Assembly: GCA_964632165.1 (NCBI GenBank) | Contig: CAZWCZ010000001.1 | Span: 77,681 to 141,680, forward strand | Direction: 5' to 3' | DNA: 64,000 bases | DNA from: an uncultured Lachnospiraceae bacterium | Lineage (GTDB): Bacteria; Bacillota; Clostridia; Lachnospirales; Lachnospiraceae | Shown: positions 1 to 64,000 of the stretch, in pieces | How positions within the stretch are numbered: position 1 is the stretch's first letter | How the letters are laid out: each line of letters starts with the position of its first letter | The notes under the pieces: model-generated | Seen by the model: the letters and a program-made list of their open reading frames with translations, nothing else | Databases searched by the model: none | Told to the model about the DNA's origin: nothing | Translations under genes and position numbers: made by a program

Positions 1-1155
1 GTTCGACCAGTCTGGCTCTTCCAAAAAAACCACCCGTGCAATGCCCTGTGTCGTATTGACATAAATTTCTTTGCCATCCGTGAATATCGACGACTTAACA
101 ACCCAGTTTGGAGAAAAGAAGAATTTTGCTATCTTCCCATTTTGCTTATTATACTGATAAATTTGTTTTGCACCATCAATTAACCAGACACTTCCTTCTG
201 TCATTATGAAATTGTCCCACATATATTCGACTGTACCATCAGAAAAATCATAGCTGATTTCCTCTCCCGTGATAAGATTTTTTCCTGCAATCGTTCCTTC
301 CTCCTCACGCATGCCGTATATCATATCACCTGCCAAAGCATAGAACGGATAATATCCGACTACGACTTCTTCCTTTGTCTCACGCGACTTAAAAATCACT
401 CCAACTTCGCTCTTCCATTTTACATAAGAGTCTCCCCATCCTCTTTCAGTTGCCATATTTTTATCTTTTATCGGCTCATCTGCACCAAACGGCAAAACCA
501 GATACTCTGCTACAAGAATTTCATAAACCTCATCTCCTACTTCCATAAGCTCCTCTTTTATTTCACCGACAAAATGAATCCCTTCTTCATCCACTACCAC
601 TCTCTGCAGTAGATTTCTAAAATCTTCATCCTCATAGTCCTTCGCCTTTTCTCCCGCCGCATACAGCAGTTCTACGGTTCCGTCCTTTGGTGAATAAGCA
701 CATACATCTCCATCGTACAGATTTTCCATTATATAATACCCGTAAGATTCCAAAAGGAAGTATAACACTCCATCGTACATATAAAGTGCCTTTGCCGGAA
801 GTTCTACAACAAGTTCAGTTTCTCCGTCCTTTAACCGGTAGATAAAGTAATCATTATTTAAGTTCACAAAATAAACCGCTCCTGTTCTCTCATCGATGCA
901 AAAAGGATTCGCTCCATCATTATATCGTTCGTTAAATCCATTGTACTTTCCAAGCCCACTCTCTTCTATCTCCTCCAGGTCTTCCTTTTTTCCACTGCTT
1001 GGGAATCCCGCCAGTACGACCATTTCCTTATCCACTTCTTCCTCTGCCGGTTGGAACGCACTTTCTGTCGGGGTAGGGATTGCATCCGGTCCTGTCTGCT
1101 GACATCCGGCAAGAAAAAGTACAGTAAGTAAAATAAATAGTATCTCTTTTTTCAT
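1..1155 (-). CDS. DUF5050-like beta-propeller lipoprotein, C-terminus cut by the window edge (paralog of 31547..32890)
   Basis: Own translation from the ATG at 1155 gives MKKEILFILLTVLFLAGCQQ (lipobox LAGC). The frame stays open to base 1. FCIDERTGAVYFVNLNNDYFIYRLKDGETELV aligns with FCIDGESGAVYFVNQNQDYYIYRLKDGEAELA of the 449-aa ORF. It is missing from the track because no stop lies in the window. Confidence 0.8.
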   Translation of the reverse strand, partial: MKKEILFILLTVLFLAGCQQTGPDAIPTPTESAFQPAEEEVDKEMVVLAGFPSSGKKEDLEEIEESGLGKYNGFNERYNDGANPFCIDERTGAVYFVNLNNDYFIYRLKDGETELVVELPAKALYMYDGVLYFLLESYGYYIMENLYDGDVCAYSPKDGTVELLYAAGEKAKDYEDEDFRNLLQRVVVDEEGIHFVGEIKEELMEVGDEVYEILVAEYLVLPFGADEPIKDKNMATERGWGDSYVKWKSEVGVIFKSRETKEEVVVGYYPFYALAGDMIYGMREEEGTIAGKNLITGEEISYDFSDGTVEYMWDNFIMTEGSVWLIDGAKQIYQYNKQNGKIAKFFFSPNWVVKSSIFTDGKEIYVNTTQGIARVVFLEEPDWSN

Positions 1156-1251
1156 ATCATCTGCCTTCTTTCCTTATTATTTACTTAACGAAGCGGAATC
1201 TTTTCCGCTTCGTTAAGATTTTAATACATATTTTTATAACTCTATCTGCAA

Positions 1252-1641
1252 TTAATCTTCCAATGGATATTTCTGGCATTCATCCCATTTTGAATGTACC
1301 TCACCCTGAGGAACAGCTTTCGTCTCATCCATTTTTTTCCAGTATTGACAGTCTTCACCGTAAGTCAGGATATTAACCGAACACACCCACACCGGGCTAT
1401 ACGTTATCGTCTCTGTTACCGTACAATAGGCAGGAATCCATTCATCTTCACCATCTCCATTAAGGTCAACAGGCAGTAAATATCTATGAAGATATGTTTC
1501 CACCACATCTTGTTCACCTAATGCAAAAACCTTATGTTCACAATCACTTGTTGCAGCATAAGACATTGTAGGTGTTACCATGGTAAAGCAAATGGCAGCT
1601 GTCATTGCCAATGATACTATTTCTTTTAATTTCTTGTTCAT
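1252..1641 (-). CDS. small secreted Cys-rich protein (paralog of 32980..33375)
   Basis: 129 aa with signal peptide ...PTMSYAAT. It shares the DxDGDGxDE calcium-site-like motif and Cys spacing with the 151-aa ORF. GGAGAG RBS upstream. Confidence 0.6.
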   Translation of the reverse strand: MNKKLKEIVSLAMTAAICFTMVTPTMSYAATSDCEHKVFALGEQDVVETYLHRYLLPVDLNGDGEDEWIPAYCTVTETITYSPVWVCSVNILTYGEDCQYWKKMDETKAVPQGEVHSKWDECQKYPLED

Positions 1642-1791
1642 TTTGGTTCTCTCCTTTTTTGTAATAATATAATTACATTTGCAAATGTGTCTTTATTGTA
1701 CCAGGATTTTTTCAAAAAAACATAGCGAAACTGGCACAATTCATTTTTTTCGACCTTTTTTGCTATTTTAGGATCTGCTTTTCTGATCTCC

Positions 1792-3168
1792 ATGCCAAGA
1801 ACGTTTTGTTTGTATTTCCTGTACTATTTCTATTCATCCCCGAATATTTTAGTATCACATCTCTTTTGTTCAAGGACGGAATCTGAATTGAAAAGCAGAC
1901 TTGCCAAAGGAACCATCATATTAACTGCGGCCGGATTTATTGTACGCATTCTCGGATTTTTTTACCGTATCTGGTTATCCGATCGGTTGGGAAGCGAACT
2001 TCTTGGCATCTATCAGATGATTTTCCCAATTTCCGGTGTATGCTATACCATCTATGCTTCCGGTATTCAGACCGCCATTTCAAAACTGACTGCAGAGAAA
2101 AAAAATGCTGTCTCGATTTTTTTTCATGGTTTGTCTGTTTCCTTGATCCTTTCTCTTTTCCTTTCCTTCATCGTTTATGAAACAGCCCCGTACCTTGCCT
2201 CCCATTTTCTGTTTGAAGAACGTACCATCCGCCCTCTACAGATTCTGAGCTTCCTGTTTCCGTTCGGTGCCGTTTCCGCCTGTTGCAACGGCTACTATTA
2301 TGGAAAAGGAAATTCTCGTTTTCCTGCCATTTCACAACTGACGGAGCAGGGAATCCGAATTTCTTGTGCATACCTTATTGCCGCTTTCGTTCCTGCGATG
2401 ACATTCTCCTGCGAAACGGCTGTTCTTGTCCTGGTTTTTGGCGAAGCTGCCTCTGCATTTCTCAGTCTTACCTCTTTTTTGTTGTCAGAATGCCGTTTCA
2501 GAAAATGTACCTTGCATTCCTTTCATGCAAAACACTACAAGGAACTCCTCTGTCTTTCCATACCGCTTAGTATCCATCGGCTTATCCTCAATCTTCTGCA
2601 CAGTTTTGAAGCTACGCTTGTGCCGTTCACACTTCAGCAATCCGGGCTAAGCAGATCCGATGCCATCAGCAGGTACGGAATTTTAAATGGTATGGCATTC
2701 CCTTTTATTTATTTTCCTACTGCCCTGACCGGCTCCTTGTCAGTTCTCCTTCTCCCGGCTGTTTCCGGAGCGAAGAGAAAAAAAGACAGTGCATATCTTG
2801 AACGAATCATTCGAATTTCTCTGGCATTTAGTCTGGTTCTTGGGACAGGATGTTTTCTGCTCTTTTTCTTTTTCGGAGAATATTTAGGGACTCTCGTCTT
2901 TCATGAAACACTGGCAGGAACTTACCTGCAGATCCTTGCCTGGCTTTGTCCGTTTCTCTATGTTTCCTCCACATTGTCCAGTATTTTAAACGGTTTAGGC
3001 AAAGTCTACCACACTTTTTGCATTTCTGTTTTCTCTATGATAATTAAGATTGCATGTCTGATTCTTTTTGTTCCGAGATACGGAATGCCTGCCTACTTTT
3101 TCAGTCTTCTTTCCGGTCAGATCTGCAGTACCGTTTCAGAAGCCATTGTTTTATATCGTACAAAGTAA
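1792..3168 (+). CDS. MOP-superfamily flippase (polysaccharide biosynthesis / SpoVB-MurJ-like), about 12 TM
   Basis: LAKGTIILTAAGFIVRILGFFYRIWLSDRLGSELLGIYQMIFP is a typical SpoVB/MviN-family N-terminus and the protein is polytopic throughout. The true start is probably the TTG near 1887 (LKSRLAKG). Confidence 0.65.
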   Translation: MPRTFCLYFLYYFYSSPNILVSHLFCSRTESELKSRLAKGTIILTAAGFIVRILGFFYRIWLSDRLGSELLGIYQMIFPISGVCYTIYASGIQTAISKLTAEKKNAVSIFFHGLSVSLILSLFLSFIVYETAPYLASHFLFEERTIRPLQILSFLFPFGAVSACCNGYYYGKGNSRFPAISQLTEQGIRISCAYLIAAFVPAMTFSCETAVLVLVFGEAASAFLSLTSFLLSECRFRKCTLHSFHAKHYKELLCLSIPLSIHRLILNLLHSFEATLVPFTLQQSGLSRSDAISRYGILNGMAFPFIYFPTALTGSLSVLLLPAVSGAKRKKDSAYLERIIRISLAFSLVLGTGCFLLFFFFGEYLGTLVFHETLAGTYLQILAWLCPFLYVSSTLSSILNGLGKVYHTFCISVFSMIIKIACLILFVPRYGMPAYFFSLLSGQICSTVSEAIVLYRTK

Positions 3169-3172
3169 TGTT

Positions 3173-5215
3173 TTATTCACCTGTATACATTTTTAACCTG
3201 CGGTCCAGTTCCTTTACCAATTCATCCAGTGAAAGTCCGCCATTCCAATACTCTTCAAATGTCTCCCAGTAAACCTCTTCTTCCATTTCAAAATACACCG
3301 CTGCTTTCGAGATCATTTCATACATTTCTCTGATAAACGGGGTATCACTATATGTTGCATAGTCTTCTAAAAGGAACGAATTTTTTTCCTGCATCATATA
3401 ATTCGCATATGCCGTAATGTATTCCAGCGTTGCATCCAGTCGGTCAGATTTTGGATTTACCACAAGAAAATTAAGACCTACCACGTATCCGGTTCCTTCT
3501 GCAATGCTTGGTCGTCCTGTCACGCCATAAACATCCGATGTCCCTATCAGGCTGAGTATTTTCCCATATCCCGTATTGTTCATTGTTTCAAAATAAAACT
3601 CTGGAATTTCCCCAATGACAAGTGGATCATAAATACTTGTTTCCACATCCGCCTTCCAGTTTTTTTCTTTACTTTCTTTTAACTGGGACACTCCTTTCCG
3701 GAATACCTCAGTGTCAAACGTATCATATGCCGATAAATACTGACGGAAAAATTCTTTTGCAAGGCTTGTAACATCTTCTGACAGCATGGTTCTCCCGATT
3801 TCATCCATTCCCTGCTCCGTCACAAAATCCACATAAGTTTCCCAATCCATTTCTTTTAGGGAGACTCCGTTCTGGTCACAGTATTCCTTATTATATACCA
3901 TGACCGTGAACATACTTTTTACAGGGAGCATCCAGATATCTCCATTTTCATTGGTCGCCATCTTACGGATTCCAGGGAAACAGGCATCCAGATATTCCCG
4001 TACTCCTTCCACTTCGTTCAGTGGATAATATCCTTCGCATTCTTTTAACTCATAGGCGATTGCATTTCCGGAATACATGGTATACAGGTCAAAGTCTTTG
4101 TCTCCTGCAAGTGCTTTTAAAGCAAGTTTTTCCGACGAAAGCTTCTGCTCATTCATCAAAAAGCCACACGGAAACGGTTTATACTCCACCGTTTCTTTCT
4201 CCAAAATTCTCAGTATTTTTTCCGGTTGCACCATATTTTCTACGCAAACTCTCCAGACTCCCGACTTTTGTTCATACTGATTCGCATAGAATAAAAAACC
4301 TTTCTTATAGACCGCCGGTTCGGAAAGCATCAGATCACTTGCAACCAATGTCGCATCTGAAATACCGTCATATGCTTGAAAAAAAATTTCTTTCTTACTG
4401 CCGTAGCCGGAAAAATCCGTATAGAAAAAACCGTATTTGCTCCCGCATATCTGCTTTGTTCCTGCCTGATATCCTAAAACTGCAACCTGCTCCACAGCTC
4501 CGCTTTCCGGTTGGAATTCATGGATCACATATCCCTGTTCCTGCGTATACGCCTGGATTCTGAGTGATCCGTCTTCCGTCACAAACAGTGCTGTCGGAAA
4601 TTTAATCCTCATTTCCTCAGCTTTCGGCGTTTCATCCATGATATTGATACGAAAAACCGTATATCCCTGTAATTTCTCCGCAGTCACATCCTGCATTTCT
4701 TCCTGATCAGCAGTTTTTTTCTCCCCTATGGCATAAATGTAATCTCCAAGGAGCGTAACATACGAAAGTTCTCTTTCATATTGTGTAAGATTGGCCAGCA
4801 CTTCTACTTCCCATGTATCTGTATCTACCTTAAAAATACTCGGCACCTTCCACGATTCTATCGTAGGAGCAGTAAAATACAGGATCCCGTCTTTCACATT
4901 CAGACCGGACATTCCTATACTTCCGGCATAAATGATATTGCTCTTGATACAATTCCCATCCAGATCGTACACACTGATTTTTTGTTCTGCTCCGTTTATT
5001 GATTCCGGGCTTGTGCTTTCTACCAGTTTATCAAGCCAGGTGGAAATATATACGGTTCCGTCCTCATCCACTGCCACGCAGTCTGCGCCTTCACTTCCTT
5101 CATAAAAGAAAGTGTTCTTATCCGCCTCCAGCAGTTCCATTTTGATTTTTTCTTCTTTTTGACATCCTGCACAAAACACCATTATAAAAATCATACATAT
5201 AAATATACGCTTCAT
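3173..5215 (-). CDS. lipoprotein: N-terminal propeller-like domain fused to a family-1 extracellular solute-binding domain
   Basis: The probable start is MKRIFICMIFIMVFCAGCQ (lipobox). The C-terminal half (NGDIWMLPV...VYNKEYCDQNGVSL..MDWETYVDF) resembles ABC sugar-binding proteins. It is divergent from the permease operon and is a paralog of 29460..31550. Confidence 0.65.
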   Translation of the reverse strand: MKRIFICMIFIMVFCAGCQKEEKIKMELLEADKNTFFYEGSEGADCVAVDEDGTVYISTWLDKLVESTSPESINGAEQKISVYDLDGNCIKSNIIYAGSIGMSGLNVKDGILYFTAPTIESWKVPSIFKVDTDTWEVEVLANLTQYERELSYVTLLGDYIYAIGEKKTADQEEMQDVTAEKLQGYTVFRINIMDETPKAEEMRIKFPTALFVTEDGSLRIQAYTQEQGYVIHEFQPESGAVEQVAVLGYQAGTKQICGSKYGFFYTDFSGYGSKKEIFFQAYDGISDATLVASDLMLSEPAVYKKGFLFYANQYEQKSGVWRVCVENMVQPEKILRILEKETVEYKPFPCGFLMNEQKLSSEKLALKALAGDKDFDLYTMYSGNAIAYELKECEGYYPLNEVEGVREYLDACFPGIRKMATNENGDIWMLPVKSMFTVMVYNKEYCDQNGVSLKEMDWETYVDFVTEQGMDEIGRTMLSEDVTSLAKEFFRQYLSAYDTFDTEVFRKGVSQLKESKEKNWKADVETSIYDPLVIGEIPEFYFETMNNTGYGKILSLIGTSDVYGVTGRPSIAEGTGYVVGLNFLVVNPKSDRLDATLEYITAYANYMMQEKNSFLLEDYATYSDTPFIREMYEMISKAAVYFEMEEEVYWETFEEYWNGGLSLDELVKELDRRLKMYTGE

Positions 5216-5444
5216 ATCTCCTGCACCTCCACTATAATAATGCTCTCTATTTTTTTTACGTTTCTTCTGTAGTTTTCCAAAGTATACATGCAACAAAATT
5301 ATTTGTCAATTATTATTTCTTTTTGAATTTTCTCACTTCTTAATATTCTGTTCCTAACAAAATACACAACACGATAATGAAAGATTCAAAAAGCCACCCT
5401 CTTTTTTACATAATTAGTATTTTTACAAATTCTAACATTTCTGC

Positions 5445-5473
5445 TTTACATTATCGCTTTAATCTGATACAAT
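5445..5473 (+). promoter_or_regulatory. candidate sigma-A promoter for the ABC permease operon (TTTACA-17 nt-TACAAT)
   Basis: tttaca at 5445..5450, a 17-nt spacer, then tacaat at 5468..5473, about 30 nt upstream of the RBS GGAGGG. Confidence 0.45.
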
Positions 5474-5504
5474 ATCAAAAAACCAAAAAAATGGAGGGTT
5501 GCTT

Positions 5505-6338
5505 ATGAAACAGAAAAAGCATGCGGACTCCTGCTCCGTAAGAACAGGATTTCGATTGCGCTGGAACAGCAAATGTATTCTTTGCCTTGCTCCAAGTCTC
5601 CTTGGTCTGATGATCTTTTTTATTTTCCCGTACTTCAGGGTTCTTTACTATTCTTTCATCAGAAATCAGTTTAGAAAAGATTTTGTCGGGCTGAATAACT
5701 ATATAAGTACAATTCAGAATGATTATTTTCGTCTGGCATTCAAAAACAGTATCCAGCTCATTCTCATATGTGTCCCGATTCTGATTTTACTTGCCATTTT
5801 GATTTCCATTGGGCTTTCATTTTTATTGAAGAAGCTTCGTATTCTCCGCGTTGCTTTCATTCTCCCAATGTTGATCCCTACCGCCAGTATCGTTCTGTTT
5901 TTTCAAAAAGTATTTGGTTCTATTGAAAATGAACTTCCTCTTTATATTTTGTTTATCTGGAAGAACATCGGCATCTGTATTATTTTGTTGACTGCCGCAC
6001 TGACCACGATCGAAGATGAATTATATGAAGCCGCAAAATTAGATGGCGCAGGAAGTTTTTTCTTACATACCAAGATCACCGTACCGCTGATTTTGCCGAC
6101 CATTTCCTTTTCCGCACTGATGGCGATCGTAAATTCATTCAAGATCTTCCGTGAGAGCTATTTGTACTATGGCGGAAACTATCCGCCGGATTACGGCTAT
6201 ACCTTACAGTACTACATGAACAACAATTTCCTGAAATTTAATTATCAGGCACTTGCTTCTTCTTCCGTACTGACTTCGTTTTTAGTAGCCGCAATTGTCA
6301 TTTTCTTTTTACTTTGGGAAAGGAGGTACCAGCGATGA
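5505..6338 (+). CDS. ABC transporter permease (CUT1 sugar type, MalF/UgpA-like)
   Basis: EAA loop YEAAKLDGAGSFFLHTKITVPLILP, six TM segments, and RBS GGAGGG before the ATG at 5505. Confidence 0.85.
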   Translation: MKQKKHADSCSVRTGFRLRWNSKCILCLAPSLLGLMIFFIFPYFRVLYYSFIRNQFRKDFVGLNNYISTIQNDYFRLAFKNSIQLILICVPILILLAILISIGLSFLLKKLRILRVAFILPMLIPTASIVLFFQKVFGSIENELPLYILFIWKNIGICIILLTAALTTIEDELYEAAKLDGAGSFFLHTKITVPLILPTISFSALMAIVNSFKIFRESYLYYGGNYPPDYGYTLQYYMNNNFLKFNYQALASSSVLTSFLVAAIVIFFLLWERRYQR

Positions 6339-7090
6339 AAAATGTATTGCGTTTTTTTCTTGTATTACTTGCTGCGGTATTCTTCCTGCCGACTTTAGCC
6401 ACTATTTTATTATCGTTTTATTCCGAAGGCAGCCTGACCTATTTAGGATACGACGAATTGTTCTTTGACTGTTTTAAATTTTATACAATGTTTTGGAACT
6501 CCGTCATTTATGCCTTTGCCATCACTGCACTTCAGCTGATCGTCATTCTTCCTGCAGCATTTGCATTCTCCTATGCAAAATTCCGTGGAAAAGAACTTCT
6601 CTTTTTCTTTTACATCATCCTTATGATGATGCCGCTGCAGGTTATGATCCTTCCAAATTATATTGGTCTGCGTGATATGGGAATCCTGAACACCCGTGCC
6701 GGTATTATTCTTCCTATGATATTTTCACCATTTGGTGTTGTTGTACTTCGACAGTATATGAAAAGTACAGATCAGTCTGCAATTGAAGCAATGCGCCTGG
6801 AAACGAGTTCCATCATTCGCATTCTTTTATATGCTGTCGCACCTCAGGTTAAAGTATGCCTGTATGCCGTAGCACTGTTTGTATTCGCAGAATGCTGGAA
6901 CATGTTGGAACAGCCTATGCTCCTTTTACAGGATAATGATCTGCAGACCCTTACCGTATTTTTCAGCAATGCAGATTACAGTGACAATATCCTGTATCCG
7001 GCTTCGGTATTGTTCATGATTCCGATTTTACTTCTTTACATGTTCTTCCACAAAGAATTGGAAAGGGGGCTGACATTACATGATGTTTAG
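6335..7090 (+). CDS. ABC transporter permease (MalG/UgpE-like)
   Basis: Polytopic, with a degenerate EAA loop IEAMRLETSSIIRILLYAVAPQV. The ATG overlaps the stop of the upstream permease. Confidence 0.8.
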   Translation: MKNVLRFFLVLLAAVFFLPTLATILLSFYSEGSLTYLGYDELFFDCFKFYTMFWNSVIYAFAITALQLIVILPAAFAFSYAKFRGKELLFFFYIILMMMPLQVMILPNYIGLRDMGILNTRAGIILPMIFSPFGVVVLRQYMKSTDQSAIEAMRLETSSIIRILLYAVAPQVKVCLYAVALFVFAECWNMLEQPMLLLQDNDLQTLTVFFSNADYSDNILYPASVLFMIPILLLYMFFHKELERGLTLHDV

Positions 7091-7544
7091 AAAAAAAGAA
7101 AAAGACTCCGATCAAAAATCATGGTTTGCACTGATTCTTCTGTCTGTGCTGTTTTACGGTTCTATGCTTGTTCTTACCCTTATTGCCAAAGATGTACGCA
7201 ATGCCAGGCTTCCTCGGGTTACTGCACAGCGTCTCGGAACGCAAAAGTTTACTTATTCAGTAAGCAATGGAGCAGAAACACGGACTACAACGGCGTTAGC
7301 CATTCCTAAACATCTGGTAGACTCCGATCAGGTATATAGCTTATTGATCATTTATAATTCCGAAACAGAGGAAACCAATTGCTACGTTGACAAAGTATCT
7401 CTTACCATAGATACGAGCAAAGAAAATCCTGACTATTACGCCGTTACGGATACTTCCTATACTTATACGTTCTTCGTTACGGAAGGATACGAAGGACTGG
7501 AAGATGGCGACGAAGTTTACTATGAAGGTGTTTATAAAAAATAA
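7080..7544 (+). CDS. membrane-anchored hypothetical protein, last gene of the permease operon
   Basis: 154 aa with N-terminal TM WFALILLSVLFYGSMLVLTLIA. Its start overlaps the permease stop. Confidence 0.5.
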   Translation: MMFRKKEKDSDQKSWFALILLSVLFYGSMLVLTLIAKDVRNARLPRVTAQRLGTQKFTYSVSNGAETRTTTALAIPKHLVDSDQVYSLLIIYNSETEETNCYVDKVSLTIDTSKENPDYYAVTDTSYTYTFFVTEGYEGLEDGDEVYYEGVYKK

Positions 7545-7561
7545 ACTGGCTTTTCCTTCAA

Positions 7562-7610
7562 AAGAGGCACGGCCGGGCGGAATGAAAAAATCCGCCCGGC
7601 TGTGCCTCTT
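7562..7610. terminator. bidirectional rho-independent terminator
   Basis: Long GC-rich hairpin aagaggcacggccgggcgga / tccgcccggctgtgcctctt between convergent genes. Confidence 0.8.
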
Positions 7611-7611
7611 A

Positions 7612-8517
7612 TTACCACTCATACGGTGTATTCTGATATACGTAGTAATTGACCCAATTGGTATATAACGTATTGGCATGTGCTCTCCACATCAGACTTG
7701 GGCGCATCTCACTATTATTTTCCGGATAATAGTTGACGGGAAGTTCCGGCTGGATTCCTTTATTCAGATCCCTTTTATATTCTTTATCCAAAGTAACCCT
7801 GTCATATTCCGGATGTCCCAGCACAAAAATATTTTTCCCTTCTTCCGCCATCAAAAGAAACAATCCTGCCTCTTCTGATTCTGCCAGAATTTTAAATTTT
7901 CCGCTGTTTTCTATATCCTCTTTTACCATTTCTGTATATCTGGAATGCGGTGCATAAAACCAGTCATCAAATCCCCGCACCAGAGGTTCACGTCTGTTTC
8001 TCACGCGATGCAGATACACTCCGGAAAGCTTTTCTGAAAGATTCTGCTTCCGAATATGATATCGGTAATATAAACCTGCCTGTGCCCCCCAACAGATATG
8101 CAAGGTAGATGTTACATGTGTCTCAGACCAGTCCATGACTCTCGTCAGTTCTTCCCAATAAGCAACTTCTTCAAATTCCAACTGTTCTACCGGAGCTCCT
8201 GTAATGATCAGACCGTCAAAATAACGCTCTTTCACATCTTCATACGTCAGATAAAACGTATCCAGATGACTGGTTGCTGTGTTCTTCCCGACATAGCTTC
8301 CTGTAGTGAGGAATGTAATATCCAACTGCAACGGAGTGTTCGATAAGGAACGCAGCAGCTGTACCTCCGTATCCTCCTTTAAAGGCATCAGATTCAGAAT
8401 TGCAATTTTAAGCGGTCGTATGTCCTGACTTAATGCCCTCTTTTCATCCATGACAAATATATTTTCATCTTCCAGTATTTTTTTTGCAGGAAGATCACTC
8501 TGTACTTTAATCGGCAT
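7612..8517 (-). CDS. metA: homoserine O-acyltransferase (MetA family)
   Basis: MPIKVQSDLPAKKILEDENIFVM...LKIAILNLMP is the hallmark MetA N-terminus. Length 301 aa. Confidence 0.9.
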   Translation of the reverse strand: MPIKVQSDLPAKKILEDENIFVMDEKRALSQDIRPLKIAILNLMPLKEDTEVQLLRSLSNTPLQLDITFLTTGSYVGKNTATSHLDTFYLTYEDVKERYFDGLIITGAPVEQLEFEEVAYWEELTRVMDWSETHVTSTLHICWGAQAGLYYRYHIRKQNLSEKLSGVYLHRVRNRREPLVRGFDDWFYAPHSRYTEMVKEDIENSGKFKILAESEEAGLFLLMAEEGKNIFVLGHPEYDRVTLDKEYKRDLNKGIQPELPVNYYPENNSEMRPSLMWRAHANTLYTNWVNYYVYQNTPYEW

Positions 8518-8538
8518 GTCTTTTCCTCATTTCTTCCT

Positions 8539-10521
8539 TTATCCTTCCAATGCCAGGAACTCATCTTCTGATAAAATCGGTATCCCAAGTTCCTTTGCCG
8601 CTTTATTCTTTGATGAAGATGACGCAGTATCATTATTGATCAGATAATCTGTATTTTTGCTGACACTTCCGGAAACCTTTCCGCCTCTCTCCTCAATGTA
8701 AGCTTTTAACTCGTTTCTGTTTCTAAACCGGAGTACACTTCCTGTGATCACAAACGTCTTTCCTTCAAAAATCTTTTCCGCATCTGAGTTTTTCTGTTCC
8801 AGACGGATCTGTTCCAAAATATGTTCCAGCTGTTCCTGATTTTCCTTCTTTTTGAAATACTCTGCATATGCCTGTGCCATTATCTCCCCGATTCCATTGA
8901 TCTGCATCAGTTCCTCTGCTGTTGCAGACCGTATCTTTTCTATATCACCCAAAAAGGCATTTGCGATCAGCTTTGCGGTTGCTACTCCGATCCCCGGAAC
9001 CCCCAGAGCATATAAAAGACGTTCTGCCGATGCAGTTCTCGCTTTTTCAACGGAAGCAATCATATTCTCATAGGACTTTTCTCCAAATCCCTCCATCCTA
9101 AGAATTGTTTCTTTATGTTCTGACAGACGGAACAGATCTGCAGGCTCTTTTAATATTCCCGCGTTGATCCACTTTTCCATTGTTGCTTCCGACAATCCTT
9201 CCATATTCATGGCATCCCGGCTGACAAACAAGGTAAATGATTTTACCTTTTTTGCAAGACATTCTGTATTTGTGCAATATAAGACTTTTACATCACCTTC
9301 CGTAAAAATCTTTGTCGTCTGCCCGCATACGGGACATGCTTGCGGAGGTCGTATGGTTCCGCTTTTTGTAAGATTACGTGCGATCTGCGGAATGATCATG
9401 TTTGCCTTATACACTTCTATTTCATCACCGATTCCAAGCTGAAGACTTTCCATAATACTTACATTATGGATGCTCGCCCGTGCTACACTGGTTCCTTCCA
9501 GTTCAACCGGTGCAAAGACTGCCACCGGATTTATCAGTCCGGTTCTTGATGTGCTCCACTCCACCTCAAGTAATTTTGTTTTCGCAGTCTCGTCTTTCCA
9601 CTTAAATGCGATCGAATCTCTCGGAAACTTTGCCGTTCTTCCAAGACTTGCCGAATATTCCAAATCATTGAAACTCAACACCAGGCCATCCGACGGAAAA
9701 TCATTTTTTGCAACCTGATCGGAAAAATATTTCATCGCCTCGTCAATCGTCTGTGCCGTTACTTTTTTTTGTTCCACACAGGTAAACCCAAGCGAACTCA
9801 CCCACTGCATCTGCTCACTCCTCGTTGCAAAAGTCATATCCGAAGCAGAGATCAGTGCAAATACATAAAAAAGTACGTTTCTCTTCGCTGTGATCTCATT
9901 ATTCAACTGACGTACGCTGCCGCTGCATAAATTTCTCGGATTTTTATATTTTGCACTGACATCTTCGATCTCAGCATTAATACGTTCAAATTCAGAATAT
10001 GTGATCACGGATTCCCCGCGCAGGACCAGTTCTCCCCGATAAGGGATCTTTACCGGAATATTCTTATATACTTTTGCATTGTTTGTGATGATCTCGCCAA
10101 TTTCACCATTTCCTCTTGTGACCGCCTTGACCAGCTTCCCGTCCCGGTACGTAAGGACATTGGTCAACCCGTCCATCTTCCAGGAAAGCACCCCTTCTTT
10201 TCCCCCAAGGAATGCTTTCAGTGCTTCTTTATCTTTTGTTTTATCAAGGGACAGCATTGGAGCTACGTGACGCTCTTTCGGAAGTTCACTCAATACCTCA
10301 TATCCGACATTGACCGTCGGGCTCTGTGCCATTACGTATCCGGTCTCTTCTTCCAATGCAAGCAGTTCATCATACAAGGCATCATACTCATAATTGCTCA
10401 TGATCTCCTCATTTCCCTGCTCATAAACATATCTTGCCCTATTTAACAGTTCGACCAGTTCTTTGATCCGTTCTTTTTTTGTCTGATCCTCCATTTTTTT
10501 CTCTCCGTCCTGCTTCTCCAT
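8539..10521 (-). CDS. ligA: NAD-dependent DNA ligase
   Basis: Adenylation motif KMDG (SWKMDGLT), Zn-finger CPVCG...C..C, HhH repeats and a C-terminal BRCT domain. The start may be Met10 (10494). Confidence 0.92.
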   Translation of the reverse strand: MEKQDGEKKMEDQTKKERIKELVELLNRARYVYEQGNEEIMSNYEYDALYDELLALEEETGYVMAQSPTVNVGYEVLSELPKERHVAPMLSLDKTKDKEALKAFLGGKEGVLSWKMDGLTNVLTYRDGKLVKAVTRGNGEIGEIITNNAKVYKNIPVKIPYRGELVLRGESVITYSEFERINAEIEDVSAKYKNPRNLCSGSVRQLNNEITAKRNVLFYVFALISASDMTFATRSEQMQWVSSLGFTCVEQKKVTAQTIDEAMKYFSDQVAKNDFPSDGLVLSFNDLEYSASLGRTAKFPRDSIAFKWKDETAKTKLLEVEWSTSRTGLINPVAVFAPVELEGTSVARASIHNVSIMESLQLGIGDEIEVYKANMIIPQIARNLTKSGTIRPPQACPVCGQTTKIFTEGDVKVLYCTNTECLAKKVKSFTLFVSRDAMNMEGLSEATMEKWINAGILKEPADLFRLSEHKETILRMEGFGEKSYENMIASVEKARTASAERLLYALGVPGIGVATAKLIANAFLGDIEKIRSATAEELMQINGIGEIMAQAYAEYFKKKENQEQLEHILEQIRLEQKNSDAEKIFEGKTFVITGSVLRFRNRNELKAYIEERGGKVSGSVSKNTDYLINNDTASSSSKNKAAKELGIPILSEDEFLALEG

Positions 10522-11317
10522 TTTTCTTTTCCCGCTCTATCTTTTTCTGTTCTGCCACCGGAAGTCCGCTCGAATGCCTTAATACGTCTTTTAGCCGGGT
10601 AAGTTCTGATTCTGTCAGATTACGGTATGTTCCAGGCAAAAGATGCCCCAGCTGAATATGCATGATCCGTGTTCTCTTTAAGCTGAGCACACGATATCCG
10701 AAATATTCGCACATCCTTCGTATCTGCCGGTTCAGCCCCTGTGTCAGGATAATGGTAAAACTGTACTTTCCGGTCTGTTTTATGACACAAGGTTTCGTTA
10801 TGGTGTCTAAAATCGGCACTCCTTCTGACATTCCTTTCAAAAACTCTGCCGTAAGCGGACGGTTTACCGTTACCTGATATTCCTTTTCATGCCGGTTTCC
10901 CGCCCTCAGTATCTTATTTACAATGTCACCGTCATTGGTCAGGAGCAAAAGTCCTTCGGAATCTTTGTCAAGACGTCCGATCGGATAAATCCTTTCCGGA
11001 TACTGTATATAATCGATCACATTATCCTTTTCACGCCGTGTATCTGTTGTACAGACAATTCCAACCGGCTTATAAAAGGCGATCAGCACCTGCTTTTCCT
11101 GCTTTTCCACAATCTTTCCCCGGTATACTACCGTCTGCCCCGGCATAACACGGCTCCCCGTTTCTGCAGTAACACCATCAATCTGCACCTTTCCCGATGC
11201 GATGATGACATCTGCCTCTCTTCTGGAACATATTCCTGCATCGCTTAAATATTTATTAATACGCACGCCGTTCTGTGCCTGTCCTTCTACTTCGAATTTT
11301 TTTCTGTTTGCCGCCAT
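10439..11317 (-). CDS. rRNA pseudouridine synthase (RsuA/RluB/RluF family) with a basic C-terminal tail
   Basis: S4 domain (INKYLSDAGICSRREAD) and catalytic motif GRLDKDSEGLLLLTNDG. Confidence 0.85.
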   Translation of the reverse strand: MAANRKKFEVEGQAQNGVRINKYLSDAGICSRREADVIIASGKVQIDGVTAETGSRVMPGQTVVYRGKIVEKQEKQVLIAFYKPVGIVCTTDTRREKDNVIDYIQYPERIYPIGRLDKDSEGLLLLTNDGDIVNKILRAGNRHEKEYQVTVNRPLTAEFLKGMSEGVPILDTITKPCVIKQTGKYSFTIILTQGLNRQIRRMCEYFGYRVLSLKRTRIMHIQLGHLLPGTYRNLTESELTRLKDVLRHSSGLPVAEQKKIEREKKNGEAGRREKNGGSDKKRTDQRTGRTVK

Positions 11318-11436
11318 GGTCTGCTCCTTATCTCATACTCTGAACCTATTATAACACAATCATAATAATATTTTACATTTTTGTAAAGATAAGTTCTTGA
11401 ATTTTTTATCAGAATCATTTATAATACATTCTGTAC

Positions 11437-11509
11437 GTTACTGTAACTCAGGGGATAGAGTGCTTGCCTCCGAAGCAAGTGGTCGCTGGTTCAATTCCAG
11501 TCAGTAACG
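11437..11509 (+). tRNA. tRNA-Arg (anticodon CCG)
   Basis: Hand-folded cloverleaf. Acceptor gttactg/cagtaac, D arm actc-aggggata-gagt, anticodon arm cttgc-ctCCGaa-gcaag, T arm gctgg-ttcaatt-ccagt. 73 nt, no encoded CCA. Confidence 0.85.
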
Positions 11510-11533
11510 CTCTCCGGTCAGTCCGGATATCAG

Positions 11534-11563
11534 ATTCCTTCAGCATATGCTGAAGGAATTTTT
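11534..11563 (+). terminator. rho-independent terminator after the tRNA
   Basis: Perfect palindrome attccttcagcat/atgctgaaggaat followed by TTTT. Confidence 0.7.
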
Positions 11564-11596
11564 CCCAAAAAACACAAGATTCCCGTTGATACACTT

Positions 11597-12640
11597 TTGG
11601 AGAATGTTATGCATTTTAAAAACACCAAGTTCCTAATCTATATCTGTTCTGCCATTATGCTGCTTGGTCTTGCTTTAGTTTCATTTGATCCTTTGCAGCA
11701 GGGAAAAAATGCCCCGGCAGATGTTAACCTTCCTACCGGCTCTCCTGATGGTAACATATCAGGTACGGCTGCTCCTACTTCTACTTCCGTTCCTACTCCG
11801 ACATTTACGCCAACGCCGACACCTTCTGTTGCACAAAGAAACGCTGCACTTCCGTTGATACCTGCATCGGAAGAAGACGATTTTCTTTTACTGGATGCAA
11901 TACATCGTCATATGTCCGGACGTTACGAATCCGATTCTGAAGTAAAATCCATCAGCGAACTTACCTGCTACTATAAAGACGGCATATCCTACGATGCCAT
12001 CGTCTATGTCTGTTACGATATCCTTTATACGGACAGTACCGTTCCGGTTCCCACAGTGGATGTCCTCTTTCTTACACGCGATAGTGATTCTTACCATGTT
12101 GAGGAGGAAACTACGGATGATGATGTTTTGGATGCCCTGTTTCTTTCCCGTGCCGAAGGTGATGTTTTGGCATTATATATCAAAGAAACCATTCACCGTT
12201 ATATGAATGCCAAACTGACCGGTGATGAGACCATCTTATCCTCACTTGTCACAGACAGTTCTTATCTGGACTATGACGACATCAGGAAAAAGAACGAATT
12301 CATTGAACAATATGTCAATTTAGATTTCATCATTCGGGAATGTCCGGATGATATCACCGAATTTGACTATATCGTTTATGTTATAAATGATGTGGATATC
12401 ATCAATGTCAACGTACACGCTCCCGGACTGGATGAACTGATCATCCGCATGGACGAAGAAAATTATCCTAAGATTTTCCTTGGAGTTACCTCTTCTGCTG
12501 CCGATGCCTTCCGTGAACAGTCCCGACAGCAAAGCGACTACCAGGCCGCTTTGGAAGATGTAGTGGCACGCTTATCCGCCGCCATGATAGAAGATCCGGC
12601 TTTATTGGAATTTGTAGAAAAGCTGACCGGCATTGAATAA
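11597..12640 (+). CDS. membrane-anchored hypothetical protein with a Pro/Thr-rich linker
   Basis: TM FLIYICSAIMLLGLALVSF followed by PTSTSVPTPTFTPTPTPS. No recognisable catalytic motif. The start may be 11609. Confidence 0.5.
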   Translation: MENVMHFKNTKFLIYICSAIMLLGLALVSFDPLQQGKNAPADVNLPTGSPDGNISGTAAPTSTSVPTPTFTPTPTPSVAQRNAALPLIPASEEDDFLLLDAIHRHMSGRYESDSEVKSISELTCYYKDGISYDAIVYVCYDILYTDSTVPVPTVDVLFLTRDSDSYHVEEETTDDDVLDALFLSRAEGDVLALYIKETIHRYMNAKLTGDETILSSLVTDSSYLDYDDIRKKNEFIEQYVNLDFIIRECPDDITEFDYIVYVINDVDIINVNVHAPGLDELIIRMDEENYPKIFLGVTSSAADAFREQSRQQSDYQAALEDVVARLSAAMIEDPALLEFVEKLTGIE

Positions 12641-12643
12641 GGA

Positions 12644-12672
12644 AGAGTAGTCAACCGACTACTCTTTTTTTT
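12644..12672 (+). terminator. rho-independent terminator
   Basis: agagtagtc-aacc-gactactct followed by a T-run. Confidence 0.7.
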
Positions 12673-12694
12673 GTAGTTTGTATGTATACTATCA

Positions 12695-13678
12695 TCAGGC
12701 CACTCTTCGTACTGCGTGCACTCTTCTGTCATAATAATATACGCTGTCTGTCAGCACTTCCGTTGCTGCAACCTGCGTTGCATTTACCTCTCTTACCATA
12801 CCTGCACAGATTTCTGCTGTCATTATCCCATCATCCGGCAGAAGCAGCACTTCATGCACACTGCTCGGTAAAATAAAGAAATTGCACTCCTTAGTCTGTG
12901 CAAACTGTTCCAATTTTTCTTCAAACATAAGAGAAACCGCTCCATACATTCCCTTGCTGTTGCTAAGCACATAAAGATAATTCTTTCCATTCCTTTCTAC
13001 GGAAACTTCATATTGCTTTTCCAGCTTTCTGATTACATCATCCATTCCCTGTAACACCGCCGGAAGTTTCCTTCTTGTATTGTCCATGGCCGTTTCATGA
13101 AGTTCTTCTTTTGTAATTCCAAACATCTCAAGATGTTCCAGCCGGATCAGCATGGCACCGCTTGCCTCTTCCGAAACCTGTACTACATAATAATATACCA
13201 CTGCCATGTCAAGGTATTCTTCATAAGGAAGTTCCCTCAGCAGCTCTGCATTTTTCTCTCTTCCGATCAGACGTGCAAAAACATTTTCCTTAAAAGCTGT
13301 CCATTCAAACTGCAGCATCTGCGGAATCCTCTTTGTTTTTTCCTTTTCCTGCTCATAGGCACATAAAATGTTCTCTGCGATCTCATCTATCCCTTCTTTT
13401 CCCTGGTACCATTTTTTAAACTGTTCATAAAGATAAAAATTCGGTGCTGCCGGTTCCTCTTCTTTTTTTAATAAGATCCCGCTCATCCTGACACCGTTAT
13501 TCCTCGTGGTAGTGTAAATTTCCGCCTTGAGATTTTCCTGCGTCATTTCCTCTATTTTCTTTACACACAGGGAAAGAAACTCCATATAATTTTTTTCTTC
13601 CAACGTATTCCCCTCTTTGAAAAAAAGCCGATGCCCCTGCCATAGAGCCGGCAGAAAATAAGAAACTGTCTGAACCAT
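12695..13678 (-). CDS. conserved hypothetical cytoplasmic protein
   Basis: Long ORF with coding-like composition and no motif that I recognise. The likely start is the internal MEFLSLCVKK. Confidence 0.45.
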   Translation of the reverse strand: MVQTVSYFLPALWQGHRLFFKEGNTLEEKNYMEFLSLCVKKIEEMTQENLKAEIYTTTRNNGVRMSGILLKKEEEPAAPNFYLYEQFKKWYQGKEGIDEIAENILCAYEQEKEKTKRIPQMLQFEWTAFKENVFARLIGREKNAELLRELPYEEYLDMAVVYYYVVQVSEEASGAMLIRLEHLEMFGITKEELHETAMDNTRRKLPAVLQGMDDVIRKLEKQYEVSVERNGKNYLYVLSNSKGMYGAVSLMFEEKLEQFAQTKECNFFILPSSVHEVLLLPDDGIMTAEICAGMVREVNATQVAATEVLTDSVYYYDRRVHAVRRVA

Positions 13679-13790
13679 AAGATTTCTTAGAAGCTGATTT
13701 CAGTATAACAAAAAAAGGAAACTGTCTCAAGTGACAATTTCCTTTTTTCTTTCCAAAATTCCATGCGTTTTTTTGTGCAACATGTACACC

Positions 13791-15176
13791 CTATCGGCTC
13801 AGATATTCATCAATTCCCTTTGCTGCTGCTCGTCCGGCTCCCATGGCAAGAATTACAGTTGCTGCTCCTGTTACCGCATCCCCTCCTGCAAATACACCGT
13901 CTCTGGATGTCTGTCCGGTCATTTCCTGTGCAACAATACATTTCCTTCTGTCACATTCCAGGCCGTCCGTCGTGGACGTGATCAACGGGTTCGGTGTTGT
14001 GCCGAGTGACATGATCACGGTATCTACTTCCAAAGTAAACTCCGATCCCTGCTTTTCTACCGGTCTGCGTCTGCCTGACGCATCCGGTTCTCCAAGTTTC
14101 ATCTCAATGCAGGTCATTCCTTTAACCCATCCGTTTTCATCCACAAGGATTTCCGTCGGATTCGTTAAAAGCCGGAATATAACTCCTTCCTCTTTTGCAT
14201 GATGTACTTCTTCTGCGCGTGCCGGAAGTTCCTCTTCGCTTCTTCGATACACAATATATGTTTCTGCCCCGAGACGAAGTGCCGTTCTCGCTGCGTCCAT
14301 TGCAACATTTCCTCCGCCGACAACTGCCACCTTCTTTCCTCTGAAGATCGGGGTATCGTAATTGTCGTCAAATGCTTTCATAAGATTGTTCCTGGTAAGA
14401 AATTCATTGGCAGAAAAAACACCATTTGCATTTTCTCCCGGAATCCCCATGAATTTCGGAAGTCCTGCCCCGGAACCGATAAATACGGCATCAAATCCTT
14501 CTTCTTCCATCAACTGGTCTATCGTTGTGGATTTCCCTATGATCACGTTGGTCTCTATACGGACACCCAAAGCTTTTACATTTTCAATTTCGCCTTTTAC
14601 TACAGTATTCTTCGGCAGACGGAATTCCGGGATTCCATATACCAGAACTCCTCCCGGCTCATGAAGTGCTTCAAAAACAGTTACCTCATATCCCATTTTT
14701 GCCAGATCGCCGGCGCAGGTAAGCCCTGCCGGACCCGAACCGATCACTGCAACTTTTTTCCCTTTCTTTTCTTCCGTCACTTTCGGTTTCATCCCATGTT
14801 CTCTTGCATAATCCGCAACAAACCGTTCCAGCTTACCAATGGATACTGCTTCTCCCTTGATCCCACGTACACATTTTGCTTCACACTGTGATTCCTGTGG
14901 ACAGACTCTTCCACAGACAGCCGGGAGTGCCGAATAACGGCTGATCACCTGATATGCCCCTTCTATATTGCGGTTTTGTACTTCGCGGATAAATCCCGGA
15001 ATGTCAATATTTACCGGACATCCCTTCTGACATTGCGGATTTTTGCACGTTAAGCAGCGTTCTGCCTCCATTACTGCTTCTTCCATCTGATATCCAAGAC
15101 ACACCTCATCAAAGTTTGTGGCTCTTATCTTCGCATCCTGCTCCTGAACAGGCACTCTATGTAATACATCCGTCAT
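13791..15176 (-). CDS. nfnB: GltD-like NADPH-dependent oxidoreductase (NfnB-type large subunit; often annotated NADPH-dependent glutamate synthase)
   Basis: N-terminal Fe-S Cys clusters (CLTCKNPQC..GCPV; CGRVCPQESQCEAKC) and two Rossmann motifs, VAVIGSGPAGL and VAVVGGGNVAMD. Confidence 0.8.
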   Translation of the reverse strand: MTDVLHRVPVQEQDAKIRATNFDEVCLGYQMEEAVMEAERCLTCKNPQCQKGCPVNIDIPGFIREVQNRNIEGAYQVISRYSALPAVCGRVCPQESQCEAKCVRGIKGEAVSIGKLERFVADYAREHGMKPKVTEEKKGKKVAVIGSGPAGLTCAGDLAKMGYEVTVFEALHEPGGVLVYGIPEFRLPKNTVVKGEIENVKALGVRIETNVIIGKSTTIDQLMEEEGFDAVFIGSGAGLPKFMGIPGENANGVFSANEFLTRNNLMKAFDDNYDTPIFRGKKVAVVGGGNVAMDAARTALRLGAETYIVYRRSEEELPARAEEVHHAKEEGVIFRLLTNPTEILVDENGWVKGMTCIEMKLGEPDASGRRRPVEKQGSEFTLEVDTVIMSLGTTPNPLITSTTDGLECDRRKCIVAQEMTGQTSRDGVFAGGDAVTGAATVILAMGAGRAAAKGIDEYLSR

Positions 15177-15203
15177 GTTGTTTCTCCTTTCGCGTTTCCG
15201 TTC

Positions 15204-16085
15204 TTACCCTTCGCAATGACCGCAGCCGCCATGGTGCGTTGCACCTTCTCTGGCACGTAATACTGCCCGTCCTTCTTCTGTCTTATAGAGCTGCTGTCGT
15301 TTCATTGCCTCGTCAAAATCCACCAGATGTCCGTCAAATTCCGGTCCGTCTACGCAGGCAAATTTAATTTCATTGCCCACTGTCAGCCTGCATGCCCCAC
15401 ACATTCCGGTTCCGTCTACCATGATCGGATTCATACTGACTACCGTTTCTATACCAAGCTCTTTTGTCAGAAGACACACAAATTTCATCATCACAAGCGG
15501 TCCGATCGCTACAATGTGACGATATTCATTTCCCGCTGCGATCAATTCCTTTAAACAGTCATTGACATTTCCTTTTCGCCCGTAAGAACCATCGTCTGTC
15601 GTTACATAAACATGGGCAGCCACCTGCTTCATCTCTTCTTCCAGAATGACCAGGTCTTTTGTCCGTGCACCAATAATAACGTCTGCGTCTACTCCTTGTT
15701 CATGCAGCCATTTTACCTGCGGATATACCGGAGCTGTCCCTACTCCGCCTGCGATAAACAGTATTTTTTTCTTTCTTAATTCCCCGGCACTTTCATCGAT
15801 CAGTTCCGTCCGGCATCCGAGCGGTCCGGCAAAATCGCGGAAACTGTCTCCTTCCTCATATTCCGCCATCTGCTTTGTAGAAGCCCCAACCGTCTGAAAA
15901 ACAATAGTTACCGTGCCTGCTTCTCTGTCGTAATCACATATCGTAAGAGGAATACGTTCTCCTCTTTCATCCGTTTTTACAATAACAAACTGTCCCGGAT
16001 AACAATGCTTTGCCGTGCGAGGTGCTTTGACATCCATTAACACAATATTTTCCGAGAGCCTTGTCTTTTTTATAATCTCATACAT
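15204..16085 (-). CDS. nfnA: PyrK-like FAD/NAD-binding and 2Fe-2S subunit (NfnA-type)
   Basis: RIPLTICDYD and FIAGGVGTAP motifs and a C-terminal CGACR...C cluster. It lies directly upstream of the GltD-like gene. Confidence 0.75.
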   Translation of the reverse strand: MYEIIKKTRLSENIVLMDVKAPRTAKHCYPGQFVIVKTDERGERIPLTICDYDREAGTVTIVFQTVGASTKQMAEYEEGDSFRDFAGPLGCRTELIDESAGELRKKKILFIAGGVGTAPVYPQVKWLHEQGVDADVIIGARTKDLVILEEEMKQVAAHVYVTTDDGSYGRKGNVNDCLKELIAAGNEYRHIVAIGPLVMMKFVCLLTKELGIETVVSMNPIMVDGTGMCGACRLTVGNEIKFACVDGPEFDGHLVDFDEAMKRQQLYKTEEGRAVLRAREGATHHGGCGHCEG

Positions 16086-16292
16086 ATTTATTCCATCCTT
16101 TTTTCTAATTAGTTATCATCCTCGATCAATTTAAAAATTCTACCACTTCACTAAAAAAAAGTCCAGTGCATTTCTCTATTTCCGGGTTGTTTAGAAAAAA
16201 TCAAAGAAATATTTCTTAAAACAGCAGAAAACGCTTTACTTTACCTCGTTGTAGTGATACAATAATGATGTACGTAGAAAGGAGATTCTACC

Positions 16293-16610
16293 ATGAACAA
16301 AAAAATTAAAACCCCGGCGGTTGACTACTTATTTGATGCCATCCTGAGTTTAAAGGATAAAGACGAATGCTATGCTTTCTTTGATGATATCTGCACAGTA
16401 AACGAGTTACTTTCCTTATCCCAGAGATTTGAAGTTGCAGCGATGCTCCATTCTCACAAAACTTATTTGGAGATTGCAGATAAGACCGGTGCTTCTACTG
16501 CTACCATCAGCCGCGTAAATCGTTCCTTAAATTATGGAAATGATGGTTATGATATCGTATTTGAGCGTATCGATGCACTTCCGTCAGACCATCACGAAAA
16601 GCAAGATTAA
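16293..16610 (+). CDS. YerC/YecD-family TrpR-like DNA-binding protein
   Basis: LSLSQRFEVAAMLHSHKTYLEIADKTGASTATISRVNRSL is the family signature. Confidence 0.8.
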   Translation: MNKKIKTPAVDYLFDAILSLKDKDECYAFFDDICTVNELLSLSQRFEVAAMLHSHKTYLEIADKTGASTATISRVNRSLNYGNDGYDIVFERIDALPSDHHEKQD

Positions 16611-16617
16611 TCTATCA

Positions 16618-16650
16618 GGGATGCAGCAAAAACTGCATCCCATTCTTTTT
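16618..16650. terminator. bidirectional terminator
   Basis: gggatgcag-caaaaa-ctgcatccc followed by a T-run, between convergent genes. Confidence 0.7.
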
Positions 16651-16657
16651 ATCATAA

Positions 16658-17308
16658 TTACTTCTTTTCTTTTCCGGTATCTTTTTCCTTTTTGCTCTCT
16701 TTTTCTTCCTCCGGTACCGGTGTGAACTTTTCATCAATCAGCCGTTCCAACATCTGGCGTTTTGTATATATATCATAACTTAACAGACATGCATACATAA
16801 AGTTGCGCAAATATTCCTGCTGTTCTTCATTTTCCACCTGAGTAAATGCCCTCTCTGAAAATTCTGCTTTATGCATCATATCTTTCGTCACATAGGAGGC
16901 CTGTGCCTGCTCCATCTCAAATACTTCTTCGTAGATTTTTTCCAGAGTAACTTCGCCCTTTCCCGAAAAAAACAATTCCGTCAGAGGATGAAGCAATGCC
17001 TGTATGTCCGTGATCGATAAGATATTTTTCAGATAATAGATAAAGATCAGTAGCAGCATATGGTCTTTTGAATATTTTTTCTTGACCGGAGACGGAAGAA
17101 GATTGTTCTTTGTATAGTTATTGATCATCGTTTTTGTCAACAGTTTGTCTTCACTGTAACGCTTGGTACTCTCCAAATGCTGATCCATAAACGTAGTAAC
17201 CTGATCCATATATAGATCAATATTCGGAACCTCCTGCGGATTAATATATGAAATCCCTTTCAGATCTTCCATCAGTTTTTTTAACATTTCCCTGCGATCT
17301 TTTTCCAT
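16658..17308 (-). CDS. DUF1836-like protein
   Basis: DLYMDQVTTFMDQHL...LTKTMINNYTKNNLLP matches my memory of DUF1836 proteins. Start taken as MEKDRREML. Confidence 0.55.
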   Translation of the reverse strand: MEKDRREMLKKLMEDLKGISYINPQEVPNIDLYMDQVTTFMDQHLESTKRYSEDKLLTKTMINNYTKNNLLPSPVKKKYSKDHMLLLIFIYYLKNILSITDIQALLHPLTELFFSGKGEVTLEKIYEEVFEMEQAQASYVTKDMMHKAEFSERAFTQVENEEQQEYLRNFMYACLLSYDIYTKRQMLERLIDEKFTPVPEEEKESKKEKDTGKEKK

Positions 17309-17503
17309 TTCAAGCCCTCTCTTTTGTGCCCGGTACTTTGCACAATTCATTTTTACTACTTCATTATATAGTATTAAAAACCATATGACAAGTATCTTTT
17401 ATCCCGTTTTACAAATTATTTTGGATAGTACTTTTCATTTCTACCGCTTTATGATAAAATAGAACTGACATTCGAACAATCAAGCATAAGGAGACCTATT
17501 CCC

Positions 17504-19813
17504 ATGAGTATATACGATTCCCTGAACCCGGAGCAGTTATCCGCTGTAAAACATGACCGTGGTCCTTTACTGATCCTTGCAGGTGCCGGTTCCGGAAAAA
17601 CACGGGTACTTACCCACCGTATCGCCTATCTGATCGAAGAGCGCGGCGTAAGCCCCTACCAGATCCTCGCCATTACGTTTACAAATAAAGCGGCACGTGA
17701 AATGAAAGAACGTGTAGAAAAGACTGTCGGAGAAGAATCCGCTAACATCTGGGTCAGCACTTTTCATTCTACCTGTGTCCGCATCCTCCGACGCTTTATA
17801 GAAAGCCTGGGTTACGACCGGAACTTTACCATTTATGATGCTGATGATCAAAAATCCCTGATGAAAGATGTTCTAAAGCAGCTTCAGATCGACTCAAAGC
17901 AAATGAAGGAACGTTCTTTTTTATCCGCCATCTCCTCTGCAAAAGATGAACTGATCGGTCCGGATGCCTATGCACTGAATGCCTATGACTATACTTCCCG
18001 ACGGATCGCAGAGGTATACAAAGAATATCAGAAACGTCTGAAAGAAAATAATGCCCTTGACTTTGATGACCTGATTTTTAAAACCGTAGAACTGTTCCGC
18101 ATGTACCCTGAAATTCTGGCATATTACCAGCGCCGTTTCCGCTACATCATGGTGGATGAATATCAGGATACCAATACCGCACAGTTCCATCTTATCAAAC
18201 TGCTTGCTTCTTCTGAAAACGAATACGGTGATGTGGAACACAATCTTTGCGTAGTCGGAGACGATGACCAGTCCATCTATAAGTTCCGCGGTGCTAATAT
18301 TTATAATATTTTAAACTTTGAAAAGGAATACCCGGATGCCCGCGTCATCAAACTGGAACAGAATTATCGTTCCACCAAAAACATTCTCGCCGCTGCAAAT
18401 GAAGTCATCCATCATAATCTCGGCAGAAAAGAAAAAGCACTCTGGACAAAAAATGAAGACGGTGCTGCCGTTCACTTCACAAAATACGAGACCGATCTGG
18501 AAGAAAGCTACGGTGTGGCAGATAGGATTCTTTCCGTTATAGAATCGAGCGGCGCTGAGTTTCGTGATTTTGCAGTACTCTATCGTACCAATGCCCAGTC
18601 CCTCGTTTTCGAAAAAGCACTCCGTGCCAGACAGATTAAAGCAAAAACCATCGGTGCATTAAGCTTCTTCCAGAGAAAAGAAGTAAAAGACATCATTGCT
18701 TATTTAAAAACCATTGACAATGCCCGGGATGACATTGCCTTAACCCGTATCATCAATGTACCCAAACGCGGCATCGGCCTGACTACTTTGGACCGTATCA
18801 AGGAATATGCCACAGCAAATACCCTCAATCTTTATCACGCATTGGAGCATATCGAAAGCATTCCTTCCGTAGAACGGGCAAAGCCGAAGATCCTGTCCTT
18901 TATTGCCCTGATAGAAAGTCTCCGTTACGAAAAGGATCAGAATCATCTTCCGTTAAAACAGCTGATTAAGAAATTATTGGAGGAAACTTCTTATATTGAA
19001 GAGCTCCGTGCAGACGACCCAGATACGGCAGAAGAACGCATCCAGAATATTGATGAACTGATTTCTTATGCGGAGCGTTATGAGCAGAACGAAGATCTGC
19101 CTTCCCTTACCGGATTTTTGGAATACTGTGGTCTGAACAGTGAAGACGATACAGAAGAAGAGGAAGAAGATACCGGAAATTATGTTTCTCTTATGACATT
19201 GCACAATGCAAAGGGCCTGGAATTTCCTTACGTATTCCTTTGCGGTATGGAGGAAGGAGTTTTCCCAAGCTATATGTCCATCAGTGCGGAAAATCCGGAA
19301 GCTGAGATTGAAGAAGAACGTCGTCTTTGTTACGTTGGTATTACCCGTGCCATGAAAGAACTCTACCTCAGTGCGGCTGCCAGACGTATGCTGCGCGGTG
19401 AGAATCAGTATAACTCTCTCTCCCGCTTTATCAAAGAAATCCCGCGCTATCTGCTGAATATTACTCCGGCTTCCGGAAAATCCGTTTCCTTCCGGAACAG
19501 CGATGTTTTCCCGGAGAGCAAAGTCCGTGCATCCAAAGCGTTTTCCGCCCCTCCGGTCTACAGCACACCGGGACATTCTTCCCGCCCTGTATATACAACA
19601 ATGTTTGATAAAACCCCGGCGAAAAACATCGGTTCCGGTTCACAAAAACCGCTTCCTTATTCTGTCGGCGATACTGTTCTGCACATCAAATTCGGCACCG
19701 GAACAGTTACCTCCATTGTAAACGGCGGAAAAGATTATGAAGTAACCGTAGATTTCCCGCATTATGGCACGAAAAAACTTCTTTCCGCATTTGCAAACCT
19801 AAAAAAGCTATAA
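17504..19813 (+). CDS. pcrA: ATP-dependent DNA helicase PcrA (UvrD/Rep family)
   Basis: Walker A AGAGSGKTRVLTHRIAYL, DEYQDTN, helicase motifs through VGITRA, and the C-terminal Tudor-like GDTVLHIKFGTGTV. Confidence 0.93.
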   Translation: MSIYDSLNPEQLSAVKHDRGPLLILAGAGSGKTRVLTHRIAYLIEERGVSPYQILAITFTNKAAREMKERVEKTVGEESANIWVSTFHSTCVRILRRFIESLGYDRNFTIYDADDQKSLMKDVLKQLQIDSKQMKERSFLSAISSAKDELIGPDAYALNAYDYTSRRIAEVYKEYQKRLKENNALDFDDLIFKTVELFRMYPEILAYYQRRFRYIMVDEYQDTNTAQFHLIKLLASSENEYGDVEHNLCVVGDDDQSIYKFRGANIYNILNFEKEYPDARVIKLEQNYRSTKNILAAANEVIHHNLGRKEKALWTKNEDGAAVHFTKYETDLEESYGVADRILSVIESSGAEFRDFAVLYRTNAQSLVFEKALRARQIKAKTIGALSFFQRKEVKDIIAYLKTIDNARDDIALTRIINVPKRGIGLTTLDRIKEYATANTLNLYHALEHIESIPSVERAKPKILSFIALIESLRYEKDQNHLPLKQLIKKLLEETSYIEELRADDPDTAEERIQNIDELISYAERYEQNEDLPSLTGFLEYCGLNSEDDTEEEEEDTGNYVSLMTLHNAKGLEFPYVFLCGMEEGVFPSYMSISAENPEAEIEEERRLCYVGITRAMKELYLSAAARRMLRGENQYNSLSRFIKEIPRYLLNITPASGKSVSFRNSDVFPESKVRASKAFSAPPVYSTPGHSSRPVYTTMFDKTPAKNIGSGSQKPLPYSVGDTVLHIKFGTGTVTSIVNGGKDYEVTVDFPHYGTKKLLSAFANLKKL

Positions 19814-19905
19814 ATTCGTCTTGATTTCTATAGTAAATCCGGAGAAAAAGTGATATACTGTAACTATAAAAAATCGTACATGAATTGGACAGAAAGGATG
19901 CTGAT

Positions 19906-20193
19906 ATGAATATGAAAAAAATTGATGAGCTGATTGCAAGCAACACAAAACTGGCTGAACTTCTCGGAAAGAAAACAGAACCTGAAAAGAAAACGCACCC
20001 TCTGGTATGGATTCTTGCTACCGTAGGCGCTATCGCAGCCATTGCAGGAATTGCCTATGCTGTATATCGTTATCTGAACCCGGAATATTTTGAGGATTTC
20101 GATGAAGACGATTACGAAGACATTTATGAAGAAGAGGAAACTCCTGCTACAGAGGAAGATTCTTCTGATTTTGCAGAAAGCACCGAGGAATAA
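19906..20193 (+). CDS. small single-TM protein with an acidic C-terminal tail
   Basis: TM LVWILATVGAIAAIAGIAYAVY followed by a D/E-rich tail. RBS AAAGGA upstream. Confidence 0.4.
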   Translation: MNMKKIDELIASNTKLAELLGKKTEPEKKTHPLVWILATVGAIAAIAGIAYAVYRYLNPEYFEDFDEDDYEDIYEEEETPATEEDSSDFAESTEE

Positions 20194-20211
20194 GTTCCGA
20201 ATAATGCAAGC

Positions 20212-20252
20212 GGCAGGGAAATGCCGGAGAACAGACTCCACATTTCCCTGCC
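20212..20252. terminator. bidirectional terminator
   Basis: ggcagggaaatg ... catttccctgcc hairpin between convergent genes. Confidence 0.7.
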
Positions 20253-20259
20253 TTGTCTT

Positions 20260-21249
20260 TTATTGTGCTGCTTCCGTCGCAAATGTGGTGTTTACCAATG
20301 TCTGATATGCCGGACGCTTTGTCAGTTCTCCTGCACTTTCCAGAATATCAAGCAACAGTTCATAAGATTCCTTCTCAAAAATCAGATCTTCTTTCCAGGT
20401 ATCCTGTGCACCGTATCTTGCCACAATAGCAGTGATCGTATCCAGATCCGTTTCTTTAAACTGAGGCTGTATCTTCTCTGCTATTTCTTTTGCTGTATGT
20501 GAGTTTACATAATCCATTCCTTTTTGCAGTGCCTTTACAAATCCTCGAATGACCTCCGGATTTTTTTCGATATAGCTTTTTTTAGCAGAATATGCCGTAT
20601 ACGGTACATAGCCGCTTTCCACACCCAGCGATGCCACTACATGACCTGTTCCTTCTTTTTCCAGTGCCGTGGCAGACGGTTCAAACTCTACCGTATATTC
20701 TCCGCTTCCTCCTGCAAACGCCTGAGCAGTCATTCCAAAATCAATATTTGTTATGATCTGCAGATCTTTTTCCGGATCTATCCCGTATTTTTTCAGAATA
20801 TATTCAAACACCATCTGTGGCATTCCACCTTTTCTTCCCCCGATCACGGTCCTTCCGATCAAATCTGTCATCTGAAAAGTATCTTCTTTTTCTCTTGAAA
20901 CAAGAAAATTGCCGGCACGCTGAGTCAGCTGTGCAAAATTTACCACATAGTCTTTTGCTCCTTCATTATAGACATAGACGGATGCCTCTGACCCCATAAA
21001 ACCGATGTCTGCTTCACCTGATAATACGGCTGTCATTGTTTTGTCTGCTCCCAGCCCATTCACAAGCACAAGATCGATCCCTTCTTCTTCAAAATATCCT
21101 TCTTCTATTGCCACGTACATTGGAGCATAGAAAATGGAATGCGCCACTTCATTCAGCTGTACTTTTGTCAGTCCGTCTTTCCTGCCGCATCCTACAGCCA
21201 TCAGGCAGACAAAACAGACGGCCAGTAAAAAAACATACTTTCTGCGCAT
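20260..21249 (-). CDS. ABC substrate-binding lipoprotein (NMT1/THI5 / SsuA-like)
   Basis: Lipobox LMAVGCG. HSIFYAPMYVAIEEGYFEEEGIDL is typical of NMT1-like binding proteins. Confidence 0.7.
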   Translation of the reverse strand: MRRKYVFLLAVCFVCLMAVGCGRKDGLTKVQLNEVAHSIFYAPMYVAIEEGYFEEEGIDLVLVNGLGADKTMTAVLSGEADIGFMGSEASVYVYNEGAKDYVVNFAQLTQRAGNFLVSREKEDTFQMTDLIGRTVIGGRKGGMPQMVFEYILKKYGIDPEKDLQIITNIDFGMTAQAFAGGSGEYTVEFEPSATALEKEGTGHVVASLGVESGYVPYTAYSAKKSYIEKNPEVIRGFVKALQKGMDYVNSHTAKEIAEKIQPQFKETDLDTITAIVARYGAQDTWKEDLIFEKESYELLLDILESAGELTKRPAYQTLVNTTFATEAAQ

Positions 21250-21317
21250 AAAAAACCTCCCGCAAGGCGATACACTATGTAATAATATACGCTTACGAAA
21301 GGTTTTCGTTCCTTTTT

Positions 21318-22406
21318 CTATTTTCTGCTCTGTCGGATCAATGCGGAAATGGTTTTTACAAGCATCATCTTTGTCTGCTTATCCAGTCCCGTAATCTCCT
21401 TCAATACCATCCCGGCAACCGCTGCTCTATCTGTCGAAAAATCATCCGGCATTCTGGCATTTATCGCGTCCAGAATTCCAAACAATGTGTCCACAAAATT
21501 CTCCCGCTCTTCTTTTGACAATTCCTTCAGCCAGTTTTTGATCACTTTTTGGATCACAATACTGGATGTTGACAATGCGTCCGATTCCACAAAATGAGCA
21601 CCGGATATTTCCCAGGACAATATATCATGCTGATACACTCCTCTTTGCGAGCTTTTCACTATAATAAAATCTCCGATACGTTCCAAAAGCATTCCGACGA
21701 TTGAAGTTTCCGGGACGTAGGTTTTGATCCGGGGAAGCATTTCTTCATAAGCATCCCCCAGGGTATCCAGATCATAAAATCCGGGACCATCCTCATTATA
21801 AACCGTGAGAATCCTTTTTCTTACTTTCATCGAACTTCTTACGGCAGAATAGATGGCAAGATTTCCTCCCTTAGAATGTCCTCCGACATACAGCTTTCCC
21901 CTGACAGAAGTGGCAGCCTGTTCCAAATAATCAAGTGCCATGCTCTGTGCCGGAATAACCGGCAGAAAACTCATATTGAAATCTTCTTTCCATCCTATAA
22001 GTGTATCATCCGTTCCTCGAAATAGCACATACGAAACTTCTTTCCCTATCAGTACCGTCATGGCACAAAATTGCGTTTCCTGCATGGGATCGATCCGGTT
22101 TACAAATCCGGTCAGACGCATATCAGCAAACCTTCTCGACGCTGCCATTCTTTGAAACAGAAGAACTGACATTTTTGTAAAAGAGACTGAGGAGTTTAAT
22201 ATCCGTTCGATATCATGCGTTGCAAAAAATTTGTCTGCTGCCTGCTTTATCGTAAGCGATCCCGCTTCCGAACATTTTTCGGGTACGATTCCGTCCAATG
22301 CCACATAAGACATGCTGCACAGTGCCAGACTGTCTACTTCATTAAATTCAGACTGTTCCAGCGTCAAATCTCCTCTCCATTCCAGATAATCAAACAAATT
22401 TGCCAT
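21318..22406 (-). CDS. DUF2974 (Mbeg1-like) alpha/beta hydrolase
   Basis: MANLFDYLEWRGDLTLEQSEFNEVDSLALCSMSY N-terminus and nucleophile elbow GHSKGG. Confidence 0.7.
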   Translation of the reverse strand: MANLFDYLEWRGDLTLEQSEFNEVDSLALCSMSYVALDGIVPEKCSEAGSLTIKQAADKFFATHDIERILNSSVSFTKMSVLLFQRMAASRRFADMRLTGFVNRIDPMQETQFCAMTVLIGKEVSYVLFRGTDDTLIGWKEDFNMSFLPVIPAQSMALDYLEQAATSVRGKLYVGGHSKGGNLAIYSAVRSSMKVRKRILTVYNEDGPGFYDLDTLGDAYEEMLPRIKTYVPETSIVGMLLERIGDFIIVKSSQRGVYQHDILSWEISGAHFVESDALSTSSIVIQKVIKNWLKELSKEERENFVDTLFGILDAINARMPDDFSTDRAAVAGMVLKEITGLDKQTKMMLVKTISALIRQSRK

Positions 22407-22450
22407 CTTACACTCCATTCCGAGAGTACTTCCTCTCCCCATTCATGCAA

Positions 22451-23365
22451 TCACACATCTGCAATATTTCCGATCATCTTCCAGCCGGAAGCTTCTTCCT
22501 TCATTCCGATCAACGTATTTCTCACCGCATCCTCTGTAATACATCCCTCAAACTCAGCAAAAAACCGACATTCTGAATTTTGTCCTGCTCTCGGAGCAGA
22601 TTCTATCTTTATCATATTCAATTTATTATATGCGATATGACTCAGCATTTTATACAGACTTCCCGCACTATCCGGTATTTCAAAGCAGACGCAGATCTTC
22701 CCTGCATGCTCCAAAAATTCTTTTTTCCCTGAAACAACAATATAATATGCAGGATCAACTGTCTCTGCCTTTTCATCCTCTTTTCGTACTCCCTCAGACT
22801 TTGCAGGAAAGACATATTCCGCAATGATATAATTATCATATTCCATCAGCAGATCATAAATAGCTGTCATTCTTTCCGTTTCTGTATTTTTAACCCGGAG
22901 CACTCCATACTCTGCCTGATGATCCTGTATCACTTTCATCAGCTTTCTGACCGACTCTTCCGGTACTGCCTGCACCTTTGTCCCGAAACAGTGGCGCATT
23001 GCCTGTTCAGCATAAGAATCTTTTGTTTTCAAAAAACAGACTTTAATTTCCGGTGTTTTTGGAAGGCTCTTTCGCTGCTCAAATCCGTTTTCTTCCTGTC
23101 CAAGCAGCGTATATTGATATTTGCGGCTGATCGACATAATCTGTGAAAACAGTTCTTCCATTGCTCTCTGATCAAGCTCAGAAGAAACCAGTGCAGAAAG
23201 TTTTTCCAATTTTTCTTTTTCTCTTTGTGCATCCAGCACTTTTTTTCCTGTCTTCCTTTTATATTCCGCTACATCCCGTGCAGCTTCCATCCGCTGCTCA
23301 AACAAAGAAACGATTTCTTTATCAATCCGGTCTATTTTTGCTCTGGATTCCATTAAATCTGTCAT
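22451..23365 (-). CDS. pheA: chorismate mutase fused to a prephenate-dehydratase/ACT-like domain
   Basis: AroQ CM region RAKIDRIDKEIVSLFEQRMEAARDVAEYK. The C-terminal part carries IKIESAPR (compare the ESRP motif), but other PDT motifs look degenerate. Confidence 0.6.
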   Translation of the reverse strand: MTDLMESRAKIDRIDKEIVSLFEQRMEAARDVAEYKRKTGKKVLDAQREKEKLEKLSALVSSELDQRAMEELFSQIMSISRKYQYTLLGQEENGFEQRKSLPKTPEIKVCFLKTKDSYAEQAMRHCFGTKVQAVPEESVRKLMKVIQDHQAEYGVLRVKNTETERMTAIYDLLMEYDNYIIAEYVFPAKSEGVRKEDEKAETVDPAYYIVVSGKKEFLEHAGKICVCFEIPDSAGSLYKMLSHIAYNKLNMIKIESAPRAGQNSECRFFAEFEGCITEDAVRNTLIGMKEEASGWKMIGNIADV

Positions 23366-23396
23366 AATTTCCCGCCTTTTTGGTAGACTTCTCCGT

Positions 23397-23960
23397 TTAT
23401 TTATCATAATCGATGTCTGAATACCAGTGAAATCCCGGTGAATAGCGGAACAAAACTTTTGCCTTGATGTCTTCCTTTTTAATAAAGGAACTCTTTTTCC
23501 AGTACCTGGAGTCATGCGAATCATTTCGATTGTCCCCCATCATAAAATACTCACCTTCCGGAACTACATAAGGTCCAAATGTCTCGTTCTTCATTTTTTC
23601 TTTCAAATACGGTTCTTCCAATGGTTCTCCATTAATATAGACATACCCATCTTTAATTTCTACCGTTTCTCCCGGCAGTCCGATGACTCTCTTGACATAA
23701 TATTCTACTTTCTCGCCATCATATTCTTCCGGTGCATCCGGCGGAATAAAAATTATAATATCTCCGCGCTTAGGTTCTGAAAAAAGATACGCCAGCCGGA
23801 ACCCGATCATTTTATCGTTTACCTGAATGGTATTTTCCATTGAACCGCTTGGAACCCATGCTTTAAAGATCACATAGTCTGTGATCAATCGTGCCGCAAG
23901 GACCGCAAATGCAATCGTTACTATCCAGGCAAGGAGTTCTTTTAACCAATTTCTTATCAA
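23397..23960 (-). CDS. lepB: signal peptidase I
   Basis: Catalytic boxes SGSMENT, KRVIGLPGE and GDNRNDSHDSRYW. Confidence 0.9.
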   Translation of the reverse strand: MIRNWLKELLAWIVTIAFAVLAARLITDYVIFKAWVPSGSMENTIQVNDKMIGFRLAYLFSEPKRGDIIIFIPPDAPEEYDGEKVEYYVKRVIGLPGETVEIKDGYVYINGEPLEEPYLKEKMKNETFGPYVVPEGEYFMMGDNRNDSHDSRYWKKSSFIKKEDIKAKVLFRYSPGFHWYSDIDYDK

Positions 23961-24004
23961 TTTCTTATCAATTTCATATCACCTTCTTGTTCCCTTCCTG
24001 CTCT

Positions 24005-25510
24005 TTAATCATTCACCTTTTTCACAAAACGCAGGAATGCCTCTTTTCCTTCTTCAGTCCGCTTATAAACGCCGGCATGTTCCAATACTTTGACAAAAAC
24101 CTGTCCAATCTCTTTTTCGACGATCGCATCTATCGTATCTTCGGAAAATGTCCGATACCTGGAAACCAGTTCTTCCGCCCAAGGTCCGTGAGCCGCAATG
24201 CTTTCCACCTCGGAAACCGCTCTTCCCTGCAGCAGACACTGCTTAACTTCTTCCATTTCTTTCTTCAAACGTGCCGGAAGAACCGCAAGACCCATAACCT
24301 CGATCAGACCGATATTTTCCTTCTTGATATGGTGCAGTTCTGCATGCGGATGATAAAGACCAAGCGGATGTTCCTTCGTCGTCAGATTATTTCTGAGCAC
24401 TAAATCCAGTTCAAACTTTCCGTTGCGCACTCTTGCAATCGGAGTAATCGTATTGTGAAGTTCTCCGTCTGTCACTGAAAAAATCATTGCGCTTTCGTCA
24501 GTATAACCTCTCCACGTGTTCAGAATACGTTCTGCGAGTTCTACCAGACGTTCTTTCTTTTCACTTCTGATACGAATCACTGACATCGGCCACTTTACAA
24601 TGCCTGCTTCTATGTCCTCAAATCCACGGAAGGTAAGTGTTGTCTCCACTTCTGCCTTTTCCATTGCAAAAGTATAATGCCCACCCTGAAAATGGTCATG
24701 TGTCAGGATCGATCCGCCAACGATCGGAAGGTCTGCATTAGACCCGAGGAAATAATGTGGAAACTGTTCTACAAAATCAAGCAGTTTTACAAAGCAGGCC
24801 CGATCGATCTTCATCGGTGTATGATTCTGATTCAATACGATACAATGTTCATTATAATATACATAAGGAGAATACTGCATTCCCCATGGTTCATTATTCA
24901 TAGTCAACGGAATAATGCGCAGATTCTGTCTTGCCGGATGGTTCGTTCTTCCTGCATAACCTTCATTTTCCACACAAAGCTGGCACTTTGGATAACCGCT
25001 CTGTTTCTGCGTCTTTGCTGCTGCAATGGCTTTCGGATCCTTTTCCGGTTTCGACAGATTGATCGTAATGTCGATCGTTCCGTATTCAGAATCCACCGTC
25101 CATTTTCTGTCCTTTTTTACACGATCCGTACGAATATAGTTAGAAGAACGGCTCAGATTGTAAAAATACTCCGTTGCCGACTCTGTGTTTTCTGCTTTTT
25201 TCTTTTCAAACGTGCGGATAACTTCACCCGGTCTTGGTGTAAGTACGCCCATTACCTTTGTATCAAACAGATCCCGATATGTAATCGTATCTGCTTCCAT
25301 CAATCCATTCTCCGCCGCATAATCATTCATTTTTTCTAAAACCGCCGACAGATGTTCCGTATCGCACGGCAGTGCTTCCTGTTCCACATCCTCAAGTTCC
25401 TCTAAGTGAAACAGCTCCAGCAAACGGTTTATAATATAAATGCGGTCTTCTTCTTCGATCAGTCCTGTATTCACGCCATATTCGGCAAGCCAAAGAATTT
25501 CCTTTGTCAT
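24005..25510 (-). CDS. galT: UDP-glucose--hexose-1-phosphate uridylyltransferase (type 2 GalT)
   Basis: About 500 aa, the Firmicutes-type GalT. Adjacent to galK. Confidence 0.85.
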   Translation of the reverse strand: MTKEILWLAEYGVNTGLIEEEDRIYIINRLLELFHLEELEDVEQEALPCDTEHLSAVLEKMNDYAAENGLMEADTITYRDLFDTKVMGVLTPRPGEVIRTFEKKKAENTESATEYFYNLSRSSNYIRTDRVKKDRKWTVDSEYGTIDITINLSKPEKDPKAIAAAKTQKQSGYPKCQLCVENEGYAGRTNHPARQNLRIIPLTMNNEPWGMQYSPYVYYNEHCIVLNQNHTPMKIDRACFVKLLDFVEQFPHYFLGSNADLPIVGGSILTHDHFQGGHYTFAMEKAEVETTLTFRGFEDIEAGIVKWPMSVIRIRSEKKERLVELAERILNTWRGYTDESAMIFSVTDGELHNTITPIARVRNGKFELDLVLRNNLTTKEHPLGLYHPHAELHHIKKENIGLIEVMGLAVLPARLKKEMEEVKQCLLQGRAVSEVESIAAHGPWAEELVSRYRTFSEDTIDAIVEKEIGQVFVKVLEHAGVYKRTEEGKEAFLRFVKKVND

Positions 25511-25576
25511 CTTTTCTCTCCATTCCGAAAATGCCGGAAGCTTTCTGTTGCTTCCGACACTTTCCTGTTTTGTTAT

Positions 25577-26743
25577 TTACTTTAATTCTACCGGGCCGCT
25601 TCCGATATCAACCACATAAAAATCAGCGGCATATCCTATCTTATCCTTATAAATATCTCCGACGGTCTGAATAAACTGTTCTACACAGTCCTCTCTTACA
25701 ATACTTACCGTACATCCGCCAAATCCGGCACCTGTCATACGAGAGCCGATGACTCCGTCTACCGTCCACGCAGTCTCAACGAGTGTATCCAATTCAATTC
25801 CGGTTACTTCATAGTCATCACGCAGCGATACATGTGATGCATTCATCAGTTTTCCGAAAGTTATAATGTCATTTTCCTTTAAGGCAGCCACTGCACGGAT
25901 CGTTCTCTGATTTTCATATACTGCATGCTTTGCACGACGGATCTTAACTTCATCTCCGATAACATTCTTTACTTCCTCAAATTCTTCTTCCGAAAGTTCA
26001 CCAAGAGATCTGATGTCCTTTTTCGTCTGAATAAGTGCCAGTGCCGCTTCGCATTCGCTTCTTCTTTCGTTATACTTGGAATCACCAAGACCGCGCTTCT
26101 TATTGCTGCATGCGATCACGATCTTTGCGTTTTCCAATACCAGCGGTGCATATTCATAAGACAGATCTGCGGTATCAAGAAAAATGGCATGATCTTTTTT
26201 TCCCATCGCAATCGCGAACTGATCCATAATCCCACAATTCACTCCGATGAACTGATTTTCTGCCTTCTGTGCAAGCTTGGAAATTTCAATGAAATCCATC
26301 TCAAATCCAAACAGTTCACGACACGCAAATGCGGTCAGAACTTCAATAGAAGCCGAAGAAGAAAGTCCTGAAGAATTCGGAATGTTCCCACAGAATACAA
26401 AATCCATTCCCTCATCCAGGCAGATCCCTGCTTCTCTTAATTTTGCGATGATTCCCATCGGATAATTTGCCCAGTCTTTTTCTTTATCATAAACAAGTTC
26501 ATCAAGGTCTGCAGAAATAATGCCAAGCTGTTCAAAATTCATTGAATAGAACCGACAAGTGTCCATGCCGTTCCTTCTTGCAGCAGCATAAGTGCCGATC
26601 GTAAGTGCACATGGGAATACATGTCCCCCATTATAATCCGTATGCTCTCCGATCATATTGACGCGACCAGGTGCAAAAAACACACGGACATCTTCTGTCC
26701 CGCCGTAAATACGTTCAAATTCCTGCATTAACTCTTCTCTCAT
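25577..26743 (-). CDS. galK: galactokinase
   Basis: GRVNMIGEHTDYNGG signature and GHMP motif PNSSGLSSSAS. Confidence 0.93.
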   Translation of the reverse strand: MREELMQEFERIYGGTEDVRVFFAPGRVNMIGEHTDYNGGHVFPCALTIGTYAAARRNGMDTCRFYSMNFEQLGIISADLDELVYDKEKDWANYPMGIIAKLREAGICLDEGMDFVFCGNIPNSSGLSSSASIEVLTAFACRELFGFEMDFIEISKLAQKAENQFIGVNCGIMDQFAIAMGKKDHAIFLDTADLSYEYAPLVLENAKIVIACSNKKRGLGDSKYNERRSECEAALALIQTKKDIRSLGELSEEEFEEVKNVIGDEVKIRRAKHAVYENQRTIRAVAALKENDIITFGKLMNASHVSLRDDYEVTGIELDTLVETAWTVDGVIGSRMTGAGFGGCTVSIVREDCVEQFIQTVGDIYKDKIGYAADFYVVDIGSGPVELK

Positions 26744-26969
26744 GATTGCCTCCTTATTACTGTCGGAATTTAATTTATTCCAATATCTTTGTTTTAAACC
26801 AATATTTCTGAATATAGTTTATCAAATACTCTAAAAAAAGTAAAGGAAAATTTCTTTGATTTAGCACTCAAATCCGTATTTTTCTTGAAAAATCCCATTT
26901 TTCCTAGTACAATCCTCTTATATTCTTTTACACCCGTTCAAAGAATTTTTATTAAGGGAGAAAACTAAT

Positions 26970-27752
26970 ATGAATAAAAACAAAAAAATAAGATCTACCG
27001 GCACCGCCCGCAGAAAATTCACGGGATTTACCGGTACACACCTGAAATGGTTTGCTCTTATCTGCATGTGCATTGACCATGCAGGAGCTGTCCTTTTAGA
27101 AAACGGGCTTCTTCCCAAGATCACCTCGTCTGTTCTTGTAGGAAATTCTTACGACTACCTGACAAATGACTATCTGTTTTGGTATAACCTCAGCATTGTC
27201 TGCCGGCTGATCGGACGCCTTGCTTTTCCCCTTTACTGTTTTCTGCTTGTAGAAGGGTTTCTGCATACCAAAAGTGTTACCCGCTATGCCCTGCGTCTTG
27301 GAATTTTTGCACTGCTTTCAGAACTTCCTTTTGACCTTGCCCTTTATGGAACCATTTTGGATCTGCAGCATCAGAATGTATTTTTTACTCTGCTGTTCGG
27401 CCTCCTCGTCCTCTATGGAATGGACTATATGGAAATCAAGCATCCGCCTCATCGGCTCCTGCCCTATCTTGTCATTTTCGGCGGTATGCTGGTCTCTTCC
27501 TTCTTACAGACGGATTATAACGCCTTTGGTATCTTATTGATCGTCATGCTTTACCTGCTTCGCGAAAACAGGCGGACGCAATGCATCACAGGCGCCCTCT
27601 GCACCATTTGGGAATATTCCGCTCCGCTTGCTTTTATTCCTATCCGTTTTTATAACGGAGAGCGCGGAAAGCAAAAATGCAAATATTTTTATTATCTCTT
27701 TTATCCTCTCCATCTTTTGCTGCTGTTCGTTCTGCATTCTGCATTATTCTGA
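26970..27752 (+). CDS. TraX-family membrane protein
   Basis: LKWFALICMCIDHAGAVL is a typical TraX N-terminus. The protein is polytopic. Confidence 0.7.
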   Translation: MNKNKKIRSTGTARRKFTGFTGTHLKWFALICMCIDHAGAVLLENGLLPKITSSVLVGNSYDYLTNDYLFWYNLSIVCRLIGRLAFPLYCFLLVEGFLHTKSVTRYALRLGIFALLSELPFDLALYGTILDLQHQNVFFTLLFGLLVLYGMDYMEIKHPPHRLLPYLVIFGGMLVSSFLQTDYNAFGILLIVMLYLLRENRRTQCITGALCTIWEYSAPLAFIPIRFYNGERGKQKCKYFYYLFYPLHLLLLFVLHSALF

Positions 27753-27760
27753 GTCAAAAA

Positions 27761-27800
27761 AGCACGGAATGAAGTTATTTTTCAAACTGCGTTCCGTGCT
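27761..27800. terminator. bidirectional terminator
   Basis: agcacggaa ... ttccgtgct hairpin with a T-run, between convergent traX-like and tyrS. Confidence 0.6.
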
Positions 27801-27814
27801 TTCCTTTTTCTCAT

Positions 27815-29038
27815 TTATGCCATGATACGATTAAAATTCTTTTTGCCACGTTTTACGATCTTTCCTTCTCCGGTCAGTTCTTCTTTCCGGAATGTCTTTG
27901 TAAAATCCGTCACTTTTTCTCCATCAACCGTAACACCACCCTGTTCTACGGCACGTCTTCCTTCCGAACGGCTTGTTACCAGGCCTGCTGCTACCAACAT
28001 GGAAATAATGTCAATCGTTCCATCCTTAAAATTTTCTTCGGATAATTCTGTTGTTGGCATGTTTTCCAGATTTCCGCCGCCTGCAAATAATGCTTTCGAC
28101 GCCTCCAGTGCCTTTGTTGCCTCTTCCTCACCATGTACAAGTTTTGTAAGTTCGAATGCCAGAATTTCCTTCGCCTTATTTAATTCGCTGCCTTCCCAGG
28201 ATTCCATTGCTGAAATTTCCTCTAAAGGAAGGAATGTCAGCATTTTCAGGCACTTAATGACGTCCTGATCTCCCACATTTCTCCAATACTGGAAAAATTC
28301 AAACGGGGTCGTCTTATTTGGATCCAGCCATACAGCGCCGGACTGCGTCTTCCCCATTTTCTTTCCTTCCGAATTCAACAAAAGATTAATGGTCATGGCA
28401 TAAGCATCTTTGCCAAGTTTTCTTCGGATCAACTCTGTTCCCCCCAGCATATTGCTCCACTGGTCATCTCCTCCAAACTGCATATTGCAGCCATACTTTT
28501 CGTATAATGCAAGGAAATCATAACTCTGCATGATCATATAGTTAAATTCCAGGAAGCTTAGTCCCCTTTCCATTCTCTGCTTATAGCATTCTGCAGTCAG
28601 CATCCGGTTTACGGAAAAATGCGGTCCGACCTCACGAAGTACTTCAATATAATTTAAGCCCATCAGCCAGTCGGCATTATTTACCATCATCGCTTTTCCT
28701 TCAGAAAAATCAATAAAACGGCTCATCTGCTTTTTAAAGCACTCACAATTATGTGCTATTGTTTCTGTTGTCATCATCTGACGCATATCCGTTCTGCCGG
28801 AAGGATCTCCGATCATGGCAGTTCCTCCGCCAATCAATGCAATCGGCTTATTTCCTGCCATCTGAAGACGCTTCATCAGGCAAAGTGCCATAAAATGTCC
28901 TACATGAAGGCTGTCTGCCGTAGGGTCAAACCCGATATAAAATACTGCCTTTCCGTTATCGATCATTTCCTTAATTTCTTCCTCATCAGTTACCTGAGCG
29001 ATCAAACCTCTGGCAACTAATTCTTCATATACTGTCAT
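27815..29038 (-). CDS. tyrS: tyrosine--tRNA ligase
   Basis: HIGH motif (LHVGHF), KMSKS-like KMGKT and a C-terminal S4 domain. Start at [12 protein letters not shown]. Confidence 0.93.
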
Positions 29039-29104
29039 TTTTCTTCCTCGCTTTCTTTGTTTATCTTCTGGCATCAGTTCTTCCACATATCCGGGAACTT
29101 TTCC

Positions 29105-29386
29105 AGAAAAAAAACCTCGTCCCCAAAAAAGGACGAGGTATCTACCACGTGTTACCACCTTAATTCACAAATGTCTCAAAACATCTGCCTCAACAAGTAC
29201 AGCAAGCCATGCCTCCGGCACCTTGCGATACTACGGCACAATAACGGTTGCCTTCCGTCGCAGCCTACTCATTCCTTTTCGGTACGAAACTCCGGGATGT
29301 ATTCCTGCTGCTGTACTTTGCTCCTCTCATCCACCGGCAACTTTCTGTCAAGCCTCCACAGCACTACTTCTTCCCATCACTGTCTT
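29105..29386 (-). promoter_or_regulatory. T-box riboswitch leader (Tyr specifier UAC) with terminator/antiterminator
   Basis: The minus strand has the conserved T-box aattaaGGTGGTAacACGtgg (29145..29165). The terminator is acctcgtcc-ttttttgg-ggacgaggt plus a U-run (29105..29139). The specifier context is ggaaUACAucc (UAC at 29299..29301). Confidence 0.85.
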
Positions 29387-29393
29387 CTGAGAC

Positions 29394-29423
29394 ATTATAG
29401 GATAACGCACCTGACTTTGTCAA
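29394..29423 (-). promoter_or_regulatory. consensus sigma-A promoter of the tyrS leader (TTGACA-18 nt-TATAAT)
   Basis: On the minus strand, TTGACA lies at 29423..29418 and TATAAT at 29399..29394. Confidence 0.75.
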
Positions 29424-29459
29424 GATTTTTATTGGATTTTTCCTGACCCCAAGCCATTT

Positions 29460-31550
29460 TTATTGTTCTCGATACATCTTCCATCTGCGTTCTATCTCCT
29501 TAATGGTCTCTTCCAATTCTTTTTCTCCATAAATATACTGCCTAAAAGTTGACAAATACACTTCATCTTCTAATTCAAAACATACATTTGCATCAGAAAA
29601 CGTCTCATACATTTCTTTGATGAACGGGGTATCCGTATAAGTAGAAACATCTTCGAGCATAAACGTGTTCTCTTCCTTTAACAGATGCTTCGCATAGGCA
29701 GAAATGTATTCTAACGCTTTTTCTTTGTTCTCAGAATTCGGATTTACCACAAGGAAGGAAACATATGCCGTGTTTCCGCTCCTTCCTGAAATGTTCGGAA
29801 CCCCGGCAGTTCCGTAGACATCCATCGTACCAAGGATTTCTGCCAAATTTTCAAACTGGAACATGCCGTAGACTTTCCAGAAATAAAACTCCGGAACCTT
29901 ATTTGGAGATACATTCGTAACATCTTTAAATTCCGGATCTGTCCATCCGGTCTCCCTGCTGTCTCGCAGCTGCTTCGCATAAGAGCGGAATACATCCGTA
30001 TCAAACGTATCATAAACGGACAGATACTGACTGCAGAAGTGCTCTATCATACTTTCGATTCCCATACTGACAATCTTTTCTTTTTCCTCTTCGTTTAGAT
30101 ATATCTTTGTCAGAAAATCAACGAACTCCGTCCAGTCCATGCCCTCTAAATCGACACCCTGTTCCATACAGTATTCCTTATTATAGATCAGCGTCAGCAC
30201 TTCTGTCTGTATTGGCAGCATCCAGATGTCTCCGTTTTCATTTGTAGCAAGTTCCCGAATATATGGGAAACAGGAATCCAGGTATTCTTGCACTCCTTCC
30301 ACTTCATTTAACGGATAATACCCTCCGTTTTCCTTCAATTCATAGGAAATCTGTTCCGAAGAACGAAGGGAATATACATCAAAATCATCATCTCCCGCCA
30401 TCGCCTTTAATGCAAATACCTCATCAGAAACTTTCATTTCTTTTATCAGGAATCCGCAAGGATACGGCTTATCCCTCATATCTCCTATTTCAAGCAGTCG
30501 GATGGTGTTCGACCGGTTCACGACATTTTCCACACAGACACGGTATATCCCTGTTTTGTCTGTTTTATTGATATAAAAAATAAAACCTTTCCGATACTCT
30601 GCCGGAGTATCGCATTCGAACCCGGAAACGATCATCAGCTCCTCTTCTCCCGTTTCTTCCATTCCATATGGATAAAAAAACAGTTCTTTTTCATCTCCAT
30701 ATCCGGAACGTTTGATCAGAAATACTCCGTCTGCACAGCTTCCGCTGACATAAACGTTTCTGAAATCTATTCCCTGCATCCGGTTCCGTTCGGTCAACGT
30801 TCCTTCCCTGTGGTCAAAATCCATAAAATGGAATCCCGTCTGCATATCATAGGTCTGTATCATAAGTGTATTCTGTTCCGTAAGATACAGTGCGGATGGA
30901 AACTCTATCGTCATTGCCTGTGGCAATGGATTTTCCACACTAAGATTCAGACGAAAAACCACTCTGTTTTTATAAGATTTTGCAATATTATCCAAAGATT
31001 CCACATCTTCAGTAGAATTATCCTTTCGATCCATCAGGACGTAAAGATACTGATCTACAATTTCTGTATAGATGGTTCCGGAACCTCGATCGTATTCCGA
31101 AAGAGAATTTACCAACTTTACTTCCCAGGTATCCGTATCTACCGCATAGACTGCCATTGTTTTGCTATCTGCCATTGATTTTCCGGTAACCAGATACAAG
31201 ACCCCTCCCTTTGCAGCTATGGATGCCACGATACCATTCCCCAAATGCACCTCTTCCGATGCCGTACAGACTCCATCAAGTGCGTATACACTAATTTTTT
31301 GCACACCGTAATCCGTTGATTCTCCCGGGAGGTAATATGATTCTCTTATTCTCTGTACCGTATATAGTATTCCGTTTTCATCGACTGCCAATAGTTCTGC
31401 ATCTTCAGTCCCCTCATAATAGAATTCATCTTTTGATACCGGAAGCAGTTCTATCTGTTCTTTTTCATCTTTCACGTTGCATCCGACCAGACTGACTAAC
31501 AGGATCACGATGATAAAAACAGTCACTCTTACTTTTTTCCCCATACTCAT
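29460..31550 (-). CDS. lipoprotein: propeller-like N-domain + solute-binding-like C-domain (paralog of 3173..5215)
   Basis: MSMGKKVRVTVFIIVILLVSLVGCN lipobox. It is collinear with the 707-aa ORF (NENGDIWMLP, YNKEYC, MDWTEFVDF). Its ATG overlaps the TGA of the upstream gene (ATGA). Confidence 0.65.
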   Translation of the reverse strand: MSMGKKVRVTVFIIVILLVSLVGCNVKDEKEQIELLPVSKDEFYYEGTEDAELLAVDENGILYTVQRIRESYYLPGESTDYGVQKISVYALDGVCTASEEVHLGNGIVASIAAKGGVLYLVTGKSMADSKTMAVYAVDTDTWEVKLVNSLSEYDRGSGTIYTEIVDQYLYVLMDRKDNSTEDVESLDNIAKSYKNRVVFRLNLSVENPLPQAMTIEFPSALYLTEQNTLMIQTYDMQTGFHFMDFDHREGTLTERNRMQGIDFRNVYVSGSCADGVFLIKRSGYGDEKELFFYPYGMEETGEEELMIVSGFECDTPAEYRKGFIFYINKTDKTGIYRVCVENVVNRSNTIRLLEIGDMRDKPYPCGFLIKEMKVSDEVFALKAMAGDDDFDVYSLRSSEQISYELKENGGYYPLNEVEGVQEYLDSCFPYIRELATNENGDIWMLPIQTEVLTLIYNKEYCMEQGVDLEGMDWTEFVDFLTKIYLNEEEKEKIVSMGIESMIEHFCSQYLSVYDTFDTDVFRSYAKQLRDSRETGWTDPEFKDVTNVSPNKVPEFYFWKVYGMFQFENLAEILGTMDVYGTAGVPNISGRSGNTAYVSFLVVNPNSENKEKALEYISAYAKHLLKEENTFMLEDVSTYTDTPFIKEMYETFSDANVCFELEDEVYLSTFRQYIYGEKELEETIKEIERRWKMYREQ

Positions 31551-32890
31551 TCCTCCACCACTTTCTCCACGTTTACCAACAATTCTTCCTCTGTAAGATA
31601 ACACCCATAGCTTTCATTTTTTCGTGCTGATTCTGTCAGCACGCGAGAGACTCCTTTTTCAGTCAAAATATATATATGCTCTCCATCTGTATAAAGTCGT
31701 TCTATATGATATCCTTCATGATTCATTTCTTGCAAAAAATAACACTCTATTTCTCCGCTTTCCCGGTTCATTACATATATTCGGTCACCACCGTCAGCGA
31801 TTATTATCGACTCCATCGTCATTGTCCAGTAGCGTACCTGTGCTGAAAAAACATCTATATATCCGTTAGCCCAGGCATATTTTATCTCAAACGCAGTTTT
31901 AAATTTTTTAAAATCATGCGTTGTACTTTCCATTGTCAGCAGGTCGATCTGAATGATATTTTCCCCTCTGAGTGCGTATAGCATATCATCCATAATACCG
32001 CAGGAATCAAAGATTTCCTCTCCTTCGCATAAAACAATTAGCGAATCGTCATTTCTCGATTGTAATACTAATCTCAGGTTATCTGCCGTTTCATAATCGT
32101 GGTACAGATAATAATCTCTCCATCCACCCCTGGTTCCACGCTTTGTATCAATGATCGGTTCTTCTTCTCCAAACGCAAGGAAATAATCAGTAGTAGAAAA
32201 GACATATACCCATTTATTCCATTCTTCAAAATAATATGGCATCTCCTCATATTCTCCGATAAAATAAATCCCATCCTCGGTTACCGTTAATGTCATAAAA
32301 GCCTTCCGATCAAGATAAGACCGTGCTGTTAAATTCTTACCTGCCGCATAGACCAGATCTATGGTCCCTGCTTCCGGTGAATATGAATAAATATCTCCAT
32401 TATACATTCCTTCCGGAAATCGATACACATCATGCGTTTCTAATACAAAGTAGAGCACTCCATCCTGCATATATAACTCTCTGGCAGGTAATGCTACCGC
32501 AAGCTCTGCCTCACCGTCTTTCAGACGGTAAATATAATAATCCTGATTCTGATTAACAAAATAAACTGCTCCGCTTTCTCCATCTATACAAAATAAAGAT
32601 TCTGAATCATTATGAAACGGTAAGTCCATACGGTTTATTGCATTATATCGGGCTTCTTCCGAAGCGTCTTTCTTTTCCAAAGCTTCCTGCAACACCGTTT
32701 CAGGAATGGTGATCAAAGGTCTGCTCTCTTCTTCGTCATTTCCTGTTTTTTCTTCGTCTGCAAAAAAGTTTCCTTTCGTCGGTTCCGGTGTGACTCCCGT
32801 CCGGTTTCCTGATATTTCACTGTTACACCCTGCCAGACCTATCATTATGAAAATAGACAAAAACAGTACGTATCTTATTCCTTTCTTCAT
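31547..32890 (-). CDS. DUF5050-like beta-propeller lipoprotein
   Basis: MKKGIRYVLFLSIFIMIGLAGCN lipobox and repeated YY.Y(R/L)...DG..E..L blades. Paralog of 1..1155. Confidence 0.7.
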   Translation of the reverse strand: MKKGIRYVLFLSIFIMIGLAGCNSEISGNRTGVTPEPTKGNFFADEEKTGNDEEESRPLITIPETVLQEALEKKDASEEARYNAINRMDLPFHNDSESLFCIDGESGAVYFVNQNQDYYIYRLKDGEAELAVALPARELYMQDGVLYFVLETHDVYRFPEGMYNGDIYSYSPEAGTIDLVYAAGKNLTARSYLDRKAFMTLTVTEDGIYFIGEYEEMPYYFEEWNKWVYVFSTTDYFLAFGEEEPIIDTKRGTRGGWRDYYLYHDYETADNLRLVLQSRNDDSLIVLCEGEEIFDSCGIMDDMLYALRGENIIQIDLLTMESTTHDFKKFKTAFEIKYAWANGYIDVFSAQVRYWTMTMESIIIADGGDRIYVMNRESGEIECYFLQEMNHEGYHIERLYTDGEHIYILTEKGVSRVLTESARKNESYGCYLTEEELLVNVEKVVEE

Positions 32891-32979
32891 CGTCATTCCT
32901 CCTTTTTGATATTCCGGGACACAAAAATTTCGCGTCCCGGAATGCTAAGTTCTTAAATTTACTACACTATAAGCAATTC

Positions 32980-33375
32980 TTAATCATGCCCATCAACATC
33001 TGCAAGTGTGTGTACATCGTTAATGGTATACGTATCTCCGTTTTCAATCAACACATAATAACCACACTCTTTCCCCTTTGTCAGAGCATTTACCTGGCAC
33101 ACATACGCAGACTCATAAATTTCATCCACGATATCACAGACCATCTTTACCTCATCGTCCACTCCATCTCCATCGATATCGACATGTCCCGTAAAAATAT
33201 GTCCGTATTTTACTATGGTCTCTGTCTTCTGGTACCCTTGCAGCATATATGTATGATTACAAGTCGATGTAGCTGCACCAACCGACACGAAAGGTGGCAT
33301 ACAGCCAAGGGAAAATGCGGTCAGAATGGACACAGCAAAAAACCTCTTTCCAAAATTCAAGTATGACTTCTTCAT
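32980..33375 (-). CDS. small secreted Cys-rich protein (paralog of 1252..1641)
   Basis: Signal peptide ...FVSVGAAT, DIDGDGVDDE motif, and RBS AGGAGG 8 nt before the ATG at 33375. Confidence 0.6.
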   Translation of the reverse strand: MKKSYLNFGKRFFAVSILTAFSLGCMPPFVSVGAATSTCNHTYMLQGYQKTETIVKYGHIFTGHVDIDGDGVDDEVKMVCDIVDEIYESAYVCQVNALTKGKECGYYVLIENGDTYTINDVHTLADVDGHD

Positions 33376-33745
33376 CGTCATTCCTCCTTTTTGTTTTTTT
33401 GATATGCATATCGTTTTTCTTAAGAATGGTTGCATTATAGCATACTATTTTTGGAAAAGTAAAGGAAAAATTCCTTTTTTTACCATTTTTTTGATTTTTA
33501 TAACAGATTGGCATGCATAAAAAACTTCGTTTTCTAGAATATTTGCATTATAGCATAAGTTTTCACAAAACAAAAGGAACTAAAGTACTGATTTTAAAAT
33601 TTTCTTTTGTTTTTTTGTTTATTTTTCACTTTTCTATTTTTATAAAATACTTCCCACTTGAGTTTTTCGGAGTGCTGTCATATAATTCGTCTGTCGGAAC
33701 GTGGTTCCCACCTTCTTCGATATGACCTTTAGGAAAGGGATTGAA

Positions 33746-35476
33746 ATGAATAAAATTAAAGACCCCTATAAAAATTATATTATGAATACCTCTGAGAATC
33801 ATGCTGCTTTGCGCGCGATCCAAGAATTTTTCAGCAATATGGAAAATAAAATTTCCCAAAATACATACCACCATTTTCTTCTCTGCATATTGCGATACTG
33901 TGCCGAACAATTAGCAAAACAATCCGGCATCATCTGTCCTGCTTCCCTTTTAGATGATCTGATCGACAGCAGAAGCTACTCTCACTTTTGTGCTTCCTAT
34001 CCTTCATTGCAAAAGATCCTCTGCACATATTATGAGGAAGAAGATACCCTGGGATACTTCTATTTGTCTTTGAGTGATCTGAAAGAGCGTAAGCGGTCCG
34101 GTTCTTACTATACTCCTTTTTCCATTTCCAAAAAACTGATCTCATCACATCTTTCTGACACTGCTTTAGGAAAAACATGGTTGGATCCTGCCTGTGGTAC
34201 CGGAAGTTTTCTTCTTCAGTTACCAAAAAATATTCCGCTTGATTCCATCTATGGAAATGACATCAATCCTGTGTGCATTGCGATAGCTCGCATCAACCTG
34301 GCAATGAAATACAAAGTCACAACAAAAGAAGATCTTATGACTTTATATCGCAATTTCACTGTATCCGACTTTTTAAATTTGCCCTATCGTTTTTCTTATG
34401 ATATCATTTTAGGAAATCCGCCATGGGGAGCTGCGCTTACTGCCTCGCAAAAAAAGCTGTATCAAAACAGTTTTTCATGCGTCGGGCAGTCGATCGAAAT
34501 ATTTGACCTTTTTATAGAGCAGGCACTGGATCTTCTTTCTGCAGACGGTATCCTCGCCTATATTCTTCCCGAATCGGTTCTTACTGTAAAAGGCCATGCC
34601 CGTGTCCGGAAATTAATTCGCGATACAACAACTGCATTGTCCATAGAATATCTGGGAGATGCCTTTGATCAAGTATACTGTCCCAGTATCCTTCTTGTCC
34701 TGAAGAAAACAACAAAAAAAACTTTCTATGACCATACTTTGGTAATAAAAAGTTCACAGATGTACCGAATTTTGATTTCCCGCAATGACGAAAACGACAC
34801 TTTTTCCTTTTCGCTAACTGACAAAGAATATCTGCTTCTTCAAAAACTCAAGAAAATTCAAAACTGTACCTTTTTGAAAGACAATGCAGACTTTGCACTT
34901 GGCATTGTAACCGGGAATAATGATGCCTTCCTTTTAAACGATAAGCATCCCGATACCGAACCGTTTATTCGTGGATGCGATATTGAAAGATATCACATCC
35001 GCTCTGTCAGCGGCTATTTGAAATTTTCTCCGACACAATTCCAGCAAACCGCACCGGAGAGATTTTACCGGGCAAAAGAAAAACTTGTTTACCGTTTTAT
35101 CAACCGCAAACTGATTTTTGCTTATGACACAAGTGGGCTGTTATCCCTGAACAGCTGTAATGTTTTAATTCCTCATTTAAGCGGACTAAGTATCAAATAT
35201 ATCTTGGCAATACTCAATTCTTCCGTTGCCCAGTATATATTTGAAAAGCAATTTTCTTCTGTAAAGGTTCTCCGTTCGCAATTGGAATTGATCCCGATCC
35301 CGATTGTCGACCAAGCAACCCAGGAAGATTTGCTTCCAATGGTAGATCTGCTCCTTACGCATCCTTCCGACTCTGAGCAATATATGTCTGTCTACCAAAA
35401 GCTGGACGAAAAAATTGCCAAATTGTTTGGCTTAACAAGAGAAGAATACCTTTGGCTGAAAAACCACATTTATTAA
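33746..35476 (+). CDS. N6-adenine DNA methyltransferase, Eco57I/TaqI-like (gamma class) with a TaqI-type C-terminal specificity domain
   Basis: Motif I LDPACGTGSFLL, motif IV ILGNPPWG, and C-terminal LGIVTGNNDAFLL. The likely start is MNKIKDPYKN, after RBS AGGAAAGGG. Confidence 0.85.
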   Translation: MNKIKDPYKNYIMNTSENHAALRAIQEFFSNMENKISQNTYHHFLLCILRYCAEQLAKQSGIICPASLLDDLIDSRSYSHFCASYPSLQKILCTYYEEEDTLGYFYLSLSDLKERKRSGSYYTPFSISKKLISSHLSDTALGKTWLDPACGTGSFLLQLPKNIPLDSIYGNDINPVCIAIARINLAMKYKVTTKEDLMTLYRNFTVSDFLNLPYRFSYDIILGNPPWGAALTASQKKLYQNSFSCVGQSIEIFDLFIEQALDLLSADGILAYILPESVLTVKGHARVRKLIRDTTTALSIEYLGDAFDQVYCPSILLVLKKTTKKTFYDHTLVIKSSQMYRILISRNDENDTFSFSLTDKEYLLLQKLKKIQNCTFLKDNADFALGIVTGNNDAFLLNDKHPDTEPFIRGCDIERYHIRSVSGYLKFSPTQFQQTAPERFYRAKEKLVYRFINRKLIFAYDTSGLLSLNSCNVLIPHLSGLSIKYILAILNSSVAQYIFEKQFSSVKVLRSQLELIPIPIVDQATQEDLLPMVDLLLTHPSDSEQYMSVYQKLDEKIAKLFGLTREEYLWLKNHIY

Positions 35477-35480
35477 TATT

Positions 35481-35515
35481 TCTGCGTAAGAAGATTTTTG
35501 AACTTCTTACGCAGA
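35481..35515. terminator. bidirectional terminator
   Basis: tctgcgtaagaag-atttttgaa-cttcttacgcaga, a 13-bp perfect stem between convergent genes. Confidence 0.75.
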
Positions 35516-35525
35516 TCCCATTATT

Positions 35526-38500
35526 CTACTCCACACCACCTACTACATAGTCTTGTGCGCTGCTCAATCCCAGATCATAGCGAATCACATCTCCTGCTTT
35601 GCAATTCCATCCGGCATCTTTCATATCAGAATATAGTTTTGTCTCTTCCCACTGTTTGAATTCCACACTCATTCCTGAAGCCGTCTCAAATTCAATGGTA
35701 AATCTCACTCCAAGATATCCTTCTTTTATAAAGAACTCTTCTTCCCCTGAAATGCTGTTCCGTTGCTTATACCATTCAAAATCCTTCTGCTTCTCTTTTT
35801 CCACAACGTACAATTCTGTCGGCAAGGAAAACTCCCCTATCCAGCACGCATCACTCTCTTTTTGTGTCAGATGTATGATTCCATTTGACTGTCCGTTGCG
35901 TTGATCCATTTCACTCCCGGCCCTTACAAAACAATATTTTTCTCCGTCAGAAATAACTGTATAATAAACACAAACTTCCTTTCTTTTCGCTTCTTCGGCT
36001 GATATCAGAAAATAATCCGCCAAAATCCTGACGCTTTCTACTTCATCCGCAAACGCTCCCTCTAATAATGATATCTTATATGTAAAATGATACCCTTTCT
36101 TTAATATAAGAGCCTGTATACCTGATGAAAGTATTTTTCTAGCCGCAATATCTGTAGTATCTGTGATCTCAAATTTCTGTTGCTGTACAGATGCTTTCTT
36201 CTCCCATACAGCATACAACACCAAATGATCCGTTAATATCAGCTTTGTCCCCGGTTCATAAAAATTTCCGCTGCCATCCGCTTCATCATTCCATCCGGCA
36301 TAGATATATCCCTGCCTTTGAAAGAACAGATTAGGAAGCACCGTCGCTGAATAAAAATATCCGGCATCCGCTTCATACTCCTCAATCTTATTTGTTGTGT
36401 GAAAAATACAGCCTGACATCGTTACCGTACATTCATGATTTATCAACGCAACTGCCTGCACTTCTGATATCGCCTGCCAACTGTTCACATGAATTCCAAG
36501 CGTCGTCCCTTTCTGTCCGATTTTTCCTGTCCCATATAAAATCCCATCTTCTCCGAGTGCGTAGGTCGACTGCCAGTCCCGTTTTCCACTGACAAACACT
36601 TCTTCCTCATACGAAACACTTTCAGTTACTTTTACTGCAATATCACGATACTTTCTCCCATTACTGACATTCTGCATTGTCGTGTAGTTATTTTTCGTTA
36701 CACTTTCAACACTTTCACCTATCCCGAGAGCACCCCATACATCATGTCCGGACGCCCACAAACTTCCGTCTTTCGCCAGCCCAATCACCGCACTGTTTTC
36801 TATCGTATACGATAGAAAATCCTCTTCGGTTGTAAATTCACCTATATGGTATAAAACAAGTTTTTCAAAATAGACAAGTTCTCCTGCCATCCGGTTCATC
36901 TTTTCAGGCAAAGGCGACCGCATATTCAATGAATCTGTAATCCAATAAAATGCTCCGTTTTCTAATTCAATATAGAACAGCATTTCTCCATCGGAGCCAT
37001 ACAATGCATATGTTTTTTGTATTTTTGCTTCCGCTTTTCCGAAACAGACTGTTTTGCTTTGACATTCACTTAAGGTATCATCCGGACTGTTTGTTTTCAT
37101 ATAATGGATAATCCCATTTTCTTCCTGTATCAGAGAAATACTGCACTGATGATCGCAATAAAGTTCCTTTGCGTAACACACTTCCGAAGAAATTTCGGAC
37201 TCTGTCAGTTCCCATTCCTCCAAGCCTTCTCTCCTTGTCCTGATGTTTCCATTGCCGTCTACTGCATGATATACATTAATTTCACTCTCCGTATATTCGT
37301 CAAGATACTCATCATACGTTTTCGTTACATATCCGGTGCTCCAAATTGCTTTTATTTCCGTTTCCGACGGATATCTTGCAGTTGAAAGGAGTTTCCATGC
37401 CGTCCCATTCCAATAATATGCCTTTCTCTCTTTATTTTGTCCCGCATGATAGCCTTCATAGTAAAATGTCGTATCTATCGTTCCTTCTTCTGCTGCTCTT
37501 TTCTTTAAGGTTTCTTTTTCTGTGCCGTCCGCCGTAATCCAGTAATAGTACTGACATCCATCCGCAGTTTCATAGTAAATTCCGATACTTCCTGTCGTAC
37601 TCCCAACAATCTTTTCGATTTTTTCCGGTGAATGGAGAAGCTGCAACAGAGTTACCTTTATTGTTTTGTTCTGATAATGCATTTTCCACAAGGTTCCATC
37701 CGCTTGTTGAAAAACCAGCACGGAATTATCATTAAAATAAATGTGCTCCGGAGTCGCCTGCACATTTATCTTTTCCAGCTTCTCTCCTTTTTTCAGAAAT
37801 ATAAATCCATCCTTATCAATAAAAAAGTATACTGCTGCCACGCTGTCGATACCATTATTAAAATCTGCATAGATCACTCCGCCATCCACAATATCCGGAC
37901 TTTTATCTTCTAATACAGATACACTTGTTTGCAAATTTCCGGTTCCTTCGTTTGGATGATAGGTTACTGTGTATCCACACTTGATACAATAATAATCCGA
38001 ATACTCCCGACCATACGCGATCACACTTTCCGCACCCGGCTCCGTGTAGATCACTGTCTTTTCCTGAACATTCCCTTTTGTTCCCAAAGTATCTTCTCCT
38101 CCTCCGATCATCGTTACCGCCGGTACTTTTATCTGTTCCAGCCGACATCCTAAAAAGGCTCCGTTTTCTATTTGTGCTGTTTTATCCGTAAATGCAATCT
38201 CATCCAGATTTTCATGATAAGCAAATGCATATTCCCCTATTCTGACCAAGCCTGAAAACTCCGGTGGCAAAAGACGGAGTGAAAATTCAACTGCCTTTTC
38301 CCAATTCTGCATCACTAAAGTTTTCTTTTCCTGTGAGTAAGATCCATTATAATAATAAACGATTTTTCTCTTTTCTTCCTGTCCCTCTTCTGCAGTTTCC
38401 CATTCTTCGCTGAGTTCTGCATTTTTGTTGACTGCAGACCGAAAAGCACTTTCCCCGATTTTTTCTACATACTCTCCGCCGTTGATCTTATGGAGTGCTT

Positions 38501-40172
38501 CACAATAAAGAAATGCATATGGCAATATTTCCGTTACGGTATCCGGTATCGTAACCTCAAGAAGTGTGGTATTGTACACATAATAATTATTCTCATATAA
38601 ATAGTAATGTCCCGCCCCGTTCTTTGTCTCCCGGATATTTTCTCCGACACTTTCTATCTTTCCATTTCCGAGAACGCCGTATTGATAGCTGATCTTACTG
38701 TAATACGTATATGTCGCATACTCATAGCAGTACACATAACTACCATGTGACATATCATATTGATACTTTATTGTTTTCGTGTAAGCAGACCCGGTAATTT
38801 TTTCATCTTCCTCAACAGAATGATATGTTTCCATACTTCCGCCAATTGTTCTTACAATATAACTTTCTTTTCCGCAAAAAATTATTTCCGGGAACGTCAA
38901 TTCCACAATATACTTTATATCTTCACTTTTTACCTCATACTTATTGCTGTCCGTTCCATACGTTTTTGGATGTACATAAACTGCATTTTCTCCATCTGCA
39001 ATAAAATACCAGCTGTTTCCTCTGCTGTCTGTCCCTACAAGATACTTTTCCCCGCGACTGGCTGCTTCATTCTCTTTTATCAGACCCCCTGATGTTTTTC
39101 CCTGATAGGACGCAAGATACATCATACCATCTGAAATTTTCTCCAATGTGTATCCCTCATCAGTAGAATAATAGCGGTGTTCTGCATCTGTTTTTTGATA
39201 AAATTTCGTTGTCACGGCAGTGGGCGTCGGAGTTGGTTCCTCAGGTGCTTTTGTTGCTTCAGGTGTGAGCGTTCCTTCATTTTGTTTCTCTCTATACAGA
39301 AAACTAAGTGTCAACACGCCTTTTCCAAGTTCACCGGATCTTAGGATTCGCGAAAATTCACTTTTTTCTTCTGTGCTTTCCACAATATTTCCATTTTCTG
39401 TGCTAAAACTATATCCCTCATAAGAATACCCGGAAAATGTCTGTGCCTGTTTTATAACGGTTTCTCCATAAAAATATTTCTCCGTGGATATCGAAAGAAT
39501 TTTTCCGCTTTCCGTATCCAACGCCCTTGTTATGACAGTGGTAAAGGAAAGTTGAAGATTTATCTCTCTGTCGTACGAATTCTTTATTGCATTTAATGCC
39601 GCATCAGACCACATTTCTTCCCACTCATCCAATGCAGATTCCATACTCTGATAACAATAATACTCCTTCCCGATATCTGCACCATCCTTTTCTACCCGCA
39701 AAGAACGACTTGCATAAACCTTCAGCTGCCCATTTGTCCGAATCAGTTCTTCCTTTGTATAATTTTCTAATATCCAGGACATCAGCTGTGCCGCATCCAA
39801 TTGCCTCGTTTCCCAGTAAATTCCGTCTGAATCCGGCTCCGTGGTAAGTTCCGGAATACGCGTTGTCTTTAACAGCAACATTCCATTATAATCATCAGCT
39901 GTTAAATACTGCGATGCTCCCTGTGTCTTTACCTTGTGTAAATACCAGTTTCCGGTCTTATAACGGTATGTTGCCGTTTCCTCTGCTTTTTTCTGCTTGA
40001 AAGACAGCTGAAAATCATTATCACTTGTCATTTCATACGACTCAAACGCATATACACGGTAGTCTTTTGTAACAAGAATCAGGGCAATAAAGCACAGTAC
40101 ATATCCAAACAAGTAACCTTTCTTAATAAATAACATTCCATCCGCTGCTGAATTTGCTGGTATCCACTCCAT
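35526..40172 (-). CDS. giant N-terminally anchored surface protein (BspA-type LRR, Listeria-Bacteroides repeats, RCC1-like blades)
   Basis: 1548 aa with TM YLFGYVLCFIALILV. LRR_5-like IPDTVTEILPYAFLYCEALHKI / IGEYAFAYHENLDEIAF. GYIYAGWNDEADGSGNFYEPGTKL and YTVTYHPNEGTG repeats. RCC1-like DGSLWASGHDVWGALGIG. No LPXTG. The start may be Met13 (40136). Confidence 0.75.
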   Translation of the reverse strand: MEWIPANSAADGMLFIKKGYLFGYVLCFIALILVTKDYRVYAFESYEMTSDNDFQLSFKQKKAEETATYRYKTGNWYLHKVKTQGASQYLTADDYNGMLLLKTTRIPELTTEPDSDGIYWETRQLDAAQLMSWILENYTKEELIRTNGQLKVYASRSLRVEKDGADIGKEYYCYQSMESALDEWEEMWSDAALNAIKNSYDREINLQLSFTTVITRALDTESGKILSISTEKYFYGETVIKQAQTFSGYSYEGYSFSTENGNIVESTEEKSEFSRILRSGELGKGVLTLSFLYREKQNEGTLTPEATKAPEEPTPTPTAVTTKFYQKTDAEHRYYSTDEGYTLEKISDGMMYLASYQGKTSGGLIKENEAASRGEKYLVGTDSRGNSWYFIADGENAVYVHPKTYGTDSNKYEVKSEDIKYIVELTFPEIIFCGKESYIVRTIGGSMETYHSVEEDEKITGSAYTKTIKYQYDMSHGSYVYCYEYATYTYYSKISYQYGVLGNGKIESVGENIRETKNGAGHYYLYENNYYVYNTTLLEVTIPDTVTEILPYAFLYCEALHKINGGEYVEKIGESAFRSAVNKNAELSEEWETAEEGQEEKRKIVYYYNGSYSQEKKTLVMQNWEKAVEFSLRLLPPEFSGLVRIGEYAFAYHENLDEIAFTDKTAQIENGAFLGCRLEQIKVPAVTMIGGGEDTLGTKGNVQEKTVIYTEPGAESVIAYGREYSDYYCIKCGYTVTYHPNEGTGNLQTSVSVLEDKSPDIVDGGVIYADFNNGIDSVAAVYFFIDKDGFIFLKKGEKLEKINVQATPEHIYFNDNSVLVFQQADGTLWKMHYQNKTIKVTLLQLLHSPEKIEKIVGSTTGSIGIYYETADGCQYYYWITADGTEKETLKKRAAEEGTIDTTFYYEGYHAGQNKERKAYYWNGTAWKLLSTARYPSETEIKAIWSTGYVTKTYDEYLDEYTESEINVYHAVDGNGNIRTRREGLEEWELTESEISSEVCYAKELYCDHQCSISLIQEENGIIHYMKTNSPDDTLSECQSKTVCFGKAEAKIQKTYALYGSDGEMLFYIELENGAFYWITDSLNMRSPLPEKMNRMAGELVYFEKLVLYHIGEFTTEEDFLSYTIENSAVIGLAKDGSLWASGHDVWGALGIGESVESVTKNNYTTMQNVSNGRKYRDIAVKVTESVSYEEEVFVSGKRDWQSTYALGEDGILYGTGKIGQKGTTLGIHVNSWQAISEVQAVALINHECTVTMSGCIFHTTNKIEEYEADAGYFYSATVLPNLFFQRQGYIYAGWNDEADGSGNFYEPGTKLILTDHLVLYAVWEKKASVQQQKFEITDTTDIAARKILSSGIQALILKKGYHFTYKISLLEGAFADEVESVRILADYFLISAEEAKRKEVCVYYTVISDGEKYCFVRAGSEMDQRNGQSNGIIHLTQKESDACWIGEFSLPTELYVVEKEKQKDFEWYKQRNSISGEEEFFIKEGYLGVRFTIEFETASGMSVEFKQWEETKLYSDMKDAGWNCKAGDVIRYDLGLSSAQDYVVGGVE

Positions 40173-41184
40173 CTTCCGTAATAATTTCTATCCCGTATCG
40201 ATAAGCAAACGCGCCATATCCGATATACGAAACATTCTTCGGAATGACAACTTCTTTTACCTTATTTCTGCTCAACCACTCCGGACTTTCATTCGCAGAA
40301 AATGCCGCCATGCCAATATACCTTAATGTAGAAGGAAGTACTATCCTCGTCAATTCTTCACATCTTAAAAATGCTGCATCTGCAATCCACTCCGTGCCTT
40401 CAGGAATTACAATTTCAGTCAAAGGTGCATTTAAAAAACAAGAATCACCGATCCTTTTTAATGTAGAAGGCAATACAATGGAAGTCAGCTCACTGGTTCC
40501 AAGAAATTCTATTCCGGTAACTCCTTCGCTGATATGTACCTCTTTTATAAAGTTGGCATAGGTTGTCTTGCCCCATGGTTCATATTGTCCTATTTCGCTT
40601 TTCGCTTTTGCCCCTTCCCACATATCTCCCGTTCCATTCACGATCAATGCAGCATCGGAATATTTCACATTTTCTTTTGACCAGAGACTAACTGCAATAT
40701 TCTCCCCGTATTTCCACTCATATTGCAAATACGGATATTGCTCTGTTATATCCTGATACCACTTTTCCCCCGGAAGATCTCCTGCCAAATCGGGTGTCGG
40801 AGTCGGCAATGCTGCCGATGTTTCCGTTACTGCAGGTGTTTCCGTTACCGATGATGTTTCCGTTACCGATGATGTTTCCGTTACCGATGGTGTTTCCGTT
40901 ACCGATGGTATTATCGTCATTGTTGGAGTCGGGACTTCTGTTAGCGTTATGTATGACCTTGGTGCAGATGAAATTTCAGATATTTCTTCCGGTTCTACGC
41001 ATTCGGACAGCACCGGTGTATCTGACATCTGTATACCTGCAGGCAGAGTAATATTTGCATCTTCAGAACACTCATCACGATATGACATCAAAAATACTGC
41101 CGTTCCTGCAATTGCCATGGCAAAGATCACTCCTGCCAGCACTTTTTTCACCATCTTTCTTTCAAATTTCTTCCCTATATACAT
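40123..41184 (-). CDS. N-anchored BspA-type leucine-rich-repeat surface protein with a (S/P)xVTET repeat stalk
   Basis: TM VLAGVIFAMAIAGTAVFL, five VTET hexapeptide repeats, and LRR_5-like LTSIVLPSTLKRIGDSCFLNAPLTEIVIPEGTEWIADAAFLRCEELTRIVLPSTL. Confidence 0.7.
   Translation of the reverse strand: MYIGKKFERKMVKKVLAGVIFAMAIAGTAVFLMSYRDECSEDANITLPAGIQMSDTPVLSECVEPEEISEISSAPRSYITLTEVPTPTMTIIPSVTETPSVTETSSVTETSSVTETPAVTETSAALPTPTPDLAGDLPGEKWYQDITEQYPYLQYEWKYGENIAVSLWSKENVKYSDAALIVNGTGDMWEGAKAKSEIGQYEPWGKTTYANFIKEVHISEGVTGIEFLGTSELTSIVLPSTLKRIGDSCFLNAPLTEIVIPEGTEWIADAAFLRCEELTRIVLPSTLRYIGMAAFSANESPEWLSRNKVKEVVIPKNVSYIGYGAFAYRYGIEIITEDGVDTSKFSSGWNVIY
40820..40909. repeat. 5 x 18-bp tandem repeat (gtttccgttaccgatgrt) encoding the VTET stalk
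   Basis: Units counted by hand at 40820, 40838, 40856, 40874 and 40892. Units 2=3 and 4=5 are identical. Confidence 0.9.
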
Positions 41185-41273
41185 GTAGCTTTCCTTTTAA
41201 CTAATTTTTCCCTTTCTTTGTTTTTCCCCTATTTTTATCATATACTATTTTACATATTTTGGCAATTAGTATT

Positions 41274-41969
41274 TTATTTCGTCAAAAAAACGCTATCTGT
41301 CCGGTCTTTTTTACGTATGTAAACATTTGCATCCATACAATTTTCATAAAACACATCTTCGCCTAGCGGCCAGCCCTGAAACACCACAATCAGCATCGGA
41401 AAACTCAATTTCTGTGAACGATCCGTCAGAAAATACGGAACATAAAATTCATATTCCATACCATATTGTCTTGCGATCCGATTATGTTCACATATCATAT
41501 CCGCAACATTCATTTCCAGATATGTCTGTATGATTTTTCTGTTTTCTTCTTCCTGTCCGGTCAATACATACGGCATCTTTTTGCTCCATGTGCCTGTAGA
41601 TTCCACATGATCGACAGTTTCCTGTGCAGTAAAGAAATATCCTCCGTCTTCTTCCAGCCATACCAGCAACGGAATATGCATCCTGCTCTCTTTTTGCTTT
41701 TCCTCATTCCCTGAAATCCCAATCCGGGTAAACCAAGAAGAGAAAAAAGTTTCCTCCAACAGATAAAGTTTTACCTCCGTCGTTTCTTCCATGACTTCCG
41801 TCATCTTCCATGCCGAGGCATCCACCGCATAGAGCAGGCTTTCCTCCATTCTCCTCTTCTCATCCTTTATTCCCCGATACTGCATTTGTGCAGAAAATAC
41901 CTCCAAAAAACAATAGCCAAACAAAATGAAAAAAAGTAATGCCATATGTCCCTGCTTCACATTTACCAC
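41274..41969 (-). CDS. N-anchored hypothetical protein (candidate minor pilin / assembly factor)
   Basis: 231 aa with TM ALLFFILFGYCFLEVF. Overlaps the upstream gene by 7 nt. Confidence 0.5.
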   Translation of the reverse strand: MVNVKQGHMALLFFILFGYCFLEVFSAQMQYRGIKDEKRRMEESLLYAVDASAWKMTEVMEETTEVKLYLLEETFFSSWFTRIGISGNEEKQKESRMHIPLLVWLEEDGGYFFTAQETVDHVESTGTWSKKMPYVLTGQEEENRKIIQTYLEMNVADMICEHNRIARQYGMEYEFYVPYFLTDRSQKLSFPMLIVVFQGWPLGEDVFYENCMDANVYIRKKDRTDSVFLTK

Positions 41970-42355
41970 CGTATCATTCGATACAATATCACCCTTTTTA
42001 TCGAAGCTTCACTGAAACATATCATAAAAAAGTCCCCTGCTTCAAGCAAAATCCTACCCTCTTCCGCGAGTATGTTTTCCCATTGCGACTGTATCAGAAT
42101 CTCTTCCTTTCTGTATAATCGGAACGAAATTTCGTAAGAAGTACTTACACTCAAGACCTTTTTTCTCCATGTCTCATACTCTTCATAAGAAACACTTTGT
42201 TTTCGCTCCGCCATATCAAAAAAACTTTCCGTTATGTATTCCGCATAATCTAATCTGGTTTCTTCTTTCCAATATTCCGAAAACAGCATCCATGCTCCCA
42301 GCAACAGCAGCATAAATAATATCATATCCAATGTTTCTGAACATATTTTGTACAT
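41963..42355 (-). CDS. N-anchored hypothetical protein
   Basis: 130 aa with TM MILFMLLLLGAWMLF. Abuts the upstream stop with no gap. Confidence 0.5.
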   Translation of the reverse strand: MYKICSETLDMILFMLLLLGAWMLFSEYWKEETRLDYAEYITESFFDMAERKQSVSYEEYETWRKKVLSVSTSYEISFRLYRKEEILIQSQWENILAEEGRILLEAGDFFMICFSEASIKRVILYRMIRW

Positions 42356-42763
42356 CTATTTCTCCCAAAGCAATGCCTTTCCATAATACCGTTTTCCGCA
42401 TACATGGAGACAAACTTCACTTTCCTTCCGAAAACTGTAGATGCCTTCCTCCTGCAATATTTCCTTTATCTCCTGCCAGGAAATAAGATATCGGTACTCT
42501 TTTCCGTTTTCGGTCTGTTCCTTTTGGAATTCTTCCAGAAATATTTCCTCTCCTTCCCCTGTCAGACGCAATCTCTGACAAAATGCAGTATAATCATTTA
42601 AGCTGCAGCACCCTTCACGGCAGATGCTTTCAAAGAAAAGGACGGTCTGTGCCTCTTTCCAGGACGAAAGGAAATACCGGTACTGTGACTGCTTCATACC
42701 TGCCGCCGTTAAAATCAACAGACTTCCAAGTATGATTAAAACGCCTCTTTGCAACTGCCTCAC
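42356..42763 (-). CDS. N-anchored hypothetical protein
   Basis: 135 aa with a GTG start after GAGGAG. TM GVLIILGSLLILTAAG. Confidence 0.5.
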   Translation of the reverse strand: MRQLQRGVLIILGSLLILTAAGMKQSQYRYFLSSWKEAQTVLFFESICREGCCSLNDYTAFCQRLRLTGEGEEIFLEEFQKEQTENGKEYRYLISWQEIKEILQEEGIYSFRKESEVCLHVCGKRYYGKALLWEK

Positions 42764-42769
42764 ACGCTA

Positions 42770-42928
42770 CTCCTCATTCTTTAGCTGAATGGACGGATGC
42801 GAAATCATTCCATTCAATGTCCGATATACACTTAAAACCATTTTTGTCTGCGAAAACAATAGCATTAAGCACAAAGCAAATACTCCTAAAGATACAGCAA
42901 ATAACAGATACTCCTTTCCTGATCTCAT
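42770..42928 (-). CDS. 52-aa Flp-pilin-like small hydrophobic protein (not in the ORF track)
   Basis: Own translation: MRSGKEYLLFAVSLGVFALCLMLLFSQTKMVLSVYRTLNGMISHPSIQLKNEE*. The ATG overlaps the TGA of the upstream gene (ATGA). It fills an otherwise unexplained 160-nt gap. Confidence 0.5.
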
Positions 42929-43383
42929 TTTTTCTGTTCAAAAGAAACCGCTGCAACTTCTCCATTTTCATCAAATTCAAGCTTTGACATAAAGGAAGAT
43001 GACGGATTGATATAGCTTTCCTCATTCGCGCTGTCAGAAATGTCGGTAAGCACCTTAGAATCCGATGCATGAATTTCCGGATATGTATACTCCTGTGCTT
43101 CTTTACTCTTAGAAACCAAATATCCGTTCTTGACTTTTATGCTGATGCCGTCTTCTTCCGTTAAAGTTTTGATAAGATCAATGATCTGGCTGCCTTTGAC
43201 TGTTGTATCATCATAGACCTTCAATTTTGCATTACTAAAACCGGATACAATATCATCATAATCCTTTAATGAACTGTTAATACTTGCATTCCCTTTTTTA
43301 TAAATAGTTACCGCCACAAAACAAACTGCTACTACAAGCAGAATCCCAACTGCACTTTTAATAAAATTCTTTGACTCACTCAT
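42925..43383 (-). CDS. N-anchored hypothetical protein (pseudopilin-like; paralog of 43386..43805)
   Basis: MSESKNFIKSAVGILLVVAVCFVAV aligns with MNVSKEFLMEAVGLSLLVALLMLGV. RBS AAAGGAGAA upstream. Confidence 0.5.
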   Translation of the reverse strand: MSESKNFIKSAVGILLVVAVCFVAVTIYKKGNASINSSLKDYDDIVSGFSNAKLKVYDDTTVKGSQIIDLIKTLTEEDGISIKVKNGYLVSKSKEAQEYTYPEIHASDSKVLTDISDSANEESYINPSSSFMSKLEFDENGEVAAVSFEQKK

Positions 43384-43385
43384 AT

Positions 43386-43805
43386 TCAATTCTCCTTTTC
43401 TTTCATTCTGATATACTCTACATTTTTGTTTTCTCCCCGTACTACATGGCACTCATATTCCTGAAATACACTCATGCCAAATTCTGAGGTATCCTCTCGA
43501 AGCATTGCTGCTTCTTTTCCTGTTTTTACTTCATATGTATTTCCCGATGTTTCAATCCGCACAGGAAGTGCATACTGATCTACCATTGCCTTGATATAAC
43601 TGATCGCCGTAATCCCATCCACTGTTTGTCCGTCATACTGTACAATTTCGTACTCCTGCATTCTCGTAAGTGTCTCTTCCTGTCGTTCCGCCATATAATT
43701 CATCAGTCCGGATGCACTTTGGAACATCTTAACTCCCAGCATTAAAAGTGCTACAAGCAAAGACAATCCTACCGCTTCCATTAAAAATTCTTTACTTACA
43801 TTCAT
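43386..43805 (-). CDS. N-anchored hypothetical protein (pseudopilin-like)
   Basis: 139 aa with a short polar leader and then a hydrophobic helix. Confidence 0.5.
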   Translation of the reverse strand: MNVSKEFLMEAVGLSLLVALLMLGVKMFQSASGLMNYMAERQEETLTRMQEYEIVQYDGQTVDGITAISYIKAMVDQYALPVRIETSGNTYEVKTGKEAAMLREDTSEFGMSVFQEYECHVVRGENKNVEYIRMKEKEN

Positions 43806-43812
43806 TTTGTTT

Positions 43813-45402
43813 CTACATCCTCATTTCTTCCAAAATCCGAAATACTTCTGAAACTCCCTGCAGCGATGTAAGAAGAAACGGCAGAATAAAATATGCCGAC
43901 AATGCCAATGCTGATGGTATTTTGGACAACAGATCCATGCCGTCTTTTTTTTGTTCTATTTTAATTTCAGCTTCCATTTGTGACATTTTTTCCATCATTC
44001 TTCTATTGTTCTCAACTTCTGCAAATGCTTTTCGAATGCCGACTTCGTCTACCGCAAGAAACCCCTCTGCCAATTCACGAAATCCTTCATGCAATGCTCC
44101 CGCCTCTTCTCGTAACCGTCTTAATGCTTTTTCCGGTCCGGCCGCATAAGAATTAATGCAAATCCTCAGTTCTCTCCTAAACAAACGGCTGAAAATCTCC
44201 ATATCTTCCAAAAGTTCCGGAATCGTTGCATCTGCCATTCTCCGTTCCATAAGAACAACTGACTGAAATTGTCTGATCTCATACTCTGCCTGCTGAAGCA
44301 GAAGTTTTCTCCGGTACCATAGTTTCACAACAGGTGCTGCAAATGCAACTCCTCCACACACAACAGAAACCAGAAAAATCATTCCATAATTCCTTATACC
44401 GATATACAAAAGAAACATGTTCATTCCAACAAACACTGTTGCCATATAAAAGATCATACGAAGCAGAAAATTTCCGTACGTATCCCTTGTATCTGTCTGG
44501 AGCAACAACTTCCGTATCCATTCACTAAACCGGTTCTCCTGTTTTTCAAGCTGCTCTTCCATCCGCATTTTGGAGAAAAACTTCTTTTCTGCATTTTGTT
44601 CCCGAAAAAAATATATTTCTTTCGCATTATTGATAAACGAATATACAGCGTAAGATACCAGCAGCGTTATCACCTCTATGATTTTCCCAATCCCACCATA
44701 AAAAGCAGCCAGGTCAGGTTCAAACTCCAATCCCCACTGTCGAAGAATCGGCATGGCATAAAATGGTGCAAGTGATACAAAGGTATAGCCTGAAAATTCA
44801 TGACTTCTTTTTTTTCTGCGATAAATTTCTTCCATCACGATCAGCCGCAAATGTTCCAGATTCTCAGAAAAAAGGGAAGAATCTTCCGATATTTTAATGT
44901 CTCCTTTTTCTGATGTTTCAAACGCCTGCACTAAAAACAATTTCAAATACTGATTGTACTTTGTATACAATATATAATTGCGTACCTGCTCTCTTCTGTC
45001 ACTCTCCGACAGAATACGATACAGTCTGGAAGCATGAAGGCGTAATTCTTCACCGGTTTCCTCTGCCGCATCTTTAATGGCATTAGCCACATTTTGCTCT
45101 GACATATAAAAATGTTTTACCCTGGAAAGAAACGACAGCATCTCTTTGTATATCCTATACTCTGTCTTTTGAATACGGCTTCCGGAAATTTCCGTATATA
45201 CAATATAAAGAGTAAACACAAGACCTCCTGAAAAGTACAGAGCCGAAGGGATCCCCAGAAGCATATTCCACCAAAAGAAAGCGAGTAAGGCAACGGATCC
45301 CACCACGATTATCCGGCGTTCATCCTCTTCCACCAGTTGATTCAGCCTTTTTTCTCCATATGGGCAAAGATTCTCATACTTTTTTGCAAGTCGGGATATC
45401 AT
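43813..45402 (-). CDS. polytopic membrane protein with two-repeat TadB/TadC (T2SS-F-like) architecture
   Basis: The pattern [TM pair - about 150-aa helical cytoplasmic domain - TMs] occurs twice. The ATG overlaps the ATPase stop. The position immediately after the ATPase matches tadA-tadB-tadC order. Confidence 0.5.
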   Translation of the reverse strand: MISRLAKKYENLCPYGEKRLNQLVEEDERRIIVVGSVALLAFFWWNMLLGIPSALYFSGGLVFTLYIVYTEISGSRIQKTEYRIYKEMLSFLSRVKHFYMSEQNVANAIKDAAEETGEELRLHASRLYRILSESDRREQVRNYILYTKYNQYLKLFLVQAFETSEKGDIKISEDSSLFSENLEHLRLIVMEEIYRRKKRSHEFSGYTFVSLAPFYAMPILRQWGLEFEPDLAAFYGGIGKIIEVITLLVSYAVYSFINNAKEIYFFREQNAEKKFFSKMRMEEQLEKQENRFSEWIRKLLLQTDTRDTYGNFLLRMIFYMATVFVGMNMFLLYIGIRNYGMIFLVSVVCGGVAFAAPVVKLWYRRKLLLQQAEYEIRQFQSVVLMERRMADATIPELLEDMEIFSRLFRRELRICINSYAAGPEKALRRLREEAGALHEGFRELAEGFLAVDEVGIRKAFAEVENNRRMMEKMSQMEAEIKIEQKKDGMDLLSKIPSALALSAYFILPFLLTSLQGVSEVFRILEEMRM

Positions 45403-47006
45403 GCTTTGCTCCCCTCCCATCCAAAAAACAGTGCAAAGGAACGAAACTCTTCCGGTCCGAGTTCATCTTCTGCACGCAAAAAAGTTGCCTTGCTTGGTAT
45501 CCCAACAAGTTTCCCTTTTTGCTCCTTCTCATCAAATCGATAGATTTCCCGGATTTCATACGGTTTCTCCCTTCCTGATACTTTCTGCCTCGGAACAACC
45601 TCATGGATATACTGCACATATCGTTTTCCAAACCGGTTTCGAAGATGAATGTCAAATCCAAGACCGGCAGCAGCATCCTGCATTGCAAGCTCTTCCTTCG
45701 CATAACCACCGATACACAGTTTTGCATTCACAAAATCCGTTACCATCTGTTCTGTTGTAATATAATGTGCCGAAAAAAACAGTTGCGTTGCAATTTTTGA
45801 AATATCCATTGCCAGGATCGCAACCGAAGCGGAATTGATCTCTCCGATCGCAAATATCTGTCCTGTCGTCTTTCTTGCAAATGCCAATACATCTTCCGCA
45901 GGTGTTGCCTGTGAAATACGCATCGTCATTGTATTTCTTTCCGGAAGAAAGCTCCGCACATTCAGTTCAAACGACTCCGACTCTATGACCCTTAAATTTC
46001 TTTCCCTTTTTGTTTCCTTTAAACATGCCCGGAACAATGTCGTTTTCCCTGATGCCATTTCTCCGGTGATCGCTATGTTCCTTCCGCTTTGCACTAACCA
46101 TCGGATCAGCTCAGCAAGAAAGCTTTTCCCCTCTTTTCCCGGATAAAGGCTGTCCAGTGTCACTCCGGAAACGGCATCAAATTTTCGTATCAACCCGACC
46201 CACACGTCTGTGACCGGCGGTCGCGATACGGAAACTCTTCTTCCATCTGCCGTATCTACCACAATCATCGGATGATTCTGTGTCAACTCTCCCGCCCGTG
46301 CGTCCCGTATCAGATTACGAAGTACTCTTGTGAGTTCCTCTTCCGTACCGAAACTTAAAAATTTAAGCCATACCATCTTCCCTCGGATCAGTACATGGAT
46401 TCCATCCCAGTCATAAAATTTTTCATTTTCTTCCTTCACTAACAGTTCCCGGTAACTATATGCTTTGATCGCATATCCATTCATTCCAAGCTGTATTTCT
46501 TCAATACATCCTTTCTGCTGATTGATACTGTCGATTGTACCCAGCCCTACAGTATCCGCAAACAGCAGCTGTGATAACACCTGGATCCGATCTTCCGGGT
46601 CAAGCTTTAACTCACGTGCAATAAATTCTCTGCGAAGCATTTCCTCAGTCACAACGACATGCTCCTGTCCCTCTCCAAATCCCGCATGTTCCCAAAATTG
46701 AAAGAATCCGTATTCTTCCTTTATCCGGTCTCCTGCATAGATCAGGACTTCAAACATCTGTTGTCCGGTCAGAAGTTCCGGATAATCTGTCGGCAACAGA
46801 TTTTTGATCTCTTTTTCTGTCAGTCCCAGTTCCCGTACTAAATAAGATCGAATCAGTTCCTTTACTGCTTCCTTTGCTCCGTAATTCCCCGAGCAGCAGG
46901 TACGGATGCTTTTAGACAGCATTCTCCGATACTCTTCCTGATTCCGGTATTCTCCCTCGCTTAATCCGGCATCTGCAATCGGCATTTCCGTATATTCGTT
47001 CAGCAT
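45399..47006 (-). CDS. CpaF/TadA-like type II/IV secretion-family ATPase (divergent)
   Basis: GLIRKFD, Walker A ITGEMASGKTT, RVIESESFEL (Asp-box position) and IFAIGEINS (Walker B position). The ORF is open to 47168, but that would overlap the upstream gene by 140 nt, so Met55 with RBS AAGGAAAG was chosen. Confidence 0.7.
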   Translation of the reverse strand: MLNEYTEMPIADAGLSEGEYRNQEEYRRMLSKSIRTCCSGNYGAKEAVKELIRSYLVRELGLTEKEIKNLLPTDYPELLTGQQMFEVLIYAGDRIKEEYGFFQFWEHAGFGEGQEHVVVTEEMLRREFIARELKLDPEDRIQVLSQLLFADTVGLGTIDSINQQKGCIEEIQLGMNGYAIKAYSYRELLVKEENEKFYDWDGIHVLIRGKMVWLKFLSFGTEEELTRVLRNLIRDARAGELTQNHPMIVVDTADGRRVSVSRPPVTDVWVGLIRKFDAVSGVTLDSLYPGKEGKSFLAELIRWLVQSGRNIAITGEMASGKTTLFRACLKETKRERNLRVIESESFELNVRSFLPERNTMTMRISQATPAEDVLAFARKTTGQIFAIGEINSASVAILAMDISKIATQLFFSAHYITTEQMVTDFVNAKLCIGGYAKEELAMQDAAAGLGFDIHLRNRFGKRYVQYIHEVVPRQKVSGREKPYEIREIYRFDEKEQKGKLVGIPSKATFLRAEDELGPEEFRSFALFFGWEGSKA

Positions 47007-47028
47007 GTGATATATTCTTTCCTTTAAT

Positions 47029-47838
47029 TCAGGATAGGAATACTCTTTCCTCGATTTTTTCTGCTGCCTTCCCGACAGACTCCATAAATTCATAATTTTC
47101 TTCCTTTTTTCCCACTCTTTCATTTTTGAAAAGAAATTCTGCACATCTTCCTTCAGCCAGTGCATCACGAAATCCGACGTTGCACGGGATCACTCCAACG
47201 ACTGTTTCCTCTTTACCAAGATACCTGCTTTCATATTGTTTCATGCCGTATTTGGACGACTTTAGATACTCTCCGAATAAAATCCCAACCTTTTTCCCGC
47301 ACAACATATCACGATTTTTACTGTATGCCTCCCATGCCCATGGATTTTGCGGAAGTACTACGATAACAACATCCGCCTGTTTCAGACAACCTTCGTTCTG
47401 TTTTTGATATCCGCTCCCGGCATCCAGACAGACCAGATCATACTCTTTTGCCAAATGTGCTTTTATGACATACTGTTCCAGTTCCGTTGTATTTCCGCCA
47501 TGTACTGTATTTTCTCTACATCCAAGTCCCGGAAACAATGCAGCCGACGTAAATGGAACGGATAATGCACAGCGCCTTACGGATGCTTTTGTCAGCATTC
47601 CCTGCTTACAGGCAAGAATCAATGCTGCCATCCCGCTGCGTGCATAAACTTCTTTTCGGGTCTCCAGCTTATACTTTGCATCCAACCCCTGTTCCAATGC
47701 CCATCCCTCTGCTGCCGAAGAAACTGCCATCTCTGTCTGCGGATATTTTTTGCCAAGCATGGCGACTACTGCACACATTGACGAACTTACCTTTGCCTGT
47801 CCTTTGACCGGAGACCAGAATGCCAGGATTTTTCCCAT
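47029..47838 (-). CDS. ParA/MinD-fold protein with a degenerate Walker A (TadZ/CpaE-like position), copy C
   Basis: ILAFWSPVKGQAKVSSS replaces KGGxGK(T/S). DLVCLDAGSG ... ADVVIVVLPQN is MinD-like. Confidence 0.45.
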   Translation of the reverse strand: MGKILAFWSPVKGQAKVSSSMCAVVAMLGKKYPQTEMAVSSAAEGWALEQGLDAKYKLETRKEVYARSGMAALILACKQGMLTKASVRRCALSVPFTSAALFPGLGCRENTVHGGNTTELEQYVIKAHLAKEYDLVCLDAGSGYQKQNEGCLKQADVVIVVLPQNPWAWEAYSKNRDMLCGKKVGILFGEYLKSSKYGMKQYESRYLGKEETVVGVIPCNVGFRDALAEGRCAEFLFKNERVGKKEENYEFMESVGKAAEKIEERVFLS

Positions 47839-47841
47839 TCC

Positions 47842-48468
47842 TTACCACCTTCCCAATCGTGCTGTCTGATTTTCCGGAATATCCGGAAACAGGAACAAAA
47901 TTAATTGCCGGACGGCCTCTTTCATTTGCGCAGAAAGCCGGCCGATAGGAATATCTCCTGTCTCTCCGAGATGTTCCCGTATCTTTTCGTCCTTTTCCTC
48001 CCATGGAATACATATCGTCTTTTCTGTTTTCTGTTCCGTCAGAAGTTCCAGATATTGCTGCGTATGTACTGATTCCCAGAAATTTCTGATCAGCAGGTAC
48101 TGTCTCCGCTCCCACTGCCCTATTTTCGAAAGCAAAGCCGCATGTACCGGAAGTCCGTCCGTGGCAAGTATCAGATGTCCGCATTCATACAGCCTTGGAT
48201 GCAAAACACGGTATCCAAAATCCAGAAATACAACATCATACGCTTCCTTCCGTACCGCAGCATCCGTAAGTACAATTCCGCGGTATATGGTTTCCTCCCA
48301 TTCTCCTGTCTTTAGAACATTATCCTTTGCTTCCATGATTCCAAGTAATATCTTGTGTTCTGTTCGATCTTCTATCGCCACCTTCTTTCCTGACTTCATC
48401 AGGCAGAATGCCAGATAAAGCAACACATCTTCACATTCATAACCGGCAAAGCCTACTGTGATTGACAT
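47842..48468 (-). CDS. ParA/MinD-fold-like protein lacking a P-loop, copy B
   Basis: MSITVGFAGYECEDVLLYLAFCLMKSGKKVAIEDRT ... YDVVFLDFG ... HLILATD follows a MinD-like strand pattern but has no GKT/S. Confidence 0.4.
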   Translation of the reverse strand: MSITVGFAGYECEDVLLYLAFCLMKSGKKVAIEDRTEHKILLGIMEAKDNVLKTGEWEETIYRGIVLTDAAVRKEAYDVVFLDFGYRVLHPRLYECGHLILATDGLPVHAALLSKIGQWERRQYLLIRNFWESVHTQQYLELLTEQKTEKTICIPWEEKDEKIREHLGETGDIPIGRLSAQMKEAVRQLILFLFPDIPENQTARLGRW

Positions 48469-49199
48469 TTTCCTTCTCCATCCCCTCCTAAAAAAATAGT
48501 CATGCCCCAATGTTCTGCAACAGGCGGTCGGATTGCCGTAATCTTTATCCCATCCGGCCGCTCCCACTGCCATATAGGAGCATTTTGGGTAAGTTCTCCC
48601 TGTTTTTCATTTTGGATGATGACGCGGATGACTCTCTCCTCTTCCTCAAAGGACACGTTTAGAAATGGGAAAGAATATACCATATTACCTTTTTTCAATT
48701 TTATACGGCTCTCTGAATTTTCCTGTCCGGATTCCTTTGCACATTCTCCAAATAAGATCGCATCACCTCCCAGTCTGAGCAAATTTTCCACAAGTCCTGC
48801 TCCCCTCCTTTTCAGCAGCCGTTTTACGAAGAAATTCTGTTTTTCCTCCCAGGATAAAGGCATCCCTTTTCTCCTGTTCATAAGGTACACTCTGTCCACG
48901 TCCTGCTCTGTAAAAACTGTCTTCCCCTCAGCTCCAAGTTCATTCAGAAGACAATACCCCATACCCGTCTGCCTGTCTCTCTGCTTCATGTATAACAACA
49001 GATCCAATTTTTGTTCCGCCGTCAGATATCCTGACTGTTCAAACGGAAACAGCTTTGCTTCCATCACCTCCTCCGTTATTCCCTCTTTTTTGAATAAGAT
49101 CCTTGATATTGCTTCTTCTTTTTCCTCTTCCGTCATGTAAACTCCGTTTTCATCAGACAGGTTCCCTTCCAATAATTTTTCTGCCAGACTTTCTCCCAA
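48453..49199 (-). CDS. stand-alone paralog of the CpaF-like ATPase N-terminal domain (no ATPase core)
   Basis: IIQNEKQGELTQNAPIWQWERPDGIKITAIRPPVAEHW aligns with LIRDARAGELTQNHPMIVVDTADGRRVSVSRPPVTDVW of 45399..47006. The ORF ends where the P-loop domain would begin. Confidence 0.55.
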   Translation of the reverse strand: MGESLAEKLLEGNLSDENGVYMTEEEKEEAISRILFKKEGITEEVMEAKLFPFEQSGYLTAEQKLDLLLYMKQRDRQTGMGYCLLNELGAEGKTVFTEQDVDRVYLMNRRKGMPLSWEEKQNFFVKRLLKRRGAGLVENLLRLGGDAILFGECAKESGQENSESRIKLKKGNMVYSFPFLNVSFEEEERVIRVIIQNEKQGELTQNAPIWQWERPDGIKITAIRPPVAEHWGMTIFLGGDGEGKCQSQ

Positions 49200-49210
49200 A
49201 ATCGTATATG

Positions 49211-49975
49211 CTACCTTTTGTTTTTTTCTTGCCTTGATTCTAATTCCCGCCTTTTTGTCACCTCCTTTTCCCTTTCTAACATTTTAAGTACAATTTCATC
49301 CGGAAGATATGCGACCGGACTTTTTTCCTGTCTCTGTTCTTCCGGGTACTTAACAAGATACAACTCTGTGTCCCGATATGTATCACAGTCATAACGCGCA
49401 GAAGAAAGCAACAATATTTCTTCTTCGCTCAGTCTTAAAACGATCCCCGTCTTTTTTTCACACCGAACAAGTACTTTCTCTGCCAAAACAACATAATCTT
49501 CCGCATTTGCAAAAGAGATTCTGACATCCACCCGGTTTCCTTCTTTTAAATACTCCGGTATATCCACTTCCGTGATCAGCACTTCCCTCAGATTTTCCTC
49601 TTCTTCTGTCAGATCTTTTTTTCGGATACAGCTTCCTTCTGTTACCGGTGCAAGCAGCACCTTTCCAAAATCTTCTTCCGTCATATATAAAATACTTTCT
49701 TCATCTGAGTAACGAAGCATCCGTCTTACTTTTTCCGATGTAACAGTATCTCCGGCTTCTAAATTTTCCCCTGCGACAAATAAGTATTTTTCATAACTCT
49801 CTAACTCTTTTAAAAGTTCTTTTCGCTCCTCGTCTGCGTTCTTAAAACTCTTTATGGCAATTCCTGTTCCTGCCATCCCAGCCACTGTCATAAAAACCAA
49901 TAATCCTATGCGTGCCCTTTTCCGCCTTTTTTGACTTTGATGATTCATACTCCTCCTTATCTTGTTCTGCAGCAA
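49211..49975 (-). CDS. CpaB/RcpC-like SAF-domain protein, N-anchored
   Basis: TM RIGLLVFMTVAGMAGTGIAI, SAF-like VAGENLEAGDTVTSEKV, and EGNRVDVRISF...VVLAEKVLV (compare CpaB pGdrVDVl). Start at Met1 or Met10 (49948). Confidence 0.55.
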   Translation of the reverse strand: MLQNKIRRSMNHQSQKRRKRARIGLLVFMTVAGMAGTGIAIKSFKNADEERKELLKELESYEKYLFVAGENLEAGDTVTSEKVRRMLRYSDEESILYMTEEDFGKVLLAPVTEGSCIRKKDLTEEEENLREVLITEVDIPEYLKEGNRVDVRISFANAEDYVVLAEKVLVRCEKKTGIVLRLSEEEILLLSSARYDCDTYRDTELYLVKYPEEQRQEKSPVAYLPDEIVLKMLEREKEVTKRRELESRQEKNKR

Positions 49976-50696
49976 GCAGCAATTCTGCCGCTCTCCTGAT
50001 ATTTCTGCAAAAGTACTTTTCTCCTTCCTCCGGCTCTTGAAAAAAGCGTTCTACATCGCCGTTTTCACACGCCATGTCAAATTTTCTGCACTTCGGAAGA
50101 ACTCCTAGTCGTTTCTTTTCAATTCCGTAAATTCTGTGAAGATAATGGGGATTGCACTTTTCTTCGCTATGATAATCCGTGATAAAAAATACTGATTTTG
50201 GAATAATGGATGAATAATGATGAAAGAATTTTCGAATTTCCATTGTATTCTGCGGTAAAAAAACAGCAACCACGTCTGCCTCTTCCAATGCCTGTAAAGA
50301 AAAGGCATTGATTTTCCCTGAAATATCCATAAAATAAAGAGTTTCCCTTGAAATATTGCGGTAAAACATCAGATGTTCCAATCCGTCCGTCGGCTGAACC
50401 AGGCGGATTCCGACAGACGTTGTAATATCACCTGCCCTCCGGTCTTCTGAGATTTTCATTTCCCATAATTTTCTGAAGTACCCCGGTTCGCCATAGGGAT
50501 GGCATTTTTGCGCCCGTTCTATTCCGCTTCTGGACGGATCATAGAAAAAATAGTCCTCTAAACCTTGTCCGCCAAGATAATTGCAGCCTGCTATTACACA
50601 TTTTTCAAAATACAGAGTGCAGTACACGCTGATGGCTGCAAGATAACCGGTCACCTTACCGGCATTATCCGTTCCATCCCAAAACGCTACTTTCAT
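49842..50696 (-). CDS. ParA/MinD-fold-like protein with a degenerate P-loop, copy A (first gene of the operon)
   Basis: MKVAFWDGTDNAGKVTGYLAAISV ... ADVVAVFLPQN parallels copy C. Confidence 0.4.
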   Translation of the reverse strand: MKVAFWDGTDNAGKVTGYLAAISVYCTLYFEKCVIAGCNYLGGQGLEDYFFYDPSRSGIERAQKCHPYGEPGYFRKLWEMKISEDRRAGDITTSVGIRLVQPTDGLEHLMFYRNISRETLYFMDISGKINAFSLQALEEADVVAVFLPQNTMEIRKFFHHYSSIIPKSVFFITDYHSEEKCNPHYLHRIYGIEKKRLGVLPKCRKFDMACENGDVERFFQEPEEGEKYFCRNIRRAAELLLAAEQDKEEYESSKSKKAEKGTHRIIGFYDSGWDGRNRNCHKEF

Positions 50697-50977
50697 AACA
50701 TTGTTCTAATTTGTTAAAAGGAAAAATACAGAATCGTATCTAGGAGTATCTGAGCCCATGAAAAGGGGAAGATATGTTTCACGGAATCTCTTTACAATAT
50801 AATCATAGCTCTGCCGTTTTGATTTGTAAAGCATTTTCTGCGTTCTTAAATGTACAAGTTTTCGTATGTTTTTTGTGACATTTTTACAAAATTTTTATCA
50901 TATAAATAAATGAAAAAGCTTGCTTTTCCCTTTATTAAAGCGGCTTTGTGGACTTTTTACAAGGAGGAAACAAAAAA

Positions 50978-53527
50978 ATGAATGCACATGCTTTTTCCAC
51001 AGAATCTGTCTTAAAAAAGCTTGACAGCAGCACAGATGGCCTAAGCAAAAAACAGGCAGAAGAACGCCGACGAAAATATGGACGCAACGAACTCGTCAGA
51101 GAAAAACATCCGCATATCCTTTCCCGTTTTTTTGCCCAGTTCCAGGATTTTATGATCCTCGTTCTGCTTGCAGCTGCCGCCCTTTCTCTTCTTCTCTCCT
51201 TTTTGGAAGGAACAGCGGATTTTGCAGATCCGGTCATTATTTTGATCGTTGTAACACTTAATGCCATTCTTGGTGTCATACAAGAAACAAAAGCAGAACA
51301 CTCACTGGATGCATTAAAAAAACTTTCTGCTCCTCATGCCTCTGCAATAAGGGATCACAAACGGATTACCATTCCTGCATCTGAACTTGTCCCCGGTGAT
51401 ATCATATTTATTGAACCCGGATGTCTTATCCCGGCAGATGCCAGACTCCTTTCCGCCGCCGGGCTGCGCATAGATGAGTCAGCCCTTACCGGAGAATCCG
51501 TCGCGGTGGAAAAGCAGTGCAAAGCGATCTTTTCTGCAGATGTTCCTCTCGGCGACCGCCGCAATATGGTCTATTCCTCGTCGGTTGCCGTCTCCGGGCA
51601 CGGCACTGCTGTCGTTACCGCTATCGGAATGGATACGGAAGTCGGAAAGATCGCAACCATGCTTCTTTCCGAAGCACCACAGGAAACTCCTCTGCAAAAG
51701 CGTCTTGCAAAAACCGGAAAACTGCTTGCCATTTCTGCTTTGCTTATCTGCTTTCTCCTGTTTTTCGTCGGCATTTTTCACGGGATTCCTCTTTTTTCGA
51801 TGTTTATGACTTCCGTCAGTCTTGCAGTGGCCTCTATTCCTGAATCTTTACCTGCGGTTGTTACGATCATGCTCTCCCTCGGTGTCCAACGTATGGTAAA
51901 AAAGAATGCCATTATCCGAAAACTTCCTGCCGTGGAAACTCTCGGAAGTGCCACCTATATCTGCTCTGACAAAACCGGCACTCTTACCGAAAACCGCATG
52001 CGTGTAACAAAAATGTTTTCCAAAAAGGAATCCGTTTCTTTTCCAAATCCGGAACTTATGGCACTTTTATGCAATAACGCCACAGAAGAATTTGGCGAAG
52101 CTACGGAAACTGCTTTACTGCACCACGCACTTGAAAAAGGAATGTCCGTTTCCTTGCGGAACAACTATCCCCGCATCTATGAGATTCCGTTCGATTCCTC
52201 ACGAAAATGTATGACGACGGTACATAAACTTCCGGGAAGTGATTCTTTCCTTGTCATAACCAAAGGTGCTTTTGATGTTCTTCTCAAAAAATGCCGCCTT
52301 TCTCCTGCAGAAAAGGCATCCTTTTCATTACAACATGAATACATGGCAAAAAACGCCCTTCGTGTTCTGGCTGTTGCCTATAAGATCATCCCGTCAAGTT
52401 CCCTGCTGCCTTCATCCCTTGAGGAAGATCTGCAGCTGTCTGCTCTTTTCGGGATGATGGATCCTCCCAGAAAAGAAGTCCGCGATGCCGTTCTCTTATG
52501 CCGCACTGCCGGCATTACTCCTGTTATGATCACAGGCGACCACAAAAGTACCGCCTGTGCCATTGCCAAAAGCCTCGGAATCCTGCAAAAAGATTCCGAG
52601 GCTCTGACCGGCTCTGAAATTGATGACATGAATGAAGAAGAGTTCTGCCGGAACATCAAAAAATATACAGTATTTGCGCGGGTATCTCCTGAACATAAAG
52701 TCCGTATTGTAAAAGCATTAAAAAGTCATGGTGAAATTGTTGCCATGACCGGTGACGGGGTCAACGATGCTCCGGCATTAAAAGCTGCTGATATCGGTTG
52801 TGCCATGGGTAAAACAGGTACGGATGTTGCAAAAAATGCCGCCGATATGATCCTAACGGATGATAACTTCGCCACTATTGTCTCAGCAGTCAAGGAAGGG
52901 CGCGGTATCTATGACAATATAAAAAAATCCATCCACTTTCTTCTCTCCTGCAACATTGGTGAGATCATTACCATTTTTTTTGCAATTCTGTTTCGGATGC
53001 CTTCCCCCCTTGCGGCCGTACAGCTGCTCTGGGTCAATCTGATCACCGATTCCCTTCCGGCTCTTGCCCTTGGTACAGAAGCTCCGGAAGAAGACATTAT
53101 GACCAGATCCCCCATTTCTCCGAAGGACAGTCTCTTTTCCAGGGATCTCATCGTCCGTATTGTAAGTGAAGGGATCCTCATCGGTTCTCTCTCTTTATTT
53201 GCGTATGTTGTCGGCAGCAATTATATTGGAAATGCGTGTACCATGGCTTTTGCCGTACTGAGTTTTTCACAGTTGTTCCATGCGTTTAATATGCGCAGCC
53301 GCTATTCTCTGTTTCATATAGGGATATTCAGCAATAAAAAAATGGTCTGGTCTTTCCTGATTTGTGCCTTCCTTCAATTTCTTGTCATTACTCATCCCTG
53401 GCTTCAGTCATTGTTCCTTGTCAATTCCATGACTTCGCTACAATGGCTTGTTGTCACTGCCTGCTCCATTGCACCCGTTGTTTTTGTCGAACTTCAAAAA
53501 TTTTTTTCCTCTCATCTTTCTTCTTAA
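50978..53527 (+). CDS. P-type ATPase, Ca2+-transporting (P2A/PMCA-SERCA-like)
   Basis: CSDKTGTLT phosphorylation site, TGES, MITGDH, TGDGVNDAPALK, and 10 TM segments. Confidence 0.88.
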   Translation: MNAHAFSTESVLKKLDSSTDGLSKKQAEERRRKYGRNELVREKHPHILSRFFAQFQDFMILVLLAAAALSLLLSFLEGTADFADPVIILIVVTLNAILGVIQETKAEHSLDALKKLSAPHASAIRDHKRITIPASELVPGDIIFIEPGCLIPADARLLSAAGLRIDESALTGESVAVEKQCKAIFSADVPLGDRRNMVYSSSVAVSGHGTAVVTAIGMDTEVGKIATMLLSEAPQETPLQKRLAKTGKLLAISALLICFLLFFVGIFHGIPLFSMFMTSVSLAVASIPESLPAVVTIMLSLGVQRMVKKNAIIRKLPAVETLGSATYICSDKTGTLTENRMRVTKMFSKKESVSFPNPELMALLCNNATEEFGEATETALLHHALEKGMSVSLRNNYPRIYEIPFDSSRKCMTTVHKLPGSDSFLVITKGAFDVLLKKCRLSPAEKASFSLQHEYMAKNALRVLAVAYKIIPSSSLLPSSLEEDLQLSALFGMMDPPRKEVRDAVLLCRTAGITPVMITGDHKSTACAIAKSLGILQKDSEALTGSEIDDMNEEEFCRNIKKYTVFARVSPEHKVRIVKALKSHGEIVAMTGDGVNDAPALKAADIGCAMGKTGTDVAKNAADMILTDDNFATIVSAVKEGRGIYDNIKKSIHFLLSCNIGEIITIFFAILFRMPSPLAAVQLLWVNLITDSLPALALGTEAPEEDIMTRSPISPKDSLFSRDLIVRIVSEGILIGSLSLFAYVVGSNYIGNACTMAFAVLSFSQLFHAFNMRSRYSLFHIGIFSNKKMVWSFLICAFLQFLVITHPWLQSLFLVNSMTSLQWLVVTACSIAPVVFVELQKFFSSHLSS

Positions 53528-53530
53528 TGA

Positions 53531-53557
53531 AACTGCCGGGCAACCCCGGCAGTTTTT
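53531..53557. terminator. bidirectional terminator
   Basis: aactgccggg-caac-cccggcagtt followed by a T-run. Confidence 0.75.
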
Positions 53558-54846
53558 CATCTTCCTCTCAAAAGTTCTTCTTCAATCGCTGTCAGACGGT
53601 TATATTTTGCCGTCCGCTCTCCTCTGCATGGTGCTCCCATTTTTACGTACGGTGTTGAAAAACCGACGGCCAGATCCGCAATGACCGTATCCTCCGTTTC
53701 TCCGCTTCGATGTGACAATATTGTTGTATATCCCGCTTCCTTTGCCGTCTGTATTGCTTCCATCGTTTCCGTAAATGACCCTATCTGATTCGGTTTTATC
53801 AGGATCGCATTTCCGGCCTTTCGCCGGATTCCTTCCAAAAGCCGTGCCTGATTTGTCACGAACAGATCGTCTCCGATCAGCATTACCTTATCGCCCAGCC
53901 GTTGTGTCAGTTCCGACCATCCCTCCCAGTCTTCCTCATCTAGCGGATCTTCCAACGACAGGATCGGATAGTTGTCGATCAGTTCCTCGTAATAATCGAT
54001 CAGACTCTTTGTCGTATGAGAAATTCCCTGCTTTTTTAAAAAATAACAGCCCTTTCTTCCTTCTTTATCCTTCCATTCTGATGCGGCAATGTCCAAAGAA
54101 AGCATGAATTGGCCTTCCCTTCCTGCAGAATATCCTGCGTCTGCTATCGCCTCCAGCAAAAGATCCAGTACTGCTTCATCCGAAGACAGATCCGGTGCAA
54201 ATCCGCCTTCATCTCCGACCGAAGTAGAAACACCCCACGTTTTCAGCAGTTTTTTCAATGACTGATACACTTCTGCACACCATCGCATTCCTTCTGCAAA
54301 TGCGTGTTCCTTGAGTTTCCGCATTCCTACTGGAACGATCATAAATTCCTGAATATCTATATTGGCATCCGAATGTGCCCCTCCGTTTATTACATTCATC
54401 ATCGGCACAGGCATATGATCTGCCGTCAATCCACCGACATAACGGTATACCTGTTCTTTCTTATATGCTGCTCCTGCTTTTACCGTTGCCAGAGATACCG
54501 CTAAAATTGCATTAGCTCCGAATCTCGACTTTACTTTTGTTCCATCTGTGCTGCACAAAATGTGGTCGATTCGGTGCTGATCCAATGCATCGTTTCCTTT
54601 CAATGCCACACAAAGTTCATTCTGAATCACTGCTACTGCTTTACGTACGCCTTTCCCTCCATACCTTCCCGGATCCCCGTCACGCAATTCCCACGCTTCA
54701 TACTCTCCGGTCGACGCACCCGATGGTGTCATTGCACGTCCTGTTGCTCCGTCAGAAAGGAACACTTCTGCTTCTACCGTCGGATTTCCTCTTGAGTCAA
54801 GCACTTCCCTTGCCCGTATCTCGCTGATGCTGCTGTCTCTTTTCAT
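53557..54846 (-). CDS. eno: enolase (phosphopyruvate hydratase)
   Basis: AREVLDSRGNPTVEAEV, GDEGGFAP, GDDLFVTN, SHRSGETED and ERTAKYN. Confidence 0.9.
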   Translation of the reverse strand: MKRDSSISEIRAREVLDSRGNPTVEAEVFLSDGATGRAMTPSGASTGEYEAWELRDGDPGRYGGKGVRKAVAVIQNELCVALKGNDALDQHRIDHILCSTDGTKVKSRFGANAILAVSLATVKAGAAYKKEQVYRYVGGLTADHMPVPMMNVINGGAHSDANIDIQEFMIVPVGMRKLKEHAFAEGMRWCAEVYQSLKKLLKTWGVSTSVGDEGGFAPDLSSDEAVLDLLLEAIADAGYSAGREGQFMLSLDIAASEWKDKEGRKGCYFLKKQGISHTTKSLIDYYEELIDNYPILSLEDPLDEEDWEGWSELTQRLGDKVMLIGDDLFVTNQARLLEGIRRKAGNAILIKPNQIGSFTETMEAIQTAKEAGYTTILSHRSGETEDTVIADLAVGFSTPYVKMGAPCRGERTAKYNRLTAIEEELLRGR

Positions 54847-54955
54847 TTTCCTTCCACCTTTTTCATTTTTTAATGAGTATACCCTTTTCTCCTGCAAAAA
54901 AAACAGATCGCCGTAAAATATTACAACGATCTGTCTCTGCTTGATTTTCCCTATA

Positions 54956-56053
54956 TCAGACTTTGCGCATCAGTTTCTTCGTCACACAACTTGCTTTATT
55001 GATAAAACGCACATCCGTGCCAAAACGAATTTCTATTACTTTTACGTCTGAATTATCAAATACAACACCTTTTCCGAAATATTCGTGATAAACCAATTCT
55101 CCCGGAATCAGGTTATCGATCTCTTCTTTTAATATTTCTTTTTCTTTCAGGCTCTCCGATAACTTCTTCAGTTCATCCTGCTTTTTCTTTTCTTCTGCCG
55201 GATCATAGAAACGGGAACGCTCCATCATTTCCTCATTGACCAGACGTGCATGCTCTTTTCTCGCAAGCAGATCCGCATCAGCCTCATAAGACGGTTTCTG
55301 TCTGACTGCCGTCTCTTTTACAGGTTCTTCCGGCTTTTCTTCCGCATTTTCTTTCAGTGCTTCCCCTGCTTTCTTCTCTTTCTTTAACTGCATCTTCCTT
55401 AAACTGTCAATTTTTTCGGAAGTCTCTGTCTTTACGGTATCCATTTTCTTTTTTATCACATAAAGATAAATACCGGCAGCAAGCAAAAGCAGCAACATGA
55501 CTAAGCCTATCGCCGTCATTGCCTTGGAAGTTCCGTTGCTCTTTGGAGCCTCGGTCGGCATCGGCACCGGTGTATCTGTCGGTGTCGGAATTTCTGTCGG
55601 TGTCGGGTCTGGTGTCGGTGTCGGAGTTTCTGTCGGCGTCGGTGTCGGTATCGGTACCGCTGTCTGTTCCGTCAGTGTCACATATTTTGCACGTACATAT
55701 CCATGATATTCTGTTTCGTCTTCAACCCAACGTACCTCATACCATAAATATCCGTCTTTGGAAGTTCCGGAAGCCATGACGGCAACCAGATCACCATCCA
55801 TCAGGACAATCTTGTTTCCGTTCACCTCAAGCTGTTCATACCCCGCCCCAAATCCGGTACGTACATTCAAAACATCTACATTTACTTTACCGACATAAGC
55901 TTCTGCCACAATCGTCTCTTCCGTTGCTTTAAACGTCGGCTCTTTTTCTGCATAAACTGTTGTTTCAGAAATTCCTGCCACTGCAAGTACAAAGCAGACA
56001 GCCAGTATCCGCTTTTTTATCTGTTTTACCCCATTATTTTTGATCTGTCCCAT
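54956..56053 (-). CDS. bitopic protein: signal peptide - SH3b domain - PT linker - TM - charged coiled region - PcrA/UvrD-type Tudor-like C-domain
   Basis: VDVLNVRTGFGAGY...LWYEVRW (SH3b), PTPTPTETPTPTPDPTPTEIPTPTDTP, TM AIGLVMLLLLLAAGIYLYVI, and C-terminal GELVYHEYFGKGVV...IEIRF. Confidence 0.6.
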   Translation of the reverse strand: MGQIKNNGVKQIKKRILAVCFVLAVAGISETTVYAEKEPTFKATEETIVAEAYVGKVNVDVLNVRTGFGAGYEQLEVNGNKIVLMDGDLVAVMASGTSKDGYLWYEVRWVEDETEYHGYVRAKYVTLTEQTAVPIPTPTPTETPTPTPDPTPTEIPTPTDTPVPMPTEAPKSNGTSKAMTAIGLVMLLLLLAAGIYLYVIKKKMDTVKTETSEKIDSLRKMQLKKEKKAGEALKENAEEKPEEPVKETAVRQKPSYEADADLLARKEHARLVNEEMMERSRFYDPAEEKKKQDELKKLSESLKEKEILKEEIDNLIPGELVYHEYFGKGVVFDNSDVKVIEIRFGTDVRFINKASCVTKKLMRKV

Positions 56054-56108
56054 ACAGCCTCCTTACCCTGCAATCCTTCGTTTGAATCATTTTTCGCAAA
56101 TTGCGCCA

Positions 56109-57875
56109 TTACATGCGTTCCGGCGCATAAAATCCGAGAATATCGATACAGGTTTCCAGCAAATGCAGCACCAATGTGATCAGTGCGATCCATTCTTTCT
56201 GCTTTTTCTTATCCTCTTCACTCATGATCTTATTGGCATGATAAAATCCATTGAATGCATTTGCCATTTCATAGATGTACTGACAGATCTTATGCGGTGC
56301 CATTTCTGCATAAGCATGAGAAATCACATCGTTAAACTTTGCAGCGGTCAGCATCAGATCCACTTCTGCCGCTCCGTATGTTCTCTCCGCCTCTGCTGAA
56401 TTTTCTGTCTTGTCTTCCAATTCTTCATATTTTGCAAGGATTGACTTGATTCGTACCATGGTATATAAAATGTATGGTCCGGTATTTCCCTCAAAAGAAG
56501 TAAATCGGTCAATGTCAAAAATATAATCTTTAGCCGCCTGGTTGGAAAGGTCTGCGTACTTTAATGCTGCAAGACCGACTGTCTTTGCGATTGCTGCAGC
56601 TTCTTCCGCTTCCATTTCACGTCCGGACATTACCTTCTTATATACTTCTTCATTTACACCGGAAATCAGATTTTCAAGACGCATCACGCCGCCGTCTCTT
56701 GTCTTAAACGGCTTCCCGTCTTTTCCGTTTACGGTACCGAAACCAAGAAATACTAAATCTTTTTTCACAGGCAGGATGCCGCATTTCTTTGCTGCGCGGA
56801 ATACCTGTGTAAAATGGAGTTCCTGCCGCTTATCTGCGACATAAATATAGCGATCCGGGTCAAAATCTCTTTCTCTCTGAATGATGGTGGCAAGATCCGT
56901 TGTCTCATAAAGTGCAGCTCCGTCCGATTTTCTTACAATACAAGGAGGCAGTTCTTTGGTATCCGTCTCTTCTGCGATATCCACCACAAGAGCACCCAAA
57001 CTTTCTCTTGCAAATCCCTTTTCTTCCATATTGCGGATCATATCCGGAATAAACGGCTGTGCATCACTTTCTCCCAGCCACAAGTCAAAAGAAACATCCA
57101 GATTTCCATAGTTCTTTTTCAGATCTTCTACCGATACATTCAATATATGCTTCCAAAGGGCAATATATGGCGCATACCCTTCCTGCAGCTTTGCAGTTGC
57201 AGTCTGCGCCCTTTCTTTAAATATCTCATCCGTTTTCGATTTTGCACTTCCGCACGGATATATCTCCTCCAGCTCACCGATCGTAAACGGAGCATTTTCC
57301 GGATAAGCACCGGTATAACTCTCGTCAAAGTAGCAAAGTTCCGGCTGACGGTCTCTCAATTCCTCAATGATCTGTCCCATCTGAAGTCCCCAGTCGCCCA
57401 GATGCACATCTCCGATCACTTCACTTCCGGCAAAACGGCAAAGTCTTTTTATGCTTTCTCCGATCACTGCAGAACGCAAATGTCCGATATGTAAAGGTTT
57501 TGCCACATTCGGTCCGCCATAATCCACGATGATCTTCTGTCCTGCTGCCTGTTCCTCATAACCATATTTTTCCGACTGTACCATTTCTTCCAGATACAAT
57601 GCCAGATATTTAGGACATACTTTTATATTAATAAATCCGGGTGCAATTGCCACTACTTCAGAAAACAGTTTCTTATCCACTTTTTCTGCTACTTCCTGTG
57701 CGATCATGATCGGTGCTTTCTTATATTCTTTTGCCGCTGCCATCGCGCCATTACACTGATACTGACACAGATCCGGTCGGTTCGATACCGTTGCCTGTCC
57801 GTATTTTTCATCATATCCACAGTCTCTAAATGTCTGCCTTAACTCGTTGCTGATGATGTCGATTAATGTTTTCAT
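56109..57875 (-). CDS. argS: arginine--tRNA ligase
   Basis: PNVAKPLHIGHLRS (HIGH), a class I core and a DALR anticodon-binding C-terminus. Confidence 0.92.
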   Translation of the reverse strand: MKTLIDIISNELRQTFRDCGYDEKYGQATVSNRPDLCQYQCNGAMAAAKEYKKAPIMIAQEVAEKVDKKLFSEVVAIAPGFINIKVCPKYLALYLEEMVQSEKYGYEEQAAGQKIIVDYGGPNVAKPLHIGHLRSAVIGESIKRLCRFAGSEVIGDVHLGDWGLQMGQIIEELRDRQPELCYFDESYTGAYPENAPFTIGELEEIYPCGSAKSKTDEIFKERAQTATAKLQEGYAPYIALWKHILNVSVEDLKKNYGNLDVSFDLWLGESDAQPFIPDMIRNMEEKGFARESLGALVVDIAEETDTKELPPCIVRKSDGAALYETTDLATIIQRERDFDPDRYIYVADKRQELHFTQVFRAAKKCGILPVKKDLVFLGFGTVNGKDGKPFKTRDGGVMRLENLISGVNEEVYKKVMSGREMEAEEAAAIAKTVGLAALKYADLSNQAAKDYIFDIDRFTSFEGNTGPYILYTMVRIKSILAKYEELEDKTENSAEAERTYGAAEVDLMLTAAKFNDVISHAYAEMAPHKICQYIYEMANAFNGFYHANKIMSEEDKKKQKEWIALITLVLHLLETCIDILGFYAPERM

Positions 57876-58030
57876 GACATCCCTCCATCTCTTTCAATAA
57901 ATAATATATCGTGCTCTAATCCACTCTCCATGTTATCACACAGTTGTAGAAAAAACAATAGAAATTTTCCGGGAACACCGCATAAAAAAAGGAACCGGAC
58001 ACTTTCGCCCGATCCCTCTGACTTTTTCAT

Positions 58031-58213
58031 TTATTCTTCCGGCATGAGGATTCCTGCGATAATGTAAACAAGAATAGCCGTTCCGCAGGAACAAAGACCA
58101 AGTAATACTGCAAGGAGACGCACCACGGTGGCATCGAGGTTCAAATATTCACCAAGACCTCCGCAAACACCCATGAGTTTCTTATCTGTAGCAGATCTCT
58201 TTAACTTCTTCAT
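58031..58213 (-). CDS. PspC-domain small membrane protein
   Basis: KLMGVCGGLGEYLNLDATVVRLLAVLL is the PspC signature. Confidence 0.75.
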   Translation of the reverse strand: MKKLKRSATDKKLMGVCGGLGEYLNLDATVVRLLAVLLGLCSCGTAILVYIIAGILMPEE

Positions 58214-58316
58214 ATAATTGTCCTCCCTATGTAATATACTCTTCGGATACTTGCATTCTACTATAATTTTTCACTTCTTTCAACCTCTTTGAAAAATTTT
58301 AATCAAATTCCAATAC

Positions 58317-59327
58317 TTATCTACTCTGTATCCTGTTCACATTTTTGATCAGGACTGAGATCGTTCCATCCTGATTTGTGATAAATTCTACATGCCGCCG
58401 ATTATTGTATTCTTCCATCGGTATATTGATCTCAATCCCTGAATCCGTCACAAGAAACTGTTTTTCGAACTTTTTTGTTGTTTTTTCATTCTTTACATGG
58501 ATTTCCTCTTTCGGCAATTTGTATTTTTCCAGCTTTTCCACAAATTCTTCTTTGATCTCCGGAACAGTGCCATACAATTCCTCTCCGATCTCTTCGGCTC
58601 TCAGGCTTCCCTGTTCTGCATAAGAATTATGGATTACACTTTTGGCTTCCATCTTTTTCTCGAAATCATCTTCAAAATATTTATTATTGATCTGCTCCAC
58701 TGCCTTTGTCACAAGTTCCAGTTTCGTCTTCTGTGACATTTTGGCATGGCACTGCAAAAATACTTCAGAAAGATAGTTCACTTTGCTCCCGTTTATCTCC
58801 GCCTTTTTTTCAACAAGACGAACCGAATGGTCAGCAAGGGAAATGATCACTGCTTCGGAAAGTTTTCCGTTGCCGGGTAATGCACAACATTGTTTCATGA
58901 TATCATTGTTATTACCGTCTGTTTCATTTAAAGAGGTATAATGCATATACACATCTTTATAATTCATCTTAAGGACTGCCAGATACAGTTCCGCTCCTGT
59001 CTGATACGTCACAAAAAACACATCTGCCGGAGGGATTGAAGGATTTGCATTCATAATGGCATACAATATCTCTGACAGTTTTTTTGTCGTTTCCGTCATC
59101 GTTTCTTCTGAAAAATCCCTGATGGTCCGAAACACCTCCGACTCTTCTTCATCAAAGACACAGTTTTTAAGGTCATCACCTGAAATGACTTTATAAATAT
59201 GTTCCCGCAAAAAATCATTCCGATCCGGTGTCAGCTCCAGAAAAGAATCTGACAGCACCGGCATTCCTACCGTTGAATCCAAAATATGGAGAATGGCTCT
59301 TCGAATTATGATCTCATCTTTTTCCAT
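58317..59327 (-). CDS. nucleoid-associated protein (NdpA/YejK-like family)
   Basis: The IIRRAILHILDS N-terminal motif and about 335-aa length are typical of the Firmicutes members (from memory). Confidence 0.55.
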   Translation of the reverse strand: MEKDEIIIRRAILHILDSTVGMPVLSDSFLELTPDRNDFLREHIYKVISGDDLKNCVFDEEESEVFRTIRDFSEETMTETTKKLSEILYAIMNANPSIPPADVFFVTYQTGAELYLAVLKMNYKDVYMHYTSLNETDGNNNDIMKQCCALPGNGKLSEAVIISLADHSVRLVEKKAEINGSKVNYLSEVFLQCHAKMSQKTKLELVTKAVEQINNKYFEDDFEKKMEAKSVIHNSYAEQGSLRAEEIGEELYGTVPEIKEEFVEKLEKYKLPKEEIHVKNEKTTKKFEKQFLVTDSGIEINIPMEEYNNRRHVEFITNQDGTISVLIKNVNRIQSR

Positions 59328-59333
59328 ACTCTT

Positions 59334-60473
59334 TTACCTTTGCTTTCTTTTTATTCTTTTATTCACATTTTCGCGCAAAAGCGTATAAAGTGTCGACATC
59401 AGCGGTATAAAAACAAGCATGCCTACAATACCGAACATACTTCCGCCAACAGAAACTGCTACCAGCACCCAAAGTGCAGGAAGTCCCACAGAACTGCCGA
59501 CCACTCTCGGATATATCAGGTTCCCTTCTATCTGCTGAAGTATCAGGAACAGGACAACAAATCCGATTGCCTTCATCGGACTGATCATAAGGATCAGAAA
59601 TGCTCCGATGACACACCCGACAAAAGCTCCGACGATCGGTATCAGTGCCGTAAATGCGATCAGCACTCCGATCATCACAGCATATGGCATACGGAATATC
59701 GTCATGGCAATCACAAACATAGAGCCTAGAATAACGGCTTCCAGACACTGCCCCGTAATAAATTTTGAAAAATTATGATTGCAGAGTGCTAAGATCCGAA
59801 CTGTTTTGGCAGCAACCGTTTTGGGGAGATATGCCGCAAGCAATTTCCTCGACTGACGGATCAGGCGTTCCTTCCCTGCCAGAACATAAACAGCAAACAC
59901 CACTGCAATGATTCCGTCAAACAAAAATGTGGCAATGCCGCCTACCAGACCAACCGTTGCACTGAAGATATTGGTCAGACCTTCCTTGAAAAATGCAGTG
60001 ATATAGCTGATCACCGTATTCCAGTTTAATGACAGATTTTCCAGATTTGCAATGTCATCTCTTAATGTCGGATACTGATCCACCAGTTTTTCCAGAGCAA
60101 CTACAATACGGTTAAAGAATGCCGGTCCTACCGTGCCAAGTTCCATCAATGTCTGTGTCATTTGCGGAACTACCATCCAGATTACGATCGCCATGATCAA
60201 CAGGACAAATAAAATGGCAAGAAGAATACTGAGTGCCCTTCTGACTCCCTCAGTCTTTTTCCCTTTCCACCGGAAGAAAAGTTTATTTTCAATAAACCTC
60301 ATCGGCAAATTTAACACAAATGCAATCGCACCACCGACCAAAAATGGTGACAGCATCTTAAACACTGCCAATATAACTGCAAGGACTTCTTTACTGTAAA
60401 TAACGCCAAGACATACCAAACCTGCAAATAAGATCAAACTCCGCACGGTCCGTACCTTTTCTTTTTCCTCCAT
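59334..60473 (-). CDS. AI-2E family transporter (PerM/YhhT-like)
   Basis: Polytopic, with QQIEGNLIYPRVVGSSVGLPALWVLV, which is family-typical. Confidence 0.8.
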   Translation of the reverse strand: MEEKEKVRTVRSLILFAGLVCLGVIYSKEVLAVILAVFKMLSPFLVGGAIAFVLNLPMRFIENKLFFRWKGKKTEGVRRALSILLAILFVLLIMAIVIWMVVPQMTQTLMELGTVGPAFFNRIVVALEKLVDQYPTLRDDIANLENLSLNWNTVISYITAFFKEGLTNIFSATVGLVGGIATFLFDGIIAVVFAVYVLAGKERLIRQSRKLLAAYLPKTVAAKTVRILALCNHNFSKFITGQCLEAVILGSMFVIAMTIFRMPYAVMIGVLIAFTALIPIVGAFVGCVIGAFLILMISPMKAIGFVVLFLILQQIEGNLIYPRVVGSSVGLPALWVLVAVSVGGSMFGIVGMLVFIPLMSTLYTLLRENVNKRIKRKQR

Positions 60474-60499
60474 ATAGATTTCCCGCTCCTTTACTGCTG

Positions 60500-60922
60500 T
60501 TATTTCTTCTTATTGAATACAAAAAGTTTACTGAAAATGTAATTCAGAATGATCACCGCAACTGCAACCACTGCCTTCATGATCAGGTTTGGTCCGTGCA
60601 GGATATCTACCAAAAGAAACATTCCGATTTCCTCTATAACAAAAGTTACCACCCTCGCTCCAAAGAACTTAACGATCTTTTTCGTTTCCTCAGCAGCCTG
60701 TTCCGCTTTTTCAAGGAACACCCACCTTGCATTGACAACATACGCAAATGCTACGGCAACTACCCAGGCAATGGCATTGGCAATCAGATTCTCAATGGAC
60801 AGCATATTACAAAAAACATGATATGCCACAAAATTTACAATTGTCGTACTGACCCCTGCGATGGCATAAGTTATCGTTTCCCGATTCACAAACATTTTCC
60901 ACAACCTTTTAATTTTTTCCAT
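60500..60922 (-). CDS. GtrA-family membrane protein
   Basis: 140 aa, 4 TM, ITYAIAGVSTTIVNFVAYHVF. Confidence 0.75.
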   Translation of the reverse strand: MEKIKRLWKMFVNRETITYAIAGVSTTIVNFVAYHVFCNMLSIENLIANAIAWVVAVAFAYVVNARWVFLEKAEQAAEETKKIVKFFGARVVTFVIEEIGMFLLVDILHGPNLIMKAVVAVAVIILNYIFSKLFVFNKKK

Positions 60923-61105
60923 AGTACTTCTCCTTTATTCCTAACCTTTAACATACTTATATCAGTATACCTTACATTTTCTGAATTCTCAAGAATGCAT
61001 TTGAATTTTCTGATATTTTTAATATTTTCAGATTGCGTCCACCCGATTTTGTGCTATACTGGACTTAAGAATCATGATATCCACAGTTATGAGGAGGGGC
61101 TGCTT

Positions 61106-62476
61106 ATGCGAGAAAAATACGGTAACTATTTTAGATGGGCAATCACGATAATTTCAGTGATTGCATTTGGGATTCTGTTTTTCTTTTTTATTTTCCGACT
61201 GGGTGATGTCATTGCTTTTTTGAGCAAAGTCATCGGCATCCTTACTCCTATTATACTCGGAGCTGTCATTGCCTATCTGCTGAATCCATTGGTTAAGCAA
61301 TTCAACAAATGGTTTATCGCGTTTTTTTCCTTTTGCAATATTCCGCCTAAAGTTTCCCGATTTATTGCAAAGACCCTGTCCATCCTTCTTGCTCTCGGAC
61401 TTCTGCTTACCGGGATTACCTTGCTCCTATATCTGGTCATTCCTGAATTATACAGCAGCATTTTAAAACTTGCCGGAGATTTCCGTTCCTACATCAATAT
61501 CATCTACGACTGGGTCAACGGACATCTGGAGAACAACCCTGAACTGCTCAGCTATGTAAAAACATACCTGGAATCTTTCACGACCTTAGTATACGACTGG
61601 GTAAATAATAAACTGCTCTTCCAAATGCAGTCTTTGATGTCCGGACTGACCCTGGGCATCTTCGGTGTTGCAAAACTTGCTACTAACGTTTTTGTTGGCA
61701 TCATCGTTTCCATTTATCTGTTGGTAAGCAAAGATCGTTTTGTCGGTCAGATAAAAAAACTGCTCTATACCCTCGGCAGCCCGGAACGTGTCAATGTTTT
61801 TCTTTCCATTACACGCCAGGTCGATAAAATTTTTGGTGGCTTTATTTCCGGAAAAATCATTGATTCCGCCATCATCGGCATTCTTTGCTTTATTGGTGTT
61901 TCCATCTTAAAGATGCCATATCCGCTGCTTTTGAGCGTCATTGTCGGAGTTACCAACGTCATACCTTTTTTCGGTCCGTATATCGGTGCGATCCCCTGTG
62001 CTTTTCTCGTTCTTTTGGTAAGTCCTTCAAAATGCCTGATTTTCCTGATCTTTATCCTTGCATTACAGCAATTAGACGGAAATCTGATCGGTCCTGCCAT
62101 TTTGGGCGATTCTACAGGCTTGTCCCCTTTTTGGGTCGTTGTATCCATTTTAGTCGGTGGCGGGTTATTTGGATTTTTCGGAATGCTCCTTGGGGTTCCG
62201 ACCTTTGCCGTATTTTACTATCTTGTAAAGACATTTTCCGAATACCATTTAAAAAAGAAGGGACTTCCTACTTCTTCTCTTGCTTATTGCCGTCTGGAAA
62301 GCATTGACCCGGATACCGGGACCTTTATCTTTCTGAAAAAACATACATCCAAACGGAAAACGCAGAATTTTGGTCTGATGGAAGCTCTTGAAAAAGCATC
62401 TTCCGGTGCAAAGCGTGATAAGAAACCTTCTTCGGAAAAATCCAATTCTTCGGATACTCCTCCTGACAATACATGA
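61106..62476 (+). CDS. AI-2E family transporter with a hydrophilic C-terminal tail
   Basis: RBS GAGGAGGGG before the ATG at 61106, and QQLDGNLIGPAILGDSTGLSPFWVVV. The track ORF start at 60596 lies antisense to gtrA and is not credible. Confidence 0.8.
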   Translation: MREKYGNYFRWAITIISVIAFGILFFFFIFRLGDVIAFLSKVIGILTPIILGAVIAYLLNPLVKQFNKWFIAFFSFCNIPPKVSRFIAKTLSILLALGLLLTGITLLLYLVIPELYSSILKLAGDFRSYINIIYDWVNGHLENNPELLSYVKTYLESFTTLVYDWVNNKLLFQMQSLMSGLTLGIFGVAKLATNVFVGIIVSIYLLVSKDRFVGQIKKLLYTLGSPERVNVFLSITRQVDKIFGGFISGKIIDSAIIGILCFIGVSILKMPYPLLLSVIVGVTNVIPFFGPYIGAIPCAFLVLLVSPSKCLIFLIFILALQQLDGNLIGPAILGDSTGLSPFWVVVSILVGGGLFGFFGMLLGVPTFAVFYYLVKTFSEYHLKKKGLPTSSLAYCRLESIDPDTGTFIFLKKHTSKRKTQNFGLMEALEKASSGAKRDKKPSSEKSNSSDTPPDNT

Positions 62477-62489
62477 TCTGCGTACTAAA

Positions 62490-62520
62490 AAGGCTGCCTT
62501 TCTCATTCATAGGCAGCCTT
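62490..62520. terminator. bidirectional terminator
   Basis: aaggctgcc ... ggcagcctt hairpin with flanking A/T runs. It overlaps the last codons of the sigK fragment. Confidence 0.6.
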
Positions 62521-62871
62521 TAATTTTTGCAATGCTTTCTTTTCTATTCTGGAGACATAACTTCGTGAAATGTGCAGTTTCTCTGCAATTTCCCTCTGCG
62601 TAGTTTCCGGATTTCCGTTCAGTCCAAACCGAAGTACAAGTATCTCCTGTTCTCTTTCTGTCAGTATATGTTCCATGTAGCTTTGCAGTTTTTCTAAACT
62701 CATTTCTTCTTCAATCTGTTCCAAAATGTCCGCATCTTCTGCAATACAGACATCCAGCAGTCGGATGGTATTCCCGTCTTTATCTGCCCCGATCGGGTCA
62801 TACAGATACACTTCCTTTGACTGCTTTTTATTTCCACGAAACACCATCAGAAGTTCATTTGCTATCCTCAC
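62503..62871 (-). CDS. sigK: 3' segment of sporulation sigma factor SigK (spoIIIC-equivalent; regions 3-4 only)
   Basis: [40 protein letters not shown]...[27 protein letters not shown] matches B. subtilis SigK [38 protein letters not shown]...[24 protein letters not shown]. There is no region 2 and no ATG. Confidence 0.8.
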   Translation of the reverse strand: [122 protein letters not shown]

Positions 62872-64000
62872 ATAGCGGACTTTCGGATTCTGCCGTTTCT
62901 TCGGTCATTGCGGGCGGGTTGGGGAATTCATAATCCCCATCATTATGGAACAGGTACACATGAGCATTTTCGCCGTCCCACACGATTTTACGGATAAAGG
63001 TTCTGATGGCGGCACGTTTTTGTTCAACACTATATTCCTCTATATTCTCACCCATTGTAGAAAGCAACTGACGGATAATATCAAATTCGATTTCCGCAAG
63101 GTCGTGCTGTTGCATAATCGCTTCAAGCTCGGCAAGACGTTTTTTCAAACCCTCGCCCTTTTCGTGCAGTTCGTCAATTTGCTCCATGATATATTTCTCG
63201 GCATTTGTACCTTCCGTTTTTCCGAGTGAAAGAACGAGAGCCTTAATATCTTTTTCGTTTTCCTCAATCTGTGATTTAATCTTTGCAACCTCTGCATCGT
63301 AGCCCTCACGATTACCGTTGATACGCTTCTTTGTTTGCGTAATCTGCTTTGCCATATCTGAGCTTTGCTTGCCGAAGCTCTTCACCGTGGCAATGATTTT
63401 CGCATCAAGCATATTGCCGTTGGCGTTCTTCATATCGCACACGTGACCACGGCTACGCTCTTTAGTGGTACAGAGATAGGTATAAATAGGTTCACCCGTT
63501 GCGGTCAGACGGTCTGACAGCTTCGGACGCATATAATCACCGCATTTTCCACAATAGAGAATTCCCGACAAAAGTGCAACATTACTGCGAGGCTTACGGT
63601 AGCTCTTAGATTTGTTTAGCTCCAACTGTTTTTGTACCTGCACCCACATAGCACCGGGGATAACGCCTTTATGTTTACCAACAGAAACAATCCATTCATT
63701 CATAGGCTTTTCCTGCGTTGCTTTTCCGGGTCGTTGTAATGTGCGGTTATACGCCATAATGCCGTGCTTGCCGTCAAATGCTTCTTTATCGGAGAAAAGG
63801 TCAACATCGTTTTGGGTGAGATAGTTATAGGCGTCATCATCTGCAATCATATAAACGGGGTTAGAAAGAATACCCTTGATGGCAAAACGGGTAAAGGTTT
63901 TTCCACGCTTGGTTTTATAATGCCCCTGCATAAGAAATTGGTCTGTTTTGGTAAGCGAGCCTGTTTCGATAAATTTATCGAAAATCAGCTTTACCAAATT
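62855..64000 (-). CDS. large serine recombinase (SpoIVCA-like), N-terminus beyond the window
   Basis: Recombinase domain, zinc ribbon YCGKCGDYM...LCTTKERSRGHVC, and coiled coil. The catalytic resolvase domain lies beyond base 64000. Confidence 0.85.
   Translation of the reverse strand, partial: NLVKLIFDKFIETGSLTKTDQFLMQGHYKTKRGKTFTRFAIKGILSNPVYMIADDDAYNYLTQNDVDLFSDKEAFDGKHGIMAYNRTLQRPGKATQEKPMNEWIVSVGKHKGVIPGAMWVQVQKQLELNKSKSYRKPRSNVALLSGILYCGKCGDYMRPKLSDRLTATGEPIYTYLCTTKERSRGHVCDMKNANGNMLDAKIIATVKSFGKQSSDMAKQITQTKKRINGNREGYDAEVAKIKSQIEENEKDIKALVLSLGKTEGTNAEKYIMEQIDELHEKGEGLKKRLAELEAIMQQHDLAEIEFDIIRQLLSTMGENIEEYSVEQKRAAIRTFIRKIVWDGENAHVYLFHNDGDYEFPNPPAMTEETAESESPLCEDSK
62858..64000 (-). mobile_element. 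end of a skin-like intervening element inserted in sigK (extends beyond the window)
   Basis: SigK homology stops abruptly around 62865..62875, exactly where the recombinase gene ends. The sequence to the right looks more GC-rich by eye. Confidence 0.65.

Follow-up and report, generated by a model that had tools for sequence, protein, structure and literature searches.

Type IVc (Tad/Flp) filament systems are the closest described relatives of the operon reported here. In the tad locus of Aggregatibacter, the cpa locus of Caulobacter and the canonical clostridial Tad locus of the Alkaliphilus plasmid pB6464 (L022), genes for a SAF/CpaB-like protein, a TadZ-like protein, the TadA/CpaF ATPase, the TadB and TadC platform proteins and small N-anchored proteins follow one another in the same order as in this operon. 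The pilins of L022 are 57–76 aa long and carry an RKG/SSE site, and large surface proteins are encoded next to that locus too. Archaeal FlaJ/ArlJ-type platforms are single proteins with two T2SSF domains. In Clostridia, Tad-like loci without any prepilin are known (Imam et al., 2011, PMC3244431), and earlier surveys describe diverged Firmicutes tad-like loci, including some from Lachnospiraceae-type clostridia, without a recognisable pilin (PMC3244431). Going by their description, the loci of Imam et al. are set apart from the present one by a tadC and a tadV recognisable by BLAST or Pfam, neither of which can be recognised in this operon, where no tadV is present. Large adhesins that dock on the tips of type IV filaments by their C-termini also have a precedent (PMC13533445). 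The ATPase gene of the plasmid pBsph, which belongs to the family described below, was previously noticed as a "pilus assembly ATPase" (PMC4363355); in the literature searched, no paper deals with what this family consists of, where it occurs or what it does, and none of its members has ever been seen to form a filament.

The window analysed here is a 64,000-nt stretch of DNA from an uncultured Lachnospiraceae bacterium, in which the ORF list and translations give a minus-strand array running without a break from 50696 to 35526. The operon comprises 15 genes (g01 to g15), and the spacing between neighbours, with starts refined against orthologues, ranges from a 107-nt overlap to an 89-nt gap; summed gene lengths amount to 15222 nt against an operon span of 15171 nt. 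The genes, one domain and two promoter-like sites are as follows.

49842..50696, minus strand: g01 (284 aa; "ParA-like A"), putative TadZ-like pseudo-ATPase paralogue, from hhalign
49211..49948, minus strand: g02 (about 245 aa), bitopic protein with a likely SAF domain, CpaB/RcpC-like, from sub-threshold profiles
48453..49199, minus strand: g03 (248 aa), predicted stand-alone paralogue of the ATPase N-terminal region, from BLASTP
47842..48468, minus strand: g04 (208 aa; "ParA-like B"), conserved soluble protein, from its plasmid orthologue
47029..47838, minus strand: g05 (269 aa; "ParA-like C"), putative TadZ-like pseudo-ATPase, from hhalign
45399..47006, minus strand: g06 (535 aa), predicted TadA/CpaF-type secretion ATPase, very diverged, from an enriched profile
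43813..45402, minus strand: g07 (529 aa), predicted polytopic platform protein, TadB-like and TadC-like fusion, from a 136-sequence profile
43386..43805, minus strand: g08 (139 aa), N-anchored small protein, paralogue of g09 by common motifs
42925..43383, minus strand: g09 (152 aa), N-anchored small protein, from conservation and an AF2 model
42767..42928, minus strand: g10 (53 aa), mini membrane protein, a small ORF called at the same position in relatives
42356..42763, minus strand: g11 (135 aa), N-anchored small protein, kept in all loci
41963..42355, minus strand: g12 (130 aa), N-anchored, a short form of an orthologue of about 428 aa in most relatives
41274..41969, minus strand: g13 (231 aa), N-anchored, kept in all loci
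40123..41184, minus strand: g14 (353 aa), N-anchored BspA-type LRR protein with a Thr/Ser/Pro-rich linker (Pfam LRR_5, 3.7e-19)
35526..40172, minus strand: g15 (1548 aa), giant surface protein in which Pfam finds LRR_5 and Flg_new domains
35529..36152, minus strand: C-terminal domain of g15, about 200 aa (residues about 1341–1548), from BLASTP
50802..50830, minus strand: promoter-like TTTACA-17-TATGAT, 10 of 12 consensus matches, upstream of g01
41237..41265, minus strand: promoter-like TTGCCA-17-TATGAT, a consensus match only, between g13 and g14 (89-nt gap)

The order of the operon parallels tadZ-tadA-tadB/C-pilins. Its longest overlap is formed by the C-terminal 32 aa of g01, which overlap g02 by 107 nt, and 4-nt overlaps, such as that between the g07 start and the g06 stop, give translational coupling. 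The widest gap, of 89 nt, lies between g13 and g14. A single N-terminal hydrophobic segment is present in each of g08 to g13, in g14, in g15 and in the CpaB-like g02, and almost all proteins of the operon go unrecognised by the curated libraries Pfam and NCBIfam. The promoter-like site at 50802..50830 sits in the divergent intergenic region that g01 has in common with a P-type cation ATPase gene; it is a consensus match only, and such sites are not enriched here relative to shuffled sequence. The operon is real and its arrangement is not due to chance. The initial annotation had recognised this tight minus-strand array at 35526–50696, with gaps of at most 89 nt, and had counted sixteen genes; its own list names fifteen, the number counted here, and its protein sizes are right (139, 152, 135, 130, 231, 353 and 1548 aa) apart from one of 52 aa, which becomes 53 aa. 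The only extra ORF, at 42774–43070 (98 aa), was rejected as a gene: it lies in another frame, overlaps g09 and g10 and is not called in relatives.

The motor ATPase g06 lies below the cutoff of every curated Pfam and NCBIfam family, with Pfam T2SSE reaching only E 0.039. An enriched g06 profile aligns with the canonical clostridial TadA over 345 columns (99.7%, E 1.5e-25, hhalign) and less strongly with TrbB/VirB11 (E 5.5e-11). As a single sequence, g06 has the archaeal FlaI as its top PDB match, whereas the family profile ranks CpaF first (3e-4), ahead of VirB11 (1e-3) and FlaI (3e-3). The family shows no variation at the Walker A, Asp-box, Walker B and His-box positions (in g06, G315-E-M-x-x-G320-K321-T322, E342, E347, E389 and H414). 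Homology identifies g06 as a predicted TadA/CpaF-type motor ATPase, presumably hexameric, that is closer to TadA than to TrbB/VirB11. By homology, too, g03 is a free copy of the N-terminal region of this ATPase and a lineage-specific addition: it matches ATPase residues 39–269 at 27% identity (BLASTP, E 7e-13), has no P-loop and is missing from the plasmid versions of the operon, where its best match, in the locus L018, is the ATPase itself.

The platform protein g07 has no match in Pfam, NCBIfam, a PDB profile search or Foldseek, and its platform homology is visible with an enriched profile only, by remote profile comparison, which aligns the N-terminal half with TadB (96.2%, E 2e-9) and the C-terminal half with TadC (88.2%, E 3e-6). 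These matches identify g07 by homology as a probable single platform protein joining a TadB-like and a TadC-like half. An internal-repeat test finds the halves not detectably alike, and the AF2 model is all-helical (pLDDT 79). The platform family comprises 940 representative clusters. One platform protein of about 530–690 aa with two T2SSF-type halves is likewise found in archaeal FlaJ/ArlJ-type systems, but the halves of g07 match bacterial TadB and TadC specifically, and no other archaellum genes are present.

Two further proteins, g01 and g05, are identified by homology as putative TadZ-like pseudo-ATPases without a conserved P-loop lysine. In hhalign comparisons g05 matches the TadZ-position protein of L022 (95.3%, E 2e-8), its plasmid orthologues match the same protein over their full length (E 1.3e-12), and a collinear alignment of g05 with MinD extends over 224 columns (E 6e-4); g05 also has a ParA-like PHROG match (E 8e-5), and its P-loop lysine is not conserved. 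Although g01 has no match in Pfam or NCBIfam, it is a paralogue of the g05 family (99.7%, E 3.5e-26, hhalign) and matches the plasmid TadZ-position family (E 3e-21). A ParA-like nature of g04 is not supported, its ParA similarity being confined to a stretch of 18–31 residues, and comparisons with MinD, TadZ, the g05 family and the PDB give nothing significant; orthologous to the first of the hypothetical genes that follow the plasmid SAF gene (E 5e-13, 202 columns), it is by homology a conserved protein and a probable lineage-specific addition. A SAF domain in g02, which has one TM segment (residues 23–41), is likely from a weak sub-threshold match: the family profile reaches E 1.2e-3 against FlgA (3frn), orthologues show weak SAF and ChapFlgA matches, the L018 orthologue exceeds the Pfam SAF cutoff, and plasmid orthologues are annotated "SAF domain-containing protein".

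Profile comparison therefore yields Tad homology for the ATPase, the platform and the TadZ-like proteins, whereas the operon differs from Tad loci in that its components all stay below the curated cutoffs of Pfam and NCBIfam, one fused protein takes the place of TadB and TadC, TadZ is duplicated, and a free ATPase N-domain and the extra g04 are present. Of the Tad-derived core proposed in the initial annotation, the CpaF-like ATPase, the TadB/C-like polytopic protein and the ATPase-N-domain-only protein all stand, as do two of its three pseudo-ParA proteins (A and C, the paralogous TadZ homologues g01 and g05); for the third, B or g04, the assignment is not supported. Its CpaB/SAF-like protein keeps the SAF part, weakly, while CpaB itself reaches only E 1e-3, under the TIGR03177 cutoff.

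The small N-anchored proteins also differ from their Tad counterparts. They are 130–230 aa long, against 57–76 aa for the canonical pilins, and their N-termini, of the form M..SK(S/E)F...AVG, lack the prepilin signature G(-1)/A(-1) with E(+5) as well as EY. No Pfam match to Flp or TadE is found among them; in hhalign the best alignment with the four Flp-like pilins of the canonical locus is 16.9% (E 1.5e-3, over the TM segment only), and that with a 191-aa L022 gene at the pseudopilin position, annotated hypothetical, is at most 3.9%. "Pilin-like" is accordingly an unsupported description of g08 to g13, which have no pilin, pseudopilin or solved-structure match. Nor is there a TadV nearby: no A24 prepilin peptidase occurs among the polytopic ORFs of the window, whose other large ORFs are housekeeping genes, and none is annotated in the neighbourhoods of the plasmid versions. 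The absence of a canonical G/XXXXEY pilin, of a TadE motif and of a prepilin peptidase had been pointed out from the sequence at the outset, and the Pfam and hhalign searches agree. The small proteins do not match the characterised Firmicutes Flp/TadE set.

Within this set, g08 and g09 have in common an N-terminal M..SK.F...AVG, a TM segment and YINP and RDEN motifs. Identity of g09 across loci is 45–67%, mostly above that of the ATPase, so that in most comparisons no other protein of the operon is as well conserved, and homologues of g09 are found on plasmids; g09 is a candidate for the major fibre subunit. Its AF2 model consists of a 53-residue N-terminal helix (residues 3–55) and a small alpha/beta domain (pLDDT 76, with residues 36–49 below 50), and g09 has no match in Foldseek, PDB or Pfam, the top Foldseek PDB hit, at E 0.55, not being a pilin. 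The remaining proteins are g10, with a weak match to the N-terminus of the g08/g09 family (39.8%, E 3e-4), the paralogues g11 and g12 (96%, E 4e-9), of which g11 has no match in the PDB and g12 has an orthologue with a Big_3 domain in the locus L027, and g13, which also lacks a PDB match. The correspondence of g13 to a plasmid gene is assigned by position, because identity to the plasmid versions is 13–22% in the alignment and direct BLASTP against the L018 counterpart gives E 0.11 only.

In the gene-neighbourhood comparison, 15 distinct Lachnospiraceae MAG loci keep all 13 non-LRR machine genes, with their order unchanged and with an ATPase identity of 46–64%. The Lachnospiraceae locus occupies one chromosomal position: the P-type ATPase gene adjoins it in every locus with gene calls examined, and an enolase gene is nearby in most of those examined. 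Large plasmids of Firmicutes, about 35 in number, carry a distant version; pBsph and BoNT plasmids are among them, and the hosts are Bacillus-like and Clostridium species. Most components of the plasmid versions are annotated hypothetical, and their modules encode 3–4 small N-anchored proteins with a large surface protein downstream. This plasmid occurrence is absent from the initial annotation, which could not have seen it.

We consider it probable (about 0.58) that the operon belongs, as a chromosomal and vertically inherited member, to an uncharacterised, very diverged branch of Tad (type IVc) filaments in Firmicutes. In the mechanism that we propose, the ATPase g06 would drive the platform g07 and thereby extract the six N-anchored proteins g08 to g13 from the membrane, and these would build a fibre, or a short pseudopilus, that crosses the Gram-positive wall. 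The most conserved of them, g09, would be the main subunit, and g08 and g10 to g13 may act as initiating or tip subunits, replacing Flp, TadE, TadF and TadG. The giant protein g15 would dock on the structure, or be delivered by it, via its conserved C-terminal domain, with g14 as its partner and the LRR modules of both as the adhesive surface.

Both g14 and g15 are BspA-type LRR proteins (LRR_5 bit scores of 69.3 and 60.4 against a Pfam cutoff of 27.7), and g15 also exceeds the cutoff for Flg_new, the Listeria-Bacteroides repeat. They differ from other BspA-type proteins with such repeats in their N-terminal anchor or signal and in having no LPXTG-like motif (regex scan) and no hydrophobic C-terminus, in line with the initial description of adhesins without a sortase signal, and the end of g15 is one that it has in common with plasmid proteins. 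By BLASTP, its C-terminal domain matches the C-termini of DUF5704 proteins in L018, L020 and L024 (E 1e-5 to 1e-7), and DUF5704 proteins are the large proteins adjoining the distant plasmid versions. An HMM built from six C-termini and run on all ORFs of the fetched loci recovers the same six proteins only, and so indicates no further copies and is not independent support. In PilC/PilY1 and CpaL/TadG tip adhesins, a large adhesin gene likewise lies by minor-pilin-like genes and the C-terminus is conserved (PMC13533445). However, g15 has no sequence similarity to PilY1, PilC, CpaL or TadG, its conserved element is a domain of ~200 aa and not a terminal beta-strand with demonstrated insertion into a minor pilin, and docking is here something that we infer.

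The LRR genes might instead be mere neighbours of the machine, g14 and g15 being ordinary Sec-exported N-anchored adhesins with their own promoter and functionally independent of it. We regard this as doubtful, because chance adjacency is unlikely to explain the homology of the g15 C-terminal domain to the plasmid DUF5704 C-termini; moreover, a same-strand gene of at least ~500 aa, complete or running off the locus end, lies just downstream of g13 in 10 of the 13 informative Lachnospiraceae loci, g14 overlaps g15, and no terminator-like site is found in the 89-nt gap between g13 and g14. The promoter-like site in that gap nevertheless favours independence, as does the variability of the region downstream of g13 among relatives: g14 homologues occur in 4 and g15 homologues in 5 of the 15 distinct Lachnospiraceae loci, in the locus L026 the position is taken by an unrelated 1649-aa protein, with SecY2 and Asp1 after it, and in L027 by ABC transporter genes, with no giant protein. 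The coupling of the machine to the LRR adhesins, as first proposed, is thus only partly supported, because some relatives are without such a giant protein: the C-terminal domain common to g15 and the plasmid proteins speaks for it, and the low number of homologues and the promoter-like site speak against it.

A secretion device rather than a pilus is an unlikely reading of the same genes. It would have g08 to g13 form a short pseudopilus that works as a T2SS-like piston, with no long displayed fibre, and pushes the giant protein with the C-terminal domain, perhaps along with g14, across the thick cell wall. Conservation of the large neighbour's C-terminal domain in both distant branches, the presence of several differing small subunits with no small Flp-like major pilin, and the pairing of the large protein of the plasmid versions with a wall-binding protein bearing SLH, CWB or stalk domains are consistent with such a role; yet the N-terminal signal or anchor segments of g14 and g15 are ordinary ones that could allow export by Sec, some relatives retain the whole machine without such a large protein, and g09 is more strongly conserved than a mere piston part suggests.

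A thin type IVb pilus of the IncI1 plasmid R64 offers a comparison for a role in DNA transfer. That the family is a mating-pair-forming or aggregation pilus of plasmids, acting beside a Gram-positive T4SS, with a Lachnospiraceae copy domesticated for aggregation, is quite improbable: full-length relatives do lie on large plasmids, the module of Butyrivibrio pCY360 adjoins genes for VirD4-like, PrgI-family and VirB4-like proteins and a cell-wall hydrolase, that of C. argentinense pRSJ17_1 adjoins a C40 peptidase gene, and conjugation is reported for pBsph-like plasmids (PMC13239906), as are, for pBsph, weak VirB4, VirB6 and VirD4 homologues together with this "pilus assembly ATPase" (PMC4363355), but an earlier study did not find pBsph transfer (PMC4363355), MOB-suite types all 35 plasmids with the platform gene as non-mobilizable, the Lachnospiraceae locus has a fixed chromosomal position, the ATPase is far nearer to TadA than to TrbB/VirB11, and a conjugative T4SS context is absent from the window, which contains housekeeping genes but neither a relaxase nor VirB4 or VirD4.

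On the reading preferred here, that of a very diverged Tad branch, the same uncharacterised machine would be encoded by the chromosome in gut Lachnospiraceae and by large plasmids in Bacillus-like and Clostridium species.

Fifteen consecutive genes (g01–g15) were recovered on the minus strand, from position 50696 to position 35526, using the ORF list and the translations. Gene starts were adjusted with orthologues and exact-match database proteins, which gives an ATPase (g06) of 535 aa and a polytopic platform protein (g07) of 529 aa. The initial annotation had the protein sizes and the gene order right, and its count of sixteen genes is one too many, its own list having fifteen. Gene junctions range from a 107-nt overlap to an 89-nt gap, and two of them are 4-nt ATGA-type overlaps, which suggests translational coupling. 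The operon is bounded by a P-type cation ATPase gene (upstream, divergent) and a DNA methylase gene (downstream, convergent). One promoter-like site lies upstream of g01 and another in the 89-nt gap between g13 and g14, before the two LRR genes; both are weak evidence because sites of this kind are no more frequent here than in shuffled sequence.

The operon and other features of the window
3173–5296: ORF of 707 aa without a Pfam match
11597–12640: ORF of 347 aa without a Pfam match
26970–27752 (+): TraX-family protein (Pfam TraX, E 1e-39) amid housekeeping genes
31547–32896 (−): 449-aa protein without a Pfam match, on the operon strand just past the methylase gene
32980–33435 (−): 151-aa protein without a Pfam match, likewise on the operon strand just past the methylase gene
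33701–35476 (+): N6-adenine DNA methylase with Eco57I-like and TaqI_C specificity domains, convergent, 50 nt from the g15 stop
35526–50696 (−): operon g01–g15
49842–49948 (−): 107-nt overlap of the g01 end with the g02 start, in another frame
54956–56053: ORF of 365 aa without a Pfam match
59334–60473 (−) and 60596–62476 (+): two divergent AI-2E family transporter genes, the second with a 250-aa N-terminal extension

No restriction partner gene was identified for the methylase, and the window holds no conjugation genes besides TraX. The g01 protein has 284 aa in the window versus about 250–260 aa in relatives; its extra C-terminal 32 aa, which form the overlap with g02, could reflect a recent stop-codon loss or frameshift.

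Standard searches recognize little of this operon. With Pfam and NCBIfam, only LRR_5 (g14 and g15) and Flg_new (g15) were above cutoff; 13 of the 15 proteins have no Pfam family, and the ATPase reached Pfam T2SSE with just E 0.039. NCBIfam matches below threshold were to VirB11, TrbB, TadA and FlaI for the ATPase and to CpaB for g02. A phage or defense module was rejected, as PHROGs gave one weak ParA match (g05) and PADLOC gave none for the operon proteins. Profile searches of the PDB with g07, g09, g01, g04, g05, g11 and g13 returned nothing significant, and Foldseek with two AF2 models (g07 and g09) found no PDB match better than E 0.5. Since these curated collections recognize so little, the initial annotation of a divergent Tad/CpaF-type operon coupled to LRR adhesins was unverified on its face.

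Family profiles are more informative. A profile of the ATPase family that includes plasmid members matched TadA of L022, a canonical clostridial Tad locus, with 99.7% probability (E 1.5e-25 over 345 columns; hhalign) and a TrbB/VirB11 protein with E 5.5e-11, and it ranked CpaF first in the PDB, then VirB11, then FlaI. The T2SSE-like or CpaF-like ATPase of the initial annotation is thus borne out. FlaI was the top single-sequence match, yet an origin from an archaellum or archaeal pilus was rejected because the family profile places CpaF first and the platform halves correspond to TadB and TadC; a SpoIIIA-type or T4SS-type ATPase context does not fit the gene content. The Walker A motif (GEMxSGKT), two Asp-box glutamates, the Walker B glutamate and one His-box histidine are invariant in the family, so g06 is probably an active enzyme. 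The g03 protein, a paralogue of ATPase residues 39–269 (upstream of the P-loop), is confined to the Lachnospiraceae branch.

For the platform, a shallow profile gave insignificant matches to TadB and TadC (E 0.012 and 0.07; hhalign). The profile was enriched with 130 representatives from an exhaustive search and five plasmid proteins (Neff 6.4), and, against single template sequences from the one canonical locus L022 (hhalign, as for the TadZ links below), its N half matched TadB residues 124–309 (96.2%, E 2e-9) and its C half TadC residues 150–319 (88.2%, E 3e-6). With one half matching each protein, g07 reads as a fused TadB–TadC, and the TadB/C-like polytopic protein of the initial annotation holds with the enriched profile only. 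An internal-repeat test within the platform was negative. Its AF2 model is all-helical (pLDDT 79) and had no Foldseek match in the PDB, where full-length platform proteins are few. The exhaustive profile HMM search (1.84 billion representative proteins) yielded 940 proteins at a cutoff of E<=1e-3, and 596 remained at E<=1e-30. These 940 clusters at 50% identity make up a sizeable but closed family, not connected by HMMER to the huge T2SSF family. The platforms of the window and of the comparison locus L001 lack a segment of about 95 aa that most relatives have.

Three ParA-like proteins (A, g01; B, g04; C, g05) had been proposed, and two of them are TadZ-related. The g05 and g01 proteins are paralogues (E 3.5e-26); g05 matched the TadZ-position protein of L022 with 95.3%, and its plasmid orthologues matched the same protein over the full length (E 1.3e-12). 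Alignment of g05 with a manually entered sequence of E. coli MinD is collinear, with the P-loop, switch and C-terminal motifs in register. The P-loop lysine of g05 is not conserved, and TadZ likewise has no conserved P-loop lysine. The g04 protein is an orthologue of the first hypothetical gene of the plasmid loci (E 5e-13), and because its link to MinD is limited to a short GKKVxxVD stretch, the name ParA-like B is not established. The g02 protein has one TM segment and a probable SAF domain.

Each of the six small proteins, g08–g13, carries one N-terminal hydrophobic segment. The g08 and g09 proteins are paralogues with an invariant K and F ahead of the hydrophobic stretch and YINP and (R/Y)DEN motifs in both, and their plasmid relatives have the same head-domain motifs. 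The g11 and g12 proteins are also paralogues (96%), g10 weakly resembles the N-terminus of g08 and g09, and g13 stands alone. Protein size is polymorphic in the family at g12 and g07 (L004, L005 and L007 are among the loci concerned): the g12 protein has 130 aa in the window, L001 and L006 and about 428 aa elsewhere, with a Big_3 domain in L027. None of the small proteins matched Pfam or the PDB, nor did g08–g13 match the Flp-like pilins or the 191-aa gene in pseudopilin position of L022. The residue ahead of the hydrophobic stretch varies by member (S, N, E, K, A or G) and no glutamate occurs at +5, so the proteins have no evident class III signal; the sequence in two plasmid members is KG then L. 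No A24 prepilin peptidase is encoded within the 64-kb window. Checks with Pfam, hhalign and the window ORFs therefore agree with the earlier statement that a canonical pilin motif, TadE and a prepilin peptidase are missing from the window. In its AF2 model, g09 combines a 53-residue N-terminal helix, part of it at low confidence, with a small alpha/beta head; the modeled layout is compatible with a pilin, and Foldseek gave no pilin match. As a rival to a fibre built from such subunits, the machine may be a piston-type secretion device.

The system is well conserved in Lachnospiraceae. All 165 database relatives of the ATPase come from metagenomes or from MAGs of uncultured Lachnospiraceae; few have a name, which is then TadA or "T2SS/T4P/T4SS family." The same 13 machine genes (g01–g13) recur in unchanged order in relatives with ATPase identity as low as 46%. 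In a BLAST table of 15 distinct loci every machine gene is conserved, g09 being the best conserved in most (45–67% identity). The same P-type ATPase gene adjoins the machine in every locus with gene calls that was examined, and an enolase gene is near in most. GTDB holds 12 species-level genomes with the locus, all of them Lachnospiraceae MAGs of animal guts. Its location is the core chromosome, in a clade of uncultured Lachnospiraceae from gut and rumen.

A second, distant branch is carried on plasmids. One metagenome scan with the ATPase alignment as query returned no locus, and a second with the g09 alignment returned one, L018, a full but distant system (31% identity for the ATPase and 24% for g09). 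It has two hypothetical genes in place of the three ParA-like genes of the window and no free ATPase N-domain gene, and after the machine comes a 1114-aa protein bearing DUF5704 and Big_2 domains. Searching PLSDB with the ATPase (tblastn) gave 39 plasmid records with a full-length match; the hosts among the matches listed are Paenibacillus, Cohnella, Cytobacillus, Sporosarcina, Lysinibacillus (pBsph), Thermobacillus, Alkalihalophilus, Clostridium botulinum, C. argentinense, C. beijerinckii and Butyrivibrio. Plasmid pXO16, whose tip locus is a possible relative, is not among the tblastn matches listed. With the pBsph platform as query, 35 plasmid records were found, 34 of which label the matched gene "hypothetical protein." In the annotated neighborhoods the plasmid module is fixed: a SAF protein, two hypotheticals, an ATPase of ~620–650 aa, a polytopic hypothetical of ~670–690 aa and 3–4 small proteins. 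Of four plasmids examined, three have after the module a wall-binding protein, with an SLH, CWB or stalk domain, and a large one of ~1000 aa; in Butyrivibrio pCY360 the module instead adjoins VirD4-like, PrgI-family and VirB4-like genes. As a rival explanation, the machine may serve in mating or aggregation, a role that it would have inherited from plasmids.

Other features distinguish individual members of the plasmid branch. The ATPases of L018 (5908–7869), L019, pPPM1a (L020), pRSJ17_1 (L023) and pBsph (L024) have about 620–650 aa; that of L018 starts with a hydrophobic segment, which the Lachnospiraceae ATPase does not have, so the motor of this branch may be membrane-tethered. A GGDEF gene directly follows the large surface-protein gene in pPPM1a of P. 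polymyxa (22834–23943) and pRSJ17_1 of C. argentinense (24032–25105), which hints at cyclic di-GMP control. By MOB-suite, all 35 platform-carrying PLSDB plasmids are non-mobilizable, yet conjugation has been reported for pBsph-like plasmids (PMC13239906); their transfer genes may have diverged beyond the reach of current typing.

The coupling to LRR adhesins was upheld in part. Both g14 (353 aa) and g15 (1548 aa) score above the LRR_5 cutoff and have N-terminal anchors, and LPXTG is absent from both, consistent with the earlier remark that the adhesins bear no sortase signal. The DUF5704 proteins of L018, pPPM1a and pBsph and a 962-aa protein on pRSJ17_1 have C-termini that align with the last ~200 aa of g15 and of its 1834-aa orthologue. 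Common to these C-termini are KxGY.F, a W.GE[YF]S[LI]P-like motif that varies and, towards the end, G(D/E)V.xY. An HMM of these six C-termini recovers no other protein from the full set of ORFs in the fetched loci and is thus not independent confirmation. This homology, which spans two distant branches, is the strongest argument for the large protein being part of the system. Conversely, g14- or g15-like genes were seen in only 4–5 of the 15 distinct Lachnospiraceae loci, a count rather than a true frequency, since several further loci stop short of the large gene's C-terminus; two loci have proteins of 750–780 aa without the C-terminal domain, and in L027 the machine leads straight into ABC transporter genes. 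In L026 (13609–20456), SecY2 and Asp1 come after an unrelated 1649-aa protein with a C-terminal membrane anchor; the two form an accessory Sec system, a type that exports serine-rich adhesins. The LRR genes may therefore be functionally independent of the machine, a rival that is compatible with the machine itself being a pilus and so does not contradict a pilus reading.

A Tad-like fibre machine is the preferred explanation, with a probability of roughly 0.58; its homologies and operon conservation are shown, and the remainder is drawn from analogy to Tad pili. TadZ-like proteins would hold the machine in position or act as its scaffold, and the ATPase would turn the fused platform, which in turn would supply g09-type subunits to a fibre that the remaining small proteins prime. 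The SAF protein would make a ring or conduit on the external face of the membrane, as RcpC is reported to do (PMC12307814). The large protein would attach through its C-terminal domain, a mode of attachment demonstrated for PilY1/PilC and CpaL (PMC13533445).

Compared with the Tad system, the motor (TadA), platform and TadZ features are present in the operon, g02, with its sub-threshold match and probable SAF domain, is a candidate CpaB counterpart, and no match to Flp or TadE/F and no TadV was found in the window. The operon thus appears to be neither a canonical Tad family member nor categorically new. Tad-like loci without prepilins have been noted in some clostridia (Imam et al., PMC3244431) and a "pilus assembly ATPase" on pBsph (Xu et al., PMC4363355). 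In the literature searched, the gene set is undescribed and DUF5704 appears in no paper. The canonical locus L022, on Alkaliphilus plasmid pB6464, has four tandem pilin genes (12168–13170; 57–76 aa) with an archaeal-looking RKG/SSE cleavage site and, on its flanks, fibronectin-III, DUF5057 and SLH proteins (400 to >1500 aa). A broader and rather unlikely reading would make the system a distinct, unclassified type IV filament branch with a fused TadBC platform, giant adhesins docked by a dedicated C-terminal domain and a new kind of subunit, pilin-like in architecture, lacking a class III signal and either uncleaved or processed by a non-A24 enzyme. On the same doubtful reading, the plasmid form would be the adhesive or mating filament that has long been sought for large plasmids of Gram-positive bacteria, those with botulinum or mosquitocidal toxins among them.

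Tad pili are major colonization factors. The family described here is not rare, with 940 platform clusters, a place in the core chromosome of a Lachnospiraceae clade and about 35 large plasmids in hosts such as Paenibacillus, Lysinibacillus and toxigenic Clostridium. The plasmid hosts are cultured, so experiments are feasible, and the profiles built here would let these loci be named in annotation. If true, a fibre without a recognizable prepilin or prepilin peptidase would widen the definition of the type IV filament and would offer a testable model of how Gram-positive cells mount very large adhesins.

Follow-up and report, generated by a model that had tools for sequence, protein, structure and literature searches.

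A Skin-like Element Very Probably Interrupts sigK in an Uncultured Gut Lachnospiraceae-like Spore-Former

Introduction

The interruption of sigK by an inserted DNA element is a well-known phenomenon. In skin elements, the recombinase gene spoIVCA is located at the edge, "usually immediately upstream of spoIIIC" (10.1101/2022.02.25.481979). The 15 skin elements that Galperin et al. surveyed in reference genomes range in size between 2.6 and 48 kb, carry the recombinase at the edge and share no common cargo (10.1101/2022.02.25.481979). The skin of Bacillus subtilis is a 48-kb defective prophage whose recombinase gene adjoins the 5′ fragment of sigK in convergent orientation (PMC10745906), and the SigK of this species possesses a cleavable pro-sequence. 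SigK of Clostridioides difficile is made without a pro-sequence, excision of the skinCd element requires the recombinase together with the directionality factor CD1234, and the rearrangement represents the main sigma-K checkpoint (PMC5025042). Furthermore, the 22-kb sigK island IV of Bacillus cereus biovar anthracis, a non-phage element featuring restriction-modification genes and a recombinase, is excised in sporulation (PMC10745906), and temperate phages, among them PhiS63 of Clostridium perfringens, use sigK for integration and leave it again by precise excision (PMC3442830).

In this study, a 64,000-nucleotide stretch of DNA from an uncultured Lachnospiraceae bacterium (hereafter, the window) was analyzed. 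It resembles the described systems in that a large serine recombinase (LSR) gene at the edge of an element abuts one half of a split sigK, and the element is of the sigK-intervening, skin-like type. The window very probably ends in the attR site of such an integrative element, residing in a gut Lachnospiraceae-like spore-former.

Results

The sigK 3′ Fragment and the Recombinase Gene

A first-pass annotation of the window had described the minus-strand open reading frame at 62503..62871 as encoding SigK regions 3–4 only. This was borne out, since the match of its product to the NCBIfam SigK models is confined to positions 109–226 of 227 (E 3e-45), and Sigma70_r4 is present and Sigma70_r2 absent according to Pfam. 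Both SigK sequence blocks named in that annotation (DPIGxDKEGN and a block of 14 residues) were found in the fragment, and the in-frame stop reported upstream of it is located at 62905–62907, 11 codons separating it from the GTG. The fragment had also been said to lack an ATG and region 2; region 2 is indeed missing, but an internal ATG exists, namely the M of ...LLMVFRG. The encoded protein is 100% identical to residues 93–206 of an intact SigK (P0001). No match to the N-terminal half was obtained anywhere in the window by tblastn, nor was a Sigma70_r2 domain detected in it; sigK is thus split, its 3′ fragment being present in the window without the other half. The hairpin overlapping the sigK stop codon (Table 1) is likely a terminator shared by sigK and the convergent AI-2E transporter gene.

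Table 1. Features at the sigK end of the window.
Feature	Position	Strand	Remarks
Hairpin, perfect 11-bp stem (inverted repeat I8)	62489..62521		Overlaps sigK stop codon
sigK 3′ segment (spoIIIC-like)	62503..62860	-	Codon N89 (AAT) of intact 206-aa SigK to stop codon; regions 3–4
LSR gene, 3′ 1,146 nt	62855..64000	-	380 codons and TGA stop; N-terminal catalytic domain beyond window end
Putative crossover dinucleotide AA, att centre	62858..62859	-	Placed by symmetry; also positions 2–3 of last recombinase codon
attR element-side arm AAGTCCGCTATGTGAGGATAGCA	62860..62882	-	Doubles as last recombinase codons (...SPLCEDSK)
Visible end of intervening element	62861..64000		Identity with contig L001 ends at 62860

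The serine recombinase gene that had been noted to end at the sigK fragment was recovered on the same strand, with its TGA stop at 62855–62857, and is cut off by the window end at 64000. It is positioned at the element edge, overlapping attR directly upstream of the sigK 3′ fragment. Its visible part features the domains Recombinase (PF07508, E 4e-16) and Zn_ribbon_recom (PF13408, E 7e-10) and is 94% identical to full-length proteins of 576–615 aa that combine Resolvase, Recombinase and Zn_ribbon_recom. PF00239, with the motif VIYSRKSKF, was found in full-length relatives that are 90–94% identical over the visible part, the window copy ending before this domain. The reading frame is open through all 380 visible codons, and a dN/dS of ~0.04 versus relatives indicates strong purifying selection on the recombinase. 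Upstream of the recombinase start, an extended −10 element of the sigma-A type (TGTTATAAT-like) is conserved in relatives. This is a hint that the gene is transcribed vegetatively and not specifically in sporulation; the timing of excision, if regulated, must therefore stem from another factor.

The Junction and the Empty Site

An intact sigK encoding 206 aa was found at the same locus on a 10.6-kb contig (L001) of a 99.96%-identical strain. The two sequences agree over 10,040 bp (99.96% identity) up to 62860, from where L001 continues as the sigK 5′ half, and this divergence fixes the junction to the base at 62860|62861, inside the codons for CIE-N-E. The product of the L001 gene clears both curated SigK cut-offs (309.5 vs. 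252 and 302.6 vs. 298.65). Contigs from two gut-metagenome runs (X1 and X4) likewise cross 62860 directly into the sigK 5′ half and represent independent empty sites with the same break, the boundary of the insert thus being precise relative to uninterrupted sigK. The proposed interruption of sigK is therefore upheld by a model-passing intact gene at the same locus, from which the window parts at one base, and the comparison with an intact relative, suggested in the first-pass annotation, indeed defines the junction to a single base. It is not marked by a change in GC content, which amounts to 0.42–0.45 throughout.

The end of sigK similarity had previously been placed at approximately 62865..62875. 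At the protein level, similarity does extend to about 62865 ('IA' vs. 'IE') because the att arm of the element itself encodes it, but DNA identity stops exactly at 62860. Moreover, the recombinase reading frame crosses the junction, and its last codon and stop are consequently supplied by sigK DNA; only the codon AAA (62858–62860) and the TGA are sigK-derived, and not four to five codons and the stop, as had been assumed.

The GTG start of the intact L001 gene is preceded, at a distance of 13 codons, by an in-frame stop, and coverage of the SigK models begins at model position 24–26. As read from the sequence, SigK of this organism is a form without a pro-sequence.

A decayed remnant, i.e., a sigK fragment and recombinase left over after the 5′ half was lost or remained without a plausible partner, with another sigK in use or no sporulation at all, would agree with the lack of a 5′ half in the window and among the database fragments listed. 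This explanation is very improbable, since the protein of the 3′ half is identical to that of the intact allele, the flank differs from the intact-allele strain by ~4 bases in 10 kb, the recombinase is open over its visible length at the low dN/dS given above, and the att arm is intact and canonical. The 3′ fragment should be annotated as half of an interrupted, probably functional sigK rather than as a pseudogene, and the organism should not be scored as sigK-negative.

Attachment Sites and Complete Relatives

The crossover dinucleotide AA was placed at the centre of symmetry between the attR arm (...GGATAGC(A/G)) and the inverted attL copy (TGCTATCC...) of the relatives L101 and L017. At every recombinase–sigK junction in relatives, the attR arm follows the consensus (G)CCGTTAGG(A/T)GAGGATAGC(A/G). 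The window arm, which fits this consensus, occurs once in the window, and the junction sequence AAATGAAC contains AATGA. The attL arms of relatives (TGCTATCC...TAACGGCT) were found to be inverted copies of the attR arms.

Two complete elements flanked by both sigK halves were recovered, namely L101 (7,009 bp, recombinase 90% identical) and L126 (5,813 bp, recombinase 53% identical). The arms surrounding the AA in L101, GAGCCGTTAGGAGAGGATAGCG at attR and TGCTATCCTATCATAACGGCTAC at attL, are complementary at 18 of 22 positions. Joining the halves in silico at the AA restored the frame in both cases and yielded SigK proteins of 231 aa (L101) and 209 aa (L126), scoring 301.7 and 285.8 bits, respectively (cut-off, 252 bits). 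The cargo of relatives varies and includes an HTH regulator, DUF6061, a DnaC-like protein, RepA_N, Type III restriction-modification, PDC-S15 and AbiTii. Convincing virion genes were not found in the relatives' cargo (elements of 6–7 kb or >10 kb); the window copy displays the recombinase only.

One Recombinase Clade at One Site in Many Hosts

Relatives of the recombinase, 49–94% identical, occupied the same sigK position in 26 of 29 metagenome loci carrying the gene, and the same arrangement was present in eight of nine contigs (L002–L010) retrieved via the protein index. In all these 26 and eight loci, the sigK 3′ half follows directly after the recombinase relative, starting from residue 87. 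The junctions examined share the arm ...GGATAGC(A/G), which leads into AA(T/C)GA(A/G), and the arm and the central AA give way directly to the sigK codons NE(I/L)LM. For one relative, P0138, which occurred in 239 index blocks, six contigs were fetched, each of them with the sigK junction; in at least one abundant species, the element is close to fixation. The variable lengths of recombinases in the clade (573–628 aa) were considered as a sign of many target sites, but this was rejected, the tails being other-frame read-through into the sigK of different hosts.

An assembly chimera, in which a widespread recombinase gene was mis-joined to sigK at a short shared sequence, has to be weighed at this point. 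The recombinase reaches a word depth of 100–600x in metagenomes where the host flank reaches 3–6x, such repeats can be mis-joined, and the exact junction of the window has no independent spanning read. The same junction recurs, however, base for base in more than 30 assemblies of independent origin that represent many hosts, and both junctions were found in the expected geometry on two contigs, which renders an artefact extremely improbable, slightly more so even than decay.

A recombinase module of 3,457 bp is 99.74% identical in two host species with differing sigK 3′ halves, and divergence of recombinases and hosts is decoupled in general (90–94% vs. 44–50% identity). Near-identical modules in different species point to ongoing horizontal spread. 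Rather than a private domesticated relic, the window element is one copy in a family that spreads horizontally, and the recombinase clade is common among uncultured gut Clostridia, where it is still spreading between species. Given recent transfer of the family, the intactness of the sigK halves says little about whether rejoining is under selection.

Exact-protein matching of products encoded in the window, namely the sigK fragments of 122 and 114 aa and the AI-2E transporter, gave either no record or the empty-site contig only. A scan of GTDB representative genomes with the SigK N-terminal half yielded a best match of 72% identity, many matches being sigE, and only two examples of split sigK (L013 and L017). 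A protein search with the same half returned many split-sigK 5′ fragments, none of them above 82% identity among the matches listed, of which the longest was 155 aa, so that a fragment with a long read-through tail could escape this search. A pattern scan of IMG/VR provided no match to recombinase relatives, and phage integrases in INPHARED were at most 43% identical. The best plasmid match (47.5% identity), located on R. albus pRUMAL01, does not adjoin sigK; specificity for sigK is accordingly seen only down to ~49% identity and is absent in this 47.5% relative. The predicted attP palindrome matched IMG/VR only once, in a phage contig of 266 kb, where the sequence resembles a terminator hairpin; this match was rejected as chance.

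Discussion

Proposed Mechanism of Integration and Excision

On the minus strand, the element would be arranged in the order sigK 5′ half, attL, cargo, LSR gene, attR and sigK 3′ half, of which the window contains the last three, the LSR gene only with its last 1.1 kb; attL and the sigK 5′ half of this copy are expected beyond the window. Integration presumably proceeded by a serine-recombinase crossover at the central AA in the conserved sequence TGT ATT GAA AAT GAA (C-I-E-N-E). For excision, the recombinase, probably with an element-encoded directionality factor, would pair attL and attR, whereupon both sites would be cut at the AA, rotated and religated. A circle with a near-palindromic attP (expected sequence ...GAGGATAGCAAATGCTATCC...) would be released, and an in-frame sigK of 206 aa, with the attB sequence TGTATTGAAAATGAACTT, would be restored.

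By analogy with B. subtilis and C. difficile, excision may be specific to the mother cell in sporulation. Since SigK lacks a pro-sequence, control of sigma-K activity could lie mainly in the rearrangement of the DNA in the terminal mother cell, as in C. difficile; the spore would keep the element, and the rearrangement would be confined to the mother cell.

Alternatively, an ordinary mobile element might use sigK merely as attachment site and excise for its own transfer or loss, uncoupled from sporulation, its carriers being sporulation-defective or leaky until the element is lost. The mobility of the family, as seen in the near-identical module of two species and in the decoupling of recombinase and host divergence, is compatible with this explanation, as are the existence of empty-site strains, the sigma-A-like extended −10 upstream of the relatives' recombinase and the typical mobile-element cargo (replication module, restriction-modification and Abi). 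Nevertheless, all experimentally studied LSR-bearing sigK insertions, i.e., those of B. subtilis, C. difficile and B. cereus biovar anthracis, excise in sporulation (PMC4191935, PMC5025042, PMC10745906), near-fixation of the element in at least one abundant species also speaks against this explanation, and an exact frame-rejoining crossover inside invariant codons suits a reversible interruption. An insertion uncoupled from sporulation is thus considered unlikely, though clearly less so than decay or a chimera.

As a broader and more tentative proposal, which we regard as possible but would not yet favor, a single recombinase lineage may use the near-invariant C-I-E-N-E codons as a broad-host-range landing pad across distant gut Clostridia. 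In this case, sigK would be a hotspot where cargo can be exchanged, ranging from restriction-modification, Abi and candidate defence genes to surface proteins and even metabolic clusters. Transcription of the recombinase would start at the conserved sigma-A-like promoter, and a small factor would time excision, the candidates being a conserved HTH gene adjoining attL and a 73-aa ORF.

The occurrence of one clade at one site in many hosts, with near-identical modules across species and defence-type cargo, suggests a role of sigK as a major hotspot of integration in the gut microbiome. With the skin-like element described here, the organisms whose late sporulation sigma factor is gated by DNA rearrangement would come to include uncultured gut spore-formers of the Lachnospiraceae-like type. 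Furthermore, the short, defined attB/attP pair and the strongly conserved recombinase may be of interest to collectors of serine integrases for genome engineering.

Comparison with Known Systems

The window element and its relatives are in line with the skin elements compiled by Galperin et al. regarding recombinase position, size and the lack of common cargo. In contrast to that survey of reference genomes, the present clade comprises many uncultured gut Clostridia sharing near-identical modules across species.

The skin element of B. subtilis is similar in that sigK is split, the LSR is located at the element edge and the 3′ end of the recombinase gene overlaps the junction. Even the short site corresponds, being AATGA in B. 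subtilis (PMC10745906) and the AA within GAA-AAT-GAA here, and database N-terminal fragments of the Bacillus type are interrupted at this codon, too (e.g., P0276, ...ARCIEN|D). The likeness to SpoIVCA concerns this site and the position at the element edge. Differences concern the recombinase gene, which here adjoins the 3′ fragment in the same direction, the relatives of 6–7 kb or >10 kb without phage structural genes as compared to a defective prophage, and the SigK without pro-sequence.

With skinCd of C. difficile (LSR CD1231), the locus shares a host within the Clostridia, a SigK without pro-sequence, the LSR at the edge and the coexistence of strains with and without the element; rearrangement as the main sigma-K checkpoint is likely the logic here, too. 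However, skinCd was inserted elsewhere in sigK (PMC5025042, PMC6957869) and has CD1234 as its directionality factor, and identity to the recombinases of C. difficile plasmids reaches no more than ~39%.

Relatives of the window element resemble island IV of B. cereus biovar anthracis in their cargo of Type III restriction-modification, PDC-S15 and AbiTii, whereas the island differs in its site at sigK nt 195 and in the recombinase adjoining the 5′ fragment. PhiS63 shares integration into sigK, but differs in its core GTAATGAAAT at nt 427 and in being a complete siphovirus.

Identification of an interrupted sigK gene

The sigK-like ORF of the window matched two NCBIfam SigK models only at positions 109–226 of 227 (E values of 3e-45 and 3e-43), and scored far higher for SigK than for SigE and every other sigma factor model, its scores lying under the whole-protein cut-offs because half of the protein is missing. 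In the Pfam search, Sigma70_r4 was present and Sigma70_r2 absent, and tblastn with full-length SigK as the query recovered residues 87–206 only. Model match, domain content, the in-frame stop upstream, the adjoining recombinase ORF and the tblastn result therefore bear out, far beyond chance, the first-pass annotation, which had described an ORF encoding only SigK regions 3–4 beside a recombinase gene. The hairpin next to the sigK stop codon is probably a bidirectional terminator.

Location of the features discussed in the window and in the related complete elements L101 and L126
Feature	Location	Strand	Basis or remarks
sigK 3' fragment ORF	window 62871-62503	minus	translation, NCBIfam and Pfam matches
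In-frame stop upstream of the fragment	window 62905-62907	minus	translation
Recombinase ORF	window, from beyond 64000 to TGA 62855-62857	minus	Recombinase (PF07508), Zn_ribbon_recom (PF13408)
Hairpin, perfect 11-bp stem	window 62489-62521		between convergent AI-2E transporter gene and sigK stop codon
HTH gene	L101:4150-4767; L126:1056-1601		also in L128, L111 and L017
73-aa ORF	L101:5099-5320; L126:3052-3246		also in L128, L111 and L017

Elsewhere in the window, seven consecutive minus-strand ORFs of 231–589 aa (41277-50696), none with a Pfam match at E≤1e-5, adjoin two LRR_5/BspA-like surface proteins (35526-41184) and an Eco57I/TaqI_C-type N6 DNA methyltransferase (33701-35476).

Empty site and exact junction

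The top database match to the fragment was P0001, a protein of 206 aa that is identical over residues 93–206 and is encoded on the 10.6-kb contig L001. The contig and the window agree in gene order (sigK, AI-2E transporter, GtrA, AI-2E, NA37, PspC, ArgRS, enolase), and the contig's alignment with window positions 62860-52822 showed 99.96% identity. Upstream of 62860, L001 reads ...GCC TCC AGA TGT ATT GAA AAT GAA CTT..., whereas the window reads ...CTA TGT GAG GAT AGC AAA TGA ACT T...; identity starts at the AAA of AAATGAAC, that is, at 62860. The comparison with an intact-sigK relative, proposed in the first-pass annotation, thus set the breakpoint at this position. It had also placed the last four to five recombinase codons and the stop within sigK sequence; because identity to L001 begins at 62860, only the last codon (AAA) and the stop are sigK DNA, and the 'I-A' imitating the SigK 'I-E' is contributed by the element arm.

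P0001 clears both curated SigK thresholds (309.5 vs 252 and 302.6 vs 298.65), its match beginning at model position 24–26. As read from the gene sequence, SigK of the L001 type is without a pro-sequence, because the GTG start is preceded, 13 codons upstream, by an in-frame stop and no other start lies in between. In contigs from the gut-metagenome runs X1 and X4, representing strains 95–99% identical, the sigK 3' half continues past 62860 into the 5' half; these are independent empty sites.

A recombinase clade specific for the sigK site

The 380 visible recombinase residues are 90–94% identical to many full-length proteins of 573–628 aa, which combine Resolvase, Recombinase and Zn_ribbon_recom domains and whose C-terminal tails, after ...PLGEDS(E/K), are variable. 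These tails represent read-through, in another frame, into the sigK of differing hosts. A Sigma70_r4-only gene overlaps the recombinase stop in database contigs L002-L010, L130 and L131. Scanning metagenome contigs with the recombinase yielded 29 loci (53–92% identity), and in 26 of these the recombinase is directly followed by a sigK 3' half beginning at residue 87; two of the others are without a 3' half, and in L121 the sigK match does not start at residue 87. At the aligned junctions, an invariant arm, (G)CCGTTAGG(A/T)GAGGATAGC(A/G), is followed at once by AA(T/C) GA(A/G) (A/C)T. ... ATG, encoding N-E-(I/L)-L-M. At 47.5% identity, a relative carried by an R. albus plasmid does not adjoin sigK. 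No match to the recombinase was found in IMG/VR, and its identity to the phage integrases compared does not exceed 43%. The window's recombinase belongs to a clade specific for the sigK site.

Complete related elements carry both sigK halves. In L101 (recombinase 90% identical), an insert of 7,009 bp separates the 5' half (3833-4177; ...RCIEN|AILS*) from the 3' half; in L126 (53% identical), the insert measures 5,813 bp. The L101 ends are TGTATCGAA-AA-TGCTATCCTATCATAACGGCTAC (attL) and GAGCCGTTAGGAGAGGATAGCG-AA-TGAAATT (attR), the element arms being inverted copies about the central AA with 18 of 22 positions matching. From this symmetry, we infer the AA at 62858-62859 as the crossover dinucleotide in the window. 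In silico joining of the two sigK halves at the AA yielded a 231-aa SigK for L101 and a 209-aa SigK for L126, both above the 252-bit SigK cut-off. The skin element of B. subtilis uses AATGA as its site (PMC10745906), and this sequence is located at the window's junction. An attL of the L101 type occurs in the species-representative genome loci L017 and L013, and dozens of N-terminal SigK fragments in the database end in ...RCI(E/D)N|AILS, AMLS or GILS, some being of Bacillus type with a pro-sequence.

In L013:10270-20264 (MAG Bacillota bacterium OH_CFB_136), sigK is broken at the same codon (CIDN|GILS*), and within the first 10 kb of the insert lie genes for NifH-like and NifD/K-like proteins, a cysteine synthase and an ABC transporter, a metabolic rather than phage-type cargo.

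By tblastn, the genome loci L058, L076 and L015 showed a second full-length SigK/SigE-like gene, 46–49% identical to the query, 7–8 kb from the best sigK match and directly upstream of a weaker sigma factor match; these copies are taken to be sigE beside sigG. They too contain the attB-like sequence TGYATHGARAAYGAR, as do the weaker full-length matches taken as sigE. No interrupted sigE-like copy was seen among the fetched loci.

Selection, transfer and cargo

Between the window's recombinase and its nearest relatives, dN/dS is approximately 0.04 at a dS of 0.8–0.9, and a decayed remnant is not regarded as a serious alternative. The host SigK 3' halves beside these recombinases are only 44–66% identical to that of the window (at least 14 distinct sequences), the recombinases up to 94%. 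A stretch of 3,457 bp, comprising two ORFs, the recombinase and the att arm, is common to L101:7727-11183 and L003:8315-11771 at 99.74% identity and occupies different sigK genes (NEILMTMRTTKK vs NEILMHFRALKK) of two host species. Identity stops approximately 15 bp beyond the junction, and farther upstream the breakpoints are unlike among L003, L004 and L100. This indicates that the recombination module, with mosaic cargo, was passed between species very recently. The element family is active and still moving.

Cargo varies even within single host species (L003 vs L004; L092-L099). It includes a Type III restriction-modification system with the candidate defence gene PDC-S15 (FRG-domain) in L003:3099-9067, a Type III restriction enzyme (REase_III) with AbiTii in L130:1-3451, and an HTH regulator, DUF6061, a DnaC-like loader and a RepA_N initiator in L101. 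Phage structural genes were not seen in the cargo of related elements. Short recombinase contig pieces (window 62818-63827) reached 100–600x word depth in runs X1, X2 and X4, compared to 3–6x for the host flank; in these gut samples, the recombinase family by far exceeds this host in abundance.

In L092-L099, which share the 5' sigK fragment P0261 (100 index blocks; one abundant species), most contigs break just after attL, and the sequence directly following it varies between samples (variants include MatE with AAA_14, a protein of >2,700 aa, a 1,628-aa LRR_5 protein, CotH and a kinase). Cargo in this host species is hypervariable at strain level.

Proposed mechanism and comparison with known systems

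Large serine recombinases bound to attL and attR synapse, cut, rotate and religate the DNA. Here, the recombinase would synapse both ends, cut each at the central AA, rotate and religate, which would regenerate TGT ATT GAA AAT GAA CTT, as in L001, and release a circle with a near-palindromic attP. An XRE-type HTH gene adjoining attL and a 73-aa ORF without family match are common to elements with only 53%-identical recombinases; these genes, seen in relatives and not in the window, are candidate directionality or regulatory factors. Approximately 90 bp 5' of the recombinase start (L101:9320-9412; same position in about 20 relatives) are conserved irrespective of cargo and hold TTATGTTATAATAC, which resembles an extended -10; a simple sigma-70 scan of this upstream region in relatives called no full -35/-10 promoter. 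Such an upstream region would fit the C. difficile pattern of a constitutive recombinase and a regulated accessory factor. Of the rival explanations, namely an insertion without coupling to development, a decayed remnant and an assembly chimera, only the first is serious. Excision in the studied systems takes place only in the mother cell and depends on a directionality factor (PMC5025042, PMC6957869, PMC4191935). In C. difficile, which likewise has a SigK lacking a pro-sequence, sigma-K activity is timed mainly by the rearrangement; by analogy, the same may hold here.

In catalogued skin elements, the recombinase sits at the edge, in most cases directly 5' of spoIIIC (the 3' part of sigK in B. 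subtilis), and cargo is not shared; the window's element has the same architecture (preprint 10.1101/2022.02.25.481979). It shares its insertion site with the B. subtilis skin element, but the gene arrangement is different; with C. difficile it shares the absence of a SigK pro-sequence but not the insertion site. Modestly new, at the family level, are one recombinase clade at one sigK site in many gut Clostridia, the very recent inter-species transfer suggested by the shared module, and the defence-type cargo.
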